Below the pieces are notes generated by a model. That model was not told the DNA's origin and did not search any database. It worked only from the letters and a program-made list of their open reading frames with translations. 64,000 nucleotides of DNA, from the IMG/VR virus record IMGVR_UViG_3300000304_000007, positions 17,651-81,650 of that record, one strand, 5' to 3'. A program made the translations under genes and the position numbers. The DNA comes from a virus. Below are positions 1 to 64,000 of the stretch, one piece after another (the stretch's first letter is position 1; the number at the start of each line of letters is the position of its first letter).

Positions 1-152
1 GGCATATGAGGATCCTTGATCTTCACTGTCTGATCATAGGCATAGAGAGCTCCCTTTCCCTTAGTCACCAGAGGAAAGAAGTTTATATCAAGAAGGAAGG
101 CCTCATTGAGGCCCTCCCAGCATGAAAGTGAATTTTCGTAAGTGAGCATCAT
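1..152 (-). CDS. Thymidylate-synthase-fold protein, second paralog (5' part only; runs off the window edge)
   Basis: Not in the ORF track. ATG at 152 overlaps the upstream TGA (ATGA). It translates MMLTYENSLSCWEGLNEAFLLDINFFPLVTKGKGALYAYDQTVKIKDPHM..., which aligns with the N-terminus of 149..1138 (FTFKDAETAWSEINKMFL...VYTYGLTFLIEEAHF). Confidence 0.7.
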   Translation of the reverse strand, partial: MMLTYENSLSCWEGLNEAFLLDINFFPLVTKGKGALYAYDQTVKIKDPHM

Positions 153-1138
153 TCCTCAGTTTCATCATCGAATGGAAGATCATCCCCCGCACCAGCAAGC
201 TGGGCCTCTTTAGAGAAGTTTATCACCTTCTTAGATTTGTCAGCAGAGGCAAAAAGGTTGAGTCCGTACTTCTGAGTGAACTTCAGGTATACCTTCTTTA
301 TCTGGTTCCTGACCAAGATTGAAGGGCATACTTCAGGGAGAGGAATACCGTCCCAATTGCCTATCTCACAGTCTTTAGCAAAGAGTGACTTAGGCTCCTT
401 GCCATAGGCTTCAGGATTGAAGATCTTGTATACCCTCATATATGCCTGATACTTTGGATCATTACCAGCTTCTGAAGCCTTTCTCACCTTCCTCAGGCAT
501 TTCTTTATTCTCTTCCTTCTCTCCTCGTTCTCTATGGTAGGAATTATATCCTCCATCGATTCATATCCATTATAGAGCATGAGAGATATATCTGTAGCAA
601 ATGCAGATCTCATGATGACTTCTATAGTGAAATCAGAGTGACCATATACATATTCACCGAGTCGGCAAGCAAGGAGAAGATCCCATGCCAGACGAGTAGT
701 GATGTCGGAAGCTCTCATTATGATAGTGAGCCTCGGCTTCTCTATGTATATCATCCTTGAGAACATACCTGAGAGAAGGCATCCCTTCCCGTTGCCGTGA
801 GCATCCGAGAAATTGAATCCCAGATGGTAGTTTCTGTTGACTGCCTTGTTCTTCTCGAACTCCCTTACCAGAAGCTTGAGTTTGTCAAGAGCATCCAGAT
901 CTACGTAGTTATTAAGCAGGGATGTCCATTTTCCTATGGAGTATCCCATCAATTTCCCGAAGTCAAAATCGGGATTGAAGTGAGCCTCTTCTATGAGGAA
1001 GGTGAGACCATAGGTATAGACTGAGTCTGTTATTACAGCTCCCTGACCCTCACTGAAGAGTTCTTCATCTTGGCGGAGAAACATCTTGTTGATCTCAGAC
1101 CATGCCGTCTCAGCATCCTTGAATGTAAAACTCTTCAT
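149..1138 (-). CDS. Thymidylate synthase / dCMP hydroxymethylase-family protein
   Basis: Catalytic Cys (KGC120LL) followed by MRASDITTRLAWD, which matches the TS motif RSxDxxxGxxxN/D (T4 gp42 MRSNDVVFGFRND). Confidence 0.75.
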   Translation of the reverse strand: MKSFTFKDAETAWSEINKMFLRQDEELFSEGQGAVITDSVYTYGLTFLIEEAHFNPDFDFGKLMGYSIGKWTSLLNNYVDLDALDKLKLLVREFEKNKAVNRNYHLGFNFSDAHGNGKGCLLSGMFSRMIYIEKPRLTIIMRASDITTRLAWDLLLACRLGEYVYGHSDFTIEVIMRSAFATDISLMLYNGYESMEDIIPTIENEERRKRIKKCLRKVRKASEAGNDPKYQAYMRVYKIFNPEAYGKEPKSLFAKDCEIGNWDGIPLPEVCPSILVRNQIKKVYLKFTQKYGLNLFASADKSKKVINFSKEAQLAGAGDDLPFDDETEE

Positions 1139-1185
1139 AAATTATTTAATTATTCAAAATTTTATCTTTATAGTTACCCTACAAT

Positions 1186-2064
1186 TCAATATAGCGATTT
1201 TTGGCGAAAGCGATTCGTTAGATTTTTCTTGAAGTAGATATAGTAAAGGTTGGTGTCATCTATACCCATCTCATAGAAAGCCCCCATCATTGCTATGAAT
1301 GATTTTACCAGTTCTTCCTGATAAAGTTCTTCATTGGTCATCATCTGGGACTGCTTCCATGGCTTATTCTTAAGGAAATTTCTTGCAATGTTCAGATGAT
1401 AAGTTACATCCCAGAGCATTGCCTTGAATAACCGATAATAATCATGATTATACCGGGATCCACAGTGAATAAGGTTCTCATTCTTAGGCAATGAAAGATC
1501 CGCATCGCAGTTAGTCCATATATTTCTCATAGGAACAAACCTTAAATTCAGGATCTCAGGATACATTTCCCGTATATCTGAAGTACCCTTTATCATGCAC
1601 TTTGCAATCACATTGTTGTGAAGCTCTGGACCAACTTCATCGGTTGCAGGTATTAACCTGGATACATATTCATTGATATCCTCTGGCTGGATATTGGCAT
1701 ATATGAGAAGCTCTACCATGAAGTGCATAGCATCTGCCATTTCCTCAGAAGCATTCTGCATGTGATTAAAGCACATAACCATGTCCTTCTCATCATATTC
1801 ATATTGCCAGAGTCTGTTTTTCTGAGTGAGAGCATCTACCTCTATAAGAGATTCATATCCCTCTGCAAGCTCCTCTATAACTCTTCCAGTAAAATCCTTG
1901 AGAAGCACCTGGGATGATTTAGTATTTATGTTGATAGGGGGAGCTGGAGTCCTCTCTATCTTAACATATTCGTTTATTAGATCCATCTGGAGTTCATATA
2001 TCTTCTCCAGATACCTACCGTCTTTTATTACTGGCGGCTCTTGATTGAAGTCTCTACTATCCAA
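1186..2064 (-). CDS. All-alpha (dimeric dUTPase / T4 gp56 dCTPase-like, MazG fold) nucleotide pyrophosphohydrolase
   Basis: Acidic EExxE/EExxD motifs (IEELAEGY, EEMADAMHF, QEELVK), KPWK, and C-terminal KNxxNxxRQxxxY. Confidence 0.75.
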   Translation of the reverse strand: MDSRDFNQEPPVIKDGRYLEKIYELQMDLINEYVKIERTPAPPININTKSSQVLLKDFTGRVIEELAEGYESLIEVDALTQKNRLWQYEYDEKDMVMCFNHMQNASEEMADAMHFMVELLIYANIQPEDINEYVSRLIPATDEVGPELHNNVIAKCMIKGTSDIREMYPEILNLRFVPMRNIWTNCDADLSLPKNENLIHCGSRYNHDYYRLFKAMLWDVTYHLNIARNFLKNKPWKQSQMMTNEELYQEELVKSFIAMMGAFYEMGIDDTNLYYIYFKKNLTNRFRQKSLY

Positions 2065-2092
2065 AATAATAAAAATTTAAGGTTTATAAATA

Positions 2093-2596
2093 TTATAAAT
2101 GTTTACTCTTGATTACATTGGTAATGGTAGCCTCACATACCCGTTCAGAAAACAAAGCCCATATCTCCTTCTTAGAGAAGCCCATAGTATTAAGAAACTT
2201 AATAACTATTCTATCTCCTTGAGATAGCTTGGCATTATAATTCTTACTACCATACATGTGCCATCCAGGATTATTTTCTCCTCGTATATCATTACATCCA
2301 TTTCTAATATCATCCACTCTATTATCCCGAAATGTTCCCCAAGCAAGATTTTCTAGCCTGTTATCTTTAGCATTACCGTTGAGATGTCTAACTAAAGGAT
2401 AGTGATGAGGATTAGGTATATAAGCTTCAGCTAATACCCTGTGTAATTTAATATTCTTATGGTTTAATATCATACGATAGTAACGATGATGAAAAAACCA
2501 CTTCTTAAGTTTTCCTGTCTTAAGATTTATTAATTTACCATCCCGGGTAATGTGGTATCCGGGACACCCCCTTATATTCTCCTCTAATTTATCCAT
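2093..2596 (-). mobile_element. Free-standing HNH homing endonuclease (NUMOD4-like N-terminus plus HNH)
   Basis: IRGCPGYHITRDG; KLHRVLAEAYIPNP...VRHLNGNAKDNRLENLAWGT; locally AT-rich. Confidence 0.85.
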
Positions 2597-2601
2597 CTTG
2601 A

Positions 2602-3165
2602 CTAGTATTTTTCTGATGGAAATAGTTCACCCTGCTTCCCGTCTGTACTTCCGAATCCTCCAACTCCTCGATCTGTGTCCTGTGATGCCCAGTTATAGAA
2701 TTCATCATCCACCTCTACCAGAGCAGTCATTAGAATTGGCAAGTGAAGGAACTGGATTACCTTGTCTCCCTCCTTGAGAATGAGATTCTTTGAAGAGAGA
2801 TTGTGAATTCCCAGATGAACTTCCCCTGTGTAATCAGCATCTACTACCTGAGCCATGAATATAATTCCATCTTTAGTAGCTCTGCCTGATTTGTTTGCAG
2901 CAATAAGTGCAGACTGCTTGTCCTGAATCCATACTCTGATACCTGATGGAATGAGAACCCGGTTACCAGGAGGAACTATCAGACACTTCTGAGTGATAAT
3001 AGAATTGTTGTCCTGATTCTTTGCAAGAAAATCCTCAACGAATTTCTCATTGATCTGAGGCATGAAGAAGTCTATGCCTGCATCATGGATGTTAGCCCTT
3101 TCTGGGCTCTTCACTTCTCTTACCTTGTTGAAGAGAATGTTCTGAAAATAAACTGGTTTGTCCAT
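2602..3165 (-). CDS. dut: Trimeric dUTPase
   Basis: Motifs DAGIDF, ANKSG, VVDADYTGEV, RGVGGFGSTD. Confidence 0.95.
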   Translation of the reverse strand: MDKPVYFQNILFNKVREVKSPERANIHDAGIDFFMPQINEKFVEDFLAKNQDNNSIITQKCLIVPPGNRVLIPSGIRVWIQDKQSALIAANKSGRATKDGIIFMAQVVDADYTGEVHLGIHNLSSKNLILKEGDKVIQFLHLPILMTALVEVDDEFYNWASQDTDRGVGGFGSTDGKQGELFPSEKY

Positions 3166-3572
3166 TAGTTAGTTGATTTATGTTGTTTACGAAATTCTCT
3201 ATACAGATGACGAGCATCTTCATAAGCTAACTGATACTTAGCTTGAAGCCTGTCATATATCTCTTTTCTTTCCAGATTCTTCCTCTGATATGCTCGAATA
3301 GATTTGAACACTGCCTTTTTATCTATCAGAGATTCAAGATCTTTGTAGTGATTCTCTTCCTCTAATGCTTTGCGAGTCTTTCCCTGAAGTGCTGCCATCT
3401 TTATGCAGCATAGCTCTGAATCTCCGCACATCCTGCATTCCTCAGTTGAGAGATCATAATTCTTACCGAAGCATACATCAGAGTCTCCTCCTATGTCATC
3501 AATTGAAATCGGGGTGAGAATATCTCCCTTTGCTAACTGCTTCTTTGCTTCCTTGTTTATCTTCTTTGCCAT
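3165..3572 (-). CDS. Hypothetical protein with a Cys cluster (possible metal binding)
   Basis: CFGKNYDLSTEECRMCGDSELCC; translationally coupled to dut. Confidence 0.7.
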   Translation of the reverse strand: MAKKINKEAKKQLAKGDILTPISIDDIGGDSDVCFGKNYDLSTEECRMCGDSELCCIKMAALQGKTRKALEEENHYKDLESLIDKKAVFKSIRAYQRKNLERKEIYDRLQAKYQLAYEDARHLYREFRKQHKSTN

Positions 3573-3574
3573 GT

Positions 3575-3697
3575 CTAAAAGTTTTTTATGCCTGCAAATA
3601 TTCCTGCCATGAACAGGATAAAGAGTATTACTATGAAGAGACCATACATTGTTTCTTGTGGATCTCTGTCATTCTTATATAGGTTCGGACTGCTCAT
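3575..3697 (-). CDS. Small membrane protein (40 aa)
   Basis: Below the ORF-track cutoff. MSSPNLYKNDRDPQETMYGLFIVILFILFMAGIFAGIKNF contains one hydrophobic helix and fills the gap co-directionally. Confidence 0.55.
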   Translation of the reverse strand: MSSPNLYKNDRDPQETMYGLFIVILFILFMAGIFAGIKNF

Positions 3698-3707
3698 ATC
3701 GGTAGAT

Positions 3708-3875
3708 CTATAGGGATTCTTCTGACTGATAGAATTTCTTGTGAATCTCTTCCTGAGTCACTTTGTCATATTCCTTCAGAAAGATTGAAGCCATGTTATA
3801 GGCTTCCCTGATTGAAGATTTCTTATTCAACCAGATGAGAAATGTAATGTCTCGGAGTGAAAGAGTATTATCCAT
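3708..3875 (-). CDS. Small hypothetical protein (55 aa)
   Basis: Below the cutoff. MDNTLSLRDITFLIWLNKKSSIREAYNMASIFLKEYDKVTQEEIHKKFYQSEESL, preceded by an A/T-rich leader. Confidence 0.55.
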   Translation of the reverse strand: MDNTLSLRDITFLIWLNKKSSIREAYNMASIFLKEYDKVTQEEIHKKFYQSEESL

Positions 3876-3934
3876 GATTGATTAATAAATGTTTAGCTTG
3901 ATTATAGAGTACCTTGATTATCAATGTTGTAACA

Positions 3935-3981
3935 CTAAAATCAGGGACCCGGGAAAAACTTTCCAAAACCCAGATCCCTGA
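3935..3981 (-). terminator. Intrinsic terminator downstream of the SF2 helicase operon
   Basis: Arms tcagggacccggg (3941-3953) and cccagatccctga (3969-3981); TTTT follows on the - strand. Confidence 0.6.
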
Positions 3982-4167
3982 ACCATAAATAATTATTTAA
4001 CAGGCAAACGAAACTTTGTTTCATGTGTTTATAGTCTTTGTCTATCTATGAGTTTTCTTTTCTTCATTCTATTATCTAATGCCCTAATACATTATCTATT
4101 CCTCCTGCCCTCCCATTCGTCTTCTCTCATGGGAGAAAAGTCCCAGGTCAAAAATTAGGGTACCTGA

Positions 4168-6942
4168 TCAAACCTCTATGACTTTGAGATGTTCTTTCTT
4201 ATAGTAAGACTTGCGATGTCTTGCATGTCTAGCTAGATAATTGCCAGGGAACATAAGATCATCCAGATATGCCTTAGATTTAGATTCATGTTTCCTCACC
4301 AACCTTCCGAGAATCTGTATTGATTTTTCATTTGAATCCATGGAAGCAGTATTTTGGAGGTAGCGCAGTGTAGGGAAATTTTTCCCTCTAGAGATTATTG
4401 TGGTTGCAATGAGAATATCTATCTTCCCAAGTCTAAAATCCTCTAGAATCTGCTTCCTATTCTTGGTGGTGTGATCCACCCTTGCAATCTTGAGATTGAA
4501 TCCCTTAGCCCTTTTCATATAATAATCGTAGAGATTCTTGTTGTGATCTATGAACTTAGTTACAATGAGCATGGGGAATCTCTTGTACTTGGCATTATAC
4601 ATTGTCCTATTCCAGGATGCCTCCCATGCAGCAGGATTATCGGTGATCTCCTCCTGATACTGTTCCTGATAATCTACAGAATTGGGTACTGGCCAAGATA
4701 ACTTTACCATCTTGACTACTACGGGAGTTGCTCTTCCTGACTTTATCTGATCCAAGATCTTGACCGAATCTACCTTTGGGCCTATGAAAGACATGATGTT
4801 CATATTGTGAACCAAGTCCTTCTTAAGCTTAGACATATAAATGGTACCTGACAGGCCGATTCTTATCCTGGCATTGTAAAGATGCTGAATGACATTCTTA
4901 TAGGTGTTGTTATCAAGAAGGTCTGCCTCATCTATCAAGCAGATGTCGAGGGTGGATAAGAGATACTGGTACTGCCGAAGATTCCGTGAGAGAGATTGGA
5001 CCATCGCCACATTGAAGTTTCCGAGTCTGTTAGACTTAGCTGAACCCTGAATGAAGGAAATATCTTCACCGGGCAAGAGAGGAGGGATCTCCCTTTTGAA
5101 TTGGTTGAAGAGGTCTGCATCATTGAGTAGAAGTATGGTTTTTAATTTTCTGTGATAGGCTTCATGTATTGCACAGAAGAGAAGAGTATTATGACATATG
5201 AACCCATCTGCTAAATATTGATGTACGTCCTCTACTTCTATATCATAACAGGTATATTGTTCTATGACTTCAATGGATTTTATCTTATCCCAGTAGACTT
5301 TCGAAGAAAAATCTGCTAATTCCTGTAATTCTTTAGAAGGAGCTGCTTCTAAGAGATTGTTTAAAGAAGTAAGAGTTATTCTATGGGGTTCTCTTATTTG
5401 TTTTTGAGTCAGGGTATCTAAGGGATTATTTCGGGTATTATACCCCTGATTTTGATAGTGTTCTTTGCATTTCTTACCTATTTGAATAGGTAACTGATAT
5501 CTCAGTTTATCTCTGAATCTTTCAAGATCTTCGGGTGAGAATTGCTTTCGGGGAACTTTCAGAGGAATAGATCTACCAAATTTCTCAAACTCTCTAGATC
5601 CCACCCTTAATCTATATGTAATATCTCTTTTACCATTACACAAAGTCTTCTTAGAACTTGTAAAAGTAATAACTCCCAGTTGAAGAAGCATATACTGCAT
5701 CCTATGGATATTTTCTGGATTGATAGAACTGAAAGAATATTCCAACACTCGGGAAGACTTACTCCCATCAGTATCAAATAACCCTGCTAGATATGCCCAT
5801 TGCACTTCAGGAGAAGAATCCATAATAACTTTAGGAACCTTTTTCTCACTGGCTTTACCAAGAAGTTCTGGGTACTTATTTATGATAAGTTTAGATAAGG
5901 CTTTATCAGACTTAGAAATATGCCATCCTTCGAATTTCTTATGGGGAGTTACTTTACAAGGTCGAAGACAAATATGATTTAAAGCTTTTTCACAAGCTTG
6001 GGCAATTTCATAATCTTCTCCTGATAAACTAATATAAACCCAAGTAGGAGACTTTTGTAATACATGTCCATCACCCTGAATACACCCCATAAGATAAGCT
6101 TCTTCTAGACTAATAGAGGAATCCTTAGAGAGGTGATTTACTTTACTGATAGGTAAATAATCTCCCACTTTAAGGGAATTAGCTAGAACCCAGTCTAGTT
6201 TCCCCTCAGAAGTAATTGTAAAATATTTATGCCTATCATAACCACATACTTGAGTATATCCTTGAGAAGTGGTTATACGCAAAGCCCTTATATTATTTTT
6301 GACAGAACCCTTTATATCATGAAATTTCCCATCAGAAGCTAAGACTTTTAATCTAGGGTATTTCAAATAACCTTCTTCATCTATGATCTCATCCATTCGA
6401 TAAATACCTTGAGAAGTATTTATAAGAGATTCTCCTCCGATGCACTTACCAAAACCCACAGATAAATCCCCCACGCCCAGGGTAAAGGGCATATCCCCTA
6501 CCTTGTTAAATAGGAGCTTTCGCAGAGCTTGCTTCTGCCTGGGATATAAAGTTAGATTCCCACATACATCGGGAATCTCTGGAGTTATTCTAAGAGGCGG
6601 CCTGCGGTCAATTATCTTAACCTTTTGCCCCATATCAACTGCATCTTTGTAAATTTCGGGAAGGAGGCCTATCTTGAATTTGCCTGTATCAGAGATGTAT
6701 TTTATATAACCGTCCCACCTATTCCTACCTTTCTGATACATCATGATGTGCCAAGCATTCGGATGCTTTATCCTATACTTATTATACAACTGAAGGATGG
6801 TCTTTCGGTGACCATCCAACTCGCACATATTGCCATTAAGGATTGTTATTGTTATCATATCATAAGAATTATCAGAGGTAATATTACTACTGTAAACAGG
6901 AAACAAATCCAGAATATAATGAAAGCTGCAGGATCTGACCAC
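4168..6942 (-). CDS. SF2 (UvsW/DEAD-like) helicase containing an intein; likely start at about 6858 (MITITIL)
   Basis: LYPRQ Q-motif; Walker A GFGK|T split by the intein; IDEAD; GLSGT; ATTIISRGKNFP; QILGRLVR. Confidence 0.92.
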   Translation of the reverse strand: MVRSCSFHYILDLFPVYSSNITSDNSYDMITITILNGNMCELDGHRKTILQLYNKYRIKHPNAWHIMMYQKGRNRWDGYIKYISDTGKFKIGLLPEIYKDAVDMGQKVKIIDRRPPLRITPEIPDVCGNLTLYPRQKQALRKLLFNKVGDMPFTLGVGDLSVGFGKCIGGESLINTSQGIYRMDEIIDEEGYLKYPRLKVLASDGKFHDIKGSVKNNIRALRITTSQGYTQVCGYDRHKYFTITSEGKLDWVLANSLKVGDYLPISKVNHLSKDSSISLEEAYLMGCIQGDGHVLQKSPTWVYISLSGEDYEIAQACEKALNHICLRPCKVTPHKKFEGWHISKSDKALSKLIINKYPELLGKASEKKVPKVIMDSSPEVQWAYLAGLFDTDGSKSSRVLEYSFSSINPENIHRMQYMLLQLGVITFTSSKKTLCNGKRDITYRLRVGSREFEKFGRSIPLKVPRKQFSPEDLERFRDKLRYQLPIQIGKKCKEHYQNQGYNTRNNPLDTLTQKQIREPHRITLTSLNNLLEAAPSKELQELADFSSKVYWDKIKSIEVIEQYTCYDIEVEDVHQYLADGFICHNTLLFCAIHEAYHRKLKTILLLNDADLFNQFKREIPPLLPGEDISFIQGSAKSNRLGNFNVAMVQSLSRNLRQYQYLLSTLDICLIDEADLLDNNTYKNVIQHLYNARIRIGLSGTIYMSKLKKDLVHNMNIMSFIGPKVDSVKILDQIKSGRATPVVVKMVKLSWPVPNSVDYQEQYQEEITDNPAAWEASWNRTMYNAKYKRFPMLIVTKFIDHNKNLYDYYMKRAKGFNLKIARVDHTTKNRKQILEDFRLGKIDILIATTIISRGKNFPTLRYLQNTASMDSNEKSIQILGRLVRKHESKSKAYLDDLMFPGNYLARHARHRKSYYKKEHLKVIEV
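5188..6444 (-). mobile_element. Intein (419 aa) with a LAGLIDADG homing endonuclease
   Basis: Starts CIGGESLI, ends YDIEV...ADGFICHN followed by Thr; contains YLMGCIQGDG and YLAGLFDTDGS. Confidence 0.95.
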
Positions 6943-6985
6943 TTATCCGGATTCAATAAGTATTTCAATTTAAACTTCTTCACCA

Positions 6986-7813
6986 TCACCGTTTGAATTT
7001 AGACCAGTCTATGGAAGCATTCTTCCTTGGACTGAGTGTTATGTTATTTCTAGATAGATATCGAATCAACCTTTCTTGTGCTTTCTCTCCCACAAGATCC
7101 TGGAGTTTTGGTATTCCATTACAGAAAGCAAGGGCATCAAACTGAGCCTCAATATACGTGTCATAATCTGCCCCAACAGAGTCCGCTTGTTCTCGGGCAT
7201 ACTTGAAATAGATGTACTGTTCTGGATCATTCTTATAGTTGTTTGGGATCCCCGTCATATCAAGGATCTTGTTTATGTATATATTATATATCTCGGAAGT
7301 TCCCTCGGGATTAGAATCATTATTTAGTTCCCATTCCCCTTTAGCCATGTCAAAGATTTTCTCAAAGCTAGCATTCAAATAAGTTACAGGGGATTGCATA
7401 CTTCTTCTCTTTGTCTCAGCGAAAAGTTTCATTCCCCGAGTGACAAAATCAATATATCCTGCTCTCTTCTGCATATTCAGAGCCTGACAATATTGATTCA
7501 CTTTCTCTACTAGTTCCTTGAGATATCTCCACTGGGAATTAGATGGACCTATCTTAGTGACCCCAGTATGGTGAAGCTTGATTCTAACTGCATATATCAC
7601 ATCTGCCAGAAGATTGGTATCTGCAATAGATGCCTGTTGTATCTGAGTGAGCTTTCTTCGATTCTTCCTGTTGTTCCCCTTTAATACAGAACGAGAGGGA
7701 ACTGAGTAGTTCCTTGCTCTCCTGAAGAAAGTCTTGGAATCTAGTTCAATTCCCATCTCTTCTGCAATTTGATTGAAAACAGATATGGTGATATGTATTG
7801 AAGGTTCTCTCAT
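6986..7813 (-). CDS. Hypothetical protein in the replication module
   Basis: 275-aa ORF coupled to its neighbours; no recognisable motif. Confidence 0.75.
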   Translation of the reverse strand: MREPSIHITISVFNQIAEEMGIELDSKTFFRRARNYSVPSRSVLKGNNRKNRRKLTQIQQASIADTNLLADVIYAVRIKLHHTGVTKIGPSNSQWRYLKELVEKVNQYCQALNMQKRAGYIDFVTRGMKLFAETKRRSMQSPVTYLNASFEKIFDMAKGEWELNNDSNPEGTSEIYNIYINKILDMTGIPNNYKNDPEQYIYFKYAREQADSVGADYDTYIEAQFDALAFCNGIPKLQDLVGEKAQERLIRYLSRNNITLSPRKNASIDWSKFKR

Positions 7814-8169
7814 AATTGCATCTGGTGTTCTTCTATGAATCTATAATGTTTATTTACATCCTCCCTGAATTGATTATCATAGGAGTGAGCATATTCATAT
7901 AGATCTTTGTAGATACGTAGACGTTCTCTCCAATATTGAGCATCCAGTTCTGAAGATATCAGGATAGGTTTCCATGCCTCAAGAGGATTTTCATAATCGT
8001 TGAGAATACCTATGTATCGGGGTTTGGGAGCTATCCAGATATTCACCAGCCTTCTCCATAAAGGAAGTTCTGAAGGATCTATCCTGTACTGCATGATCCA
8101 GGTACCATTCTCATAGGGTATAAACCTGAGCTGGATCTTCTGGTACATCTTGCGTTTGTTGTATTTCAT
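7810..8169 (-). CDS. Hypothetical protein
   Basis: ATGA-type overlaps with both neighbours. Confidence 0.7.
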   Translation of the reverse strand: MKYNKRKMYQKIQLRFIPYENGTWIMQYRIDPSELPLWRRLVNIWIAPKPRYIGILNDYENPLEAWKPILISSELDAQYWRERLRIYKDLYEYAHSYDNQFREDVNKHYRFIEEHQMQL

Positions 8170-8414
8170 TGTCCCAGTTTTATTAGATGAGGTTCGGATT
8201 GAATGTCAAATACCAAGTCATCAGGAATGGATATTTGTTCGATGTGCATATCTACTTTAGATAATCCCCCGAGATATTGAGGATGGTGTTGAAGCCAAGA
8301 GATAATGTGTTGGTGAGCTACCATTTCACTTGGCGCAAAGAAAAGGCAGGATTTGATCTGCCCTTCCTTAACTACTGAGAATTTGAATCTGGCTCGGAAT
8401 AATTTGAGGTCCAT
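8166..8414 (-). CDS. Hypothetical protein (start probably MDLKLFR rather than 8489)
   Basis: The internal ATG at 8414 abuts the upstream stop at 8416. Confidence 0.6.
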   Translation of the reverse strand: MDLKLFRARFKFSVVKEGQIKSCLFFAPSEMVAHQHIISWLQHHPQYLGGLSKVDMHIEQISIPDDLVFDIQSEPHLIKLGQ

Positions 8415-8415
8415 G

Positions 8416-8676
8416 TTATATCTTGTTATAAAGTTCTTCACCAAGAAATAGTTTGAAGAGGTCCTCAAAATAGGCCCAGTTGCCAGCATGAGGGAAATAA
8501 TGTTCTTCCCATTCTTTCCTACACTGTTCTCTGAACTCAGTCATGAACCCATCGGGCAATTCTTGTTCTCTCAGTAGATCCTGATAATCTTCTGGATCTA
8601 ACAGGTTAGCATCTGGATAATTAGCGATCTCTTCGCAAAGTTTTGATACAAAGGGGTTTCTCTTACTCTTTTTCAT
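8416..8676 (-). CDS. Hypothetical acidic protein
   Basis: 86-aa ORF starting 2 nt after the primase stop. Confidence 0.7.
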   Translation of the reverse strand: MKKSKRNPFVSKLCEEIANYPDANLLDPEDYQDLLREQELPDGFMTEFREQCRKEWEEHYFPHAGNWAYFEDLFKLFLGEELYNKI

Positions 8677-8678
8677 AA

Positions 8679-9629
8679 TTATAAGGATTGTTTTAATTTC
8701 ATTAGATCAGAGTAAGACTGATAATGTACTCGATATATCAACTTGAGGACTTCTTTCCTCTTGAGGTCATTTACATCTTTGCCCTCGGGAAGGAATATAA
8801 CTTTCACTTTTTTAAAGGGTTGCAGCTTAAATGCAAGATCAAGAGCATATTCTTTTGCATCTGGATCTAGAAGCAATATGAATCTCTTGCAGGGGGATTT
8901 TATGAGGGTGTTTATCTGGTATCTAGATACTGCCTTTCCTGACATTGCAATTCCCCTCTCTCCCATGGTAGCAGCATTTATTGCTCCCTCACATATGAAA
9001 CAGGAAGAGTAGATATCCAGTGCATCTCTGTTATAGATAATGAAGGATTTTCCCAGACCTGATTCTGAGGTATCTGGGTTGTTATAACGGGGCCCATTTC
9101 CCAAGAAGAGTCGGGCATTGAAGTATACCAGTTTACCGTGTTCATGGAACGGGATAATGAGGTAGCCGAAATATTTTCCCTGTGTGCAGTATCCCCAGCC
9201 CATTCTGGAAAGAACATTGAAATCAAATCCTCTACGTGTGACATAGTTTCTTGCAGATTTAGCTATTGTATTGTCTCCCTGATTGAGTAAGTAGAAGCCC
9301 TCTGGGAGATACATGGGCTTGTGTTCCTTTAATTCTACCTTGTCTTCCTTGAATATGTAACCGGAGAACTGTTCCTGTTCAAGGATAGAATAAACTTCAT
9401 GATAAGTATCTACGTTCTCTAGATACATCACTAACTGCATTGGTGAGGGATGTTCCCCGCATCGGAAGCAGTTGCATCGATTGAGAGAAAGGTTGATTCC
9501 GAACTTACCCTCTCTTCCACAGTAAGGGCATCGAGATTTTAACCAACCATGTCGGTAATCAAATGCCCCTATCTTTATCTGGAAGTACTTGTGAAGTCTT
9601 CCCTTGAAGTTACTTGTAAGCTTTGCCAT
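8679..9629 (-). CDS. DNA primase (zinc finger plus TOPRIM)
   Basis: CPYC...CNCFRC zinc finger; CEGAINA; LLDPDA; KDVNDL. Confidence 0.92.
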   Translation of the reverse strand: MAKLTSNFKGRLHKYFQIKIGAFDYRHGWLKSRCPYCGREGKFGINLSLNRCNCFRCGEHPSPMQLVMYLENVDTYHEVYSILEQEQFSGYIFKEDKVELKEHKPMYLPEGFYLLNQGDNTIAKSARNYVTRRGFDFNVLSRMGWGYCTQGKYFGYLIIPFHEHGKLVYFNARLFLGNGPRYNNPDTSESGLGKSFIIYNRDALDIYSSCFICEGAINAATMGERGIAMSGKAVSRYQINTLIKSPCKRFILLLDPDAKEYALDLAFKLQPFKKVKVIFLPEGKDVNDLKRKEVLKLIYRVHYQSYSDLMKLKQSL

Positions 9630-11098
9630 TAGATATCACCAGTTGTATGCTTTCTCTTTTCAGGATCAGCATTTGGATTCTTACCCTTTATCTTGGTACC
9701 TTTCTTAATCATCTCATCTACCACTTTACCCTGTGATTCATCATAAGCTCTTCTTGCATCCCTTGAGAATTCTTTCCACCTCTGCCTGTCTGCATCTATA
9801 TTGAAGAGAACTCTTCCGGAAGGTTTACCATCCCTCTGCACTACAACTTCCATCCTCTGTATTCCATTCTCTTCTTCCTCTTGAGTTGAGTTGAGTCCCA
9901 TGATACATTGAGCATTCCTTATAATGGAGATAGCAGATGCAATATCATTATCCTCGTATTTGGTTTCCTTGTGATTTGCAGCTTCCCTCTTCACATGTTG
10001 AGCAGTCCATATATGATCAAGATTCATCTCGGTTGCCAGATTGTCGAGGTCTACATATACATTGCCTATTCTTTCAGTATCTTCTTTGTCTCTAGCAATG
10101 GATGCAAGCTTAGCTGCGTAGTCAATCATGAGGATATTGATCTTGATATCGTGTTCAGCTTCTAGCTTCTGGATTATTCCCCGAATGTGATTTGCATCTG
10201 CAACAAGAGCAGGAACCCTCTCTACTATGAATTCAACTCCCAGTCTCTTATACTTCCTCATGTGTCTCTGTTCTAGCTTATCATATTCCCCTGAGAGAAC
10301 TTCCAGCTTAGTCTTATTCAGAGTTGACTGAACCATCCTTTCCATGATCTGATTCTTACCGTTCTCGGTATCTATATAAAGGACATTCTTCTTCATAGTG
10401 AGATATCCTCTAGCTACATTGATGAGAGCAAAGGTCTTCTTAGCTTTTGGTCTATCCAGAAGTACGAAGATAGATCCCCGGGAATACCCATTGCCATTGG
10501 ATAATTTATTGAGCTGCCAGTAGGGAGTAGGAACTATATCAGGATCTGTTCTCCTGAGCAACTGCCTTCTGATTGTACCCTCTACCATGAAGAGAGGTTC
10601 TTCTTCTTTCTTAGGTGTAGACTTTCGGATTATCTGAGCAACCTTGTTCTGATATTCTTCATAGAGATCGAAGTTGGATAGATCCATGGATTCATTCAGA
10701 GCTTTCATCTCGGTGTAAGCCGTGAACTTGTAGATGTTGTCTTTGATCACATCCTCATCTTTCAGGGGAATATCATATAGATTGTCGATGATTTTGTGGA
10801 TGTTGGGGAGATCGTCCTTAGTTACTAGATTGACATAATCCTTTCCCTCCAGAAGCTTATGCATGTTTTCTATTAGCAAGGGCTTACTGGGAATCTTCTT
10901 GTACTTCTTGGTGAACTTAGTGAGTCCCTCAAAGATGAGAGCATGTTCAATGAGGGTGAAATACCCGGACTTCAACTTGGGAAGTATGAGCAGAGATTCC
11001 TTGCTCTGTATGAAGAATCGAAGAACTTCTAATTGAAATTCCAGGGTGAAAGTAAATTTGTCACTAGCATCTAGCTTTTTCTTAAATCTTGATTTCAT
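9629..11098 (-). CDS. DnaB-like replicative helicase
   Basis: Adjacent to primase; P-loop-position DRPKAKKT, YIDTENG, MIDYA, WTAQH, QRDG. Confidence 0.85.
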   Translation of the reverse strand: MKSRFKKKLDASDKFTFTLEFQLEVLRFFIQSKESLLILPKLKSGYFTLIEHALIFEGLTKFTKKYKKIPSKPLLIENMHKLLEGKDYVNLVTKDDLPNIHKIIDNLYDIPLKDEDVIKDNIYKFTAYTEMKALNESMDLSNFDLYEEYQNKVAQIIRKSTPKKEEEPLFMVEGTIRRQLLRRTDPDIVPTPYWQLNKLSNGNGYSRGSIFVLLDRPKAKKTFALINVARGYLTMKKNVLYIDTENGKNQIMERMVQSTLNKTKLEVLSGEYDKLEQRHMRKYKRLGVEFIVERVPALVADANHIRGIIQKLEAEHDIKINILMIDYAAKLASIARDKEDTERIGNVYVDLDNLATEMNLDHIWTAQHVKREAANHKETKYEDNDIASAISIIRNAQCIMGLNSTQEEEENGIQRMEVVVQRDGKPSGRVLFNIDADRQRWKEFSRDARRAYDESQGKVVDEMIKKGTKIKGKNPNADPEKRKHTTGDI

Positions 11099-11201
11099 AT
11101 CTTTACATGTCCAATATGATATTCAAGAGTACTCAGTAGTATACTTGATGTACGCTTGACAAGAGAATGAGCATCAGCCCTATTCAAGTTGATATCTCTA
11201 G

Positions 11202-11240
11202 TTTGATACATATTTATATTATATTTTATATATTTGCATA
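11202..11240 (+). promoter_or_regulatory. Bacteroidota-type housekeeping promoter for the sigma-like gene
   Basis: TATATTTG(CA) at 11229-11236 (TAnnTTTG), with TTTG at 11202-11205. Confidence 0.6.
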
Positions 11241-11264
11241 TAAATATTAAAACAGGTATTCGAT

Positions 11265-11915
11265 ATGGTGACTCAGACTAATGGAAGTGAAATTCACAGG
11301 TTGAAGGAGTTTCAACATGTGGACAATGACCTATTCAACAAGATGTATAAGATATGCAAGCCCCTGATTAATAAGCTTGCTAGAAGCATCGATTCTCGAA
11401 GATACAATGTTTCTCCTGACATTATACGAGATTATTTCTGGGATAAGTTTATGTATGTATATAATAAGTATCAGGATGAATACGGGGAGGAGAGATTGAA
11501 GGCAACCCTGATATCTTCGATAAGAACTTTCAAGAATAAGCTTCTCAGGAATGCTTATACTCAACAAGCAGAATTCAATCAAGAACTCACTTCCTTTGAA
11601 CAGGTATTTGAAGCAGGCAGGGAATGGGAAGATGATACCGAGGAAACGGAATACAAGGAAGATCTCAGCATCAGATTTAATGAATACCTCCAATCTAAGT
11701 TGACGGAGGATGAATATCTATTGTTTAGAACAGAATTGGAACCTCCTCAGTATCTCATAGATAAGAAGAATGAATCCCACGGGAAGATATCAGTGCTTCA
11801 CCTGATAGATTTCTTTGAGTTACCTCGAAATAAGAGGTCTGCATCCCATATCTCGGAGATGAGAAAACATATCAAGGAAGTCCTTGAAAATGCTGCTACA
11901 GAATTCAAACGCTAA
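11265..11915 (+). CDS. Phage sigma-factor-like transcription protein
   Basis: Region-2-like helices (PLINKLARS...IIRDYFWDKFMYVYNKY...LISSIRTFKNKLLR) and a C-terminal HTH-like segment; divergent orientation. Confidence 0.55.
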   Translation: MVTQTNGSEIHRLKEFQHVDNDLFNKMYKICKPLINKLARSIDSRRYNVSPDIIRDYFWDKFMYVYNKYQDEYGEERLKATLISSIRTFKNKLLRNAYTQQAEFNQELTSFEQVFEAGREWEDDTEETEYKEDLSIRFNEYLQSKLTEDEYLLFRTELEPPQYLIDKKNESHGKISVLHLIDFFELPRNKRSASHISEMRKHIKEVLENAATEFKR

Positions 11916-11950
11916 AAAGCCAGCTGGAAACATTGCTGCCTCCAACTGGC
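11914..11950 (-). terminator. Terminator between the convergent sigma-like and amidase genes
   Basis: gccagctgga / tccaactggc stem; TTTTT on the - strand. Confidence 0.6.
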
Positions 11951-11981
11951 CCCAACTAACCAACTCAACCATGGTTATTGC

Positions 11982-12596
11982 TTAGAAGATCAGATCTAAG
12001 TGTTCATCAATGTAAAGCAGGGATTTGATTATGGATGATACAAACAGTTGATTGATATTGTCATCCTGCAGCTTTTCAAGGTCTTCTTTGTTATCCATGA
12101 AGAGCCACTCTATCAGCACTGCCCCATAATTTCCCATGAGTACAGTGAAGTTTTCATCCCTGTCTGGATCTACCCTTTCCCTTATGCCTATGACCCCCTT
12201 GAAGTCTTCTCGGAGTTGTTTGATGATTATCTCGGCATATTTATCTGAGATGGTGGTTCCTCTAGAAGTCCAGAGTTCATATCCCCTGGCATCTTTCCAG
12301 TCTCTGCCATCTCCTGCTGCATTATTATGGAAAGAGAGCAGCAGTTTCTTGCAATGCAAGGGATCGGGAAGTAATACTGCATTTGCAATTTCTTTCCTCT
12401 TTGATAGACCTATTTCATGATTAGAGGGATTTGTTATCTCTACTTTGAATCCCAAATCTGGTAGCTTATTCATAAGCATCCCAGTTATTTTCCTAGACCA
12501 CTGCCATTCGAAGAACTTTCCGTCTGGGGAGCATTTGCCCTGGACATTATCCCCGTGAGCAGGGTCTAGGATAACTACTAGACTTCTTGTTATCAT
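11982..12596 (-). CDS. Endolysin, N-acetylmuramoyl-L-alanine amidase (Amidase_3)
   Basis: ILDPAHG...E, SFHNNAA, GYELWT, NFTVL, AVLIEWLFMDN. Confidence 0.92.
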   Translation of the reverse strand: MITRSLVVILDPAHGDNVQGKCSPDGKFFEWQWSRKITGMLMNKLPDLGFKVEITNPSNHEIGLSKRKEIANAVLLPDPLHCKKLLLSFHNNAAGDGRDWKDARGYELWTSRGTTISDKYAEIIIKQLREDFKGVIGIRERVDPDRDENFTVLMGNYGAVLIEWLFMDNKEDLEKLQDDNINQLFVSSIIKSLLYIDEHLDLIF

Positions 12597-13210
12597 GAGA
12601 ATTTCTGCATGTATTCCAACTTGATACCATGAATGAGAAGATCAACTGCTTGATCCATGCCCGATACTGTGAACTTATCCTTGGGAGTATATACCTGTTC
12701 TATCATGAAGTTTATGATCACGGGTGTATTGCCTTCCTCCAATAGTTCTGACAGGGGCTTATCTTGATAGATGAATTGATTAGTGAAGTTGAAGAGTTCA
12801 GTATCTTCGTTCTTCACGATCATCTTGATCTTCTCTTGGGTACGTTCCTTGTCATCAATGTGATTCTCTAGTCGAGTTCGAAGGATCTGGTATTTGATGG
12901 TCTGACCCAATACATCTATGTTCCTTCGGATTATCAGAGAAGCTTGTGTGGGTCCGATAGTACGTTGTGATACTCCTTCAAAGTAGGTCTGAGTTTTCTC
13001 AGAAGCCTTTCCGATGATCTCTATCTTTTTGTTGAGAGCAAAAACCTGATAGATGAAAAGTCCTACGATGAGTATCATAAATACCATAAAAATTCCGAAG
13101 ATTACCTTCAGAGCCCCATAATCTGATGCGGCTTGTGCCAACTCAATTGAGGACTTTGTTAATTGATCTACAGCAGAACCTACCTGCTGAGTGTCTACTT
13201 GGAGTATCAT
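12593..13210 (-). CDS. Single-TM membrane protein, holin candidate
   Basis: One hydrophobic helix (VIFGIFMVFMILIVGLFIYQVF), directly upstream of and overlapping the endolysin. Confidence 0.5.
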   Translation of the reverse strand: MILQVDTQQVGSAVDQLTKSSIELAQAASDYGALKVIFGIFMVFMILIVGLFIYQVFALNKKIEIIGKASEKTQTYFEGVSQRTIGPTQASLIIRRNIDVLGQTIKYQILRTRLENHIDDKERTQEKIKMIVKNEDTELFNFTNQFIYQDKPLSELLEEGNTPVIINFMIEQVYTPKDKFTVSGMDQAVDLLIHGIKLEYMQKFS

Positions 13211-14544
13211 TCTGTTCTTCGATATGCAGCAGTCCTATCGTATTCGTCGTTAGGATCACTATTGTTGGTGTATTTATCTTTCCCGTCTTCCTCATCATGA
13301 TAGGTTGCTTTTACCAAGCCTTCCCTTTCTACTACTATGTGAGCAGTAGCAGAGAATTCTCCCTTGTCACTAGTGATAGTAACCTTGACATCAGCACTGC
13401 CTGATTCAGCAATAGCCTTGACTACGCAAGTACCATCTTCTTGTGATACAAGTTCGAGTACTTCGGTATCCAGAACCTCCCAGTTGATAGTATGATATAA
13501 TCCAGAAGGAGGAGTAACCTTAGCAATAAGAGTAACAGATTCCTGAGGCTGTATGAGGGTTTCTGCAGGATCTATTCGGATTCCTGAAGCTACCATAGAA
13601 GTATCTGTACCATTGAGAGTAACAATTCCCTTAGATTCAATAGCCTGTGGGCTGATTCTTGGAGGACCGGTAACCTCAATGATAGGTCTCTCAGGTTCTA
13701 TAGTTACACTCTCATTGCAGATTCTTGCATAGATGGGCAGATATTTGTTCATGAGAGTAGTGAAAGCCTTGGTTATATCTGCCTTCCTCTGTTCAGGATT
13801 ATCAGAGGATTCTATCAGATCCCACATACCCTCAGGTATACCCACTGTGATTTTGTAGCAAGCACAGTTCCAGCAGTTGTTAGTAGACCAAGCTGCCTTG
13901 ACATCTCCATTCTCGGGGAAGGAGGATCGGTTGCCATAAGTACCCAGTATGAACCCATCATAGGATGGTTCTATAACCTGAGCATCTTTAGGTTCGGGAA
14001 CAGTAGATCTTCTCTTATTATTGGAAGGAGTTGCTTCTTCTGAATCCTTATTGTCATTGGGATTGGGAGAGCATTCATTACAGCTGACGGGTGTAATAGT
14101 AAACTGTACTCCATAGAATCTACCGAGTATCTGATAGAAAGCTTCAGTACCTCGGATCTTATAGAGTGAGATAGCATATTTCAGCATCTTCCTTGCATCA
14201 GCTTTTGGGAAAGCTGTGAGGGTATTCATCCAGCGAGATACCTGATCTTTACTGAAATCCCAGTCCTCATCATTGTTGCCTATGAGAACTCCCCAAGCAA
14301 ATGGGAGATAACCGAAATATTCCCAGATATAGTTGAGGAACAAGCCCTGGGCCGTATCAGGATCTATCTGGTCCAAGAGATTGTCTATATTTGGGGTTAT
14401 ATTATCATCAAAGTATTCGGAGCAAACCTCTATGAACCTCTCTAGAATACCCTTTCCGTTCTCATCTTTATAGGTATCGTTTTCCTTATAATAGGACGGA
14501 AAGAAATTCGAGAAGAGCCACTCCTTGAATTTAAACCGACTCAT
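13207..14544 (-). CDS. Baseplate wedge / P2 gpI-like protein with a C-terminal Ig-like (Big_2) domain
   Basis: LDQIDPD...FLNYIWEYFG...AISLYKIRGT; C-terminal IDPAETLI...VTPP...INWEV. Confidence 0.7.
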   Translation of the reverse strand: MSRFKFKEWLFSNFFPSYYKENDTYKDENGKGILERFIEVCSEYFDDNITPNIDNLLDQIDPDTAQGLFLNYIWEYFGYLPFAWGVLIGNNDEDWDFSKDQVSRWMNTLTAFPKADARKMLKYAISLYKIRGTEAFYQILGRFYGVQFTITPVSCNECSPNPNDNKDSEEATPSNNKRRSTVPEPKDAQVIEPSYDGFILGTYGNRSSFPENGDVKAAWSTNNCWNCACYKITVGIPEGMWDLIESSDNPEQRKADITKAFTTLMNKYLPIYARICNESVTIEPERPIIEVTGPPRISPQAIESKGIVTLNGTDTSMVASGIRIDPAETLIQPQESVTLIAKVTPPSGLYHTINWEVLDTEVLELVSQEDGTCVVKAIAESGSADVKVTITSDKGEFSATAHIVVEREGLVKATYHDEEDGKDKYTNNSDPNDEYDRTAAYRRTE

Positions 14545-16282
14545 TGATTGTAAGGATTATGTTCTCGGATGAGAATATTGGTATATTGTATTCGATAGGA
14601 ACCAGGTCCTGATTCATCGGAGAGATGTAGAAGGAGTACATATCGTCGGGATTATACCTGATGTCTTCCTCTGATACCACCATTTCAAAGTCTATTGTGT
14701 CATCTGAATAGTGAGCTCTCTCTCCGAATTGAACTTCTTGTTCCTGATATCCCTCGTTGTTGATAGAGTAGTTGTAAGCAGAAGCATCCTCGTTTATCTT
14801 TATGGTCACCATCACCCTTGCAGGAGTAAGGACTCCGTTAGCTTCTGTCTGTACAAACTTGTTGAGAGAGAACTGAGAAATGTCCAAAGGAATGACTCCC
14901 TCTTCCTCAGTACCTGTATAAGACCTTGTAGGAAGAGCATAGGATCTCAGATACAGCTTGGTGATATTGGAATAATCCACCATAGTACAGTTGTCTATGA
15001 GAGCATACATATCGGAGACTCGGATAGTCTGATTGATTTCTGAATTCTCTTTGTTGTATGCTTCCAACAGAGCTTTAGTAACCTGATTCTGTATGTCAAC
15101 TGACTTGAAGGATTTCTTTCCCTGAATAGTTGCAACCAGATAAATCTGAGAAGCGTGGGTAGAATGAACTACCACATTAGAAGTTATTACCTTAGATCTT
15201 CCCAGTGCAGACTGTACCTGAGCAACCAGATCATCCGGAGCATCTGTTCCTCCATCGGGGGATATGTAGATGTCTACCTGTTTGCCACAAGTGTATTCTA
15301 CGTAGGCTTTGTTTACCCCAGGCTGGAGCATTGCAAGAGCCTCGAAATCTTCTCGAGTGACTGCAACTCCCAGGGTCTTAATTGAGAGGGGTACATGTTG
15401 CTTGAGCATGCTGAAGTTCTCATAGTTAGAACCTCCTGCAGCATCTTGAGGCTGGGATATAGCTAAGTCCTCTATACCTTTGTTCTGAAGAACTTGAGGA
15501 ACAGTATTGAAAGAACCCTTGGCAATGTTCCCGGATTCTCCATAAGTATAGTAGTAAGTAGCCTTGACTGTTGAATTCAGAGTCGGCTTCATTCCAAAAG
15601 TACCATCTCCGAAAATGATACGAGGCTTGAGATTGCTGTCTATCTCTACCTTATATACTCGGTCAATAGCATTTGAATAAGCAAAGGTATCTACCAAAGT
15701 CCAGGGAGTTCCATTGATATAGAGAACCATAGACCCCTCTACATACCTTCTGTTAGAAGGAGGTTCGGGTAAGTATATTTCTTGGTTTATAGAAGCTATG
15801 GTACCTAGATCTACTTCTCCGGCATATTCTCTTTGAATGAGAGGAACCTTGATAGAGTAAGCATCTACTTCAGATACTACTCGTTTAGTTGAATACCAAG
15901 GTTTACCATCAGCAGAAGTGAAAGCAGTATTCTCAGGTACTTCGAATTCCATCCCAAAAGGTTCTTCTCCAGTCCTGTAAAGGATTACATCCACTGTAGG
16001 AGCAACTGCAGATTTGATATGGTAGTCTACCAATTTGGAATGCTTCATAAGGGAAGAAAAACGCCTCGCAGTGGGGAAGAAAGCTTCCCTTGCCATATTA
16101 TCAATGTAATAATGCAATACTTCTGCTATAGCAGCAAATGCAGAAATTATGAGAACAAAGATATTGCCCTCACTTATGTCGGTCATCCCTGGAACAGTTT
16201 TCTGAACTCTCCTGAGGATTCCATTCTTTATATCTTCGTAAGATCGCTGATAGGGATTCAGCCAGGGATTAGTGGTTGACAT
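14531..16282 (-). CDS. Baseplate wedge protein (T4 gp6 / gpJ-like)
   Basis: RSYEDIK...TDISEGN...IDNMAREAF; FGDGTFG; AAGGSNYE...AVTREDFEALA. Confidence 0.85.
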   Translation of the reverse strand: MSTTNPWLNPYQRSYEDIKNGILRRVQKTVPGMTDISEGNIFVLIISAFAAIAEVLHYYIDNMAREAFFPTARRFSSLMKHSKLVDYHIKSAVAPTVDVILYRTGEEPFGMEFEVPENTAFTSADGKPWYSTKRVVSEVDAYSIKVPLIQREYAGEVDLGTIASINQEIYLPEPPSNRRYVEGSMVLYINGTPWTLVDTFAYSNAIDRVYKVEIDSNLKPRIIFGDGTFGMKPTLNSTVKATYYYTYGESGNIAKGSFNTVPQVLQNKGIEDLAISQPQDAAGGSNYENFSMLKQHVPLSIKTLGVAVTREDFEALAMLQPGVNKAYVEYTCGKQVDIYISPDGGTDAPDDLVAQVQSALGRSKVITSNVVVHSTHASQIYLVATIQGKKSFKSVDIQNQVTKALLEAYNKENSEINQTIRVSDMYALIDNCTMVDYSNITKLYLRSYALPTRSYTGTEEEGVIPLDISQFSLNKFVQTEANGVLTPARVMVTIKINEDASAYNYSINNEGYQEQEVQFGERAHYSDDTIDFEMVVSEEDIRYNPDDMYSFYISPMNQDLVPIEYNIPIFSSENIILTINESV

Positions 16283-16934
16283 ATATAGAATTAGTTTGAG
16301 GATTATAACTGAAGTCTAGGTCGTAAATAGACCTAGAATCTTTGATAGCAAATTTGAGAACAAGGTGTATAGAATCGAATTGCCTTATACACCTGAGATC
16401 CATGGCTATTAACCGAGGTTCCCAAGCTTTGATAGAATCAGAGAGATACTTTCTCAGGATAACTCCCAGAGCTATAGTATTGGGTTCTTCTATACTATCC
16501 CACATGAGAGTACCATAATATTCAGAACGAATTTTCTGACCTATCATGTAAGAAAGAAGACCGATGAGATTCTGTTTTACCAAATTTACATCTCCATATA
16601 CAGGATACCACCCCACTCTCTCTACCATTACAGGTATCATCCAGGGGTTGTTAGTATCGGGTATGGGATTACCCGAGGCATCATAGATTATATTGCCCTG
16701 AGCATCCCTTTGAGGATAGAATACAGGGTTCCCCTCTTCATCTGTCTTCTGTTCCATTACAGGTACCCAGTATTCTTTTCCTTGATCATCTGTATGAACT
16801 TCTAGCTTCGGTATCATCTTTATATTCCCATCCTGATCTTTAGCTTTAGTGAGCTTAATGGGAAACAGACCTCCGGAACCGATTGAGTTGAGTTGTTGTA
16901 AGTTGTCCATGATTTTATCCGAGAGGAATTGCAT
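16269..16934 (-). CDS. gp25/GPW-like baseplate protein with an internal repeat insertion
   Basis: GLLFP-like N-terminus; IGQKIRSEYYGT...EPN...IKAWEPRL. Confidence 0.75.
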   Translation of the reverse strand: MQFLSDKIMDNLQQLNSIGSGGLFPIKLTKAKDQDGNIKMIPKLEVHTDDQGKEYWVPVMEQKTDEEGNPVFYPQRDAQGNIIYDASGNPIPDTNNPWMIPVMVERVGWYPVYGDVNLVKQNLIGLLSYMIGQKIRSEYYGTLMWDSIEEPNTIALGVILRKYLSDSIKAWEPRLIAMDLRCIRQFDSIHLVLKFAIKDSRSIYDLDFSYNPQTNSIYVNH

Positions 16935-17391
16935 CTATTATACCAGCCACTGTATCTATAGCAGCACCCACTGTAGATACAGTTTGAATAATTACATTGA
17001 GAGCAGGAACACCCTTTCCCAAGAGACTGAGTACACTGTTAAGTTGACCCAGAGAAGCAGTAGCAGTTGCAATCTGTATCTTCCATGATTTTATGTTTGC
17101 CATGGTCTGATTGACTACTACAGGAACTCCACCTCCAGGAGGAAGGATAGTAGCTGCTGAAGTCAGAGCAGAAGCAATGTCAGTTGGAATATTAGACAGA
17201 TTAGTTATGGCAGTCTGGATACTGTCATATATGCTATTCAGTTCTTCCAACTTTGATTCTATCTGAGCTTTTGCAGCCTCTACCATTGAATCTATAACTT
17301 CCTCGGAGTCAGGTAGAGAATCCGTGAATTCTTTTATCTTAGCCTTGATTATTTCTTCGGCCATCTGACCTACATCTGCAATTAGAGCCAT
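16915..17391 (-). CDS. Hypothetical baseplate-region protein (amphipathic helices)
   Basis: Coupled ORF in the baseplate operon. Confidence 0.65.
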   Translation of the reverse strand: MALIADVGQMAEEIIKAKIKEFTDSLPDSEEVIDSMVEAAKAQIESKLEELNSIYDSIQTAITNLSNIPTDIASALTSAATILPPGGGVPVVVNQTMANIKSWKIQIATATASLGQLNSVLSLLGKGVPALNVIIQTVSTVGAAIDTVAGIIDAIPLG

Positions 17392-18080
17392 CAGTGAGAA
17401 ACATTAGGATCTTCGAGTTTTGTTACCATATCCTTACCCATCCAGGTAGACAGGTTAGTACCTGAACCCAGAACAAGTAGATCTTTCATGAGAGCTTGAG
17501 CAAGAGAACGGATAGCATCAGAGTTGACCAGACCCTTGTTCTTTCCACCGTTTATTGTGGTAGTCTTGCCCTCTATATCTATAGTGGTACCAGTATCGCC
17601 CCCGACCTTCAGATTGAGCTTACCTGTCTTCTCTATGGTGAGTAATACTAGAGAATCTTTGTCCTCTTCGGAATCCCCTATTTGCAGAGTAAGCTTACCC
17701 TCCTTGTCCTGTATATAGAGCTTGTGACCAAAGGGTGTGACCATACCCACTGTATGATTGTCCCATAATTCTTCAGGACATTCATCGTATTTCCAGGGAG
17801 CATGAGACCAAAGGGCATTCATAGTGGTACCCTTTTCAAACTCTACATATACAATGTCCCCCCGCTTGGGTGTTATGAACTTAGCCCCTGCTTTGAGAAA
17901 TCCTATAGCAGCTTTAGACCTTGCCCATACTTTTACCCCATTCTGAACAGAGGGTACATATACAAGCAAACGATTGAGATGGTCAGGATCATCATTACTT
18001 ATAACGATTCCTCGATAAGTAGAGTAATACCTACCTATAAACTCTACTCCGTATTTTTGAAGTATCTTCAGTAGGTTCAT
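17391..18080 (-). CDS. Baseplate spike (gp5/gpV/VgrG OB-fold)
   Basis: YRGIVISNDDPDHLNRLLVYVP...PKRGDIVYVEFEKG; C-terminal beta-helix-like segment. Confidence 0.85.
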   Translation of the reverse strand: MNLLKILQKYGVEFIGRYYSTYRGIVISNDDPDHLNRLLVYVPSVQNGVKVWARSKAAIGFLKAGAKFITPKRGDIVYVEFEKGTTMNALWSHAPWKYDECPEELWDNHTVGMVTPFGHKLYIQDKEGKLTLQIGDSEEDKDSLVLLTIEKTGKLNLKVGGDTGTTIDIEGKTTTINGGKNKGLVNSDAIRSLAQALMKDLLVLGSGTNLSTWMGKDMVTKLEDPNVSH

Positions 18081-20452
18081 AGATTTTCATTTATGTTTTG
18101 TATCAACCCAGCTTTACTACCTTCATCCAGGAAGTTGATAGAAGCACCATCCTGATAAGCATAGTTAACATCTTCTTCAGCAGGAACAGCATTCTCAGCA
18201 TAGAAGTTACCCTGTTTAGAATTATTCTGATCCTGTTCCCCATAGATATCTCCTATGTTGTCAGCCAAGGTTTCTTTAGTCCTCCTTTGGATTTCATTGT
18301 AGAGATCATTAGGAGCAGTGTAGTCACCTTTCCTCAGGGATTCCTGAGCAGACAATTGATCCTCGTTGGCTTTCTTAGGGAGGTTAATAGAAGCCTTGAT
18401 AACTGAGGTAGACATTACAATGTCTCTCTGTAGGAATTCTATATTGCAGGTATAACCCCCTGAAATTGAGAATACATGTTCTACTTCAGTAGCATACCAT
18501 ACTCCAGAATATTTCTGTGATACATTCTGGATATAGATATTCATACAATCCTCAAGGGAAGGATCCCCTACAACTGTAGCATGAGCTTTACAAGCTACAT
18601 CGAGAGATTTCTGAAGATCGTTGCCTATGGAGGCAGATTTCATACCTGCAGGTCTAGCAGCCCTGATCTGAGTAGCATGTAATGGTACCTCTATTTCTTG
18701 TTCTTCTACTGTAACTACTGTAGGAGTCATAGTAGTAGAGTAGGCTGAGGGATTCTCCAGATACTTATCTATGGGATAATACTGAATCTGAGAATCTGTT
18801 TCAGGATTATGGATAGCTCTATCGGAACCAACCTCTATGACCTGCAGATTATTCCTGGCAGCATATCCATTCATAAAATCCTTGACGTATCCCTCTACTC
18901 CACCCTTTGCAGCAAAAGTTATGTTGCGTTCGAACTTAGCTCCAGGCACTGCATAGAATTGAGCAAGGTCATATACGGTTCTGATCTTGACCTTCCTCTT
19001 GATACGGTAGTTATCAAAATAATCCCAGTCAGTGAGCATCCAGGCTTCCTCAGATTTCATGGTCTTATCTACCGTTTCCTTTATCTTAGCAATGAGTTCA
19101 TTGTATTCAGCTTCAGTAAATCCGGGATTGTTCTGGAAATAATCCACTGCATCGGCTACACTGTCAAACACAGGAGTATTATCCATAGTTTGACTACCAG
19201 AATCATAAGTAGAGAAGTCATAAACATCCTGAAGAGCGGGTCCAGAAGATACTCGGGTCTTATCTTGAGCATGTTCATACATCTTGCTGGTATTCAGAAT
19301 TACCCACTGACCGACATTGGGATCAGAAACATTTTGTTGAAGATATACTTTCTCTTCCCCAGTCTCAGGATCTATATCAGCATCTTCTACTAAATCGGTA
19401 TAATTTACGGTGAACTTATTGTCTACCTTGAAAGTGAGAAGTTCACCATTGCCACCCATGAAAGTGTAGACTTTTGATACAGGACGATTGATATTCCTGT
19501 TCTTGATAGTGATGGTGTTATCTCGGGCACTCATCATATAGGGACCTCCAGGAAGGTTATCTGATAACTCTTCAGCCTGATTCCATATATTCTTAGCAGC
19601 TCCCTTGAATATTAGACTTCGATTCTTCTTAGTCATGATCTTACCCTTGACCACAATAAAGTCTCCATCGTCACTCTCTAAGTATTCTTCTAGCTTGGCT
19701 TTACCCTCTGGATCTTCACTATCATATACCTTGACTATCTTTCGGGCATCGGGATAAGCTACGGAAGCAGCCTGTATAGTTTGATATATGTGGTCTACAT
19801 TAGCTTCCTTCCTTTCCTTGTCTACTTCGGGATTAGACTTATAGGGATTCCGAAGCATACCATTTGCAATATGCTGATATTCTTCCCCCACAGGAGCATC
19901 TCCCTGTAATTCTAGAATTACATCATTAGATACTACGGTCTTCTGATTAGTATCTAATATCTTCCATCCCACTACTTTACCCTTGTCTACAATGTCCTTC
20001 ATCACTTGGAAGTAAGTATCCCATTCAGCTTCTTGTTGTCTCCAATCAGCTGGAATATTCTTAGTCAGGATACCCCTTGCTGCAAACCCTATCTTAATGG
20101 TAACTCCATCATAGCTCCAAGATATATTATGCTCAGTGATGATAACCGAACGAGGAGGACCTATAAAAGGAGCCTGATGAGGGTAGATGTAACCCCATTG
20201 AAGAATGATAGACTTGTTATACTGAAGCGTCTCAAGAGAAGGTAGATCGGGGTTATCGGTACGTACGGTGAATTCCCCCTCATCTACTCCGTCTTCTTTG
20301 TATTTATACCTGAAAGAGGTGACCAATTCCCCTATGGGCATATTATCCCGGGGATTCACAATAACACCTCCGGCTCCATTGAAAATGGCCAGGTATGGAG
20401 TACCTGTACCATTATCTAGAACCGGAGGGCTGTCAACTTTTACAACTCCCAT
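18077..20452 (-). CDS. Baseplate hub (gp27 / late control D-like)
   Basis: VTSFRYKY...LQWGY; C-terminal VVGDPSL...IQNVSQKYSGVWYATEVEH. Confidence 0.75.
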   Translation of the reverse strand: MGVVKVDSPPVLDNGTGTPYLAIFNGAGGVIVNPRDNMPIGELVTSFRYKYKEDGVDEGEFTVRTDNPDLPSLETLQYNKSIILQWGYIYPHQAPFIGPPRSVIITEHNISWSYDGVTIKIGFAARGILTKNIPADWRQQEAEWDTYFQVMKDIVDKGKVVGWKILDTNQKTVVSNDVILELQGDAPVGEEYQHIANGMLRNPYKSNPEVDKERKEANVDHIYQTIQAASVAYPDARKIVKVYDSEDPEGKAKLEEYLESDDGDFIVVKGKIMTKKNRSLIFKGAAKNIWNQAEELSDNLPGGPYMMSARDNTITIKNRNINRPVSKVYTFMGGNGELLTFKVDNKFTVNYTDLVEDADIDPETGEEKVYLQQNVSDPNVGQWVILNTSKMYEHAQDKTRVSSGPALQDVYDFSTYDSGSQTMDNTPVFDSVADAVDYFQNNPGFTEAEYNELIAKIKETVDKTMKSEEAWMLTDWDYFDNYRIKRKVKIRTVYDLAQFYAVPGAKFERNITFAAKGGVEGYVKDFMNGYAARNNLQVIEVGSDRAIHNPETDSQIQYYPIDKYLENPSAYSTTMTPTVVTVEEQEIEVPLHATQIRAARPAGMKSASIGNDLQKSLDVACKAHATVVGDPSLEDCMNIYIQNVSQKYSGVWYATEVEHVFSISGGYTCNIEFLQRDIVMSTSVIKASINLPKKANEDQLSAQESLRKGDYTAPNDLYNEIQRRTKETLADNIGDIYGEQDQNNSKQGNFYAENAVPAEEDVNYAYQDGASINFLDEGSKAGLIQNINENL

Positions 20453-20454
20453 GA

Positions 20455-20709
20455 TTACTGAGGTATTATCAATTGGAGACCTGCATACAGATCTTCAAAG
20501 GGGTTCATAATAGGATTCACATCAGCAATATCAGCCCATCTTCCAGAGTCCCCATAGTATTGAAAAGCTATGCTCTGGATTGTTTCACCTTCTTTTACTG
20601 TGTGATATCTTAGATTACCATTAGAAGTAGAGCCTGTGTTTATAGCTCTCTCTACCCATATATCCCCATCTCCGAGATTTATATAGGCTACTTTACTATA
20701 TGGATTCAT
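20455..20709 (-). CDS. LysM / tail X-like baseplate protein
   Basis: YHTVKEGETIQSIAFQYYGDSGRWADIADVN...GLQLIIP. Confidence 0.85.
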   Translation of the reverse strand: MNPYSKVAYINLGDGDIWVERAINTGSTSNGNLRYHTVKEGETIQSIAFQYYGDSGRWADIADVNPIMNPFEDLYAGLQLIIPQ

Positions 20710-21959
20710 CGTGTAACTAGCCCTCCTCCGCTAGATAGAGCTCCTGGAGTTATAGAAGGAAGCTCAGGCAAAGTATCATCCGACTTAAGATCTACTGTAG
20801 AAGAATCAGAAGGACTAAGGATTATACCGAGAGTCTTCTGAAGTTTGTCTAAAGTAATTATATCCTGATGCGTACGATTGGTAGAAGTCACCCTCTTAAA
20901 GGTAAGAGTCTGAGTAGCACACATTGGGAAGAGTTTCCAATCTTTAAAAGTAGCCTGTTGCCCTTTGTGAAGCTTAGCCCTTTCAGCAGCAGACATTCCT
21001 CTTTCTTGAAAATTGAACAACCTGTAGGGAGCAGACTCAAGGATAAAAGATTCCCCGTCAAACATGCCTGTATCTCCCCATACAATAGCTAGAGTAGGAG
21101 GAGCAGCATTATATCCATCTGCTTTAGTCCAACTCTCTAGCAACTTGCATTTGTTGAGTACCTGATCTCTGTTTTCATCCCCATATCCTGTAGTATACCA
21201 AGAGATATCAAAAGATATGGTATCATCTCCAGAGGTATACATCCTGAAAGGGTTATTCCTTCCCATGGATTGGATAGCCGCCCAAGTACTCTCTGAACTG
21301 AAATTCAATTCAGTAGGCCGATTCTGAAGATGAAGTGTGACCAAAGGAAGACCCCATTTAATCAGGGTTACTTCATACCTGTAAGGTTCTAAAGCAGATT
21401 TGAGATCCCCTATACCCTTACCGAACTTGTTGTCGGGTATTTTGAAGTGGGAAGGATCTGCTCCAGATATCATAGCAGCTCTTCTGTTAGTCTGCCATAG
21501 ATCTGTAGCTTCTGCAAGGGACAGGCTAGATTTCTTGGCCTCATGTTGATTCTGAGCCTTAGCCAGAGTGGATTTGATATCCCTTGCAGCATAAGTATCT
21601 TTTACTCTGGGAGCCACCAAGACTGTGCGGTTGATAGCAATCTTGGCTCTCCAGAGTTTAGATAACACCCAGGTTGCAGTTCTTCCACCCTCGGAAGATT
21701 GAATACTGTGTGTGAGTTCATTGATAGCCTTTGAAGCAACTCCCACTGTATTGTGAATGAATCCGTTGAATCCGTTCTTAGTACCTCCGATATTCATATC
21801 GGTACGACCTGCAACTACTCCCCTGCCATCAGGATCTCGGTTACCTATGCCCACAGGATCTCCCTGATTCCAAGCATGATTCTCAGGTGAAGCTTTCCTG
21901 GCAGCTAGTCTGGCCCGATAGTCAGACCTAGCCGTAACTTTATCTATTATATCAGCCAT
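20706..21959 (-). CDS. Tail tube initiator / baseplate-tube junction protein
   Basis: Between the tape measure and LysM genes; C-terminal tube-like fold (PTELNFSSES...YTSGDDTISFDISW...PPTLAIVWG). Confidence 0.55.
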   Translation of the reverse strand: MADIIDKVTARSDYRARLAARKASPENHAWNQGDPVGIGNRDPDGRGVVAGRTDMNIGGTKNGFNGFIHNTVGVASKAINELTHSIQSSEGGRTATWVLSKLWRAKIAINRTVLVAPRVKDTYAARDIKSTLAKAQNQHEAKKSSLSLAEATDLWQTNRRAAMISGADPSHFKIPDNKFGKGIGDLKSALEPYRYEVTLIKWGLPLVTLHLQNRPTELNFSSESTWAAIQSMGRNNPFRMYTSGDDTISFDISWYTTGYGDENRDQVLNKCKLLESWTKADGYNAAPPTLAIVWGDTGMFDGESFILESAPYRLFNFQERGMSAAERAKLHKGQQATFKDWKLFPMCATQTLTFKRVTSTNRTHQDIITLDKLQKTLGIILSPSDSSTVDLKSDDTLPELPSITPGALSSGGGLVTR

Positions 21960-21962
21960 AGT

Positions 21963-24761
21963 TTAGTCTCCAGTGGTTGCACCCATATCAATGTTATATT
22001 CTTTATTCTTATTCTCTATGAGCTCTTCCATTGCCCTCTTACCATCAATATTGACGGTTATGGTACCAGCATAGAACTTATCCATTGCTGCTTCCATTCT
22101 CTTAGTCCATTGAGCAATAGAATTAGCCAGCATAGTCATGAGCTCTTTGTCATTCTGTATACCCTGAATACTCTCGGGATATTTCTTTTGATTCTCCTGT
22201 TGCTGAGAAAGGGTATTCTGACTGAGAGCTTCTGTGTTTTCCTCATTAGCCTCTTTATTCGCTGTGATAGCCGATATGAGGGAAGGTAAGAGAGTAAGAG
22301 CAGTAAGACCTATACCAATAGGACCTCCGAGGAATCCCACTAAGCTGGTGAGAATCTTAGGCAATATCTTGGTACCCAAGAATCTGAATCCTGACTTAGC
22401 ACCGTATCTGAAAAGACCCTTGCCCACAGCGGTTCTTATACCCCTTGCAGCACTTCCAGCAGCAGCCCCAGCCGCAGCGGCCCCTATTGCAGCACCAGCA
22501 GCACTCTTAGTTGCAGCTACAGTAGCAGCAGCAGTTGCTCCCTGAGTAGTAGCTAACTTAGTTGCCGAGGTAGCTACTCTATTTGCAGCAGTAGCAGCAG
22601 ACTGAGCTGCACTAGCGGCAGAAACAGAAGCATTAGCCGTTCTACTAGCACTACTAGACATAGCTGTTGCAATAGCCCCTATCTTCTTGGAGAGCCTCTT
22701 AGATCTTACTCTTTCAGAAGCAGCATTTAATTGAGTGATAGCGGACTGGGTAGCTAAAGCTTTAGTAGTAGCCTGAGAAATATTCCTTACCTGATTTGCC
22801 GTAGCAACTGAAGACTGTTTTATAGATTCAGCTATCTGATTCTCCTGGACTAAGGCACTAGGAATAACAGGCTTCATCTTTGGTTGAGGTCTGTTCTTCT
22901 TGTCCACAGGTATACCTCCAAATACAGGAGCCTTCTTAGCTTCGGCTTTTTCTTTCCAGTATATAGGGGAGAGAACATGATACCAAGGACCTTTCTGAGG
23001 AGCCCCTGAAACAGAAGTCTTAGTAAAGCTCTTAGTAGAATCAGGAGCAAGAGGATCATCGGGTATACCCAGTTGCTTAGACAGACGTTTGTTTACATCA
23101 GATGCCTGATAATCTCCCAGTTTCTTAGGAGGCTTCCTATACCCCACTTCCCTTTGATAGAGAACATATCTTCCGTCATCGGTACGATTAGCAGTATAGA
23201 CTGTATTTCCTATCTGCTTCTTGTACTGGGATTCTGGAGCCTGATACTTCAAGATTTGATCATATACCCTTGACCTCTGTTTCTTTGACATAGAGAGCAA
23301 GTCAAAAGGCATATTGAGATCCTTAGCCAATCCAGCCTGAAGAGCCTTGATCTGGATAAGGACCCTCTCATAATCCATAGCCGCAGCAGTCATGCCCTTC
23401 CATCCTGAAAACAGTATTCGGAACATTGACTTACCTGTGACCAAGGTATCATTCTGAGTTTGCCTCCACCTTGAAATAAACTTAATGAGAAGACCTCCTA
23501 CCAGAGTGATGGGAGGAGCAAGAGCCATTATATTAGCTGTGAACTTACCAATACCCGAATCGAAGAAGTTGCTGACCCTGGTAAAGAAGTCTGTTACCAT
23601 GTCAAACATTCTCACAAGCATAGGTTGAGCAGCCTCTACCCAAGATATAGCAGCAGTCTTTATAGACTCCCACATCATATCATATCTACCAGAAGGACCC
23701 TCCATCCTCTTCTTCATAATGTCTTCGGCATACCCCTCTGACTTGAGAAGAATATCCTGATAGAGCCTCTTATAATCTTTAAGTGCTGAGACCATGGCAC
23801 CAGCTGCCCTCATACCTCGAACTCCGAATACATCAGACATCAACTGAAGCTGCTGGTCAGGAGACATGCCCTCTATTCTTTCTGAGAGCATAGTGAATAC
23901 TTCTCCGAGATTCTTTAGCTTACCGGTAGAATCAAGAAGCTGATCTTTTTGAAGCCCTATCTTAGCCAACCATGATGCACCATAGGAATTAGGTCGATTC
24001 ATGGCCCTGTTGAGATATCTAAGAGCATTTCCCAGAGCAGTACCAGCCATTGACCCCTGGATACCTGCATTACCAAGAGTACCAATTGCTGCAGCTACTT
24101 CTGGGAGTGTCCTTTTCATAAGCACGGCATCGGCTCCGACATATTTGATAGATTCTGCCAAGTCTGTCATTGATATATTTGCAGACAGAGTAGCATTTGT
24201 CAAAACGTCGGCAACAAAGGTAGCTGCATCCTTGCCCTCATGTCTGAAGGTCTTCATGACATTGGTCATCAAGTCAGCAGCTCCTCCCTTGCCTCCGATA
24301 GCCATATTCGTAGCACCTGCCAAGTTAGTAGCAGCCTCAATCATGTCCTGCACTTCCTCTATGTCAGCACCAGCCATAGCCAGATACTGCATACCTGAAG
24401 CAACCTCTTTTGCTGAGAAGGTGGTAGCCACACCGATTCTCTTTGCCAGATCTGAAGTAACCTTCATCTGATCGGCAGTAGCTTCGGTGATAGCCTGTAC
24501 AGTGATCATGGTATCAGAGTAAGCAAGACCTTCGTCCAGAGCTCTACCCATGACATTGAACATTTGTTTTCCAGCTTGGGCTATGCCATTTCCCCATTGT
24601 TCTGCAGCTTGGATATTGGCTTCTACGGCCATCTTGGCTTCCTGGTGGAGCCTTCTTAATTCGGAGCTAGCTTCTCTAGCAGGATTAGAGAACCTATCTT
24701 GCATAACAAGGGAGATCCCCAGTTCAAGGAGACCTCCCTGTGAGCTACCACTTGTTAACAT
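21963..24761 (-). CDS. Tape measure protein
   Basis: TP901-type core (FSAKEVASGMQYLAMAG...GIQGSMAGTAL); Ala-rich helical C-terminus; follows the chaperone gene. Confidence 0.92.
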   Translation of the reverse strand: MLTSGSSQGGLLELGISLVMQDRFSNPAREASSELRRLHQEAKMAVEANIQAAEQWGNGIAQAGKQMFNVMGRALDEGLAYSDTMITVQAITEATADQMKVTSDLAKRIGVATTFSAKEVASGMQYLAMAGADIEEVQDMIEAATNLAGATNMAIGGKGGAADLMTNVMKTFRHEGKDAATFVADVLTNATLSANISMTDLAESIKYVGADAVLMKRTLPEVAAAIGTLGNAGIQGSMAGTALGNALRYLNRAMNRPNSYGASWLAKIGLQKDQLLDSTGKLKNLGEVFTMLSERIEGMSPDQQLQLMSDVFGVRGMRAAGAMVSALKDYKRLYQDILLKSEGYAEDIMKKRMEGPSGRYDMMWESIKTAAISWVEAAQPMLVRMFDMVTDFFTRVSNFFDSGIGKFTANIMALAPPITLVGGLLIKFISRWRQTQNDTLVTGKSMFRILFSGWKGMTAAAMDYERVLIQIKALQAGLAKDLNMPFDLLSMSKKQRSRVYDQILKYQAPESQYKKQIGNTVYTANRTDDGRYVLYQREVGYRKPPKKLGDYQASDVNKRLSKQLGIPDDPLAPDSTKSFTKTSVSGAPQKGPWYHVLSPIYWKEKAEAKKAPVFGGIPVDKKNRPQPKMKPVIPSALVQENQIAESIKQSSVATANQVRNISQATTKALATQSAITQLNAASERVRSKRLSKKIGAIATAMSSSASRTANASVSAASAAQSAATAANRVATSATKLATTQGATAAATVAATKSAAGAAIGAAAAGAAAGSAARGIRTAVGKGLFRYGAKSGFRFLGTKILPKILTSLVGFLGGPIGIGLTALTLLPSLISAITANKEANEENTEALSQNTLSQQQENQKKYPESIQGIQNDKELMTMLANSIAQWTKRMEAAMDKFYAGTITVNIDGKRAMEELIENKNKEYNIDMGATTGD

Positions 24762-24764
24762 GTG

Positions 24765-24950
24765 CTAAGAATGGGATTTTAATTGTTTAGATACCTCTTC
24801 CATCTCCTTGTAATATTCATTGGCTTTCTTGATGAGAGCTCTTCTATGACGCCAAGGAAGATGGGCGAATTCCATGTAGCCTATATGAATTTTGGCATGA
24901 TGGAGATATACGAAGTCGCTGTCTATATCTCCTCCGGGTAGAAAAAACCC
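24765..24950 (-). other. -1 frameshift extension of the tail assembly chaperone (G-T type)
   Basis: In-frame heptamer G GGT TTT (24950-24944). The -1 frame reads FLPGGDIDSDFVYLHHAKIHIGYMEFAHLPWRHRRALIKKANEYYKEMEEVSKQLKSHS to TAG, ending 3 nt before the tape measure start. Confidence 0.85.
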
Positions 24951-25702
24951 GGCATAGCAACGATAGAGATGGTAGTAGTCTGACCTGTTTTCGGATTCTC
25001 AATAGTAGTAGTACCCTGGAAGATCGGATCCATAGAAGCTACTGCCTTGCGAATCTGCATCATCTCTTTGACTGAGAAGACTGCGAAGTTGGTTACCTTC
25101 TCCCAGTTATCATTGACCTTGAGTCGGAGATTCCTTGCAATCAGTTCCTGATTCTTGGTTCTCTTATCAAGAGGGAGGTTAACCAAATATGCTTCGCTAT
25201 TCCCATTTAGAATGTCAAAGAGGAGTTCTTTGCCAGTATCCAATTTAATCGGAATATTTGCAAGATTCTTTCCCTCTGGATAGAAGGGAATTGCATCGGG
25301 CTTAGCATCCATCTCTTCATCGGTAGGAATTACTGCATAGTCGAAAAGGAAATCTTCCAAGTCCTGAGCATAGGTGATCTTACCACCATTCTCTTTGCCC
25401 CAGTCATAGTCGAAATCGAGTTCACTGCCCAGAGAGAAGATCCTTGAATTGAACAGGATACAGTACCTGTCAAGAATAGGAAGATTCTTAGCATCAGCAA
25501 TAGTGAGCTTACCTGACTTAGTGTAGTCGGTGTTTACTACAATGGATGCAATGAATCTTGATAGATTGGTTAGATCCTGAGCTTCTGAAGGATTTGAAAG
25601 GAGATCATCATCGGCTCCATTCTGTTCACGGATAGTTACCTTGTAACCCGAAGGCATTGTGAATTCACATACCTTTCCGAAAAAATCGTGTTCTTGAATC
25701 AT
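24923..25702 (-). CDS. Tail assembly chaperone
   Basis: Between the tube and tape measure genes; ends at a slippery site (PGFF). Confidence 0.8.
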   Translation of the reverse strand: MIQEHDFFGKVCEFTMPSGYKVTIREQNGADDDLLSNPSEAQDLTNLSRFIASIVVNTDYTKSGKLTIADAKNLPILDRYCILFNSRIFSLGSELDFDYDWGKENGGKITYAQDLEDFLFDYAVIPTDEEMDAKPDAIPFYPEGKNLANIPIKLDTGKELLFDILNGNSEAYLVNLPLDKRTKNQELIARNLRLKVNDNWEKVTNFAVFSVKEMMQIRKAVASMDPIFQGTTTIENPKTGQTTTISIVAMPGFFYPEEI

Positions 25703-25737
25703 GGTGAAAATTGTTGAGTTAGTTGGATAAAATGAAC

Positions 25738-25769
25738 AAAAGGGAGGGGCTCTTTCGAACCTCTCCCCT
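25738..25769 (-). terminator. Terminator after the tail tube gene
   Basis: agggagggg / cctctcccct stem; TTTT on the - strand. Confidence 0.6.
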
Positions 25770-25781
25770 CAATGTGTAACT

Positions 25782-26249
25782 TTAGAGTTTTTCTATAGTA
25801 CCGACGGAGAATTCAATTTCCTCGAGGGTGTTGTCTGATGACATCCTGTCGAGTGTTTGACCGTTTACTCTAGTTGGCCAAACTTCATCGCATATCCAGG
25901 AGTTGAGGATAGAAACTCCATCCTCGGCAAGTTCATTGACCTGAACTGTCTCCCAGTATTCTGGAGGAGTAAGACCTCCACCCAAGAGAAGATCCTGGAC
26001 TGACATGAGCCAATCCCACATCCAGGTATCTGAACCTGATGTAGATTCCAGTTTCCGGCAAGTAAGGTTACCCACTGAAATTCTACCTCCAGTCTTGACA
26101 TCCCTGTTGATATCTCCATGAGCAACCTGCTCTACAGAGACCTCCGGAAGTTCACAGTACTGAAAGAGATAGTTGTCTACCGGATGTTTAATGAAGGTTA
26201 TGGACCATAGGAATTGTTTCCTTGGATTTTTGACTTTAGCGTTTGACAT
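25782..26249 (-). CDS. Tail tube protein (T4 gp19-like)
   Basis: PRKQFLWSITF...ELPEVSVE...LEEIEFSV; follows the sheath gene. Confidence 0.88.
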   Translation of the reverse strand: MSNAKVKNPRKQFLWSITFIKHPVDNYLFQYCELPEVSVEQVAHGDINRDVKTGGRISVGNLTCRKLESTSGSDTWMWDWLMSVQDLLLGGGLTPPEYWETVQVNELAEDGVSILNSWICDEVWPTRVNGQTLDRMSSDNTLEEIEFSVGTIEKL

Positions 26250-26265
26250 ATTCTTTCAGATTTAG

Positions 26266-28002
26266 TTATTCAACAGAAATGTCTACGTTCTGAGATGCAG
26301 AATCGATTACGATATCGATTGTAACCTCCTGCAAAGGAACAACGTCCTTGTACTTGAGGACAATCTTGTATTTACCCTGGCGAACATCAGCTTCGTTGTT
26401 GATCTGAAGTTCTGAGTAAGAGGTTACATCCTGATCACCCATCCAGGTATATTCGGTCATGGCATTGCGAACTACCAAGTCGTCGAGGATTTCTTTTGCC
26501 TCGTAGTAGATCTTCTTCCAGGTATCCCAGTTGTTCGGTTCCTCGAGGTAAGACTCAAGGATAGGACGGAGATTCTTCTTGAGGTAAAGGTTCAACCTTA
26601 CGATTGAAAGGAACTTCTCAGAATCGTCGATGGAGTTGGAAGTGAACCCATGCCATAGCATAGTTCTCTTACCCTGAGTCCTCGTATCTTTGATTACGAA
26701 GAGATTCATGTACCATTCGGCTATTCTCTGAAGGTCATCGATTCTGGATGCACCTCCAAGGTTCTCCATGACTGGACCGATAGCATCAGGCACTGTACCT
26801 CTGTTCATTCCGGAGAATGAATACCAAGGTCCATAAGTTGTAGCAGCAGAGTCTCCCAGACCGAGAACAGTACCGAGGACATCGCAATCCTGGAGAGTAC
26901 CGTAGTCATCGTAGAATTTCAGACCACCTCCGAAGTAAGCTATGTTCTTAGCATAGCCCACAGCCGGAACTACCTTCTGCAATGCAGCTACTACCTGATC
27001 AGTTGTTACCAGGGATTTTGGAAGCTCTACATAGAGAACTGCTTCGAATTTTGGAACATAAGTCTGAACATAGTAGTTGTAAGCAGCAATGGCATCTCCC
27101 GGGATCTCTCCGAGTTTCTGACCACTACCATCTCCAGTAAGATGCTGGTGAACATGTGAAAGGATAACCTGATAGGCATCGTTGTAGTCTACCAGAGCAT
27201 CCATTGCAGCTTTCCATCCATCAAGGGTAGAATTATTGGCACCTACGTTACCCTGAGACATCTTCAGAGATGCAGATGCAGACCCTTCCTTGATTTCAGT
27301 AGATCCCACGGTGATAGCAATGTTCCAGCTTGTTCTCTTCCTCAAGTCGGCCATTACCTGATTCAGAGTCATTCCACTAGCCCCATTTGGAACCAGTACA
27401 ATGTTAGCTACATTGTTTACGAAGTTGGTGAAGGAGTTTGCATTGATACCTCCTTTCTCTGACCAAGAGATGACCGTCTGGGAATCTACCAGATTTCCGT
27501 CGGGATCATACTGAGCCAGATTGAATTTCTGGATAGCAGCAGATGCAAGATTGAACTGAAGTGTGAAGTCTCCAGTTGCAGTGAAGAGTTTTTCACCGAG
27601 GTTCTTAGTCCTGATGTTGAACTCATACTCTACTGGATCAGCCTCTTCATCCTTTGGATCGGTGAGAGTGAACTTCAATACAAAGGCATCTGATTCTGGA
27701 TCTGTGATAGAACCAGCGGTTGCCCCTGCCCATCCATAAGCAGCACCATCGTTAGCTACCCTTGATACCCTGAGCTTAGAGCCACCAAGGAATGCCCTCT
27801 GGATGTTTGATACAGAACCATCCGGAACTATCTCTTCTCCGAACAGTCTTTCGAACTGAGCATAAGAAGAGAGAAGCTGGGAAGGATCATTGCATGGGCC
27901 TTTAGTAGTACGAGCTACTACATGGGATACGCCCAGTAGAGGTACACTCGTTTGCACATTGTTGTTGATAAAATTGAAATCAACCTTTGGTGTGTTAGGC
28001 AT
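26266..28002 (-). CDS. Tail sheath protein
   Basis: GVSHVVARTTKGP; SFSGMNRG; FLSIVRLNLYLKK...EPN; C-terminal YKIVLKY. Confidence 0.92.
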   Translation of the reverse strand: MPNTPKVDFNFINNNVQTSVPLLGVSHVVARTTKGPCNDPSQLLSSYAQFERLFGEEIVPDGSVSNIQRAFLGGSKLRVSRVANDGAAYGWAGATAGSITDPESDAFVLKFTLTDPKDEEADPVEYEFNIRTKNLGEKLFTATGDFTLQFNLASAAIQKFNLAQYDPDGNLVDSQTVISWSEKGGINANSFTNFVNNVANIVLVPNGASGMTLNQVMADLRKRTSWNIAITVGSTEIKEGSASASLKMSQGNVGANNSTLDGWKAAMDALVDYNDAYQVILSHVHQHLTGDGSGQKLGEIPGDAIAAYNYYVQTYVPKFEAVLYVELPKSLVTTDQVVAALQKVVPAVGYAKNIAYFGGGLKFYDDYGTLQDCDVLGTVLGLGDSAATTYGPWYSFSGMNRGTVPDAIGPVMENLGGASRIDDLQRIAEWYMNLFVIKDTRTQGKRTMLWHGFTSNSIDDSEKFLSIVRLNLYLKKNLRPILESYLEEPNNWDTWKKIYYEAKEILDDLVVRNAMTEYTWMGDQDVTSYSELQINNEADVRQGKYKIVLKYKDVVPLQEVTIDIVIDSASQNVDISVE

Positions 28003-28026
28003 AATGTAATGTATTTAAGTTTGTTA

Positions 28027-28695
28027 TTATGGATTATCGGATGATACCTCTACAAGGGTATAACCGTAATTTTCAAGAAGCAATGAAATGTCGGTGATTG
28101 GTACCAGATCTGCTTCTGATTCTGATTGACCTATGAGGCAGTCGTATACTACGAATTCGTAGACCTTCTCTAACAGACCCGCCTGAAGATTCGGTGTATC
28201 AAAAAAGTTGACTACCTCTAAGAAGATATTGCCCGAGAATAAGAACTCATCTTCTGTGTAAGGTTTTATATAACCACGTTGTGGTATTGACCAGAACAAA
28301 ATCTGGTGAAGCAATCGAAGCTCTTCCTGATTATTTGCAACCAGGTGAATATCAATGTATTGATCTATGGTTTCATAGGGAAATTCGGAGGCTGTGAATC
28401 CCAGGCCCTCATTCTTTTCGATAAGCTGCTTGGGCATTCCAACTGCTCCAGGGTAGAACCCCTTTGGATTGACCACTATCCTCGGAGTAATCTTCTGTCC
28501 CTTAGATTGATTGTTTGAGGCTCCGAATATACCTATGAACTTAGACAGAGCTTTTAAGTCGGCATCATACTTTGCTTTGTTTTCAGCACTCACTGGGAGA
28601 TATTTCTGAGGATCTAGAGTATATCCCAGAGTAACTGCAGTATTTAGTAGAGCGGAATATAAAGACCTCTCTATAATCTCCTGTGAATCTATCAT
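28027..28695 (-). CDS. Tail terminator / completion protein (putative)
   Basis: Immediately upstream of the sheath gene; PRIVV...IDIH; typical size. Confidence 0.55.
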   Translation of the reverse strand: MIDSQEIIERSLYSALLNTAVTLGYTLDPQKYLPVSAENKAKYDADLKALSKFIGIFGASNNQSKGQKITPRIVVNPKGFYPGAVGMPKQLIEKNEGLGFTASEFPYETIDQYIDIHLVANNQEELRLLHQILFWSIPQRGYIKPYTEDEFLFSGNIFLEVVNFFDTPNLQAGLLEKVYEFVVYDCLIGQSESEADLVPITDISLLLENYGYTLVEVSSDNP

Positions 28696-29288
28696 CGTAC
28701 TCTGATTTTAACTTGGTTTGCTCGAAGTCCGTGATTCCGAATGAGCTTCCTTCTTATCTGCTTGAGCAGTTCCCTTGCTACTCCACTCTTTCCTCCCGCC
28801 TCAGCAAATGAAGGTGCCCAGAGGGGTCTGGCTGGTATACCATTTCCACGACCATCCCCAGCTTGAGTACCAAATTCCAGCCACCTTGCTACTTCTACCA
28901 GAGTTCCTCCACCCACTGTTCTTCGGTGATTTGAGGGCAAACCTATATATGTCTTATTCTTATACTGATAGGTACCGACAGAACGGAAGTAGAGACCTGT
29001 GAGGTAATATAGATGATGTTCTGGATATTTGTTCTTCCACTTGAGGATAGATTCATCGGATAGAGGCTGCCACCATACTCCCTTTGGAGGAGTGCCTGTT
29101 CTTATACACCTCTTCACTATGGTAAGCACTCGTTTAGAGAATACAGACACCCCCTTGTCATACCCCTCCTTGATTGATTCGGGCATACCATTTAGTAAGC
29201 CCTCAGCTTTAGTCCATTCCCCGAAGAGCTTTACATTGATCTTCGGTATCTGTGGAATGGGTATGTTAGTTTGACGTCTGTATGCCAT
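28692..29288 (-). CDS. Neck / virion morphogenesis protein (HK97 gp10-like)
   Basis: WQPLS...LYYLTG...VARWLEFGT...IPARPLW. Confidence 0.7.
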   Translation of the reverse strand: MAYRRQTNIPIPQIPKINVKLFGEWTKAEGLLNGMPESIKEGYDKGVSVFSKRVLTIVKRCIRTGTPPKGVWWQPLSDESILKWKNKYPEHHLYYLTGLYFRSVGTYQYKNKTYIGLPSNHRRTVGGGTLVEVARWLEFGTQAGDGRGNGIPARPLWAPSFAEAGGKSGVARELLKQIRRKLIRNHGLRANQVKIRVR

Positions 29289-29292
29289 AGCT

Positions 29293-29682
29293 CTAAGATT
29301 TTCCAGGCTTTCCCAGTTTGTTAGCCCATTTCTCAGTCCAGAAATGATAGTAACCCTCAGGATGTTTTTTACAGCATCCTATTGCCTCGTTGAGCCATGC
29401 ATGAACAAGGGAGCATAAGCCCACAATGGGCAAATAAAGGGGACCAAGAATTCGGGATTGTATTACATGTCCAAATTCATGTCTTACATCACATTCATCT
29501 CTGGTGTATAATATAATGTATTCCCCGAGGGTGATTCCTCCGGGGAAGTTCTTTGCATAGAAGAATCTTATGGATCCCAGCTTATGCTTTACTTCTCCTG
29601 TAATAAACAGCAGGAAAAGCAGCCCCACTAGATTCTGTGGAAGCTGCCATATCCAAAGAAGTATCTGAAGAAAGAGGTTCAT
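29293..29682 (-). CDS. Small hydrophobic HExxH protein (putative zincin)
   Basis: GITLGEYI...RHEFGHVIQS...FWTEKWAN; two hydrophobic segments. Confidence 0.65.
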   Translation of the reverse strand: MNLFLQILLWIWQLPQNLVGLLFLLFITGEVKHKLGSIRFFYAKNFPGGITLGEYIILYTRDECDVRHEFGHVIQSRILGPLYLPIVGLCSLVHAWLNEAIGCCKKHPEGYYHFWTEKWANKLGKPGKS

Positions 29683-29864
29683 CGTTTGATGTATCTTTCA
29701 CGAGCAGTAAGAAATCCCACTACCCATGATACCAATGCCCATATTCCCAAGAGAACAGACTGCCAGATTGGAGCCCATTTCCAGATACATAAGAACACTA
29801 TTACCATGGCTATGAAGTAGCCTATGATAACCCATGTAGTTGGTTTAATTGATTTGAGACCCAT
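29679..29864 (-). CDS. Small two-TM membrane protein
   Basis: Two hydrophobic helices and a basic C-terminus. Confidence 0.7.
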   Translation of the reverse strand: MGLKSIKPTTWVIIGYFIAMVIVFLCIWKWAPIWQSVLLGIWALVSWVVGFLTARERYIKR

Positions 29865-29868
29865 AAGC

Positions 29869-30492
29869 TTATGAGTTTAGAACGTAGGTAGCACCGTTGA
29901 TGTAGAGATTATTTCCGAACCCCTTTTGTACTACGAATACCCTTGCTTTGCTGTCTCCACTCTGAGCAACCTCTTTAGTGTTTTCTTCCATGTAAGCAGT
30001 GAGAGAACCTGAAGAGAAGGTTACTTTTACAGTAGAAGCAGAAGAAGGAAGGATAAGTATAGCACTATCCCCGGGATTAGAGAAATTCTGCAGAGTGACT
30101 CCGAGGGATCCTGTTCCCGAAGTTGCAGATACTACCTGCCTTGGTTGAAGATTCAATGTACCTGATCCCTCAGACTCGGCCCATTTGTAGCTGTTATTAA
30201 TTGTAGTCTGAAGGACTTTAGTGTCTCCTGCCAACTTGTTGAAAGCTGACAGGATAGTATCCTGAGCTCCGACTTCTTGGAAATCGGACCCAGCAGTAAA
30301 ACCTTTCAAGACTGTTCCGAGGACATCTGTGGTCCCAAGTTTTTCTTGAAGGTTCTTCATAAACTGGCTCGAATTGGCAAGCTTAAACAGATTGATTCTC
30401 TGGGTTGCAGATACCTGTACCCATAGAGCATCAAAGTTATTCATGCCATCCGAAGCATCCGAAAGAGATGTGATGTCGACGAATTCAGCCAT
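29869..30492 (-). CDS. Hypothetical structural (fibre-associated) protein
   Basis: Ser/Thr/Gly-rich beta-type C-terminus; DTILSAFNKL motif as seen in fibre proteins. Confidence 0.6.
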   Translation of the reverse strand: MAEFVDITSLSDASDGMNNFDALWVQVSATQRINLFKLANSSQFMKNLQEKLGTTDVLGTVLKGFTAGSDFQEVGAQDTILSAFNKLAGDTKVLQTTINNSYKWAESEGSGTLNLQPRQVVSATSGTGSLGVTLQNFSNPGDSAILILPSSASTVKVTFSSGSLTAYMEENTKEVAQSGDSKARVFVVQKGFGNNLYINGATYVLNS

Positions 30493-30520
30493 GATTTGTT
30501 TTTAGTTTGGTTTATAAGGT

Positions 30521-31120
30521 TTAATTATTTGACATAATCATTTGGCCTTCCATCCTGTAAGTAGTATTAGGAGAGAAAGTTACTCCCAGATCCAAGTTCA
30601 TAGAATAGATATTACCGTATTGAGTAGTAGCATGTGAAGGAAATTCTACCCCTGTAGTAGAATTGCTCAATATATCCAACCCACTGAGATTCCATGAGAC
30701 AGGGGAAGGATTGCAAGACTGCCAATAGAGTGAAAACTTGGTGCAGGCTGCTCCTGCAGGTGGGACATAAAGTCTGACAGACTCATATGGTATAGTATAA
30801 TTTCTACCCACAGTAATTATAGTACCGGAAGGAACTTTTTCGTTAATGATGGAATAATTCCTTGAACTGTCTTGGAGGGACATAGTGAGTCCATAACAAG
30901 TAGTATAGAAATTAGATAATATCACCACATTACTAAGAATTACAGTACAAGATGGTGATGTATCCTGAGTAAGATTAACACTCTTGGTTAATCCCGAAGA
31001 AGTCTTTACGGTAATAAATCCAGTCCTTGCAGCAGCAATATTTTCAGAAGCGGTGACCGATATGCTTTTGGATCCTGAACCTGAACTTGCACTCAAAGTG
31101 ATCCAACTTGGTTTTGCCAT
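30521..31120 (-). CDS. Fibre tip candidate starting with the C-terminal half of a BACON domain
   Basis: MAKPSWITLSASSGSGSKSISVTASENIAAARTGFITV...VNLTQ, then an unrelated beta-rich domain. Confidence 0.75.
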   Translation of the reverse strand: MAKPSWITLSASSGSGSKSISVTASENIAAARTGFITVKTSSGLTKSVNLTQDTSPSCTVILSNVVILSNFYTTCYGLTMSLQDSSRNYSIINEKVPSGTIITVGRNYTIPYESVRLYVPPAGAACTKFSLYWQSCNPSPVSWNLSGLDILSNSTTGVEFPSHATTQYGNIYSMNLDLGVTFSPNTTYRMEGQMIMSNN

Positions 31121-31154
31121 AATTCTATCCTGATTATTGATTGTTAATTTGTAT

Positions 31155-31724
31155 TTAGCTCAGAATGGTCCAAGCTTCTGTAATAAAATTGAACTGATTG
31201 ATGGGAAGTTTCCAGAGACCATTAGACCCCCAGTCATATCCCCAAGAGTTCTTGAAGTATATGTAATGATGGTCGTACCCATAAGCACAAACAGCATGAC
31301 CTCCGAGTATTTCTGGGCCCTCCCAGAAGTTATTAGAGTCAGACTTAGCAATCATTGCAATTAGAGCACCACCATTCACTAGAATGGCTTCTTTGAGTGA
31401 CGGAAGATTAGTTATTCTGGCATAGGAATGTATCTTATCCTCTTGCCTGAGAATTTCTAAGGCTTCCCTTGGCATCATTCCCTCTAAAGACTTGTCTGCC
31501 CGTCTATCGTAACAGAAGGTGGAATTAATGTCCATGTTCTTCTGTTTCATCTCCCGATAGAAAGCATAGAGTTCATAGAGAGCCTGAGATACGCAAGAAC
31601 CCTCTGCACCCTGGTCAATGACTGGAGTGAGAGGTTCCCTTAAATATTCTACTAGCTGACAGGATCCGTGAAAGATTGCATCCTTCTCGTTGTTTCCTGA
31701 AGCTATACATCCGTAAGTTCTCAT
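31155..31724 (-). CDS. Papain-like cysteine peptidase (C1 family)
   Basis: DQGAEGSC, GGHAVCAYGY, FKNSWGYDWG (Cys-His-Asn triad plus oxyanion Gln). Confidence 0.9.
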   Translation of the reverse strand: MRTYGCIASGNNEKDAIFHGSCQLVEYLREPLTPVIDQGAEGSCVSQALYELYAFYREMKQKNMDINSTFCYDRRADKSLEGMMPREALEILRQEDKIHSYARITNLPSLKEAILVNGGALIAMIAKSDSNNFWEGPEILGGHAVCAYGYDHHYIYFKNSWGYDWGSNGLWKLPINQFNFITEAWTILS

Positions 31725-32059
31725 TTATGTATTTCTCTTCGGAATCTTAAAAGCACTGTGTCTTTGTTTTCTTTCTCGGTTACCGAGATTATGAAGAGTG
31801 AGTCAGCTTTTTGGAAAGCTTCAGTATAGATGTTAGTCTTGACTGAATCGTTTCCATAGAACTGGACTGAACCCCATTCAGTATAGGACTTTAGGGTATT
31901 GAGCTGATGTTCTCGGTAAAGAGAATCAATGAGATACTGAGGTCGGCAGGTATAATATTCTCGGTAGAGATTCCTGGGACCTCCACATGAAAAAAGGGCA
32001 AGCAGCAAGAAAAGACTTGCTGCTACCCATATAAAATAAGCTTTTATGAAATTGTCCAT
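31721..32059 (-). CDS. Lipoprotein
   Basis: Hydrophobic signal ending in the lipobox LFS|C. Confidence 0.75.
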   Translation of the reverse strand: MDNFIKAYFIWVAASLFLLLALFSCGGPRNLYREYYTCRPQYLIDSLYREHQLNTLKSYTEWGSVQFYGNDSVKTNIYTEAFQKADSLFIISVTEKENKDTVLLRFRREIHK

Positions 32060-35000
32060 GATTCATTTGTATGAATGGAGATAGATTTGGTTCCTCCTGA
32101 TGCTGTGAATGACAGTGAAGTAGGGGATACGTTCAGGTAATTAGATTTACCTCCCTGACTAACTGTAACAGATTTTGAGTAAGTCTTACCGTCATGGCCA
32201 GTTCCACTGATAGTTATAGAACCAGAACGATCAGAAGTAGAGGTATTAGCTGTTACCGTTACCCACAGGACAATAGTGTTAGTAGCAACAGCAGTTACCC
32301 AACTCAAAGATTCACTTACATCGATACTAGTATCATCCTGACCCAAGGCAGCTGAAGAATTGGCAGTCATTTTTCTGGATCCTGATGAATATACATCAAA
32401 GTCCTGATATGCTTGAGTAATGTGAACATTAGTCTCTATGCTACCTGCCTCAGAGGAGAAGTTAAGAACTTTCTCAGGATATACATCTGTAATATCTCCC
32501 CACTCTCTTACATTCTCTTCTACCACATTCTCAGCCTGGTACACTACCTCTGTAGTTGCTACAGTATCCATAGTAGCAGTTACAGTAGCTGAACGTGCAC
32601 TACCTTCAATGGTAGTCCTATTTGCCCACGTCACCGTAGTTCCTGAAAGGCTTGCACCTGTACCACTGATGGACAGAGTAGGATTTCCAGACTCGTTTGT
32701 AAGAGCCGAGGTACTTGTAGCCCCTGAAGTAAAGGAGTAGTTCTGAGTTCTAGTACGACTTGCACTTGCCGTGATGGTACAGGTTCCTCCTGATGCAGGA
32801 CATGGGGAAGATTGAGAAGTATATCTATTGGCACTAACGGATACTTGCCAATTTCCATAAGATATATCTCCTGTAGTCTTGACATTTGCTTCCTGATAAA
32901 GTGTAACTGATTTAGTTACCCCACTATGAGTAGCCGTTACTGTTCCGGATCTCCTTGACCCTTCAGTAGTTCCCCTATTTGCCCAAGTGGCTGTAGTACC
33001 ACTAACGGATAATCCTGTACCACTTGCAGAAAGGGAAGGTGTTGCTGTTTCATTGCTTAGAGGTGTCTGAGAAGTTTCCCCAGAAGTATAAGAATAATTC
33101 TGAGTACGACTTCTTGAAGCACTCCTAGTGATAGTACAACTTTCGCCTCCTGCAGCAGCTTCGGTTGAAGTAGTGGTAAAATCCGAAGCACTTATTGATA
33201 CACTCCAAGATCCATAAGATATTCCTTTATCCGTACGAACATTGGCCTGCTGGTATACTGTGATAGTGGTAGTAGCACTTTGACCACCCTCTCCAGTAGC
33301 TGTAACTTTCATGGTACCAACAGAAGTACGAGCCTTCTCGGTCTTGCCCAAGGAATCAGCAGATACAGTAGAGTAAGTGAACTTTACATTACCCGCTCTC
33401 GTATGCTTTGAAGTATAGGATATTGTCTGAGAAGCAGTATATCCTGAAGCAGTAGATACTGATCCTCCTCCTGCGGGTATATCTGCAACTGAGCCAGTAC
33501 CACTTATAGTTACTCTACCATAAATTATGGAGTTAGCCTGTTGTTCTACATTCATAGTCTTAGATGCAGATTTACCATTCATAGTTATGGTACATGTAAG
33601 GGTACCCACTTTAGTCTGAGCTTTAGTAGTAGTGCCAAGATCACTGGCACTTACAGGATCACTATAGGTTACAGTAGCTCCTGATGTAGCATTACTCAAT
33701 GTAGAAGTTGCTCCAGAAGTGTAATTCTGAACCCTGCTTTGTGAATATTGCAGCGTAGAGAAACTTGATACCGTACCTCCAGATGCTGGTATCAGATTAA
33801 CAGCTGTTGTGACAAATGTAGGTATACCATAAGTGATAGAAGTGGCAGCATTTGCCTCCTGATATACAGTGGCAGTCTTTGAAGTAGCACCTTCGTAAGA
33901 AGCCGTTACCGTAGCAGACCTTCTTTCTCCCACAGTGGTTGACCTGTTTGCAGCTGTGACCGTTGTCCCATTGAGAGAGAATCCTGTACCACTGATTGAC
34001 AGAGTAGGAGTAAAAGATGAAGTAGTAGTTGCCCCTGAAGTAAAGGAGTAATTGATTACTCCACTCCGAGTTACTGTCTTAGTACCACCTTCTGCAGGGA
34101 TATCTCCTGAAGGAACAGAAACAGTGATGACTCTGCTTACCTCATTCTTAGAGTTAGCAGCCTGATAAACCATCTTAGTAGCAGAACCAGACTTGCTGTT
34201 GAGAGTTACCGTACAGGTTATTTCATCTACTTCAGTCCTTGCAGATACGGTTGTTCCCTTAGTAGCTGCAGATACTGTAGACCATTTGACGGTACCCCCA
34301 CTAGTGATAGTAGTAGGCTTTGAAGAACCTGAGGTATAAGTATCGGTCTTAGTCTGACTGTAAGAAGCAGTACCAGTAGACACTGAACCACCCTTTGCAG
34401 GGATATCTGCAACAGAAGAGATACTTACAGTAGGATTACTGTAGGTGGTTCCGGTAAGGGCATTTGCTGCCTGCTGAACCGTAACCTGCTTCTGGGTTGT
34501 CTTCCCGTTCAATGTGACCTTGACGGTCGCAGTCGTAACGGTAGTCACACCTGAAACATTCGTGCCCTTTGTTCCAGCAGTCACAGCACCATTCGATGTA
34601 GAAACTGATGTTCCAGAATAGGTAACTGTACCCCCGGAAGTAATCGTTCCCCCGCCCGTGGTAGAACCATTCCAACCCCAAGTTTGTGAATAGGAAACTG
34701 TTGGTGTGACTGTGCCACCCTTTGCAGCAATGGTAGGATAGGAGACGTTCAGGGTAATGTCTGAATAAGACTTCGCACCTGTTGCCTGTGAAACTGTAAC
34801 ATCCTTGCTTGCAGTCTTAGAACCCTCTCCAGTAGCCTTGATTGTAACAACATAACTCCTTGTGGAAGTTGTAGAATTCGCAGTGACTGTAACCTTGTTC
34901 CCACTCAATGAGAAGCCTGAAACTGCTGTTTTCTGTGTATAAGTAAGTGACACATTTCCAGCCCGTGACTTTCCAGAAGTGAATGATACCGTCTGAGAAG

Positions 35001-38000
35001 CACTTGCAGATATAGTGACGGTTCCACCTGTGGCAGCAACTGTTGCCGGATTGCTTGCATTGAGGATCACGTTACCGTAAGTTGCAGTGTTAGCCTGCTG
35101 AGTAATAGGGGTTGTAAGAGTATCAGTATCAGAATCTGATATAGTTCCCCCTCCATAAGTATCACTGATAGTAAGGGTCAGATTCAGAGTAGAAGATACA
35201 TTCCCACAACTACGGGCAGCACCTTCAGTAGTGCCTCTATCAGCTGCTGTAACAACTCCGGTTGAAGAATTGATACTGAAGCCTGTTGCTGTTACCATAG
35301 ACCAAGTTCTAGAAGAACCAATGGTATATCCAGTATAGCTTCCAGCACTTAAGCTATTTGTACCTCCTGAAGACCAAGTAATATTGGCTTTACCTGCCAG
35401 AGTAGGTGATTTAGTTCCACCTGATGCAGGAATTGCTCCAGTAGGGTAACTAAAGTTAGCAGTAGCTACCATCTTAGTAGGCACATTCTTTGCCTGATAT
35501 ACATCAAGAGATTTTGTTGCAGTCTTAGAACCCTCACCAGTTGCAGTTGCAGTCAAGGTTCCAAGTTTGGTCCTGTTCTTAATAGTAGTACCAAGATTTG
35601 AACCTGATATTGCAGTACTGTAGGTAATCTTCACTGTACCAGCTCTTGTGGACTCCGAAGTATAAGTGATTGTCTGACTTGCAGATATCCCACTCATAGA
35701 GGAAACAGAACCGCCGGATGCTGGGATATCAGAAACAGAGCCTCCTGAGATAGTAACAGCACCATAGGAAGTGATTGCATTTGCAGCCTGCTGAACAGTG
35801 AATGTCTTTGTTGCAGCCTTGTTATTAAGGGTAACCTTGACTGTAGCAGTAGTGACATTAGTTGCACTTGATACAGTAGTTCCCTTAGTGCCTGCAGTCA
35901 CAGCTCCGGTTGAAGTGTTGACTCCTGTTCCACTGAATGAAAGGGCAGCACCCGTAGTAATTGTTCCCCCATTAGTAGTGGATTCATTCCATCCCCATGT
36001 CTGAGAGTATGTAACTGTAGGAGTAACAGTTCCACCCTTTGCAGCAATGGTAGGATAAGTGAATCCAGTAATGACAGGAGTAGCATAAGACTTGACCCCG
36101 AGAGATTGATTGAATACTACATCTTTAGAAGCAGTCTTGGAACTCTCACCCGTAGCCTTGACTGTAACTGTATACCCATTCCTTGCAGAAGTTGTCTTGT
36201 TCTCTGTAACAGTGACTATATTTCCACTTAGAGAGAATCCAGTCATAGCAGCCTTCTGAGTGTAAGTCACAGATACATTTCCTGCCCTTGTTGCACCAGA
36301 AGTATACTGGATAGTCTGAGAGTAAATAGGATCTATCCTGTATTCTCCACCTCCAACATCACAAGTTATAGGCGTCTGTACAGTGAGAGATACATCACCG
36401 TACTCAGTTATTGTATTTGCAGCCTGGAATACTGCCACTTCATCCTCTGCAGAAGTCTGACCATTAAGGGTAACTGTGGCAGTAAGTATACCGACCTCTG
36501 TACGGGCTTTTGCAGTTGTTCCCAGAGATTCTGCAGATACTGGATCCCCATAAGTAATGGTTCCCCCTGTAGTATATTCTGGACCCGTTGAAGTTGCCCC
36601 GGAAGTATAATCCCAAGTAGAGAGCTGCTTATAAGTGATTGTACCAGAAGAGACTGAACCTCCAGATGCAGGGATGTCTGCAGCGGTGAAAGTAAGGATA
36701 TTAGGCTTAGCGAATACCTGAGTTCTCTCGTTGACTCCCTGAGTAACAGGGGTAGTCAAAGTAGAAGATTTAGAGTCAGTAAGTTCTCCACCCCCATAGG
36801 TATCATTTATGGTGAGTACCCATTTCAGAGTAGAAGTTACATTACCTGAAGACCTGCTTCCCAAAGTAGTACCCATAGTTGCAGCAGTTACTGCACCTGT
36901 AGAAGAGTTTATGCTGAACCCTGTTGCAGCTACCATTGAATAGGTTCTTGTACCCTGAACAGAGAATCCTGCCTTAGCTCCTGAAGTTGATTCCTCGGAA
37001 GTGGATCCTGAAGACCAAGTTATAGTAACTTTTCCGGATACTGATACATTCTTGGTGCCTCCATAAGGAGCAAGAGCTCCTGCAGCATAACTGAAGGTAG
37101 GTACTGAAGTGATTGCTGTAGGAACGTTCTTAGCCTGAGTACAGGTAGCAGTCAGAGTATCCTCAGCTGTCTTAGACCCCTTTGCATTAAAGTTAGCAGA
37201 TGGAGTCCAAGTACCTGATTTGAGTCGGCTTACTGTAGCAGAAGTACGGGCATTGCCTATGGTAGTTCCACGATGAGTAGCAGTGAGGACTCCGGTATCG
37301 GTATTTACAGCAGTGAACCCATTCTGAGACTTGGCAAGAGAGTAAGCTACTGCAGGTACTTCCCAAGTACCATAAGTAGAAGAAGGAACTACAGCACTTG
37401 ACTGACCAGAAGTATAATGGAATCTCGGAGTCATCTCTGTGACTTTCGGAGTTGCAGAAGTTGCTCCTGCACCTATTTCATCGTAAGAGAAGGAACCTCC
37501 CTCCCATTCTACTTCCTCGATATAGTTACCCTCCTGATTTATCTGAAGGTTGCCGAATACCTCTTCTCCAGTTTCTGGGGCATTCACTACAGCTGATACA
37601 ATACAAGATCTCTGATTGCCGATGTAAGTTCCTCTGTTTGCTACTGAGAGAGTAGAACCCTGAAGAGTGAATCCCTCAGAGTCTTCCAGAGTGAAGGTGG
37701 CTTCTACGGCCTTAGTATAGATTATCTCGTCCCCTATCTTTGCCTCTAGCTGAGCAGTGAGAGGAAGTTCTGCACCTGCAGCATGTACTGATGTAGAGGT
37801 AGAAGAAAGGATGAGCCTATAGTTGTATACTGCATTAGTCTGGATTACCTCAAGAGTAGCCTGAGACTGGTAAGCAGATACTACTCCAGCCGTATTGGTC
37901 TTAAATACGAGATTTTTCTGACGAGTCTGTATCTTCAGGTTTTCATCAGACCCTATATATACTGTCTGAGAACTTTCATTGGGTTTTATCCAGACGTAAA

Positions 38001-38121
38001 GGTTCTCTCCAGTACCATCATTCCAAGGGATAGTGAATTTGGTATATCCTTCCAAATTAGTTGCTCTTGGAGAGGGATTTGATGCCCTTAATACGACTCT
38101 TTTTATGGGTTTCTTAGTCAT
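32044..38121 (-). CDS. Large fibre/adhesin (2025 aa) of tandem ~100-aa Thr/Ser/Gly-rich Ig-like repeats with terminal BACON elements
   Basis: Recurrent IPAxGG...YSQ...YTSG...LGTTxKART...VYQxAN repeats; one full BACON and a half BACON at the C-terminus. Confidence 0.85.
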   Translation of the reverse strand: MTKKPIKRVVLRASNPSPRATNLEGYTKFTIPWNDGTGENLYVWIKPNESSQTVYIGSDENLKIQTRQKNLVFKTNTAGVVSAYQSQATLEVIQTNAVYNYRLILSSTSTSVHAAGAELPLTAQLEAKIGDEIIYTKAVEATFTLEDSEGFTLQGSTLSVANRGTYIGNQRSCIVSAVVNAPETGEEVFGNLQINQEGNYIEEVEWEGGSFSYDEIGAGATSATPKVTEMTPRFHYTSGQSSAVVPSSTYGTWEVPAVAYSLAKSQNGFTAVNTDTGVLTATHRGTTIGNARTSATVSRLKSGTWTPSANFNAKGSKTAEDTLTATCTQAKNVPTAITSVPTFSYAAGALAPYGGTKNVSVSGKVTITWSSGSTSEESTSGAKAGFSVQGTRTYSMVAATGFSINSSTGAVTAATMGTTLGSRSSGNVTSTLKWVLTINDTYGGGELTDSKSSTLTTPVTQGVNERTQVFAKPNILTFTAADIPASGGSVSSGTITYKQLSTWDYTSGATSTGPEYTTGGTITYGDPVSAESLGTTAKARTEVGILTATVTLNGQTSAEDEVAVFQAANTITEYGDVSLTVQTPITCDVGGGEYRIDPIYSQTIQYTSGATRAGNVSVTYTQKAAMTGFSLSGNIVTVTENKTTSARNGYTVTVKATGESSKTASKDVVFNQSLGVKSYATPVITGFTYPTIAAKGGTVTPTVTYSQTWGWNESTTNGGTITTGAALSFSGTGVNTSTGAVTAGTKGTTVSSATNVTTATVKVTLNNKAATKTFTVQQAANAITSYGAVTISGGSVSDIPASGGSVSSMSGISASQTITYTSESTRAGTVKITYSTAISGSNLGTTIKNRTKLGTLTATATGEGSKTATKSLDVYQAKNVPTKMVATANFSYPTGAIPASGGTKSPTLAGKANITWSSGGTNSLSAGSYTGYTIGSSRTWSMVTATGFSINSSTGVVTAADRGTTEGAARSCGNVSSTLNLTLTISDTYGGGTISDSDTDTLTTPITQQANTATYGNVILNASNPATVAATGGTVTISASASQTVSFTSGKSRAGNVSLTYTQKTAVSGFSLSGNKVTVTANSTTSTRSYVVTIKATGEGSKTASKDVTVSQATGAKSYSDITLNVSYPTIAAKGGTVTPTVSYSQTWGWNGSTTGGGTITSGGTVTYSGTSVSTSNGAVTAGTKGTNVSGVTTVTTATVKVTLNGKTTQKQVTVQQAANALTGTTYSNPTVSISSVADIPAKGGSVSTGTASYSQTKTDTYTSGSSKPTTITSGGTVKWSTVSAATKGTTVSARTEVDEITCTVTLNSKSGSATKMVYQAANSKNEVSRVITVSVPSGDIPAEGGTKTVTRSGVINYSFTSGATTTSSFTPTLSISGTGFSLNGTTVTAANRSTTVGERRSATVTASYEGATSKTATVYQEANAATSITYGIPTFVTTAVNLIPASGGTVSSFSTLQYSQSRVQNYTSGATSTLSNATSGATVTYSDPVSASDLGTTTKAQTKVGTLTCTITMNGKSASKTMNVEQQANSIIYGRVTISGTGSVADIPAGGGSVSTASGYTASQTISYTSKHTRAGNVKFTYSTVSADSLGKTEKARTSVGTMKVTATGEGGQSATTTITVYQQANVRTDKGISYGSWSVSISASDFTTTSTEAAAGGESCTITRSASRSRTQNYSYTSGETSQTPLSNETATPSLSASGTGLSVSGTTATWANRGTTEGSRRSGTVTATHSGVTKSVTLYQEANVKTTGDISYGNWQVSVSANRYTSQSSPCPASGGTCTITASASRTRTQNYSFTSGATSTSALTNESGNPTLSISGTGASLSGTTVTWANRTTIEGSARSATVTATMDTVATTEVVYQAENVVEENVREWGDITDVYPEKVLNFSSEAGSIETNVHITQAYQDFDVYSSGSRKMTANSSAALGQDDTSIDVSESLSWVTAVATNTIVLWVTVTANTSTSDRSGSITISGTGHDGKTYSKSVTVSQGGKSNYLNVSPTSLSFTASGGTKSISIHTNESWTIS

Positions 38122-38124
38122 ATG

Positions 38125-38448
38125 TTATATCCTTGAGTATCCAGCTTTAACATCCTCGTAAATAGAATAAGTCTGAGTGAATGTTGCTATCACCAGATTA
38201 TCAGCCTGCTGTACAATACGAAGTACAGCCTGAGCCTGAGCTCCCTCTGGAGAATTCTCATTTGGCTCAACCCCTTGAAATCTGATTACTTTGGTCCTCT
38301 CAACTCCAGTGTTGTTGAGATCAGAAGATACTGGGATGACTGTATCACCTGCAGCAATCTTCGAAAAATCTAAATAAAAAAAGTCCCGGGTCCCATCTTC
38401 CCACGGGATCGGGACATAAGTTCCGGGAGCTAAGGATGATCCAGGCAT
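38125..38448 (-). CDS. Small fibre-cluster protein with a half-BACON-like IPWxDG module
   Basis: IPWEDGT...VSSDLNNTGVERTKVIRF...LRIVQQA, paralogous to the N-terminus of 32044..38121 (IPWNDGT...GSDEN...RQKNLVF...LEVIQ). Confidence 0.7.
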   Translation of the reverse strand: MPGSSLAPGTYVPIPWEDGTRDFFYLDFSKIAAGDTVIPVSSDLNNTGVERTKVIRFQGVEPNENSPEGAQAQAVLRIVQQADNLVIATFTQTYSIYEDVKAGYSRI

Positions 38449-39719
38449 TATTCAGTTATTTCTATAGTTTTAAGAGTAACCTGTACATTGCTATTCCCCT
38501 CTATGATTGTACCATCAAGATTTATCAGAATAGTATACTTGGATACACTGTCATCCGAAGTATCAAGACCTACCACTACCAGTTTAATCTGGTTGTTTGA
38601 TTCAAAGGCAGAATACTGGATAGGCATCTTGTAACGCATAGGACGACCACTCAGACTGATACCCCAATCTATGTAAAGCTGAGGACCATAAGCGAATAAC
38701 CTCTTAAGCTCAACTACTGAATCTTCAGAGGTTTCATCATCTATACCAAACCAATTCATGATCTCGGATTTAGTATATACCTTGTCAGCTATTGTACGAA
38801 CGGGGATTCTGACTGCACCTGCATCTACAGCTGGTATTTCATCCGTAGTAGCTACAGTCTTCTTTCCTTTTGGAGTATCGTAGGTAATGTTATCCTTTGT
38901 ATTGAGATTAAGGTGATAGGAAACGGTTCCCACTTCTGCCTGGCTAACTTCATCTTCCTGCCCCTTATTGTAAGTACGCAGAGAAAGAAGGGCATATAAT
39001 GCACCAGCAATTGTTCCCATTATCTGAACTTCCTCTGGGAGAGCCCAAACTTTCTTGTCCCCTACTTCTTTTACTGGTATATATTCCTCAGGAACTTGGG
39101 TAAGGTAGTCACCTTTAGGTTGATAGGTTTCCTCAGCAGAAGCTTTGGTTAGATAAGGAGATAGATTAGGCATTTCAGGTATTTCTGACCTATGAGCATA
39201 AGGATCCTTCTCGGATGCTGCTGGAGCATAGTTTCCTTTTGGTTGATATTTCTCATCGGCCTCTGATTTCTTCAGGTAAGGTGTGAGAACCTCAGGATCC
39301 AGACTTACTTTTACAGAACCGTCTTCCTGTTTCTCCATGAGAATACCGGTTCCCTGAACGTAGTTCTGGAAGAGATCTTCCATAGGAACCTCCACAGATT
39401 TCTCGGAACCATCCTGAAGGATGAATACGAACTCGAGTTTCTTAGTCTCTTCATTGTAGTCAACACTCTCAAGATGCTGATCTTTGAAGAGGTTGATAGT
39501 GTCACCACTCGGATTGCCGTTATGGTCTAAGAGCTGGAAAGAAGCAACATAATCATCCGAAGTAGGATCTACTTTCTTGAGTGAGTATGTATTGCTGGAA
39601 ATCTCCCCACTGAATCCCTCTGAAAGGAGCTTTATGATCTGGAGTACAGATTCATTTCTGTACGGATCTAGCAACATGTTATCTACAAGTGCATAGATTT
39701 TCTTGAGAGTATCTTCCAT
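38448..39719 (-). CDS. Fibre/collar-associated structural protein
   Basis: Internal repeats YLKKSEADEKYQPKGNY / YLTKASAEETYQPKGDY; located in the fibre cluster. Confidence 0.65.
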   Translation of the reverse strand: MEDTLKKIYALVDNMLLDPYRNESVLQIIKLLSEGFSGEISSNTYSLKKVDPTSDDYVASFQLLDHNGNPSGDTINLFKDQHLESVDYNEETKKLEFVFILQDGSEKSVEVPMEDLFQNYVQGTGILMEKQEDGSVKVSLDPEVLTPYLKKSEADEKYQPKGNYAPAASEKDPYAHRSEIPEMPNLSPYLTKASAEETYQPKGDYLTQVPEEYIPVKEVGDKKVWALPEEVQIMGTIAGALYALLSLRTYNKGQEDEVSQAEVGTVSYHLNLNTKDNITYDTPKGKKTVATTDEIPAVDAGAVRIPVRTIADKVYTKSEIMNWFGIDDETSEDSVVELKRLFAYGPQLYIDWGISLSGRPMRYKMPIQYSAFESNNQIKLVVVGLDTSDDSVSKYTILINLDGTIIEGNSNVQVTLKTIEITE

Positions 39720-39745
39720 AATTCTTTGAGTTTAAACGTGGAGAA

Positions 39746-39771
39746 TGGGAGGAGACATTCAACTCCTCCCA
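39746..39771 (-). terminator. Stem-loop after the 212-aa gene
   Basis: Perfect 9-bp stem tgggaggag / ctcctccca. Confidence 0.6.
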
Positions 39772-39791
39772 CCCTTTTAAGGAATCTTTGA

Positions 39792-40430
39792 CTAGTTTGC
39801 AGAAACTGTGAACGTAGTGTTCGTAGTAACTGTAACCTCTACCTCGGTACCGTCCTGAGGAACATTTACTGATGTAGGGCTTACCTCGATAGTAGGATCA
39901 CCAGCAGCCTGTTTCAAAGTGATGGTAGCAGAAATACCAGCACCACCCTGACCCTGAACTGTGATAGTCTGGGTTCTTTCCTCTACAGTCTCATTTGCAG
40001 AAGCTGAAAGAGTAAGAGTGAATACGTACTGGGCTTTTGCACCAGGGTCACCTGTGATAGCTGTTCCGGAAGTAGCTGGATCACCGTTAGCCTCGTACTC
40101 TATTGCAGAGATATCAGCAGCGATAACCTCTCCGCTTCCCTTTGAGAAGGTAAGCATTGCAGAGTTTGACTTACCAGTGATAGTTACCGTACCTCCGGTC
40201 TTAACAACGGCCATTTCTGAACCATTGTCAAAACTTACAAACTCAGCTTTCGGAAGTAAGTTTGCAGTGAAGGTTTTCGGTGAGTCTACACCCGCAGCCT
40301 GAACTGAGAATACCTGGGTCTGTTTTACACGGTTACCAGGGTTAACCGGACTAGCTTTAACTTTGAGAGTGGTATTGCCTGATCCCGATCCCGGGGTCAC
40401 GAGAATACCGTTTTTAGTTACATCTGCCAT
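39792..40430 (-). CDS. 212-aa structural protein with a BACON second half at the N-terminus, an Ig-like core and a BACON first half at the C-terminus
   Basis: N-terminus: GILVTPGSGSGNTTLKVKASPVNPGNRVKQTQVFSV. C-terminus: TIEVSPTSVNVPQDGTEVEVTVTTNTTFTVSAN. Confidence 0.8.
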   Translation of the reverse strand: MADVTKNGILVTPGSGSGNTTLKVKASPVNPGNRVKQTQVFSVQAAGVDSPKTFTANLLPKAEFVSFDNGSEMAVVKTGGTVTITGKSNSAMLTFSKGSGEVIAADISAIEYEANGDPATSGTAITGDPGAKAQYVFTLTLSASANETVEERTQTITVQGQGGAGISATITLKQAAGDPTIEVSPTSVNVPQDGTEVEVTVTTNTTFTVSAN

Positions 40431-40455
40431 AACTTATAAAAAAAAACGGTTTGGT

Positions 40456-40683
40456 TTAACTTACTGAGAATGTTGAATTGGTATATACCTCGTTGGTATC
40501 TTCATAGTTGTTCCTTTCTTCCAAATATACCCTCTCTTTTTCAAGTTCAAGATATTTGAAGTCGGGAGCAGGCCAGATGATGACACCATTGAGTACTACC
40601 TGTTTGATTTTCCTTCGATTGTGAATAATCTGACCAACCTTTCGGAGATTGAAGATTATTTCCGAAGGTCTGTACGGCATCAT
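40456..40683 (-). CDS. Small structural protein ending in a half-BACON-like segment
   Basis: IKQVVLNGVIIWP motif and C-terminal YLEL...VYTNSTFSVS. Confidence 0.7.
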   Translation of the reverse strand: MMPYRPSEIIFNLRKVGQIIHNRRKIKQVVLNGVIIWPAPDFKYLELEKERVYLEERNNYEDTNEVYTNSTFSVS

Positions 40684-41519
40684 TTTGATACAGTTATGGA
40701 TTTGGTTGCAGAAGCCAGTATCTGACCTGTGTCTACCTGAACTAGTCTTACGAATAGCTTGTATTCACCAGCCATACTGAATGTCACATTGAAAGGAGTG
40801 GATACTTCATACTCTACAGGGAGATTGAAGCCGTATGATGGGCCCCAGTAACCTGAGTCTATGAATTCGTGGAGATTACCCTCAGAGTCAGCTGCAGAAG
40901 CAGTTACATGAGACCCTTGAGGTTTAGAAGAAGTTCCGAAGAGGATCCTTACCCTGTCTACACCCTTTTCACCAATGAGTTTAGTGTAGAGAGTAACTAA
41001 GACAGTTACAGGAACCTGAGGATTGATTTCTGTGTCACTTACCAGGAAGTTGAATCCGTAAGTAGCAACTTCAGGCATCTCTTCGTACTCAAAATAAAGT
41101 ATGTTATCTTTGACGGAAGGAGCAGATTCTACTACCTCCATCTCCTTAATGGTAGAGGAGACAATGAAATTGCCCTTTCCAGCAGTACCAGGAACTATCA
41201 AGCTAGTCCAATTCTTTTCGATATCGAACCAACCCGTGATGTTCTGTCCCTGATATAACCATACTTCTACCTTTGGAGGATTATCCTTGTTGAGGAAGGT
41301 GAGGATCTTTCCAGGCCCCCTCTCTTTCTCTTTTACAAGTGGTAAAGCCTCATCAAGGGTAAGTGGCCTATACTGACCGGGGCAGCAAGAATACCTGCTA
41401 GAGCAATCTATGACTGAACCAGCAAGAATCTGGTTTATCTCCCCCACACTAAATATGAGCTGCTCATTGGGATCTATACATCCGCAGTCGCAGTCTGGAT
41501 TACAGTTACAAGTGCTCAT
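40680..41519 (-). CDS. Hypothetical structural protein (Cys-rich N-terminus, Ig-like C-terminal domain)
   Basis: MSTCNCNPDCDCGC; C-terminal WGPSYGF...VTFSMAGEYKL...KSITV. Confidence 0.65.
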   Translation of the reverse strand: MSTCNCNPDCDCGCIDPNEQLIFSVGEINQILAGSVIDCSSRYSCCPGQYRPLTLDEALPLVKEKERGPGKILTFLNKDNPPKVEVWLYQGQNITGWFDIEKNWTSLIVPGTAGKGNFIVSSTIKEMEVVESAPSVKDNILYFEYEEMPEVATYGFNFLVSDTEINPQVPVTVLVTLYTKLIGEKGVDRVRILFGTSSKPQGSHVTASAADSEGNLHEFIDSGYWGPSYGFNLPVEYEVSTPFNVTFSMAGEYKLFVRLVQVDTGQILASATKSITVSK

Positions 41520-41530
41520 ATTGATGAAGT

Positions 41531-42175
41531 TTATAGTTTAATGGTTTGCCCATCTACAGTTTTCAGAGAACGAGAAGGAGTAAAGTCAGACCCCTTTGGA
41601 ATAATAAGAGGGAGCCCCCTCATATCCCTCAGCTGTTTACCTGAAGAGTCTATAGTATAAGTACCTTGCGTAGTAACTACTCTAGAAGTAGGGGAAGCAT
41701 AAGAGTTGAGGATATTCTCAGTCTCTTGTGGGTCTTCCCTTTTCATAGTGACAAAGAAAAGAAGAGCCTCGTCTTTGGCCTGAGCAACCTGAGTATCTCC
41801 TCCCGGCTTGTATACTTTGCCATTTACTATAAAACGATCTTCCGACCAATTATAATCCCAATACCCGAAGTCATCCAAGAATCCATTCTCGGATAGCAAC
41901 CTTGCAGATATATACAGGACCATATTTGATATGTCGAGCTCGCCGGTAAGAGATGGAGGATTTATTGGCCAAGTCTTGATGTAGTTGTACAAGAAGAGAC
42001 CCTCTAATTGTACTGGCTCATATACCACACCTGAATCTTCACCGTACGCTAATGGTTGCTCTATTTTCCTCAACCACAGGAATGGCTGCCGACCAGAATC
42101 ATTGTCGATGAAATCATTTATGATGTTCTTGTATTGAGTCCAGTCTACATCTGAGACTCTCCTGATCCTTGGCAT
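41531..42175 (-). CDS. Head-closure / neck protein (putative)
   Basis: Follows the adaptor gene; DRFIVNGKVYKP...QVAQ beta-barrel-like motif. Confidence 0.55.
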   Translation of the reverse strand: MPRIRRVSDVDWTQYKNIINDFIDNDSGRQPFLWLRKIEQPLAYGEDSGVVYEPVQLEGLFLYNYIKTWPINPPSLTGELDISNMVLYISARLLSENGFLDDFGYWDYNWSEDRFIVNGKVYKPGGDTQVAQAKDEALLFFVTMKREDPQETENILNSYASPTSRVVTTQGTYTIDSSGKQLRDMRGLPLIIPKGSDFTPSRSLKTVDGQTIKL

Positions 42176-42179
42176 AATT

Positions 42180-43088
42180 CTAGAGTATTGGTTCTACTGG
42201 GTCGGGTCCACCAAGGAATCCAGGATTGCGCCTGTTGACTACTCTTGGAACTACCCTCTTAGCAGAAGGACGGTTACAAATAGGGAGGTAGATATCTAGC
42301 CTCTCTGCAAGCATACAGATGTTTTCTTTCAGGACATCAAGTGTTCCATCTTCTCCCAGTGCTTTTATAGCATTAGAAGCGAAGTCTGAATCCTGAGCAG
42401 CATCATCGAAATATTCTACTTCAGTTGGACCAGTCTGTATCTTCTTAACTCGTCCAGAGGTAATTCCTCCATTGGCATCTTGTTCAGTGGAAGAGGATTG
42501 ACCCATCAGAGAACCAAGAGGATTCTTAGAAGAACTGCTTGACGAAGTCTGTATAGCATTGTTATCCTTCACAGCAGCAGCAGTTGCTTGCACCATGAGA
42601 TTCACCTGCAAAACCATATAATCATATGCTGCCAATTCCATTATTAGCTCGTTTTCTAGAGCTTCATAATATAATTCATTAGCATACTGTTCTACGGGAA
42701 TGCAATGATTCACTAGAGGCTGAATATACAACTGCCACTTAGTTATGAACTGCCTTTTGACTTTAGCAGAAACTGTCCCGAATATGTTCTTGGGAATATA
42801 GGTATCAATCAGACAATAGATTGAACAAGGAAGATGAGTCTTTACAAAGTCGGTTATCAGGATATCATCCTCAGCCTGACCAAGGACTTCTTTAGTGTCT
42901 TTGTCTACTACCTGAAGTGTTACACTATAATCCCCAGCACACTTATAATGGTGTACTGGGTTTTTCTGAAATGAGGTTTCCCCGTCTCCAAAGTCCCATT
43001 GATACTGAGTACCAAGAGGAACTCCATCTGACAAGTTTTTGAAAGTTACTCTGAGTCCTACTGTAGTAAAGTTGAAATCTACTACCAT
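42180..43088 (-). CDS. PKD-domain protein fused to a head-tail adaptor-like domain
   Basis: VTFKNLS...YQWDFGDGETSFQKNPVHHYKCAGDYSVTLQV; C-terminal KKIQTGPTEVEY. Confidence 0.8.
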   Translation of the reverse strand: MVVDFNFTTVGLRVTFKNLSDGVPLGTQYQWDFGDGETSFQKNPVHHYKCAGDYSVTLQVVDKDTKEVLGQAEDDILITDFVKTHLPCSIYCLIDTYIPKNIFGTVSAKVKRQFITKWQLYIQPLVNHCIPVEQYANELYYEALENELIMELAAYDYMVLQVNLMVQATAAAVKDNNAIQTSSSSSSKNPLGSLMGQSSSTEQDANGGITSGRVKKIQTGPTEVEYFDDAAQDSDFASNAIKALGEDGTLDVLKENICMLAERLDIYLPICNRPSAKRVVPRVVNRRNPGFLGGPDPVEPIL

Positions 43089-43103
43089 AGGAAACTGTAT
43101 TGG

Positions 43104-43508
43104 TTATTCCTCGGCAGCCTCTTCTGCAGCAGAGATCTCCTCTTTGATTGCTGCAATCAGATCAGCCTTGGTATCCCCCTCTTCGGGTTCAATGTCAAGT
43201 TCTGCAGCAGCTTTCTTGAGAGATTCCATAGAGAAGGCCTTTTCTAGCTTCTTATCTGAAGCACCGGCATCCATCAGCCTACGGAATTTCTCCAAGGCAG
43301 ATTCAGCAGGAACTACAGGAGCCTGTGCAGTATCAGGAACTTCAGCTCTTACAAGATGACCACCCTGAAAAGCTTTCTGAAATCTTGGAAGCCTGCACTG
43401 AGCCATGCTGAGTTCTTTGACTTCACCCTTGGTGATATAGATACCAGTACCAGGATCCGAGAAGATATTAGCTTTGGCACCGAGTTTTACTTTGATTGTA
43501 TTTGCCAT
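43104..43508 (-). CDS. Hypothetical head-region protein (C-terminal HeH/Rho-N-like helix pair)
   Basis: ESLKKAAAELDIEPEEGDTKADLIAAI; directly after the major capsid gene. Confidence 0.65.
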   Translation of the reverse strand: MANTIKVKLGAKANIFSDPGTGIYITKGEVKELSMAQCRLPRFQKAFQGGHLVRAEVPDTAQAPVVPAESALEKFRRLMDAGASDKKLEKAFSMESLKKAAAELDIEPEEGDTKADLIAAIKEEISAAEEAAEE

Positions 43509-43574
43509 GATTTGGTTGATTTAATTGGTTTAAAGGACATAGTAGAGATCCCTCCCTGCTATGCCCCTTGCGGT

Positions 43575-44693
43575 TTACTGAAGATTTACTGAAAGGTACG
43601 GATCGATGTTCATGAACTCTGGGAATCCATTGTCCTCGAACTTCTTCGTCTGGTCGATGAGAAGAGCAGCATCCAGGAACATCTTTGAGAATCCAGTTGT
43701 GAGAGAAGCATAGATTGCTTCAGTCTGATTGGAAACTATCCTTTCTGATTCGAGCATCAACTGACGAGCCGTGAGCTTAATCAAAGCTGCTGAAGGATCC
43801 ACAAGCAGTACACTTGGTGAAGGCACTGAAGGGTGGATATAGAAGTCAGCTGAGTTTGGAACCGGAGTATGGAGATTCAGGGTAGCCTGAGTTGTACCGG
43901 CCATGCGGATCTTGAATTCTGGGAGATCCAGGATGTTGAGAGCCTCTTCCTCTGAACCAATCATGGTAGTGAACCTTCTTCCGAGGCGAGATGCACGGAT
44001 CCAGATCTTGAGGAGATCCTTGTACTGGATGCCCTGAGCAGTATCTGCAACTCCGAGAACCGGAGCAGATTCTGAACCGTCTGCCTGGTTACCGTTGATG
44101 AGAACGTCCATTGCCAGAGTGTCAAGGGCATATCCGAGCTGGATACCGAAGTCACGGAGGAAGATAGACATTACGTCGAGAGAAACGTAGTTCTTGACCT
44201 CATCGGTGATCTTAAATCCCTTACCCATTTTGAAGAGGGTAACAGATTTCTGTCCGAAGCTTACGGAACCGAGAGGGATAGTCTCAGCTTCGTTTACCCT
44301 TGCAGGGGTAGCATCAGACATATTGATCATAGGCATGATTGCTGAAAGACCGCTGATTGGCTGGTCAGAAGCAATTACATTCGGATAGAACGGAGCCTCC
44401 CTTACACCTGTAAGGATAGCAGCACGGATGATCTCTGGTACCAGCCATCTGATTGACTGATCTGGCATGGTGAAAAGGTTCTGCATGGTATCGACCTTGG
44501 TATTTACCCCGATCTTGTCCATGTAGTCCTCCATTGAGAGACCATATCTTTCTTTTACATATTCCTCCAGGGAGATCTCCACTGGCTTCATGTTTTCAGA
44601 ACCAGCACGAATTGCATCGAGCTGCTGAACTGCAGGCTGAAGTTCCTTGAGGAAGTCTCCTGCTTTCATTTTAGCTATGTCTACTGTTGCCAT
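43575..44693 (-). CDS. Major capsid protein (HK97 fold)
   Basis: 372 aa; RWLVPEII, ARVNEAETIP, KMGKGFKITDE; follows the protease and decoration genes. Confidence 0.9.
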   Translation of the reverse strand: MATVDIAKMKAGDFLKELQPAVQQLDAIRAGSENMKPVEISLEEYVKERYGLSMEDYMDKIGVNTKVDTMQNLFTMPDQSIRWLVPEIIRAAILTGVREAPFYPNVIASDQPISGLSAIMPMINMSDATPARVNEAETIPLGSVSFGQKSVTLFKMGKGFKITDEVKNYVSLDVMSIFLRDFGIQLGYALDTLAMDVLINGNQADGSESAPVLGVADTAQGIQYKDLLKIWIRASRLGRRFTTMIGSEEEALNILDLPEFKIRMAGTTQATLNLHTPVPNSADFYIHPSVPSPSVLLVDPSAALIKLTARQLMLESERIVSNQTEAIYASLTTGFSKMFLDAALLIDQTKKFEDNGFPEFMNIDPYLSVNLQ

Positions 44694-44711
44694 AATTGAA
44701 ACGATTTCTTG

Positions 44712-45155
44712 TTATTTTACGAGTACCTGAACCAGTTCGTCTGCGTCCTCAGTAGCATTGATTGCTATGAAAGCAGTCTCGTCGGATGACTCAGCATACG
44801 GAACATACATTGATTTTTCTGGAAGGGCCTGAGGAACCACGTATCCAGCCTTGAGAGCAGCACTTGATACACCGTAAACGATGCAGAAGCCCTCTACTGC
44901 TACTGTTACCTCATTTCCCGGATAAGCAGGGAAGACTGAATCAGTCATTGCAACTCCGAGATATACACCAGTTCCGAGGTAAGGGGAGATAGTTCCATCT
45001 TCCTCCAGTCCGACTGGCATACCCTGTACAATTGTCTCACCTTCCTTTACTACGAAGGCCTGATGGAGTTTGTGGGATTCACTCTTGAAAACCACAGTCT
45101 GAGGAGTTTTGACTCCAACCAGAGTCATATCCTGCGGATTGTTATAAGGCATCAT
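44712..45155 (-). CDS. Capsid decoration / cement protein
   Basis: 147 aa between scaffold and capsid genes; IVQGMPVGL...LGVAM...VTVAVEG. Confidence 0.7.
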   Translation of the reverse strand: MMPYNNPQDMTLVGVKTPQTVVFKSESHKLHQAFVVKEGETIVQGMPVGLEEDGTISPYLGTGVYLGVAMTDSVFPAYPGNEVTVAVEGFCIVYGVSSAALKAGYVVPQALPEKSMYVPYAESSDETAFIAINATEDADELVQVLVK

Positions 45156-45168
45156 AATTTATAAGATT

Positions 45169-46617
45169 TTATTTGATTTTTGATTTGGCCATGTTCCTGA
45201 CAGTATCAGCAACGGATACCTCCTCAGTGTTCTTAGTTTCGTCTACTTTTGCAGTCTCTTCATCGTTTTCTTCGATTGAAGAAGCACGGCTGATGTCGTG
45301 AGAACCGCAATTTGCACAAGCGAGAGGGAATTTCTCATCCAGCTGCTTGTCATAAGACTTCTTGAGAGAAAGGAGAGTCTCCAACCCTGTAGTCTCATTG
45401 TTGATGAGAGAAAGGATGGTCTCATCTACCTGTTCACCCATGAGCTTCTTGTAAGAAGCAACAGTGGATTCTCTTACCTCTGAAAGGTGAGAAGTTCCGA
45501 TAGCAGCCATCTTCTCGTTCAGCTTAATAGTAGCATCTCTTTCCTCGATGTCTTTCTTGAGCTGAGCAATAGTGGCATCTGCCTGGGTTCTAGCCTCAGA
45601 CAGAGTCTGATTCTCAGATACAAGGGTCTTGATCTGAGAGAGAGCAATCTCAACACTTGCAGTCTCACCCTCTGCAAGAGTGAGGCAGCCCTGTCCGAAG
45701 AGTTGCTCCAGGAATTGCTGTAATTCGTTCATGTTTGATTGATTTGAGTTTGTATTTGTTTTGCCCTCATGTTTAGAATACATGGTATTGTGCATGGTAT
45801 CTTCCTGAGTCTTGAAACTGAAAGACCAGAATTTCTTAGCCAAGTCGGCTGGCTCAGAGAATTTACCATAAGCAGCGGCAGCATAATCTGAGTTGATTAT
45901 CTTACCATCTTTTATCATCTTGGCAAAAGGATCTGCACCCTGCCATACCAGAGAAGTCTCCAGGTAGCACTGGATATTAGTAGCAATCCTTCTGACCATC
46001 TGACCATCTTCAGCATAAGTACCCAATTTATCCCAGAACTCATAAGGTTTGTCGAAGTTATGGGAAGGCTTCCATTCGAATCTCACCGTAACGGAATTGG
46101 AGTGAATGGAAGGAGGGTCCATATTTATGCCTCTAGCAATTCTTGGGTTTGCTTTAGCATCTATTTTGAAAACTCCATTTATTCCCGCTGGAATGGTCTT
46201 ATTCCCTATTTTATAGGCATCTTGCCACTGAACTGATTTTATAGATCCAATAGCATTTGCAATATCCGTCTCGTGATCACAGTTGACTGTCATGCCGAGA
46301 AGGAGGTGCATAGATTCCTTGAGAACATCGGCAGGGAATTCTGTTGGAAGAGTATTCTTAGCAACTACGCAGTTGGATAGAAGCCTGAACATTGGCTCTA
46401 TGAACTCATCCTCGTTAGGATTAAAAGAATCGGGCTGAGCATCCGGATAGAAGCTGTTGTAGTTGTTGCCTCCACCAAACAAGCCAAAAGAATCCAAGCT
46501 GGATTCAGTAGCTACAGAGGCATATCCTGATGCAAGCTTTTCAGGGTCATTCTTGACCACATTTGGGAACATCATAGAATGATCAGCTCCCAATACCATT
46601 ACATCTACTTCTGGCAT
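45169..46617 (-). CDS. Prohead protease plus scaffold
   Basis: VNCDHE...IGSI; IHSNSV; ETSLVWQGADPFA; coiled-coil acidic C-terminus. Confidence 0.8.
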   Translation of the reverse strand: MPEVDVMVLGADHSMMFPNVVKNDPEKLASGYASVATESSLDSFGLFGGGNNYNSFYPDAQPDSFNPNEDEFIEPMFRLLSNCVVAKNTLPTEFPADVLKESMHLLLGMTVNCDHETDIANAIGSIKSVQWQDAYKIGNKTIPAGINGVFKIDAKANPRIARGINMDPPSIHSNSVTVRFEWKPSHNFDKPYEFWDKLGTYAEDGQMVRRIATNIQCYLETSLVWQGADPFAKMIKDGKIINSDYAAAAYGKFSEPADLAKKFWSFSFKTQEDTMHNTMYSKHEGKTNTNSNQSNMNELQQFLEQLFGQGCLTLAEGETASVEIALSQIKTLVSENQTLSEARTQADATIAQLKKDIEERDATIKLNEKMAAIGTSHLSEVRESTVASYKKLMGEQVDETILSLINNETTGLETLLSLKKSYDKQLDEKFPLACANCGSHDISRASSIEENDEETAKVDETKNTEEVSVADTVRNMAKSKIK

Positions 46618-46619
46618 AG

Positions 46620-48140
46620 TTAACGTCTCCTTGTATCTTGATCATGCCTCTTAGGAGTAGGGTTATTCTTATCCCTGCCCTTTCTGTCTGAGGCTTCTTT
46701 GTCCTTCTTTCTCTCATTGTCCTTTATATCCTGGGCAGAAGGAGTTGACCCGGGATCCAGGAATTCTTCTCTAGGCTTCTTCTCAGCTGGCTTGCTATAA
46801 CCCATCTCCCAAGCAAACTGTTCTTGGCCGATGATACCCTGTGCATAAAGAGTACTGAGGTTCTTGATTTTGTACTCAAGTCCCTGTTGAACTTTGACTT
46901 CATCAGATACTGTAGTAGTGTTGAATACTACCTTCATACCCTTGTTATCAAATCCAGCCAGTCTGAGCTCAAGGGAATAGATGAACTCAAGAGCAAATGC
47001 AAGAATCATCTGCAAGTTCTTCAACTGAGAGAGCATCTTTGACAGCAATACTCCAGCTCCACCCTCTGTAGTAGTAGATTGAACTCCTATGATAGTGCCA
47101 TTTACTCCGAGACCATTAGCAACTCTCTGCTGATTCATTGCCCATGGCTTATCTATGTTGTTCAGATCTTTAGTAGTAGAATTGAGTTCGAATTCATGAT
47201 CATCTATGTAACCCGTAACAATTCCATCCCTCATACCATCCTTCAAGTTCTTCTTGAGCTTTATGAGGTTAGACCTCAATCGGGCAGCATAAGCAGCATC
47301 TGATTCTGAAGCCCTCCTCATGGGCTTAGCCATCTTAGCCTCCAGGAATCCCATCATACCCATCTGCTCCATTATATGTTTGAAGTTCTCCCACATATTG
47401 TGCTGACCAGTGATAGAATCCAGAGAACTCAGGAATGGAGGAACTCCGTATGGTTCATCAGTATCATTGTACATCCCTATGTACTTATAGGTCTCGGTAT
47501 TGAGCTTGATGTACATGTTCTTGAGATTCTTCCTCCCTATGGACATCGGATTCTTCTGATACGGATGATATACTCCGTTTCCCAGTCTCCTGAAGAGAAT
47601 AGATTCAGGCTTCAAAAACAGTATAGTAGCAAGTCCTGAGAGATCTCTGTTTGGTACAGCCTCAATAGATATGGCTCCCCCTACCAGGAGTTGAACTAAC
47701 ATCTTGTTGACTAGACCATCGATACCAGCTGTGTATCTAGTCCAATTCTTAGAAGCCTGGGAAAGATGATCTCTCATCTTCTCTGCCTCTTCAGGAGTAT
47801 TGTTGGGAAAGGAGATGTAGTGACCAGTATTGGCCAGTTTGAACATATCTTGCAGAGCAATGCTTACATCTGGATTGATCTTATAGAGATCTCTGATGAT
47901 GGGTATCAACTCTGTACGGAAGGATGGAGTAATCATCTGGGTCATGTGTTTCAATGACACCAAATAACCTCCCGGAGGAGTCTCTGGTTCTGAAACTCTG
48001 CCAGGAGGAATTGCTACTTCCTTGGGAGGTCTCTTCTTTTTGGGAGCCTCGTTATGTACCTGGACTGGCTTATTCTGGAACCAAGTCCGTGGATCAAAAA
48101 TTGACATATCTTTGGTGTTTTGATTATTCTGGCAGTACAA
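46620..48140 (-). CDS. Portal protein
   Basis: 506 aa immediately after terminase; YGVPPFL and helical gate region. Confidence 0.85.
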   Translation of the reverse strand: MYCQNNQNTKDMSIFDPRTWFQNKPVQVHNEAPKKKRPPKEVAIPPGRVSEPETPPGGYLVSLKHMTQMITPSFRTELIPIIRDLYKINPDVSIALQDMFKLANTGHYISFPNNTPEEAEKMRDHLSQASKNWTRYTAGIDGLVNKMLVQLLVGGAISIEAVPNRDLSGLATILFLKPESILFRRLGNGVYHPYQKNPMSIGRKNLKNMYIKLNTETYKYIGMYNDTDEPYGVPPFLSSLDSITGQHNMWENFKHIMEQMGMMGFLEAKMAKPMRRASESDAAYAARLRSNLIKLKKNLKDGMRDGIVTGYIDDHEFELNSTTKDLNNIDKPWAMNQQRVANGLGVNGTIIGVQSTTTEGGAGVLLSKMLSQLKNLQMILAFALEFIYSLELRLAGFDNKGMKVVFNTTTVSDEVKVQQGLEYKIKNLSTLYAQGIIGQEQFAWEMGYSKPAEKKPREEFLDPGSTPSAQDIKDNERKKDKEASDRKGRDKNNPTPKRHDQDTRRR

Positions 48141-50625
48141 CTACCCCGTTACCCATCTGCTTCCTGATGTGATTGGTGATAGCTTTGCCAAATATGGCAT
48201 CATCTGAGTAGGTATCTCCCTCAAGGTCAATATCTACTGCAGAGTTGTTACTCTTATGCTTACCCATTGCAACAGGTCTACCAGTGCCATCATAGATGAA
48301 GGTATAAGCTTCATTGGTGAAGAAAGGATCCTTGACTATGATGTTGTCTTCTCGTATATCCTTTTCCAGTCCCTCTACAATCACTGACCTGTTCTTGTTG
48401 GTAGTGATCCATCCAGGGATCTCTTCAACTTCTGGTCTGGTCTTGCCCTTTTTCCTGAGCAGTTTCTGAGAGTAATAGAGGTTTGGATACCCCTCATCCT
48501 GTAGAATGATGGTGACTGCAGCACCAACATCATTTGTCTCTGGAGCAAGCTTAGCATAGTTGAATTGAGTTCCTATGTCACCAAGAAGTCTGGCATATTT
48601 GTCAAGTGGAATTCTACCCTTGTAGCAGGCATTCTCTTCCCCATCCTTGTCCATCACAGTAAATGCAGAGTAGTCTGTTGCTCTACCAGTTGCACAGTCT
48701 GCACCGATGAAGTATTCTTTCTTGGGATCTACTTCGTTGAACTGCTTATACTGACCTCTAAGTCTAGTGGTGAGAATCGGATAATCGAAAAGACATTCTT
48801 CAATAGCCTTGATATCAGCAGGATCAAATACTGTATTACCTGAAGAAAGGAAGTCTCCATCAATCTCTTGGGCTGTTCTCTTAGGACCAAGAGCTTTTGC
48901 CATGGTATTATACCAGTTGTCATCCCTTTCGGGGTGCATTCTCCAGTAGAGACGAATTGGATTGATCCCGTTTACTCCCTGAACTGCATCTACCCAAGTG
49001 GAATGATAGAAGCCACCGATTCCCAAAGGCGTGTTGTGGCTTGGTAATGAGGGATTTACAAAGTAAGACTGATCTCCCTCTACGGAAATATCATATATCT
49101 TATCTTTGAATACTTCTAGGAGTTCTACTTTAGATAAAGTCAAACCATTAGCTCTACGTTCAGAAATAATCTTATTCAGATATTTCTTAGGTATAGAAAG
49201 GCCAGTTCTCCGGTATATCTCTTCTAAGATTATCTTTTGATAACCATTACCATTACTACCCGAATTCTTGAGATGTTTTACTCTTGGCCACATCTCTTTG
49301 ATTATACCCACTACTTGCAAATTCTTAATCTTACCCACTCTACTACCAACTGCCAGATTATAATTTATCTCAGTAGCTCTTCTAGTATTTTCAGAAACGG
49401 TAACTATCTCCAAGTTAGTAACGTAATTATCTTGTTTATTGCCGTTTATGTGATCTATGACATATCCTTTTGGTATGGGTCCTATGAAATGTTCAGCAAC
49501 TAACCTATGTATATTGAAGTTCTTGCTATGATTCTTATTCCAAAGTTTTATACGGAGATACCCCTGTAAATTGGGTCTACCCTTTTTCTCTACCCATCCA
49601 TTTGGTTTTTCAACAAATATCTGACCCAAGTTATTGATTTTATACTGAGGATAACCCTTAACCCTTTTCCACCTGATCTTGATAGGTTTTTGAGTAGTTT
49701 TGGGGAGCTTAAGAGAATCTATTCCCAGATCATACTCAATTACATTGAGATCCATTTCTAGAATCTCTTTGACGGGTTTCCATCCCCAAGTAGTCAATAA
49801 TTTATGAGCAGGGGTACATTTCAATTCAGTACCTTTTGAAGTCTTTATCTTCCATGTAAGTAGTTCACCTTTGTTGACAGAAGCCAATACTTTTTTCCAC
49901 TGTAGATTGTGAGTAAGCACCTCGATATTGAGCATAGAGATATCTCTTATACCCATTTCAGAAGGGCATACAGTATCTATTCTCATCAACCCATTACGAG
50001 TAACTATCTGAGTGTCACCGGTAACACAAGAATTAATAATTGCAGCACCTCCAGTTGACAGGGTAGGAAGAGCTGATGCCCAGATCTGATTTGCCCATCT
50101 TACTGCTGCTGCTTCATCAATGATAAGCAGAGAAAGTGATTCAGACCTACCGGCATTCTCCGAAGTAGGAATAGACTCTATCAGAGACCCGTTGCTGAAT
50201 TCCATTGCTTGGGATGAGCCGTATTCTCCGAATCTTCCGTTTATGATCGGAGTTTGAAGGTACCAGGGGAGATTCTTGTACATGAACTTTATCCTCTTGA
50301 GTACCTTCTTAGCAACGGTATCTTTGATAGAGATGATGTTTACTTTCTTGTTATCATGATACATGCAGAGCCAGAGAGAGAAAAGAGACATCAGCTCGGT
50401 GATTCCTGCCTGCCTGAATTTCAGGATTATATTGAATCGGTGAATGAGAAAGTTCCATAGCACTGATCTCTGGAATGGATACAGAGAAAAGGGAACCATC
50501 CCTCGAACTGGATGAACTACCTTGACATGGTTTGAGAAAGCATAGGGATCTCGAGTTACTCTTATCAGCTCTCTCAACTGATCTGGAGTAAGTGATCTAT
50601 TCTGTATTTCTTCTTTCTTTGCCAT
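48124..50625 (-). CDS. terL: Terminase large subunit with an intein
   Basis: LYPFQ, KFRQAGIT, IIDEAA, INS|TP.G split by the intein; nuclease domain IGADCATG, APETN, DDAIF. Confidence 0.95.
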   Translation of the reverse strand: MAKKEEIQNRSLTPDQLRELIRVTRDPYAFSNHVKVVHPVRGMVPFSLYPFQRSVLWNFLIHRFNIILKFRQAGITELMSLFSLWLCMYHDNKKVNIISIKDTVAKKVLKRIKFMYKNLPWYLQTPIINGRFGEYGSSQAMEFSNGSLIESIPTSENAGRSESLSLLIIDEAAAVRWANQIWASALPTLSTGGAAIINSCVTGDTQIVTRNGLMRIDTVCPSEMGIRDISMLNIEVLTHNLQWKKVLASVNKGELLTWKIKTSKGTELKCTPAHKLLTTWGWKPVKEILEMDLNVIEYDLGIDSLKLPKTTQKPIKIRWKRVKGYPQYKINNLGQIFVEKPNGWVEKKGRPNLQGYLRIKLWNKNHSKNFNIHRLVAEHFIGPIPKGYVIDHINGNKQDNYVTNLEIVTVSENTRRATEINYNLAVGSRVGKIKNLQVVGIIKEMWPRVKHLKNSGSNGNGYQKIILEEIYRRTGLSIPKKYLNKIISERRANGLTLSKVELLEVFKDKIYDISVEGDQSYFVNPSLPSHNTPLGIGGFYHSTWVDAVQGVNGINPIRLYWRMHPERDDNWYNTMAKALGPKRTAQEIDGDFLSSGNTVFDPADIKAIEECLFDYPILTTRLRGQYKQFNEVDPKKEYFIGADCATGRATDYSAFTVMDKDGEENACYKGRIPLDKYARLLGDIGTQFNYAKLAPETNDVGAAVTIILQDEGYPNLYYSQKLLRKKGKTRPEVEEIPGWITTNKNRSVIVEGLEKDIREDNIIVKDPFFTNEAYTFIYDGTGRPVAMGKHKSNNSAVDIDLEGDTYSDDAIFGKAITNHIRKQMGNGVVVLPE
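49033..50028 (-). mobile_element. Intein (332 aa) carrying a NUMOD4-HNH endonuclease
   Basis: Starts CVTGDTQI, ends YDISVEGDQSYFV...SHN followed by Thr; internal WKRVKGYPQYKIN...IHRLVAEHF...DHINGNKQDN. Confidence 0.95.
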
Positions 50626-50628
50626 GTT

Positions 50629-51300
50629 CTAAAAGTTGTATCGAAATCTGAGGAATACATCTAAGCCCGGGTATTTTTGAAGCTTAGGGTAGTAGTATCC
50701 GTTGAGTCCGAATTCATAATTGATTTTCCTGGTATTGTATGATATTCCCAAATCCAAATCCCAGAGATTGTGAACCGGTCTGGTTTGAATCTGGGCAAAG
50801 GGTTGTATCTTCTGCCAAAATGAAACTCTATCTGAAGTAAGATGATCGGTATATTGATACTGTGAAAATCTAGTGTCAACTGAATAAGTTTCACGATAAA
50901 TGTTACCCTGAACATTGAGAAGTGCAAGGGATAGCTTCCTTTCACTGAAATTGAGTTGAAGAAGTTTCGGAGCATGAGGATACTGAGTTAAGAAGTTTGT
51001 GTTGTAGAATAGACTTGAAGAATCCCTTTCGGTAATGATGAGGGTATCAGTCTGAATCTTAACATTCTCAACATAACTTGTATCAGTGAAGTAGAAGAAG
51101 ATTCTCTTTGGAAAATTCTTGAACTCTAAGTCAGGACTTCTCAAAAAGAAATCACTAACATACACAGTATCTATCTTCGTCGGTTTACCGGACGAAGAAT
51201 CATCGGAGGACGTAGTCCGGAGATGATGGCAGTATAATGACAACACCAAGATAATTGTTGCCATCATTCCGATGAGTATGTATGGTAGTGATTTCTTCAT
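50629..51300 (-). CDS. N-terminally anchored membrane protein with a beta-rich C-terminus (spanin-like candidate)
   Basis: TM helix at aa ~6-24; DTVYV/DTLII motifs; ends LDVFLRFRYNF. Confidence 0.5.
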   Translation of the reverse strand: MKKSLPYILIGMMATIILVLSLYCHHLRTTSSDDSSSGKPTKIDTVYVSDFFLRSPDLEFKNFPKRIFFYFTDTSYVENVKIQTDTLIITERDSSSLFYNTNFLTQYPHAPKLLQLNFSERKLSLALLNVQGNIYRETYSVDTRFSQYQYTDHLTSDRVSFWQKIQPFAQIQTRPVHNLWDLDLGISYNTRKINYEFGLNGYYYPKLQKYPGLDVFLRFRYNF

Positions 51301-51379
51301 GTCAAAAGCGGTTAATGTTATTCAATAGTCTCGGAAGAAGGTTATCCTACTAAAGATCTGCGCGTTTTTCTTTAGGTAA

Positions 51380-51548
51380 GATTAGCTATGCTAATCGTCC
51401 TAAAGGACGAATACAAGAGATATAAGCTATGCTATATCTCTTGTATGAGTAGAGTATGATTATATTATTTCCCTTGTTTTTTAGGGGGATTATAGGGGGT
51501 TAATTCTCTTTTTCTGGTTCTCTTTTTCTCTTATTAGGGGGTTAAAGG
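51380..51548. repeat. Cluster of inverted and direct repeats upstream of the packaging/head operon
   Basis: gattagc-tat-gctaatc; tcgtcc-taaa-ggacga; 14-bp perfect IR 51411-51424 / 51433-51446; AGCTATGCTA twice; repeated AGGGGG and TCTCTTTTTCT. Confidence 0.8.
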
Positions 51549-52576
51549 GTACCTTTTGTAACTTCCGAGATAGCTTTCTCCAGGCACTGAGAAAACCAAA
51601 GGCCAATCTCATAGACTGCCCCCTTAGTCAAGGTATTCCTACCCTTGTTCAACCAGTAGGTTCTCTTCTTCCTGTCAAAGTACACTTGAAAATCTTCTGG
51701 GAATCCCATGATGACACGATATTCATCTAGACCCATGATCTTTCCTCTGTGATTGAATTGCCTTGAAGATGGTCTCACTGTCATTGGATATGCTCTTGCC
51801 TTGTTTCGATAGACCCCGGGAAGAGTCTTCATCTTAGTTCCCGGCATTGGCCACTTGTACATATCCTTGAAATCGGTTCTCCAGAGTTTTCTTACCTCTT
51901 CAACGGTGAGATTCTTCTTCTCGGGCAACTTCCTAGAATCATACATTGCCAATACTTTGTTCTTGTCTTCCCTGTAGTTCAGTTTCTTTCTTCTCATCTG
52001 ATACAGTTCCCAGCATTTCTTAAGCTTATTAACTGAGTACACTTTGGCAAAATACTGCACTAATTCCTGATGATCCCTCCTGATGCCAATCAACAGGAGA
52101 CGTTTTCTAGAAACTTGAGAATTACCAAAAGCAGACACTGAATAGCAATGAACAATGAATTCATAATCCGGAAACTTCCATTTCCACTCATCCAGAGGAA
52201 TCAAGTCTAACAGCTTGGGAAGATTCTCCATTGCCCATATTTTCGGCCTAAAATGGTCAATTTGGCTCAAATATAGATTAAGAGTCTTATCCTCTCTCGG
52301 TTTGCCCAGAGACTTCTTCCGGGAATATGAAAATACACTAGAGTGTCCACAAGAGGGAGAACCCAGTATTACATCTACCCTCTTCTTAAGAAATTGGTCT
52401 GGAGTCTTAGCAAAAGGTATGCCAGGGAAATTCAATTCCCACTGCTCTTCTTGAGAGCTATGAAAAACCCCTCTTGGCTCCACATTTCCGATAATCCGTA
52501 AATTTGAATTATTCAAAATTGGGTACAGGAGGGCGCCCTGGGCTGCACAACAGCCTAACACGTTGATCTTCTTCAT
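51542..52576 (-). CDS. DNA (cytosine-5) methyltransferase-like protein
   Basis: GSPSC (motif IV), MENLP (VI), QVSRKRLLLIG (VIII), YRVIMGFPEDF (IX); motif I atypical (GCCAAQG). Confidence 0.85.
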   Translation of the reverse strand: MKKINVLGCCAAQGALLYPILNNSNLRIIGNVEPRGVFHSSQEEQWELNFPGIPFAKTPDQFLKKRVDVILGSPSCGHSSVFSYSRKKSLGKPREDKTLNLYLSQIDHFRPKIWAMENLPKLLDLIPLDEWKWKFPDYEFIVHCYSVSAFGNSQVSRKRLLLIGIRRDHQELVQYFAKVYSVNKLKKCWELYQMRRKKLNYREDKNKVLAMYDSRKLPEKKNLTVEEVRKLWRTDFKDMYKWPMPGTKMKTLPGVYRNKARAYPMTVRPSSRQFNHRGKIMGLDEYRVIMGFPEDFQVYFDRKKRTYWLNKGRNTLTKGAVYEIGLWFSQCLEKAISEVTKGTL

Positions 52577-52640
52577 ACTTCTTGATGATTTTAACTTAAA
52601 TATGCTTCAGAAGAGTATTGGGTGATAACTATCCAAATTT

Positions 52641-52859
52641 ATGGAAGCACTTAAAATAATTCGAGCAGAGGTGGAAAAGCAATCATTTGCAGAGATTCCA
52701 GAGGAAGCTAAAGATGCAATAAGGAGAAATCCTCCCCTCTTCTCTTCTGGAGCACCCCGGGTAGACTTTGAAAACTTCAGGTTTGAAGTCGTCACTATAA
52801 AAGTACAATATAGTGAAGACAGGTACGATACATTTATGAACTTATATATGATTGAGTAA
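52641..52859 (+). CDS. Hypothetical protein
   Basis: Starts the + strand island; overlaps the next gene. Confidence 0.6.
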   Translation: MEALKIIRAEVEKQSFAEIPEEAKDAIRRNPPLFSSGAPRVDFENFRFEVVTIKVQYSEDRYDTFMNLYMIE

Positions 52860-53175
52860 TATGAAATATCACGAAGGAGATCACTTGCTCGTATATGGGC
52901 AGTATCATGTGGAGAAAGCCACAATCACCAAAGTAGAAAAGGGATTCTTGGTTCTGGACAATCAGATGAAGGTTGACAGGGATCTCAAGGTCCTGAATGC
53001 AAAATCGGCATTCACAGTAGAGAATTGGGATGAGAACAAGTACAAGTTCCTGCATTATCGATCCATGATGGAGAAGAAGATAAGCCAACTCCAGAATGGC
53101 TATAGAAAGCTAGATCAGGATGCCCTCATTCGAGTATATGAGAAGTTGGACAAGCTAATTGGGAAGTACTTATGA
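52852..53175 (+). CDS. Hypothetical protein (SH3-like beta N-terminus)
   Basis: 107 aa; coupled to its neighbours. Confidence 0.7.
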   Translation: MSNMKYHEGDHLLVYGQYHVEKATITKVEKGFLVLDNQMKVDRDLKVLNAKSAFTVENWDENKYKFLHYRSMMEKKISQLQNGYRKLDQDALIRVYEKLDKLIGKYL

Positions 53176-53279
53176 AGACATCGTTCATAGTTCTCGGGAT
53201 TCTATTGCTAATTCTAGTCATCTGGTTAGTGATAATACTGGTACGGGAATACAGCCGTTATCATCCGCCGAGAAAATAA
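53172..53279 (+). CDS. Small single-TM protein (35 aa)
   Basis: Below the cutoff. MKTSFIVLGILLLILVIWLVIILVREYSRYHPPRK; ATGA overlap with the previous gene. Confidence 0.65.
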   Translation: MKTSFIVLGILLLILVIWLVIILVREYSRYHPPRK

Positions 53280-53294
53280 TCCAAATTTTATAAT

Positions 53295-53304
53295 TATATT
53301 TGCA
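53295..53304 (+). promoter_or_regulatory. TAnnTTTG promoter box
   Basis: TATATTTGCA, 26 nt before the ATG at 53331. Confidence 0.55.
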
Positions 53305-53330
53305 TCAGAAAAACATAAAAATATAGGATT

Positions 53331-53546
53331 ATGGGACAGAGAAACTGGATAGGAGGCATGCTTGGATGGCTCATCACAGATGCCTTTTTGAAAAACATCA
53401 TTAGTGGAGCAGAGGGAGCTGCCTCTGGAGGCAAATTCATAAAAGACTGCTTTGATTCCTGTGATGCAGATATCAAGGCTGCCTTCTGGAAGAAAGCTCT
53501 TCTCATAGTGGGAACTGGGATATTGTTAACTCTAATATTTGCATGA
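53331..53546 (+). CDS. Small membrane protein
   Basis: Hydrophobic N- and C-terminal segments. Confidence 0.65.
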   Translation: MGQRNWIGGMLGWLITDAFLKNIISGAEGAASGGKFIKDCFDSCDADIKAAFWKKALLIVGTGILLTLIFA

Positions 53547-53805
53547 CATGGAAACTCTTACAATCGGATGGAAAATTTTCTGGTGCTTATTCTGCCTGTC
53601 TTATGTAGCAGGATTTGCAATAGTCAAGGCTATTGACAAGATAATCTATGATGAGGGGAGGGACACTAAGTCTTGGCCACACTGGGCAACTCTTCTCACA
53701 CTGTGGGCATTCTCCCCAGTGCTTGTAATAAAGACTGCAATATGGGCAGTTATCACCTGGTTTAGGCTATCAAAGAAGTTTTCTAAAGCTACACACACAA
53801 AATAA
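53539..53805 (+). CDS. Small two-TM membrane protein
   Basis: Two hydrophobic helices and a basic tail. Confidence 0.7.
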   Translation: MHDMETLTIGWKIFWCLFCLSYVAGFAIVKAIDKIIYDEGRDTKSWPHWATLLTLWAFSPVLVIKTAIWAVITWFRLSKKFSKATHTK

Positions 53806-53829
53806 CCCGGGTAAAATGCCCGGGTTATT
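53801..53829. terminator. Bidirectional terminator
   Basis: Perfect 11-bp IR aataacccggg / cccgggttatt between convergent genes. Confidence 0.8.
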
Positions 53830-53845
53830 CTTTGAGTATGCTGGA

Positions 53846-55600
53846 TTATTCTATAGTCCAGCTTTCATTTGTGTCTATATCTATGGTCTTAGATCCACCA
53901 GATGCTTCAAATGAGAGTGAAGCAGGGCTAACATTCAAGTAGTTGTCGGCTTTAGCCTGAGTTATAGTCCAAGAGAAGTGATCGGATCCCAGATCACCAA
54001 CCTGAAGATCCCCCTCTAATACACCACTCCTTACTAGATTAGTCTTATTCTCATCAATGGTTACTCCCACCATAGGCTGGTCGGGGTATTCATAAGTACC
54101 ATCTGGAGCCATAGTGGCATTAGAGAATTCAACCCCTGACCAAGATATATCTCCCGGGGCAGTCTTTACTCCATTGATCAAATCTTCTGGATATATGGTA
54201 TCAGTAGCATTAGAAGTATATTTGGCATTAATTGCTACTGCAGCTACTACTGCAATGCTTGCTGAAGCCTGTCCTGAATTAGCATCTATGCTTATTGAGG
54301 ATCCTGCAACGAAAGGTGCCTCATAATTTCCTGAAGAACCTTCTAACTTAGATAGATACCCCTGAGTGAAGGTTACAGATTCTACCTTGTTCTCTTCCTG
54401 GTATATCTCTAGAGTATTCGAAGTACCAGTCTTGCCATTGATAGTGACTGTACAGTATACATCAGCAATCTTGGTTCTAGCTTTTGGTGTAGTGCCCAGA
54501 CTATCTCCGCTTATGTAGGCATAATCTCCATCCCAGCCGCCAGCACCTCCGAACCATTCTATATCAAATCCAATAGGATCATCTCCTGTTGACCATTCTA
54601 TGCTACCACCCCCAGTAGTAGAACCATTATATCCCCAAGTCTGGGTAAAGGATACAACCAGAACTGTATCATTTCCATCAGCAGGAGCATCTGGTGATTC
54701 GGGTTTTGAATAGTTTATGGTGACTACAGGATCTCCATAGGTTATCTGGGCAGCACTCTGAGTGATTGAACAAGTTGCTGAGGTACCATGAGATCCAGAG
54801 AAGGATATGGTAGCATTCCTTGCTGAGTCTCCTGTGTATTCCGTCACAGTCACTGTCACAGTATTTCCAGAGGTTTTCACTGTAGCCCAAGTCTGGTTGG
54901 AGCTAGCAGTCCAAGTATCATTAGATGTGACTGTAATGTCAAAGGATCCTCCCTTGCCCTCTACTGTCTTAGAGGTAGGGTTCACTGAGAGGTTGTATCC
55001 CTGACCTACCTGAGTTACCGAGAGTGTAGCACTTCCACTATGTGATCCCCTGAAGGTGATAGTTCCGGTTCTAGCCTCTGCTCCTGAGTTAGCCGACTGA
55101 GTAGTGAATGTTACCGTGTCATTGCCTGACCCAGTAGATTTGCTTACTCCCAGCCATTCTGGAGCTCCTGTGACAGTCCAGCCCTGATTTGCTGTCACCG
55201 TCACTGCTTTGTAGGATCCAGAGGTGTTTTCCAGACTGATTGAGGTAGGATTGATGCTGATTGTGTAGGCATCGTGTTTTGCCTGTTCTACTGATACTCT
55301 GACTTCCACTTCTTCTGAGCGGAATAGCAGAGTAGCTGATCGAGAGGATGAGGCAGAGGTATTCTCTGTCACATTCAGAGTAATCTCTTCAGTGTCAGGT
55401 TCTTTGACCTCAGAGCCTCCGCTCTTCTTAGATACCGTTAGCCAGGAAGTTTCTCCTGACACATACTCCCATGGTTTGTTGAAAGTAACCACTAGAGTAG
55501 TGGAGTCTGCTCCATAGCTAGGCTTCCAGCTTAAAGGTTGGATGGAGAACGAGGTAGGCTGGCCGACCTTCCTGTTCTGCATGAAAAATAAGGTATTCAT
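53846..55600 (-). CDS. BACON-repeat fibre protein (three full BACONs, one 2025-aa-type repeat, one further domain, C-terminal half BACON)
   Basis: WTVTGAPEWLGVSKSTGSGN...ARTGTITF; SLGTTPKARTKI; ends YLNVSPASLSFEASGGSKTIDIDTNESWTIE. Confidence 0.88.
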   Translation of the reverse strand: MNTLFFMQNRKVGQPTSFSIQPLSWKPSYGADSTTLVVTFNKPWEYVSGETSWLTVSKKSGGSEVKEPDTEEITLNVTENTSASSSRSATLLFRSEEVEVRVSVEQAKHDAYTISINPTSISLENTSGSYKAVTVTANQGWTVTGAPEWLGVSKSTGSGNDTVTFTTQSANSGAEARTGTITFRGSHSGSATLSVTQVGQGYNLSVNPTSKTVEGKGGSFDITVTSNDTWTASSNQTWATVKTSGNTVTVTVTEYTGDSARNATISFSGSHGTSATCSITQSAAQITYGDPVVTINYSKPESPDAPADGNDTVLVVSFTQTWGYNGSTTGGGSIEWSTGDDPIGFDIEWFGGAGGWDGDYAYISGDSLGTTPKARTKIADVYCTVTINGKTGTSNTLEIYQEENKVESVTFTQGYLSKLEGSSGNYEAPFVAGSSISIDANSGQASASIAVVAAVAINAKYTSNATDTIYPEDLINGVKTAPGDISWSGVEFSNATMAPDGTYEYPDQPMVGVTIDENKTNLVRSGVLEGDLQVGDLGSDHFSWTITQAKADNYLNVSPASLSFEASGGSKTIDIDTNESWTIE

Positions 55601-55683
55601 TCCAGAATGATTTAGAATTAAGGGACCCGAGCGATTCTCGGAGTTCTATTTCCCTATACTTAATATTAATCTTTTGGTATCGT

Positions 55684-55986
55684 ATGAGAGGCAATATCAT
55701 TTCACAAGCAGACTGGTTCATCTATTGGCTTACCATCACTGGAAGGCCAAGGGATTTGGACCATCGAATTAAAATCTACAGGCCCGAGTTCAAGCAGTGG
55801 ATGAAGGATCACAATCTGAGATTTTCACCTTCCTTTTTTGAGTGCTTTGCAACCCTGAGAGCTTGGTATAACCTGAGGTCAAAGAGAAATAGAAGTAATT
55901 ACCTTGAGTTATATAGGGTGGATTCTACTTATATCTCTTTGAGTAATGCAATAACCCTTAGAATAGAGGAGGAGCTAGCAAAATGA
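55684..55986 (+). CDS. Hypothetical protein
   Basis: First of four coupled + strand ORFs. Confidence 0.7.
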   Translation: MRGNIISQADWFIYWLTITGRPRDLDHRIKIYRPEFKQWMKDHNLRFSPSFFECFATLRAWYNLRSKRNRSNYLELYRVDSTYISLSNAITLRIEEELAK

Positions 55987-56282
55987 AATTCAACAAAGCA
56001 ATGGTGAAAGCCTATATGTGCTGGATAGTGTTAACTGATCCAGAATATGAGTTTAGGAATCCTTTTCCTGGCACTCTCTATATCAGGAATCCTTTTAGGG
56101 GATTTGCTAAGAAGAATCCTGAATGGAGTTTATTCCCTTTGACCTTTTTTCGGGGCCGTGGTGATATAGATATCATTGAGGAGGTATTAAATGATATGGA
56201 ATATTCTTCAGAGAGTACTAAAGAACGCATTATGGAAACCGTAACTAAATGGTACAAGGAGTTAGAGCAAAATGAGAACTAG
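55983..56282 (+). CDS. Hypothetical protein
   Basis: ATGA overlap. Confidence 0.7.
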   Translation: MKFNKAMVKAYMCWIVLTDPEYEFRNPFPGTLYIRNPFRGFAKKNPEWSLFPLTFFRGRGDIDIIEEVLNDMEYSSESTKERIMETVTKWYKELEQNEN

Positions 56283-56454
56283 ATTTTTGAGATTGCCTGA
56301 CAGGTTGATCAATATCTCTGAGATTCAGGAGATAGTTGAAATTGAGGGCCCTTATCCTCAGAATAAGAAGTCAAGGATCATTATGAAGAGGGAAGGCTTT
56401 GATTACATTGATGTGGATATTCCGTTGAAGGAATTGGCTTTTATGTTGGGGTGA
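56272..56454 (+). CDS. Hypothetical protein
   Basis: 60 aa; RLINISEIQEI. Confidence 0.65.
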   Translation: MRTRFLRLPDRLINISEIQEIVEIEGPYPQNKKSRIIMKREGFDYIDVDIPLKELAFMLG

Positions 56455-56464
56455 GGGTAGTATC

Positions 56465-56707
56465 ATGGAAGTGATAACTAAGAAGTATATCTATACTTTA
56501 GAAGAGGTTCCTCCATTGGATAAGGAAGTATTCGGGGGATGCTATGGGTGTTTCTTTGTCAAGGTAAGGAACGGGCATCTATATAAGACCTGTGGGAAAT
56601 ATCCTGATTCCCTGATCCAGAATTGTTCTGCTAAGGAGATTATCTATAAGCTAGTGGGCAGGAGATTGAATGATTCTAAGTCCTTGAAAGGTAATAAGGA
56701 GGGATAG
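56465..56707 (+). CDS. Hypothetical Cys-containing protein
   Basis: GCYGCFF...C...C pattern common in small phage proteins. Confidence 0.7.
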   Translation: MEVITKKYIYTLEEVPPLDKEVFGGCYGCFFVKVRNGHLYKTCGKYPDSLIQNCSAKEIIYKLVGRRLNDSKSLKGNKEG

Positions 56708-56747
56708 GCCCATTACCGATAATCTACGTCGGTGTAGATAAAAAATT

Positions 56748-56776
56748 ACCGAGGCTCTCTGGGTCTCGGTTTCTTG
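56748..56776 (+). terminator. Terminator of the + strand mini-operon
   Basis: accgag.../...ctcggt stem followed by ttcttgtgtt; preceded by the hairpin atctac/gtagat (56722-56739). Confidence 0.55.
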
Positions 56777-56905
56777 TGTTCAGGCTTTCCTTGTGTGGCT
56801 CGGCCCCTGTTACTCACGGGTCTTCCTAGTGGGCCCATTACTATGCGTGTGTAGGATGGGGTATTCGGAGGGGGACACGGTGGCACATAAACAAAAATTT
56901 TCCCT

Positions 56906-56939
56906 AAAAAAATAGGGGACAACCTTTTGGCATCCCCTA
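56906..56939 (-). terminator. Terminator for the AT-rich island genes
   Basis: tagggga / tccccta stem with T7 on the - strand. Confidence 0.65.
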
Positions 56940-57019
56940 AATTTGGCATGATTATTGTTTGCACTGCATTTTCTTAAAATCGAAACTTGTTGCAAATAGC
57001 AACAAAATTACACTTATTA

Positions 57020-57238
57020 TTAACATTTTTCAATCTTTAAATAAATTTGTTCTCCCTTATTAAGGAGTGAAACCTTTTTATTTTTCATCCGTGAAAAACT
57101 TTCCCGTATAAAGGTATAAAAACCCACAAATTCAGTTATCGGAAACGAAACTGAAATAATGTCTTTTGCAGATAATTCCTGCCTTGCAATGGTCTTAAAT
57201 CTATTGCAAAAATCCGTAACTTCAGAAAGTGATTTCAT
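57020..57238 (-). CDS. Hypothetical protein (AT-rich island)
   Basis: ATGA overlap with the upstream gene. Confidence 0.6.
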   Translation of the reverse strand: MKSLSEVTDFCNRFKTIARQELSAKDIISVSFPITEFVGFYTFIRESFSRMKNKKVSLLNKGEQIYLKIEKC

Positions 57239-57471
57239 AATGTTATTACAATTTCGTTTTCTTTTTCCTCAATTTTGCAGCCATAAGAACGCAAATAGGC
57301 AATTTCGGCTTCACTTATTTCCTCGGCTTCGATATTGCAAGAACTTATATAATTGTTATAAAGCATTAAGTATATGCACCTTGCAAAACCTATTTCATTA
57401 ATATTGCCTTTTGAAAATAGGTTGTCTATTTCGGCAATCATTTTATTTGATTCTTTTTTAATTTTATTCAT
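57235..57471 (-). CDS. Hypothetical protein (AT-rich island)
   Basis: 78 aa with an A-rich leader. Confidence 0.6.
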   Translation of the reverse strand: MNKIKKESNKMIAEIDNLFSKGNINEIGFARCIYLMLYNNYISSCNIEAEEISEAEIAYLRSYGCKIEEKENEIVITL

Positions 57472-57493
57472 AATTTAACAAAGATTTTTAAAG

Positions 57494-57512
57494 GGGGGGA
57501 TTTAATCCCCCC
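57494..57512 (-). terminator. G/C hairpin after the 119-aa gene
   Basis: gggggga-tttaa-tcccccc. Confidence 0.55.
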
Positions 57513-57517
57513 GATTA

Positions 57518-57877
57518 TTATTTGATTTTCTCCAAATCCGAAACGAATTTATCAATTTCAGCGGATTTTTCAGCGGATTTTGAAGACCCATATAATATAT
57601 ATGGATTCTGATAAACGCCTTTGGCATAATCAAGGAAAACAGCTTTGAAAGCCTTTTTTTGCTCTTGATTTTTGCAACCGGCAAAGGTTGCAATGAATTC
57701 TTGCAAATTCTTGCGCAATTTGGCGCGATAACGGGATTTTTCACGGTCTGTTAATTTCCGATTCAATTTTTTCTCTATTTCGGCATAAATGTCACTCCTG
57801 TATATATCGGAGTTATTTTCAGAAATCATTCCGTTTGCGCTTTTGAACTTTTTCAAAGCCTCTAATGAAGTTGCCAT
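57518..57877 (-). CDS. Basic helical hypothetical protein (possible DNA binding)
   Basis: 119 aa, Lys/Arg-rich (KLTDREKSRYRAKLRKNL), with its own promoter. Confidence 0.7.
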   Translation of the reverse strand: MATSLEALKKFKSANGMISENNSDIYRSDIYAEIEKKLNRKLTDREKSRYRAKLRKNLQEFIATFAGCKNQEQKKAFKAVFLDYAKGVYQNPYILYGSSKSAEKSAEIDKFVSDLEKIK

Positions 57878-58046
57878 AATACATAATGCGCTAACTCTTT
57901 TAAATATTAATACTAATGTCTTATGATTATGATAGAGAGTTAACGACTGATTTAACTATCATTCATAAGTTACATATATTATATATGTATTATTTCAATT
58001 ATTGTGCCAAACTTTTTTGAACTTGTGTTCCTATCTGATGGCACTA

Positions 58047-58054
58047 CAAAGGTA
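58047..58054 (-). promoter_or_regulatory. TAnnTTTG promoter box driving the island genes
   Basis: TACCTTTG(TA) on the - strand with a very AT-rich upstream tract. Confidence 0.55.
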
Positions 58055-58199
58055 GTTATTTTTTTTGATATATTAAATTTTTTTTCATTTTCGACAAAAA
58101 TTTTTTTATTTAAAATTTTTCAAAATTAGAATTTAGAATTATTCTAAATTCCAGATTTTCCAGATGCACCAAGCACGCAATTTTGAAAAATTCCATTTT

Positions 58200-59200
58200 A
58201 GGGTATAGGGGGGGGAATCGTCGGTAAGGTCGGTCGGTAAGAGGGTCGGTTGTAGATGGGATTGTTGATGGGTTCGTTCGACGGTAAGGCCTAGTTGTCC
58301 CGAGAGAGGTGGTTGATGGGTAGGTATCGGTTTCCTATCGGCCGAAATATCAGGCTCAGGGATTCGGGTTCTATCGGAGGGTTAATATCGGTAGAATGAT
58401 TCGTCGGTATTGGGAGGGTATAATGGGCCTCGATGGCCAGTAAGGCCTGAATTTCATTAGGGCCCTTGTTGATGGGTGTCTGAGGAAAATTCTCGGATAG
58501 GGGTACTGAGGAACCTGATAGAGGAATAGGGTTGGAGGAAGAGGATCGGTTATAGTAGGGGGTATAGAGGATCGGGTAGGAGGAATGCGGTGTAGGGTAT
58601 TAGAGGGTCAAAGAGATTCAAGCGTAATAACCCTAGTAACTACAAGCGTTATTTACAAGCGTTTCTCTTCAAGCGTCGGTTGCTTCAAGCGTTCTGTGAT
58701 ATATTCAAGGCCCTAATATCAGGCCCTATCAATAAGTGTCGGATGACAGGTCAGGCTATTGGGTTACCGACGTCGGATAAGGCCTTTATCCTTGAAAGGT
58801 CCTTGTCGATGGGTTCAAGGTACCAAGGCTTTAGATCATCGGATCCTGTGAGATCCTGAGTTATACTGTTCTAAGGCCTGAGTAGCTCAATTCTCTATCC
58901 GAGATTCAAGCGTCGGATTCTCAGTAAGGCCTAGTTTACTCTGATTTTACTCTCATCTAGCTCAAAAACACGGTAAAATGATAAGCTTTTATATATAGGG
59001 TATAGCTAAATAGCTCAAATGTCAGGTATCATTTTATTCTGCTCCCAGGCTCATCTGTTGAGAGCATATTTTAGTCAGTTGACAACTATAGTATAAAGTT
59101 AGAGGAAACTGATAGTTTAAGAGAGCATGAGCTGATTTCTATAGGGGTAAGTAAAATCGGTAAAACGTGAGGTATCAGTTTAGGATCAGTTTTTGAGGAG
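58200..59200. repeat. Non-coding mosaic of short iterated motifs
   Basis: CAAGCGT at 58619, 58643, 58656, 58670, 58686, 58907; AAGGCCT at 58286, 58442, 58779, 58873, 58926; GTTGATGGG three times; TAGCTCAA three times. Confidence 0.8.
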
Positions 59201-59840
59201 TAGGTATTTTTCAGGTACCTGATCTATACCTGACTTTAAGCGTCGGATGGTATTTCGGGGCTGTCGGATCGGTATATTTTTAAGGGCTTTAAGTCTTAAT
59301 AGTTGTGCTCTAGAGTAGCTTTTGGGCTTAGTTTGTTCAAGATAGCTATTTCTCAATAGGGCCAAATCGCTCCAAAGTGCTTCTAGAGGCTCGTTTAGAC
59401 TGCTCACAGGAGCCTCCATACCCCCTGAGGGGTCCTCGGACACACTAAGCGAATGAGTCATCAAGAGGGGGTGGGAGCAGATGAAAAGCAGAATTAGTGC
59501 GATTTTGCATTAAAAAGAGGGGAAGGGCCTGATAGGAGCCTGAAGGGTATATTGTATATGATATTGAAGTATATGTATGTGAGGTTATATTAGTGTATGA
59601 TATATGAGGTCTGTGATATAGAGGATAGTGTATTGTTGTTTGTTTTGGGAGGGGTTATTCGTAGGAGCCTGATTATTTGATTGTCTCTTGGTTTTTGAGA
59701 GCGTTATTCGAGGATGTGATCCTTGATATTTCCTTGTTTTTGGGCAGAGGTTATCAGAGGATGCTTGTCGGTTATTATTAGGATTAATAGAGGCTCTCCT
59801 AGAGAGTTTTGTTAGAAGAGCCTAGATTTTATGTTTAGAG

Positions 59841-60062
59841 TTAAGGGAGAACCTCTTGGAGGTCTCCTTGATCCTTATGTAGATATACTGTGAGGGTATC
59901 TACTTCTTTGGTCCTTTGAATGTAGGATTGCCAAGATTTATATTTATCAGGATGATCCTTTACCCAGTTTTTCTTAGCTTCCTGAGGAGTCTTAGCTTCT
60001 GTAACATAAGGTTGGACGTAGAAAGGATCTTCTTCAGTCTGGTAGAGTATAATGTATTTCAT
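59841..60062 (-). CDS. Small early-type hypothetical protein
   Basis: Last gene of the small-ORF array. Confidence 0.7.
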   Translation of the reverse strand: MKYIILYQTEEDPFYVQPYVTEAKTPQEAKKNWVKDHPDKYKSWQSYIQRTKEVDTLTVYLHKDQGDLQEVLP

Positions 60063-60075
60063 GGTGTTGTTGTTT

Positions 60076-60303
60076 TTAATTTTCCCAGTGGTCGAATTTT
60101 ACGGGGATTGGCTCGGATGTTATTTGATAGGATGCTATTTGATAGATATAGAAGTCATAGTCGTCTAGTGATTCTTCTGGATATTTTTTATGAAACCACA
60201 GATTGAAGGTTCTCATTAAGCCTGGTATGTTGAAGGCTGGGATGATTTTTACGATGGGTTCTTGACCATCTAGATTTTGAGCTAGTACTAAGTAAGTGTC
60301 CAT
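60076..60303 (-). CDS. Small hypothetical protein
   Basis: Array member. Confidence 0.7.
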   Translation of the reverse strand: MDTYLVLAQNLDGQEPIVKIIPAFNIPGLMRTFNLWFHKKYPEESLDDYDFYIYQIASYQITSEPIPVKFDHWEN

Positions 60304-60306
60304 GGT

Positions 60307-60636
60307 TTAACTCTCTTTGAGTGGTATACTGATGTAGATTAGTAGGGATACTCCTGTGTTTTGGGGGAAGAGGTGGATTTGGAATGGAAGGAATTCATCG
60401 GATGGGATCATAGTCGGATCCTCGAGGGGATTCGGTGTAGAGATGGTATGATTTTCCTGATCATAGATGCAATATAGGTCATTGTATCCTTGAGCATCTA
60501 GTTTGAGTACTTCATAGTTGAAGATTAGAGGGTCCAGATTGGATTCATTCATCTGGTAGTTTATGATGCTGAGGTCATCTACTCTGAGTAGTCTTTTTAC
60601 AGCTTCTTGGACTTGTGGGAAGATATTAGTGATCAT
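60307..60636 (-). CDS. Small acidic hypothetical protein
   Basis: Array member with an ATGA overlap. Confidence 0.7.
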   Translation of the reverse strand: MITNIFPQVQEAVKRLLRVDDLSIINYQMNESNLDPLIFNYEVLKLDAQGYNDLYCIYDQENHTISTPNPLEDPTMIPSDEFLPFQIHLFPQNTGVSLLIYISIPLKES

Positions 60637-60926
60637 GATAAGTATTTGATTTGAATGAGGTTGATTTCTCTGGTAACTGCGTTACCTTCGAGTTGGTATT
60701 TGAAGTATTCATGGTATAGGTCTACTGTGTTTTCCTTGATCATTTTGTAGAAGAGTTCCCATTGTTCTTCGGTTACCCATGGAGTGAATCGGACAGTGAT
60801 ATAATTGTATTCAAAGTCCGGAGTTGGTTTGAAGCATATGTTTATGTGTATGATTTTGTCTTTGTGCTCTAGGAGGGCATTTAGAACGATTCCCAGAGAG
60901 TCTTCATTATTGAGTTCTCGTATCAT
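60633..60926 (-). CDS. Small hypothetical protein
   Basis: Array member. Confidence 0.7.
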   Translation of the reverse strand: MIRELNNEDSLGIVLNALLEHKDKIIHINICFKPTPDFEYNYITVRFTPWVTEEQWELFYKMIKENTVDLYHEYFKYQLEGNAVTREINLIQIKYLS

Positions 60927-61080
60927 AGTTTGGTGTTTTTAGCAGTCTTCTACTATTGTTAATCCGTTGTTTTGATAGATGATGTAGTCTTCTGCTTCTT
61001 CCAGGTCTTCTTTAGGAATGGCTACGTAGTCGAAGTATACCATGCAGTCATCGTGTATAAGCCAGATAACTGCAGGCCCC

Positions 61081-61353
61081 TTAGATGAGTTCGTCTTCTG
61101 AGATTGGCCAGCCTTCTTCGAGCACTGCAGTAAAGTGGTCGTGGAGGTCAGCAGCAAGTTTGGGATCAGTGGCCTGAAGAGTGAGGAGTTCGACCTCGAT
61201 GTCCCGCATGATAGCATCGTAATGATAGTTGAAGATGGTCTGGAGTCTTGATGCAAGCCCAGCCGGAATGTTGAGATTGTTTTGCATAATTGTTTGATTT
61301 TTAATGAGTTGTGATTGTTGTGTTGTGTTGGTTGTGTGTTGCATATTTTGCAT
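61081..61353 (-). CDS. Small acidic hypothetical protein (true start probably MQNNLN after a CA-rich leader)
   Basis: Promoter at 61365-61397; the leader caacacacaaccaacacaacacaac precedes the internal ATG. Confidence 0.65.
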   Translation of the reverse strand: MQNMQHTTNTTQQSQLIKNQTIMQNNLNIPAGLASRLQTIFNYHYDAIMRDIEVELLTLQATDPKLAADLHDHFTAVLEEGWPISEDELI

Positions 61354-61364
61354 TTTTATTTATG

Positions 61365-61397
61365 CAAATATACATATAATATATTAAATATTGCATC
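61365..61397 (-). promoter_or_regulatory. Repeated early promoter, copy 1
   Basis: GATGCAATATTTAATAT-N8-TATATTTG on the - strand; identical core at 62170-62202. Confidence 0.75.
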
Positions 61398-61425
61398 GGC
61401 CCCAACCAATAGCTCTATCAGGGGC

Positions 61426-61722
61426 TTATTCCGGCAGGTTCGCAGAGATAAGTATTGCATTGTCTTTGATTTTTATTGTTGTGTCTCTTGGGAATCCTCT
61501 TTGAACTAGTGTCTCTTGCATGGTATGCAATAAGTCCAGGCTCAGCATATTGTTGATCGAAAAGGTATGTGAAAAGGTATAGGCTCCAGTAATTATTGAG
61601 CCCTTGTTGCTGCGTTTTACACGTACTGTAGTCTGGTATGGCGTTGTCAGTATATATGATTTGAAGAATGAGCCCAGGATACCCAGATCCAGGAGCCCAT
61701 GTGATATTTTAGTTGTTAGCAT
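61426..61722 (-). CDS. Small hypothetical protein
   Basis: Array member. Confidence 0.65.
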   Translation of the reverse strand: MLTTKISHGLLDLGILGSFFKSYILTTPYQTTVRVKRSNKGSIITGAYTFSHTFSINNMLSLDLLHTMQETLVQRGFPRDTTIKIKDNAILISANLPE

Positions 61723-61728
61723 AGCTTA

Positions 61729-62148
61729 TCAGAGTTTGTGAATGAATATCAGATGGAGTTGTTCAGCATCATGTTTCCATGCAACAATGTCTTCTGGAAA
61801 TCTCCAGTGAGATACCAGATCAGGAAGAGTTCCCTTGAGAGAGGTAATATTAAATACCAGATGGTAGAGTATTTCGTTTTCTCCCCCTTTCAGTAAGATC
61901 TCCCCGTGATCAAAGTCTTTTGCATAGGGATTGTTCTTGAGAAATTGAGCAATGTCTTCTGCAGTTCCGATTGGATCGATTGCAGAGTTCTTAAAGTTGT
62001 AGAATTCAAGCGTTTTATCGAATCCTGTGTATACAAGCGTTTCAAGGAATTCTCCAGGTGCGTGGAGGTAATTCTGAAGCTCATGTACGAGCATGTTGTT
62101 GATGAGTTGATGCAGTGTTTTCATGTTAGTGTTGTTTTGTTGGTGCAT
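61729..62148 (-). CDS. Hypothetical protein (start probably MKTLHQ)
   Basis: Follows promoter copy 2 and a CA-rich leader. Confidence 0.7.
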   Translation of the reverse strand: MHQQNNTNMKTLHQLINNMLVHELQNYLHAPGEFLETLVYTGFDKTLEFYNFKNSAIDPIGTAEDIAQFLKNNPYAKDFDHGEILLKGGENEILYHLVFNITSLKGTLPDLVSHWRFPEDIVAWKHDAEQLHLIFIHKL

Positions 62149-62169
62149 ATCTTTATTATTTTATATATG

Positions 62170-62202
62170 CAAATATACAAATTTAATATTAAATATTGCA
62201 TC
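62170..62202 (-). promoter_or_regulatory. Repeated early promoter, copy 2
   Basis: Same 17-bp block, 8-nt spacer and TATATTTG as copy 1. Confidence 0.75.
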
Positions 62203-62479
62203 AGCTCAACTTCCTGGCCCTGGCTTCCCGATTTCTCTGGGCTGTTTCTTTAGCTTTTTTCAGGAAATCTTCGAATTTGGTATCAGGTTCTAGCTCTGGG
62301 GGTTCAGGGAGAAGATATACCTTAGAATAAATTTCTTCAGGCTTTTTTGATTGAAGGACCACAGGTGTAAAATCATACCTTGTTCCATCTACAAGTCTGA
62401 TGAGTATATCGGTTTTTTCAAGATCCATACCCTGTTCATGGGCTAACATAATCAAGTTCATTAAGTCTGAAAGTGTCAT
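62201..62479 (-). CDS. Small hypothetical protein
   Basis: Array member with a basic C-terminus. Confidence 0.7.
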   Translation of the reverse strand: MTLSDLMNLIMLAHEQGMDLEKTDILIRLVDGTRYDFTPVVLQSKKPEEIYSKVYLLPEPPELEPDTKFEDFLKKAKETAQRNREARARKLS

Positions 62480-62739
62480 AGCAATGATATTTTAGTTGAT
62501 GATTGATTTCGGTTCTGTAATTTGTCTATTTCCTGATTATACCAGTCTATATCCTGGCTAAGCTTTCGTAGCATTTCCGCCTTTGTTGGCAAGTCAGGAT
62601 AAGATCTGATGAATGGGTTATCTATTCCCGGATACATTCGACAATAGGTTTGCATACCCTCTGCAGTATCTTTCTTAAGTAGGAATTTTTTGAGAGAAGC
62701 ATTTTTGATAGCTATTTCTCGTTCTTCTTGTTGTGTCAT
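62476..62739 (-). CDS. Small hypothetical protein
   Basis: Array member with ATGA overlaps. Confidence 0.7.
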   Translation of the reverse strand: MTQQEEREIAIKNASLKKFLLKKDTAEGMQTYCRMYPGIDNPFIRSYPDLPTKAEMLRKLSQDIDWYNQEIDKLQNRNQSSTKISLL

Positions 62740-63080
62740 TTTAAGTCCTCCTGATTTAATCCCATTTCCCCCCGAAATTTAACCGTATTCATAGTTATTA
62801 AAGCCTGATCTGAAAGGTTTTTCAGAGGGGTGTATATTTCATGAGATTTAGGATCTATCATGAATATGGACATATCCTCCGAATTTAGTCTGTCAAAGAG
62901 ATCTATGAATTTAAGTTGAAGTTCATTATATTCGGACTCTCCATATATCTCTTTGAGTTGTTCAAGCGTTCTAGAATCCTGGTCAATATAATATAGGATT
63001 GCCTGTTTAAGCCCAGGGGATATAATCGATACAGGCAAGCTATTTGATAGGGTATTATCCCAGAATATATAAGTATTCAT
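62736..63080 (-). CDS. Small hypothetical protein
   Basis: Array member. Confidence 0.7.
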   Translation of the reverse strand: MNTYIFWDNTLSNSLPVSIISPGLKQAILYYIDQDSRTLEQLKEIYGESEYNELQLKFIDLFDRLNSEDMSIFMIDPKSHEIYTPLKNLSDQALITMNTVKFRGEMGLNQEDLK

Positions 63081-63085
63081 GGCTT

Positions 63086-63403
63086 CTACTGTTCAAAGGG
63101 TTTGTATTCTCCCGATTTTATGTAGTCTATGAGTTCCTCCTGTAAGTCTATACTCCCCTTGAAAGGTTCTTCCAGATCATTAAGATCTACCTGAATATAG
63201 TCCTCTATGTATTCAGCCAGCCCTTCAGGAGTAGTTTCATCATCTGGCCAGCTTTCATCTATGAGGTAGTCCAGAAAATCCTTGAAGGCAGCTTTCTTGG
63301 ATGGATATTGATTGAGTTGAAGGACTGTGACTGTTGGAAAGTCATCATTGAATACCTTAACTGAGGTGGTATCAATGAAAGTCAAAACGTGATTGTGTTG
63401 CAT
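63086..63403 (-). CDS. Small highly acidic hypothetical protein
   Basis: Asp/Glu-rich C-terminal half. Confidence 0.7.
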   Translation of the reverse strand: MQHNHVLTFIDTTSVKVFNDDFPTVTVLQLNQYPSKKAAFKDFLDYLIDESWPDDETTPEGLAEYIEDYIQVDLNDLEEPFKGSIDLQEELIDYIKSGEYKPFEQ

Positions 63404-63417
63404 AGCTTAAAGAGTTT

Positions 63418-63762
63418 TTAAAGTTCGTGAATAATAAGTAAGTATCCGTTTCTCAGTATTTTTACCTGAGCATAAGAGATTTCATCGTCCCAAGGCCAGA
63501 GTATTCTGTTTCCTTGAAATACTAGTTCATCTGCTGAAGGCCAAGGTATTGGGCAATCTTTAGCAGGAGCCAGCTTGATTATTATTAGAGGATAATCTCC
63601 TCCATTCATGATAGCCACTGAATCAGGTACCCAGTGTCTTACTATCTGAGGAGATTGAAGATAGTCCTGATAAATGAAGAGGTATTGGTCTTGGAGCTCT
63701 TCTGGAGTCATACCCGTATTCGGAGGAGCAATGATTTTAAAGGTGTTGAGTCTTTGGTCCAT
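63418..63762 (-). CDS. Hypothetical protein (start MDQRL; the tracked ATG at 63795 lies inside the promoter)
   Basis: A TATATTTG box at 63785-63792 precedes an A-rich leader and the ATG at 63762. Confidence 0.65.
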   Translation of the reverse strand: MDQRLNTFKIIAPPNTGMTPEELQDQYLFIYQDYLQSPQIVRHWVPDSVAIMNGGDYPLIIIKLAPAKDCPIPWPSADELVFQGNRILWPWDDEISYAQVKILRNGYLLIIHEL

Positions 63763-63784
63763 ATCTTTTAAATTTTTATTTATG

Positions 63785-63815
63785 CAAATATACAAATAAT
63801 ATAAATAAAAATGCA
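63785..63815 (-). promoter_or_regulatory. Repeated early promoter, copy 3 (variant)
   Basis: TGCATTTTTATTTATATTATTTGTATATTTGCATA on the - strand. Confidence 0.65.
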
Positions 63816-63841
63816 GGGGCCCACTTAGGAGCTCCCTGCAT
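63811..63841 (-). terminator. Terminator hairpin overlapping the next promoter
   Basis: atgcaggg / ccctgcat stem followed by TTTTT on the - strand. Confidence 0.65.
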
Positions 63842-63846
63842 CTACC

Positions 63847-64000
63847 CTATCCAATGATCAGATAGGTTGCAAAGATATGAATGGGATTGTTTTTTTCATC
63901 GTGAATACCCTCTGAGCCCTGATATACTGGACCATAGAAGATATCCTGTAGTGGATCTCCATAGGAAATATAGGTCATATCTTCCCCATCTTCAGCATCC
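63847..64000 (-). CDS. 3' end of a hypothetical gene (truncated by the window edge)
   Basis: Open frame DAEDGEDMTYISYGDPLQDIFYGPVYQGSEGIHDEKNNPIHIFATYLIIG-stop. Confidence 0.6.
   Translation of the reverse strand, partial: DAEDGEDMTYISYGDPLQDIFYGPVYQGSEGIHDEKNNPIHIFATYLIIG

What the first reader, a model, noticed from the sequence alone, without database searches (positions are those of the whole stretch)
30521..55600. Split-BACON system: fibre proteins ending in one half of a BACON domain and others starting with the complementary half
Seen in sequence: four proteins stop right after the first half of a BACON-type beta-sandwich, all with the terminal motif TN-x-[ST]-[WF]-[TS]-[IV]-[SE]. They are the 2025-aa protein (32044-32142, YLNVSPTSLSFTASGGTKSISIHTNESWTIS), the 584-aa protein (53846-53944, YLNVSPASLSFEASGGSKTIDIDTNESWTIE), the 212-aa protein (IEVSPTSVNV...VTTNTTFTVSAN) and the 75-aa protein (YLEL...VYTNSTFSVS). 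Other proteins begin with the missing second half: 199 aa (MAKPSWITLSASSGSGSKSISVTASEN..ARTG.ITV...VNLTQ) and 212 aa (ILVTPGSGSGNTTLKVKA..N.GNR). Weaker IPWxDG variants start the 107-aa and 2025-aa proteins. Joining TNESWTIS to KPSWITLSASSGSG recreates the continuous BACON pattern found intact in the 584-aa protein (TANQGWTVTGAPEWLGVSKSTGSG). Established knowledge: BACON repeats occur in gut-phage fibres, and strand complementation builds chaperone-usher pili. Inference: split BACON halves act as plug-and-socket linkers that concatenate separate gene products into a modular, tip-exchangeable fibre. There may be two specificity classes: TNESW donors with the KPSW acceptor, and TNxTF donors with the 212-aa acceptor. 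I do not know of a description of this, but could not search.
Basis: partly seen in the sequence, partly recalled or inferred. Interest (0 to 1): 0.92.

Follow-up and report, generated by a model that had tools for sequence, protein, structure and literature searches.

The report
Split BACON domains joining phage fibre proteins
In this human-gut phage and many relatives, one small Ig-like (BACON) domain is cut at the same loop so that some proteins end with its first three strands and others begin with the rest; the halves most likely snap together to join separately made fibre or adhesin proteins and exchangeable tips, a joining principle I could not find described for viruses.

Summary
The 2025-aa and 584-aa proteins end, and the 199-aa protein begins, at the same loop of a BACON fold (position 31/32 of an 84-position profile). 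Joined in silico they give one gap-free domain (88 bits).

The same cut recurs in at least six other phage gene layouts. A donor-ending gene usually lies directly upstream of an acceptor-starting gene. Of 42 homologue clusters of the big fibre, 33 end at the same residue: the last 31 aa are 84% identical, the preceding 100 aa 34%. Synonymous sites are saturated, so selection acts on the peptide. Eight clusters of 165-215-aa proteins share the MAKPSW half-domain start and have unrelated tips.

Intergenic gaps differ in length and frame, which excludes translational fusion. A complex prediction rebuilds the sandwich: ipSAE 0.62, best control 0.00. That mark was reached by 51 of 78 solved complexes and 2 of 108 mismatched pairs, and the model may be recalling intact BACON.

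The 212-aa and 75-aa "second class" and the IPWxDG starts rest on synteny and homology, not profile scores. No physical evidence exists. I found no published description. This scan flagged the same phenomenon on other genomes (e1-3685180 and others).

The parts
32044..38121 (-). 2025-aa Ig-repeat fibre/adhesin protein
   Evidence: Translation. Homologue clusters of 1114-2243 aa lie on 82-107 kb phage contigs.
32044..32139 (-). Class-3 donor half (strands A, B, C of BACON; last 31 aa plus TAA) of the 2025-aa protein
   Evidence: My profile, positions 2-31, ends at 31. 74-100% identical across 33 homologue clusters. Forms the whole predicted interface (residues 1994-2025).
53846..55600 (-). 584-aa BACON protein with three intact BACON domains and one fibre repeat
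   Evidence: Pfam BACON 80.3 bits, BACON_2 53.6 bits. My profile hits at residues 18-107, 113-198 and 203-283. Five close relatives keep the same end.
53846..53941 (-). Class-3 donor half of the 584-aa protein
   Evidence: Ends at profile position 31. 77% aa but only 67% nt identity to the 2025-aa donor; pS 0.73, pN 0.20.
55007..55264 (-). Intact BACON domain (residues 113-198), used as the uncut reference
   Evidence: 73.6 bits on my profile, positions 1-83. It holds the continuous WTVTGAPEWLGVS stretch that spans the cut point.
30521..31120 (-). 199-aa tip protein: acceptor half followed by a variable C-terminal domain
   Evidence: Translation. One 83%-identical relative; seven further clusters share only the first ~55 aa.
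30962..31120 (-). Class-3 acceptor half (strands C' to G; residues 1-53)
   Evidence: PF13004 positions 8-60/61, 36.7 bits. My profile, positions 33-83. Predicted interface residues 1-56.
39792..40430 (-). 212-aa linker protein: weak acceptor-like N-terminus and donor C-terminus (TNTTFTVSAN)
   Evidence: Homologous over its full length to the L140 205-aa linker (30% identity, E 1e-18). That linker ends TNESWTIE and is followed by an MAKPSW tip. My profile: N-terminus 13.5 bits, C-terminus 24.6 bits.
40456..40683 (-). 75-aa protein with a donor-like end (TNSTFSVS), 25 nt upstream of the 212-aa gene
   Evidence: Same position as the 73-aa donor mini-protein upstream of the 215-aa linker in L171. 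Itself only 1.8 bits, and BLASTP finds no alignment. Tentative.
38125..38448 (-). 107-aa protein with an IPWEDG domain after a 13-residue leader; possible acceptor for the 212-aa donor
   Evidence: Aligns with residues 6-76 of P0183, whose IPWNDG domain starts at residue 6 (E 5e-5). Weak on the BACON profile (5.7 bits).
37837..38121 (-). N-terminal IPWNDG domain of the 2025-aa protein, preceded by 30 residues
   Evidence: Residues 31-139 align with P0183 residues 6-111 (E 2e-9). The AF2 model (pLDDT 70) puts two strands, 8-13 and 27-32, in the leader. Probably self-complete.
31155..32059 (-). Two genes between the donor and acceptor genes: a 112-aa lipoprotein and a 189-aa papain-family peptidase (context, not shown to take part)
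   Evidence: Lipobox LFSC. Peptidase_C1, 30.1 bits against a cut-off of 20.7. The same pair lies near acceptor tips in L140, L142/L143, L166, L168/L169 and L171.

Best explanation
**The cut.** A BACON beta-sandwich is divided between two polypeptides at the loop between strands C and C'.
- 'Donor' proteins end with about 31 residues (strands A, B, C; consensus YLNVSPTSLSFxASGGTKxIxIDTNESWTI[SE], then a stop).
- 'Acceptor' proteins begin right after Met with the remaining ~52 residues (MAKPSW[IV]TLS..SG.G...N....R.G..T[IV]KT.SGLTK.V...Q).

**Assembly (inferred).** The two pieces are made separately. Neither half has a complete core, so they co-fold into one interdigitated domain with strand pairs A'-G, B-E and C-F. 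This locks the proteins end to end without a covalent bond or a chaperone.

**In this phage.** The 2025-aa Ig-repeat stalk and the 584-aa BACON protein would each carry the 199-aa tip. Synteny with a relative suggests a longer chain: 75 aa, then 212 aa, then 107 aa or the stalk, then the 199-aa tip, with a different junction flavour at each step.

**Consequence.** The constant halves act as a standard connector. Stalks and tips can be swapped between phages behind it.

**Shown:** the termini, their conservation, co-occurrence, separate translation and model compatibility.
**Inferred:** actual binding, position on the virion and the order of the chain.
For: 1. **Exact complementarity.** The donor ends at profile position 31 and the acceptor Met sits at 31. 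Fusion gives one gap-free domain of 87.6-88.7 bits, more than either intact domain of the 584-aa protein scored (73.6 and 62.9).
2. **Recurrence in other phage layouts.**
   - L001-L022 type: 53-aa donor, then 550 aa, then 700-935-aa tips or an 82-aa cap.
   - L061 type: four genes in a row.
   - Also L086, L140, L170 and L171.
3. **All observed cuts fall at one place.** 43 of 43 distinct N-truncated ORFs start at position 31. Among 150 database representatives, 7 start at position 31 (all with Met) and one Met-starting protein at 30, against 7 scattered truncated starts, most lacking Met.
4. **Selection on the halves.** In 33 of 42 homologue clusters the donor is 74-100% identical (mean 84%), against 34% for the preceding 100 aa. 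Donor pS is 0.76 (saturated) against pN 0.17; acceptor 0.67 against 0.27.
5. **Constant start, variable tip.** Acceptor residues 1-52 have 19 invariant columns across 9 proteins whose C-terminal parts do not align.
6. **Separate translation.** Gaps are 18-96 nt, and 67/68/69/70 nt among near-identical relatives, so all three frames occur. They carry hairpins and in-frame stops.
7. **Complex prediction.** Residues 1880-2025 of the stalk with the 199-aa protein gave ipSAE 0.62-0.63 in three runs; the best of 3 controls was 0.00. The mark was reached by 51 of 78 solved complexes and 2 of 108 mismatched pairs. The runs agree in 100% of contacts, and the partner pLDDT is at least 67-68. The interface is exactly the two halves.
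Against: - There are no physical data.
- The predictor may place the halves together from memory of intact BACON domains, so the pass shows compatibility, not binding.
- No fused 'Rosetta-stone' homologue with an intact domain at a class-3 junction was found.
- In this genome the donor and acceptor genes are not adjacent: 0.9 kb and 22.7 kb apart. There are also two strong donors for one strong acceptor.
- Proteins with both ends could close on themselves or polymerise.
- The L061-type 227-aa protein carries a 35-residue leader before AKPSW, which does not fit a simple free acceptor.
- The second and third junction classes score poorly as BACON: 75+212 gives 19.8 bits, and 212+107 does not merge into one domain.
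Confidence: 0.7

Rival explanations
1. The half-domains are scars or homology arms of module shuffling. Gene boundaries fell inside a BACON domain because recombination between phages happens there. The halves are tolerated as linkers and do not bind each other.
For: - Tips and stalks are mosaic, and breakpoints lie just behind the acceptor half.
- BACON repeats are known hotspots of repeat evolution (PMC6949934).
Against: - Conservation is at the peptide level, not the DNA level: donor DNA is 60-75% identical with saturated synonymous sites and pN 0.17.
- The halves are far more conserved than the adjoining protein.
- The cut is always at the same residue.
- Half-only mini-proteins (82-aa acceptor; 53-89-aa donors) make no sense as scars.
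Confidence: 0.08
2. The halves do complement, but not to build a heteromeric chain. Double-ended proteins (212 aa, 550 aa and others) close on themselves or polymerise head to tail. Small partners merely cap exposed halves for folding or for regulating copy number.
For: - Several proteins carry both ends.
- Cap-sized proteins exist.
- A hairpin between the donor and tip genes could set stoichiometry.
Against: - The 2025-aa, 584-aa and 199-aa proteins each have only one kind of end, so they must pair in trans.
- A 212+212 fusion in silico scores no better than its parts: 35.9 bits against 24.6 + 13.5.
- Gene order runs donor to acceptor in chains of up to four genes.
Confidence: 0.14
3. Donor and acceptor ORFs are expressed as one polypeptide through read-through, frameshift, ribosome bypass or splicing, so the domain is really intact.
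For:
- An earlier scan note (e1-2911874) reports one junction that is a single in-frame TAA in another phage.
- Hairpins sit in some gaps.
Against: - Gap length and frame differ among near-identical relatives: 67, 68, 69 and 70 nt.
- Gaps hold further in-frame stops.
- Every acceptor keeps its own ATG followed by Ala or Pro.
- In this window two genes, or 22.7 kb, separate the partners.
- Gap sequences are unrelated between lineages.
Confidence: 0.03

Closest known systems
Donor-strand complementation and exchange in chaperone-usher pili (Fim, Pap)
   Same: An incomplete Ig-like fold in one subunit is completed by strands from the next, which gives non-covalent, very stable fibres.
   Different: There a single strand is donated, a periplasmic chaperone and an usher are needed, and the subunits are secreted. 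Here three strands meet four or five, both sheets and the core are shared, no chaperone or usher gene is evident, assembly would be cytoplasmic, and the subunits are phage proteins.
Type V pili of Bacteroidia (FimA/Mfa1)
   Same: Same host phylum. Ig-like subunits are joined by strand insertion from the neighbouring subunit.
   Different: Those subunits are lipoprotein precursors activated by a protease, and they donate C-terminal strands into a groove. The 199-aa acceptor has no signal peptide or lipobox. The neighbouring lipoprotein and papain-like genes have no shown link.
Engineered split Ig-like domains (SpyTag/SpyCatcher, SnoopTag, DogTag)
   Same: A beta-sandwich is cut in two and reassembles spontaneously to join proteins. 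The result is a modular 'plug and socket'.
   Different: Those are man-made, asymmetric (a short tag) and lock through an isopeptide bond. Here the split is natural and near half-and-half. No conserved Lys-Asn/Asp pair is evident: Lys3 is replaced in MAIASW and MALPDW starts.
Multi-protein phage fibres and receptor-binding proteins with a conserved N-terminal anchor (T4 gp34-37; anchor-branch tailspikes of Klebsiella and G7C-like phages)
   Same: Separate gene products are joined end to end. A constant N-terminal attachment part carries a variable distal part that is exchanged between phages.
   Different: Known anchors are complete, usually trimeric domains that dock on another folded domain. 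Here the anchor is half of a monomeric domain that exists only once both chains are present.
BACON tandem-repeat and Ig-like adhesin proteins of gut phages (crAssphage gp64; Flandersviridae-related myoviruses)
   Same: Same domain family, the same kind of phage and the same genomic setting next to structural genes. Such proteins conferred epithelial and mucus adherence when displayed on phage K1F (PMC6949934; PMC13370021).
   Different: Neither paper mentions domains cut at protein ends or joining of proteins through them.

Membership tests
BACON domain (Pfam PF13004 / BACON_2 PF19190) | Match to the family profile above the curated cut-off | tested here: met
   199-aa protein: PF13004 36.7 bits against a cut-off of 25. 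584-aa protein: 80.3 and 53.6 bits. 2025-aa C-terminal part: 31.0 bits.
BACON domain (Pfam PF13004 / BACON_2 PF19190) | A complete domain (all strands) within one polypeptide | tested here: not met
   The terminal copies cover only BACON_2 positions 42-92 (199 aa), or positions 2-31 of my 84-position profile (2025 aa and 584 aa). Only the in-silico fusion covers 2-83.
Chaperone-usher donor-strand complementation | The subunit lacks only the last (G) strand; one strand is donated | tested here: not met
   The cut lies after strand C. The donor supplies three strands, which pair with G, E and F of the acceptor in the model.
Chaperone-usher donor-strand complementation | Dedicated periplasmic chaperone and outer-membrane usher genes | not tested
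   Pfam scans of 20 neighbouring proteins returned no such family. I made no targeted search of the whole genome.
Type V pilus subunits (FimA/Mfa1) | Lipoprotein signal peptide and a protease-removed N-terminal strand | tested here: not met
   The acceptors start MAKPSW with no signal peptide or lipobox. A leader ending in K/R occurs only in the L061-type 227-aa protein.
Self-crosslinking split Ig-like domains (CnaB/SpyCatcher type) | Conserved Lys plus Asn/Asp plus a catalytic acid that form an isopeptide bond | tested here: inconclusive
   Lys3 is invariant in MAKPSW tips but is replaced in MAIASW and MALPDW acceptors. No geometry was examined.
Phage fibre or receptor-binding proteins with a constant N-terminal anchor and a variable tip | Conserved N-terminal part and unrelated C-terminal parts among relatives | tested here: met
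   19 invariant columns within residues 1-52, and nothing conserved beyond about residue 55, in 9 proteins from different 50% clusters.
Phage fibre or receptor-binding proteins with a constant N-terminal anchor and a variable tip | Presence in the virion and a role in binding | not testable with these tools
   Context only: the genes lie between the capsid gene and the sheath gene. The adherence data for related BACON proteins come from the literature (PMC13370021).

The most novel reading that the evidence does not exclude
Gut phages carry a natural, addressable protein-joining code. Several mutually exclusive flavours of split BACON junction fix the order in which up to four or five gene products chain into one fibre. 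The flavours seen are: mini-protein to linker; linker to IPWxDG start; TNESW to MAK..W start. One flavour (TNESWTIS / MAKPSW) is shared so widely that stalks and tips are interchangeable between unrelated phages. This would be a chaperone-free viral counterpart of pilus strand complementation and a ready-made orthogonal toolkit.
Probability: 0.3. Interest if true: 0.9.

Novelty: new variant of a known kind. Interest (0 to 1): 0.8.

Why it matters
**For phage biology**
- It would explain how the abundant BACON and Ig-like adhesins of prevalent gut phages are attached and exchanged.
- It would show why many 'BACON-domain' ORFs look truncated in annotations.
- It gives a sequence signature (…TNESWTI[SE]-stop, and MAKPSW… at a start) for pairing stalks with tips across metagenomes.

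**For structural biology**
- It would be a natural case of a protein domain that exists only as a heterodimer of two gene products, used as a connector.

**For engineering**
- It offers small natural split tags for joining proteins, or for retargeting phages of commensal Bacteroidota.

It can be tested directly with simple co-expression experiments.

Tried and rejected
- **Stop-codon recoding.** Rejected: all three stops are used and read-through meets more stops.
- **Invertible or duplicated DNA between the two donor ends.** No long repeat was found, and the two ends are only 67% identical in DNA.
- **Megablast of the fibre region against named phages.** No match.
- **The search for related loci with short donor peptides.** The 60-aa query gave 57 pattern hits, none confirmed.
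- **Iterating a BACON profile on the fetched loci alone.** Too few intact domains. I rebuilt it from database representatives.
- **AF2 of the 212-aa protein without an alignment.** pLDDT 43, unusable for the cis-closure question.
- **AF2 of the 2025-aa N-terminus with 19 sequences.** pLDDT 70. The Foldseek PDB search gave nothing at E <= 0.001.
- **Searches with the 199-aa protein.** PDB sequence search with the whole protein: no hit. Atlas search with the tip, residues 55-199: only weak leads.
- **Acceptor-start pattern in 185,579 cellular genomes.** 21 hits, all chance ORFs.
- **Class-3 donor-end pattern in IMG/VR.** One stretch, with no BACON ORF at the match.
- **BLASTP of the 75-aa protein against the L171 73-aa mini-protein.** No alignment.
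- **Literature.** Seven searches and three papers gave no description of split BACON. The library is incomplete, so this is not proof of novelty.


Full report
**Setting.** The window is part of an 88,680-bp virus record rated complete. The region of the finding is one minus-strand late operon:
- a terminase large subunit with an HNH intein, then portal, protease and major capsid protein;
- a PKD-domain protein, several small proteins and the Ig-rich proteins of the finding;
- a tail-sheath-like protein.

The nearest capsid relatives are uncultured human-faecal phages, at most 69% identical. All three stop codons are used, and reading through any of the stops in question meets further stops at once. 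The short ends are therefore real ends.

**The observation.** The quoted sequences are all present.
- Pfam places residues 3-52 of the 199-aa protein on positions 8-60 of the 61-position BACON model, and on positions 42-92 of the 94-position viral BACON_2 model. The protein begins in the middle of the fold.
- For one coordinate system covering both halves, I built a profile from 365 intact, internal BACON domains found in database representatives (84 positions).
- On it the 2025-aa and 584-aa proteins end at position 31. The 199-aa protein has its Met at 31 and matches from 33 to 83.
- Donor plus acceptor without Met aligns as a single domain from 2 to 83 with no indel at the joint. It scores 87.6 and 88.7 bits, against 31.7 and 51.6 for the separate halves. 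Either intact domain of the 584-aa protein scored gives less.

**Is it chance?** No.
- A search for relatives of the 199-aa protein in viral contigs returned 22 loci. In each, a 550-aa protein starts MAKPSWIK… at the same point and ends …ESNDSWTLE at the donor point. About 69 nt later comes a 700-935-aa protein that starts MAKPSWIT….
- A pattern scan for the start codon context brought further layouts:
  - a run of four genes with donor ends and acceptor starts in L061-type phages;
  - an 89-aa donor followed after 9 nt by a 534-aa acceptor/donor in L086;
  - an 82-aa protein that is little more than the second half, directly behind the 550-aa donor in other contigs.
- A 53-aa donor-only ORF sits just upstream of the 550-aa gene.
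- Look-ups of database relatives added three more layouts: L140 (244 aa, then 205 aa, then a 215-aa tip), L170 (181 aa, then 1544 aa) and L171.
- Across all fetched loci, every one of 43 distinct ORFs that begins inside a BACON domain begins at profile position 31. Twenty distinct ORFs end at 31.
- Among 150 database representatives picked only for similarity to the 199-aa protein, 7 truncated proteins start at position 31, all with Met, and one Met-starting protein starts at 30. The other 7 truncated starts are scattered, and most lack a Met.

**Selection.**
- A search with the last 166 residues of the 2025-aa protein found 42 other clusters. Thirty-three of them are proteins of 1114-2243 aa on 82-107 kb contigs that end at exactly the same residue. 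The six clearly bacterial BACON proteins in the same list have intact domains only.
- In those 33 the final 31 residues are 74-100% identical to the window's (mean 84%). The 100 residues before them average 34%.
- At the DNA level the donors are only 60-75% identical. The proportion of synonymous differences is 0.76, which is saturated; the non-synonymous proportion is 0.17. For the acceptor's first 29 codons the values are 0.67 and 0.27.
- The two donors inside this genome follow the same pattern: 77% identical in protein and 67% in DNA.
- The peptide is therefore what is conserved, not a stretch of DNA kept for recombination.
- On the acceptor side, eight clusters (at 50% identity) of 165-215-aa proteins start at residue 1 with the same half-domain, 52-61% identical over about 55 residues. 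Intact repeats are 28-44% identical. These proteins continue with unrelated sequences. Their alignment has 19 invariant columns within residues 1-52 and nothing conserved beyond.

**One chain or two?**
- The gaps between donor and acceptor genes in the survey are 18-96 nt and unrelated in sequence between lineages.
- Among near-identical relatives of one lineage they are 67, 68, 69 or 70 nt, so all three frames occur.
- They hold further stops and a G+C-rich hairpin followed by an A/T-rich stretch.
- Each acceptor has its own ATG followed by Ala or Pro. By the known specificity of methionine aminopeptidase the Met should be removed, leaving AKPSW…. That is the length needed for a gap-free domain (inference).
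- In the window the partners are separated by two genes, or by 22.7 kb.
- Translational fusion is therefore very unlikely.

**Structure prediction.**
- I folded residues 1880-2025 of the big protein with the whole 199-aa protein. The ipSAE was 0.62, 0.63 and 0.62 in three runs. The best of three controls was 0.00.
- By the tool's calibration, that mark was reached by 51 of 78 solved complexes and 2 of 108 mismatched pairs. The runs share 100% of contacts, and the partner's pLDDT is 68-80.
- The interface is residues 1994-2025 against residues 1-56, with these pairings:

| Donor residues | Acceptor residues | Strand pair |
|---|---|---|
| 2003-2007 | 48-53 | A'-G |
| 2010-2016 | 18-24 | B-E |
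| 2021-2024 | 38-40 | C-F |

- The donor thus feeds both sheets of the sandwich and shares the core. This is a true split fold, not an added edge strand.
- The caveat is serious. A model that knows BACON domains will put two halves together, so this shows compatibility rather than binding.
- The Atlas model of the 199-aa protein alone is poor (pLDDT 0.47). That agrees with an incomplete fold but is weak evidence.

**The weaker claims.**
- *212-aa protein.* It is homologous over its whole length to the 205-aa linker of L140 (30% identity, E 1e-18). That linker starts MPFIEISPNSGSGNG just behind a donor-ending 244-aa protein, and it ends TNESWTIE just before an MAKPSW tip.
- *Gene order in L171.* The order is: 73-aa donor mini-protein; 215-aa linker; a 1654-aa stalk that begins MATAQIPWNDG and ends TNESWTIE; with an MAKPNW tip encoded nearby. 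This mirrors the window's 75 aa, 212 aa, (423 aa, 107 aa), 2025 aa and 199 aa.
It also suggests at least three junction flavours that set the order of assembly.
- *What remains unsupported.* The profile scores are low: 75+212 gives 19.8 bits, 212+107 does not merge, and L171 215+1654 gives 27.3 bits. The 75-aa protein has no BLAST similarity to the 73-aa one.
- *2025-aa N-terminus.* The IPWNDG motif is preceded by 30 residues. A moderate AF2 model (pLDDT 70) folds them into two extra strands. This N-terminus is probably self-complete.

**What it is.**
- The most likely reading is a natural split Ig-like domain used as a connector between separately made fibre or adhesin proteins, with standard halves and exchangeable stalks and tips.
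- Where the fibre sits is open. The genes lie between the head and sheath genes.
- Published work on Flandersviridae-related myoviruses shows that their BACON and Ig-like proteins confer epithelial and mucus adherence when displayed on another phage (PMC13370021). Head or neck adhesin fibres are therefore as plausible as tail fibres.
- The acceptor-start pattern is absent from 185,579 representative cellular genomes. This fits a feature of virulent phages.

**Known or new?**
- The principle is known from chaperone-usher and type V pili, where an incomplete Ig-like fold is finished by a neighbour, and from engineered split domains.
- This case differs in several ways: the split is near half-and-half, it sits in a viral setting, no chaperone is evident, and it links different gene products in a defined order.
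- Seven literature searches and three papers on phage BACON proteins gave no description of it. The library is incomplete.
- Earlier notes of this scan report the same phenomenon on four other genomes. These are AI notes, not independent evidence, but they agree with what I tested here.

**Limits.**
- Everything is computational.
- No fused homologue with an intact domain at a class-3 junction was found.
- This genome has two strong donors and one strong acceptor.

Noticed in passing
window 48124-50625 (-): The terminase large subunit carries an intein with an HNH homing endonuclease. Pfam: Intein_splicing 37.8 bits at residues 232-531, HNH_3 60.9 bits at 372-415. The terminase matches flank the insert.
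   Followed up: partly
window 31155-32059 (-); also L140 5703-6601, L142 9520-10406, L166 3-874, L168 8026-8918, L171 2663-3630: A small lipoprotein (lipobox LFSC) and a ~190-aa papain-family (C1) peptidase, with motifs resembling the papain catalytic QG..GSC, GGHA and NSWG, travel as a pair. They lie next to acceptor-tip genes in several different genome layouts. They could be a lysis cassette, a glycoprotein-degrading enzyme or a maturation protease. No link to the split domains has been shown.
   Followed up: partly
L046 (- strand of the locus, 3502-3750), L060 3817-4065, L105; L001-L022 about 9791-9954: Mini-proteins consist of little more than one half-domain: an 82-aa acceptor-only protein behind the 550-aa donor, and a 53-aa donor-only ORF ahead of the 550-aa acceptor. 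They look like caps or anchors for free halves.
   Followed up: partly
L001-L022 intergenic 11654-11722; L061-type gaps of 96 nt: A G+C-rich hairpin followed by an A/T-rich stretch sits between the donor and tip genes. Length polymorphism in the A run shifts the frame among near-identical relatives. This may be an attenuating terminator that sets tip dosage. A similar hairpin lies 20 nt past the 2025-aa stop (window 32001-32024).
   Followed up: no
L061, L112, L121, L126: the 227-aa gene: This double-ended protein has a conserved 35-residue leader ending in K or R directly before [AS]KPSW. Its start context matches that of neighbouring genes, so the leader is probably real. It may be a masked acceptor, displaced or cleaved on assembly.
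   Followed up: partly
window 32044-38121 (-) and homologues P0165-P0206: The big Ig-repeat protein varies from 1114 to 2243 aa among relatives that share both ends. Internal ~100-aa repeats show up as diverged direct DNA repeats. This is repeat-number evolution in the stalk.
   Followed up: no
window 42180-43088 (-): A 302-aa protein with a PKD domain (49.5 bits) lies two genes downstream of the major capsid gene. It is a possible Hoc-like head decoration.
   Followed up: no
window 51542-52576 (-): A C-5 cytosine DNA methylase (45.2 bits) lies upstream of the terminase region.
   Followed up: no
L166 1052-1474: A close relative of the window phage has an extra 140-aa ORF between the peptidase and tip genes. 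It begins VSITQAKAD, like the end of a BACON domain in the 584-aa protein. It may be a remnant or an alternative cassette.
   Followed up: no

Follow-up and report, generated by a model that had tools for sequence, protein, structure and literature searches.

Several described systems join separate polypeptides by completing a β-sandwich fold. In chaperone–usher pili (Pap, Fim, CFA/I, Csu), an incomplete Ig-like fold in one subunit is completed by β structure from the next, giving head-to-tail non-covalent fibres in which donor-only and acceptor-only components start and end the fibre. In the type V pili of Bacteroidia (FimA/Mfa1), C-terminal strands of one subunit fill a groove in the next, after lipoprotein precursors have been opened by gingipain-type cleavage. 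In three-dimensional domain swapping, including runaway (open-ended) swapping, the same interface can form within a chain or between chains. Engineered split Ig-like domains (SpyTag/SpyCatcher from CnaB2) and self-complemented pilins show that a β-sandwich cut into two pieces can reassemble with high specificity; these are man-made, and SpyCatcher locks the pieces with an isopeptide bond. In phages, accessory proteins hang from the neck of myoviruses on stopper/collar-class proteins (T4 fibritin whiskers and collar; E217/Pa193 collar gp28); however, fibritin is a trimeric coiled coil, known collars bind through ordinary interfaces and, to our knowledge, no split-domain joint has been described for them. 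BACON and Ig modules occur on structural proteins of crAss-like and myovirus-like gut phages, including crAss001-type head fibres and adhesins (PMC13370021, PMC6949934), where, in the parts that we read, BACON domains are treated as whole modules within one protein; term searches of these papers found no discussion of half-domains at protein termini or of their pairing.

Here we analysed a 64,000-nucleotide stretch of a phage genome (the window), in which an earlier note had pointed to a 212-residue protein that begins with the second half and ends with the first half of a BACON domain. This observation is confirmed by our analysis (Table 1). The 75-aa open reading frame (ORF) immediately upstream ends in a matching first half, and the LNGVIIWP motif that the note saw in it is real and is conserved as [FY]NG..[IV]W in the short upstream proteins. 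The statement that the gene sits just after the head/neck genes is only roughly right; it lies between the major capsid gene and the tail genes, with one neck gene (214 aa) upstream and another (198 aa, Neck1/tail completion) downstream. The strong hairpin after the gene, which the note likened to that of the tail tube gene, is also present, and comparable hairpins follow the capsid, tube, 207-aa and 584-aa genes.

Table 1. Features of the split-BACON locus and of other ORFs in the window that carry half-domains or a neck fold
Coordinates	Strand	Feature	Supporting observations
39792..40430	-	212-aa protein, the proposed link: acceptor half, middle domain and donor half	At least 1,794 homologues of about 210 aa; AF2 monomer pLDDT 91.6, pTM 0.74
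40254..40430	-	Acceptor half, residues 1-59 (strands C', E, F, G of a BACON-like sandwich)	Strands at 4-6, 9-12, 23-26, 37-43 and 52-58; acceptor-half HMM iE 1e-26; residues 4-61 form the interface in the three-copy model
39906..40247	-	Complete middle BACON-like domain, residues 62-175	Weak Pfam BACON hit at residues 128-175, 22.9 bits; Foldseek matches to BACON/Ig tandem structures
39795..39905	-	Donor half, residues 176-212 (strands A, B, C), ending TNTTFTVSAN	Donor-half HMM iE 3.8e-15; z 6.5-8.7 against first halves of bona fide BACON domains of the same phage; residues 179-212 form the interface in the three-copy model
39746..39771	-	GC-rich 13-bp hairpin 20 nt after the stop codon (terminator-like or stabiliser-like, no U run)	dG -22.8, z -3.1; a hairpin in the same position but with a different sequence occurs in the related loci examined (78 homologue-bearing loci; those with 90 nt of downstream DNA were folded), median dG -24
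40456..40683	-	75-aa upstream protein U: basic N-part with LNGVIIWP, plus a C-terminal donor half	ORF overlaps the preceding 279-aa gene by ATGA; 75 of 75 related loci have an upstream gene with this end
40459..40566	-	Donor half of U (about residues 40-75), ending TNSTFSVS	Conserved K49, L54, N58, T68, N69 and F72; shares V, T, N, T, F, V positions with the 212-aa donor
41531..42175	-	214-aa neck protein (stopper/collar class); in 46 related loci its homologue carries the donor half itself	53% identity over 167 aa to the 198-aa upstream proteins of related loci; AF2 model of the 198-aa form matches phage neck proteins
30521..31120	-	199-aa acceptor-only protein (N-terminal BACON second half, residues 1-52); candidate chain terminator or tip in this phage	Pfam BACON 36.7 bits at profile positions 8-60 of 61; BACON_2 positions 42-92 of 94; acceptor HMM iE 8e-24
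32044..38121	-	2025-aa Ig-repeat fibre ending in a donor half (TNESWTIS)	Donor HMM iE 4e-17 at residues 1995-2025
53846..55600	-	584-aa BACON-repeat protein ending in a near-identical donor half (TNESWTIE)	Donor HMM iE 7e-19 at residues 554-584

To test whether the two ends belong to one fold, we joined residues 176-212 to residues 1-60. This permuted order aligns colinearly across the junction with the BACON domains of the 584-aa protein (scores 75-80, z 6.3-7.5), better than the native order does, and the break falls exactly in the C-C' loop of the fold. The half-domain HMM scores are consistent with this, although the 212-aa halves were among the sequences used to build those HMMs. Pfam (PF13004/PF19190) detects only the second half of the middle domain, below the gathering score (cutoff 25 bits; BACON_2, 12.6 bits), whereas the 199-aa N terminus and the 584-aa protein (80.3 bits) pass. 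Pfam gave no hit for the 75-aa protein, and PHROGs gave none for either protein. Sequence searches of solved structures with the 212-aa family and with the capsid protein gave no hits, and Foldseek with the 212-aa monomer model returned only generic tandem Ig/BACON matches, with self-complemented or fused pilin constructs (3f85, 3f83, 6fm5) among the weak ones. The 75-aa protein shares only the last strands with the 212-aa C terminus (V.TN.TF.V), and its earlier part has no detectable similarity to canonical BACON.

The architecture is conserved. The best 120 of the homologues are nearly all 202-227 aa, and both halves are as conserved as the rest of the protein across 36 aligned homologues. 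A word-based homology search with the 75-aa protein found only near-identical copies, and we therefore used synteny to examine its counterparts. In all 75 related loci the upstream gene ends in the donor half 1-36 nt before the start codon; its N-part varies from 66 to 199 aa and all three frame relations occur (35, 28 and 12 loci), which we take to mean that these are separate proteins kept split by selection. In the 46 loci in which the donor half is the tail of a neck protein, the AF2 model of the 198-aa form has a pLDDT of 85.8, with the core of the neck domain mostly at 87-97 and the donor tail at only 58-77. Nearly all of its top 20 Foldseek hits are phage neck complexes (the T4 gp13/gp14 complex, Pam3, Pa193, E217, SPP1 gp16 and the T1 stopper; probability 1.0, E 2e-4 to 7e-3, target-normalised TM 0.40-0.63), and atlas leads point to PF05521, PF22755 and PF11649. 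This relationship was not detected at the sequence level: none of 74 family members hit PF05521 or PF22755, and a profile search against PDB sequences found nothing better than E 0.85. One natural protein of 381 aa (P0155) carries neck domain, donor half, a 9-aa linker, acceptor half and middle domain in a single chain.

Modelling of a homo-oligomer chain had been named in advance as a check on the idea of self-complementation. A three-copy ESMFold2 model places residues 179-212 of one copy against residues 4-61 of the next, with a score of 0.63 against 0.00 for the best of 3 controls; this result supports binding but does not show it. The score is the model's own confidence. The same mark was reached by 20 of 30 proteins solved as pairs of one chain and by 1 of 23 solved as single chains, but that calibration used two copies and other alignments, so the counts hold only roughly here. 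All three runs chose trans over cis and agree in at least 95% of contacts, and the pLDDT of the partner is at least 91. The scored copy's own C-half is not in any interface, so the model is an open chain and not a ring. The donor positions shared by the 212-aa protein and U (V201/V66, T203/T68, N204/N69, T206/T71, F207/F72, V209/V74) are mostly among the lowest-error contacts.

Half-domains also occur in series elsewhere. The crAss-like contig L089 encodes, in order, a 50-aa donor-only protein; a head-fibre protein (PF25641) that ends in a donor; a 556-aa acceptor...donor protein; a 635-aa acceptor...donor protein that is homologous to the 212-aa protein; and a 308-aa protein with an N terminus that reads as an acceptor half and no donor at its end. 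The donor ends and the 556-aa acceptor are supported by HMMs, whereas the 635-aa and 308-aa acceptors rest on homology and on motif plus a faint Pfam BACON hit. Rods that long cannot plausibly close in cis. The cassette also occurs in the crassvirus cr111_1.

The protein would work like chaperone–usher pilus subunits but is not one of them. In contrast to those pilins, which lack strand G, receive one strand from an N-terminal extension and use a periplasmic chaperone and an usher, the missing part here is the three strands A-C (about 35 residues), the donor is C-terminal, the fold is BACON-type, no signal peptide or periplasm is involved and the proteins are proposed virion parts; no chaperone or usher family appeared among the neighbouring genes scanned against Pfam, and the genes scanned against PHROGs gave only phage structural families or nothing. 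In contrast to type V pilins, the N terminus (MADVTKNGILVTPGSGSG) has, by eye, no signal peptide or lipobox, no pilin family was hit and no cleavage is implied. The host phylum may nevertheless be the same, because BACON is a Bacteroidota-associated domain and Bacteroidota hosts are reported for BACON-bearing gut phages (PMC13370021), although no host was assigned here. As in domain swapping, the interface appears to be available both in cis and in trans, with short Pro-containing hinges, but the split is hard-wired, a separate gene supplies a donor-only starter and the arrangement is conserved across more than a thousand homologues. Cis closure is inferred from the confident termini of the AF2 monomer and an open chain is seen only in the three-copy model, with no experimental oligomer, which leaves assignment to runaway polymers undecided. 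Unlike SpyTag/SpyCatcher, the system is natural and apparently non-covalent. We found none of four peptide motifs in the supplements of PMC13370021, and whether the single-BACON 'S' protein of that paper belongs to this family was not established.

We tentatively propose that the 212-aa protein is the extender (link) subunit of a non-covalent appendage built by completing a split BACON-type Ig domain between polypeptides. In this view, the acceptor half is filled by the donor half of U, which is, or docks to, a neck protein of the stopper/collar class, so that the appendage would hang from the neck as a whisker or collar and, in crAss-like phages, from a head fibre. Because the protein's own donor half has the same V.TNTTF.V end as that of U, it could fill the acceptor of a further copy, giving a short head-to-tail chain that is started by donor-only proteins and stoppable by an acceptor-only protein (the 199-aa protein in this phage). 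The architecture, its conservation, the obligatory pairing with U, the neck fold of the partner domain of U and the natural fusion are established by the analysis, whereas trans binding, a chain length greater than one and the position on the virion in this particular phage are inferences from it. Completion of the domain in trans and anchoring by the upstream protein are well supported at that level; homopolymerization is supported only by the model. The interpretation in the earlier note, in which the 75-aa protein anchors or nucleates a pilus-like polymer (whisker or head fibre) that is capped by acceptor-only proteins, is thus partly supported: the donor/acceptor logic, the anchoring role and the possibility of head-to-tail self-complementation hold, but a polymer of more than one subunit on the virion, abundance of the protein and capping were not shown. 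There are no data on expression, copy number or virion presence of the protein, and no proteomics exist for this uncultured phage; the only indirect signs of abundance are the position in the structural module and the hairpin shared with the capsid and tube genes. Only this phage has an acceptor-only protein; five complete relatives have no acceptor half other than that of the 212-aa homologue, and any chain in them would end in a free donor.

Two of the outcomes that the note had listed as refuting its idea, a closed intramolecular form and a low-copy protein, here a 1:1 link, are not excluded. The less likely but serious rival is a single-copy link, in which one 212-aa protein docks on each U donor after its own C-terminal half, which had kept the half-domain soluble as a self-cap in cis, is displaced; the freed donor would then stay loose or, in this phage, plug into the 199-aa protein (U -> 212 -> 199), and no homopolymer would form. 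The AF2 monomer is confident at both termini (pLDDT 88-97), which is most simply read as the halves closing on each other, so a closed monomer is sterically plausible, although we could not inspect the coordinates and cis closure is inferred, not seen. P0155 ends after the middle domain without a terminal donor, which fits a donor whose only job is to self-cap the split form; the 212-aa C-half joined to the 199-aa N-half aligns well with a canonical BACON domain (z 13.9); L089 provides an example of defined hetero-chains in gene order; and exchange of a cis contact for an identical trans contact has, by inference, no obvious energetic drive unless the closed form is strained. Against this, the five complete relatives keep the donor half nearly invariant although they have no acceptor-only protein, the three-copy model preferred trans, and the 199-aa acceptor exists without any self-cap, so that a cis cap is not a general need of acceptor halves.

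A permanently closed circular permutant, a compact two-domain Ig protein that might serve, for example, as a glycan-binding decoration, with the donor-like end of U having another function or none, is unlikely. It draws on the same monomer model and on proteins such as P0133 and P0146, which have the donor half internally followed by other domains, but it does not explain why 75 of 75 upstream genes keep a donor end with the same contact residues, nor the contiguous domain formed by donor and acceptor in P0155, nor the long-rod homologues. Recoding, in which the two ORFs are joined by frameshifting, readthrough or bypassing across a T9 tract and the split is an annotation artefact, is very unlikely and we rejected it. 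A T9 run and a hairpin do lie between the ORFs and one contig has them fused in frame (the 286-aa protein P0037), but in the window both frames are closed by TAA codons on either side of the gap, gaps and frames vary across the 75 loci, and the homopolymer length varies from A8 to A14 between close relatives. The fusion needs a TAA-to-TAT change and comes from a 3.3x contig; it was not folded, because MAFFT aligned the upstream-protein rows to the wrong (C-terminal) donor.

A broader reading is possible, although we consider it somewhat less likely than not: that gut phages of both a myovirus lineage and Crassvirales build neck whiskers and head fibres as nucleated, open-ended, non-covalent chains, in which separate gene products are joined end to end by re-forming a BACON domain split at its C-C' loop. 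Donor-only proteins would act as initiators, acceptor-plus-donor proteins such as this 212-aa one as extenders that can homopolymerize and acceptor-only proteins as terminators, a pilus-like assembly logic used inside a virion and a natural plug-and-socket system for swapping adhesin modules.

If the proposal is right, it describes an assembly principle for phage appendages in which separate proteins are joined by completing a split Ig-like domain, with starter, extender and stopper components encoded side by side. It would differ from donor-strand and domain-swap assembly as described so far, and our literature searches for donor-strand or split-domain joints in phage fibres found nothing that describes it. 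It could also yield a natural, orthogonal protein plug-and-socket pair. It would explain how abundant gut phages shuffle BACON/Ig adhesin modules, which have been linked to mucus and epithelial adherence (PMC13370021), without re-engineering their virion attachment sites, and why the cassette of U and the 212-aa protein moves between unrelated phage groups.

The phage record from which the window was taken is 88,680 bp in length and is rated complete by CheckV, and near-identical DNA occurs in chicken-gut and other metagenome runs. Nearly all genes lie on the minus strand, and comparison with PHROGs identified the terminase, portal, protease, major capsid, Neck1/tail-completion, sheath, tube and tape measure genes, which establishes that this is a myovirus-type phage. 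The genes of interest lie between the capsid gene and the tail genes. The large terminase (833 aa) carries an in-frame insert with an HNH endonuclease domain (residues about 288–443); the insert starts CVTGDTQIV and ends SHN followed by T, and looks like an intein with a homing endonuclease.

Coordinates of the features discussed (positions in the window unless a contig is named)
Position	Strand	Feature
21963-24761		Tape measure
25782-26249		Tube
26266-28002		Sheath
28692-29288		Neck1/tail-completion protein
31155-32059	-	112-aa lipoprotein-like ORF and 189-aa ORF with a PHROG 'peptidase' hit
32044-38121		2025-aa ORF
38125-38448	-	Small 'IPW.DGT' Ig-like domain protein
39792-40430		212-aa ORF
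40431-40455		Spacer between the 212-aa and 75-aa ORFs
40456-40683		75-aa ORF
41531-42175	-	214-aa ORF (neck protein without a donor half)
43575-44693		Major capsid protein
45169-46617		Protease
46620-48140		Portal
48124-50625	-	Terminase (833 aa)
43509-43578, 25703-25785, 29683-29868 and below 53846	-	Strong hairpins directly after the capsid, tube, 207-aa and 584-aa genes
L089:6350-12906 (also L090)		Split-BACON series of five genes in a crAss-like contig
L082:1362-2373 (MT774387, uncultured phage cr111_1, Steigviridae)		U (126 aa) + 212-like cassette

The earlier note described a 212-aa protein that begins and ends with halves of a BACON domain and a 75-aa protein encoded immediately upstream, and this observation is correct. 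The AlphaFold2 (AF2) model gives four to five strands in residues 1–59 (the acceptor half), a full sandwich in residues 62–175 and two assigned strands in residues 179–212. The C-terminal 37 residues (the donor half) are clearly like the first half of the canonical BACON domains of the 584-aa protein of the same phage (z = 6.5–8.7), and residues 176–212 followed by 1–60 align colinearly with those domains across the junction (z = 6.3–7.5), with the cut in the C-C' loop. Pfam detects only the middle domain, and below its threshold; 'BACON' is therefore a fair description of the fold type but not a formal family assignment for the split domain. The 25-nt spacer holds a T9 run (T9 plus ATAAGTT), TAA codons close both frames on either side, so that the two ORFs cannot be joined by one frameshift or by readthrough, and a 14-nt inverted repeat places the ATG in a hairpin loop.

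To determine how widely this arrangement is conserved, we searched for relatives of the 212-aa protein and found at least 1,794 homologues at E ≤ 0.001, of which the best 120 are nearly all 202–227 aa in length. In 36 aligned members the two terminal halves are as conserved as the core, including an invariant Q and G in the VPQDG loop, and V.TNTTFTV. We examined 80 IMG/VR loci, and in all 75 that contain upstream DNA (the window included) a gene ends 1–36 nt before the start codon with the motif L.LEK....L...N.y.Dt..V.TN.tF.V. The rest of that upstream protein (referred to here as U) ranges from 30 to 160 residues, and all three frame relations occur. Between close relatives, including near-identical phages (loci L003–L010), the spacer is a homopolymer of variable length (A8–A14), and the split is therefore the selected state and not a recoding signal. 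The single in-frame fusion (protein P0037, on contig L001) differs from its neighbours by a TAA-to-TAT change and comes from a contig with 3.3x coverage. A small Ig-like domain family with the motif IPW.DGT follows the 212-like gene, as a 95–107-aa protein, in most of the ten relatives inspected and also forms the N terminus of the long fibre proteins (residues about 20–95 of the 2025-aa ORF). Its C-terminal motif DNLVIATF..Y.D.KAGY recurs in the middle of the crAss-type 126-aa upstream protein, and it may be a second docking module.

In 46 loci the upstream protein is 198–199 aa in length, and its first ~165 residues are 53% identical to the 214-aa ORF of the window. A profile of this family finds 231 representative clusters, mostly of about 153 aa, but has no Pfam match and no sequence match to solved structures. 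An AF2 model of the 198-aa form has a pLDDT of 85.8, with the core of the predicted neck domain mostly at 87–97 (one internal block falls to 64) and the donor tail at only 58–77. By Foldseek, nearly all of its top 20 hits are phage neck complexes, with probability 1.0: the T4 gp13/gp14 complex, the FCWL1, Pam3 and phiXa connectors, the Pa193 and E217 necks, SPP1 gp16 and the T1 stopper. An Atlas search had pointed the same way. The donor half is therefore, in most relatives, a C-terminal appendix of a neck stopper/collar-class protein, whereas in the window and 11 other loci the neck protein lacks the donor and a separate 66–75-aa protein carries it. How that short protein is held was not established, although its [FY]NG..I repeats resemble the invariant NGKVY hairpin of the neck domain. 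Neck proteins that lack the donor half (the 214-aa ORF and its homologues in loci L014, L077 and L001) carry other C-terminal tails ending in [ND]G..I-type strands, for example TVDGQTIKL and NTNGRKVYEII; these also resemble the repeats of the short upstream proteins, and this may be how the 75-aa U is held.

Natural fusions and longer homologues bear on whether the halves belong together. One protein of 381 aa, P0155, carries in a single chain the neck domain, the donor half, a 9-residue linker, the acceptor half and the middle domain; it stops right after the middle domain, and the usual next gene follows. This shows that the donor of U and the acceptor of the 212-aa protein are two halves of one domain, and that the terminal donor is dispensable once the domain is covalent. 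Longer homologues keep the acceptor...donor layout around long Ig rods (635 aa), and others have a donor only (384 aa). In a crAss-like contig (L089), five consecutive genes encode a 50-aa donor-only protein, a PF25641 head-fibre protein ending in a donor, a 556-aa acceptor...donor protein, the 635-aa acceptor...donor protein and a 308-aa protein whose N terminus reads as an acceptor half, with no donor at its end. The donor ends and the 556-aa acceptor are supported by our HMMs, whereas the 635-aa acceptor rests on homology to the 212-aa protein and the 308-aa acceptor on its motif and a faint Pfam BACON hit. With rods that long, closure in cis is implausible, and a chain of separate proteins joined end to end is the natural reading. 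The U (126 aa) + 212 cassette also sits in the classified crassvirus cr111_1, next to a 123-aa protein whose N terminus looks like that of a head-fibre protein, and the cassette appears to move between unrelated phage groups.

We also took a census of the halves in the whole 88.7-kb genome. The donor ends are those of the 584-aa, 2025-aa and 212-aa proteins, plus the divergent 75-aa U, and the only N-terminal acceptors are those of the 212-aa and 199-aa proteins. The 584-aa and 2025-aa ends (TNESWTI) and the 199-aa start (PSWITLS) keep the canonical tryptophans, whereas the 75-aa U and the 212-aa protein share TN.TF.V and the 212-aa acceptor has GILV at that place; this hints at two specificity classes, which were not tested. 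Two genes sit between the 2025-aa donor protein and the 199-aa acceptor protein, one a 112-aa lipoprotein-like ORF (LLALFSCGG) and the other a 189-aa ORF with a papain-like Cys motif. In relatives, within 9 kb either side of the gene and in five complete genomes of 78–104 kb, the only acceptor half is that of the 212-aa homologue itself.

The AF2 monomer model of the 212-aa protein has a pLDDT of 91.6 and a pTM of 0.74, with both termini at pLDDT 88–97. Half-sandwiches left open would not score like that, and we therefore infer, without having inspected the coordinates, that the halves close on each other in cis in that model. Modelling of a homo-oligomer, which the earlier note had proposed as a way to probe its idea, was carried out with three copies (ESMFold2), and the outcome supports binding but does not show it. 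The score was 0.63, compared with 0.00 for the best of 3 controls; that mark was reached by 20 of 30 proteins solved as pairs of one chain and by 1 of 23 solved as single chains, counts that hold only roughly here because our own alignment and three copies were used. The runs agree in at least 95% of contacts, and the pLDDT of the partner is at least 91. The interface is formed by residues 179–212 of one copy against residues 4–61 of the next, and the C-half of the scored copy touches no other chain, so the model is an open head-to-tail arrangement. Most of the lowest-error contacts involve the positions shared by the two kinds of donor. We found no solved structure of a comparable split-BACON joint; however, tandem BACON and Ig domains are common in the PDB, and the model may simply be rebuilding a familiar domain.

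The interpretation in the earlier note, that the 75-aa protein nucleates or anchors a polymer of the 212-aa protein, is supported only in part. Completion of the acceptor by U in trans is strongly supported, on the grounds of obligatory synteny, shared contact residues, the fusion P0155 and the hetero-chains in L089. Whether the 212-aa protein then adds to itself is a separate question on which the evidence is divided. Its donor has the same terminal strands as that of U, which should fit the same acceptor; the three-copy model forms an open chain; relatives with no other acceptor keep the donor nearly invariant; and the 199-aa protein shows that acceptor halves do not need a cis cap. Conversely, the monomer model appears confidently closed, the covalent form has lost the donor, and there is no clear energetic drive for exchanging a cis contact for a trans contact.

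We therefore favour an initiator–extender chain, but only tentatively. A single-copy, self-capping link is less likely but possible, and in this phage such a link could also hand its donor to the 199-aa protein. A permanently closed permutant is improbable, and recoding very improbable. Evidence on abundance is only indirect: a strong 13-bp GC-rich hairpin follows the 212-aa gene, and one follows it in the relatives examined, where the sequence differs but the position is the same. The note had pointed out the resemblance to the tube gene, and in the window similar hairpins (dG −20 to −29, most without a U run) do follow the capsid and tube genes, but also the 207-aa and 584-aa genes.

The principle of fold completion between subunits is already known from chaperone–usher pili, type V pili and domain swapping. 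The papers on phage BACON proteins that we read treat the domains as whole modules, and literature searches found no description of this joint. What differs here is that the element exchanged is half a domain, from the C terminus; that there is no secretion or chaperone machinery; that the setting would be a phage virion; and that the proteins read as starter, extender and stopper are encoded in gene order.
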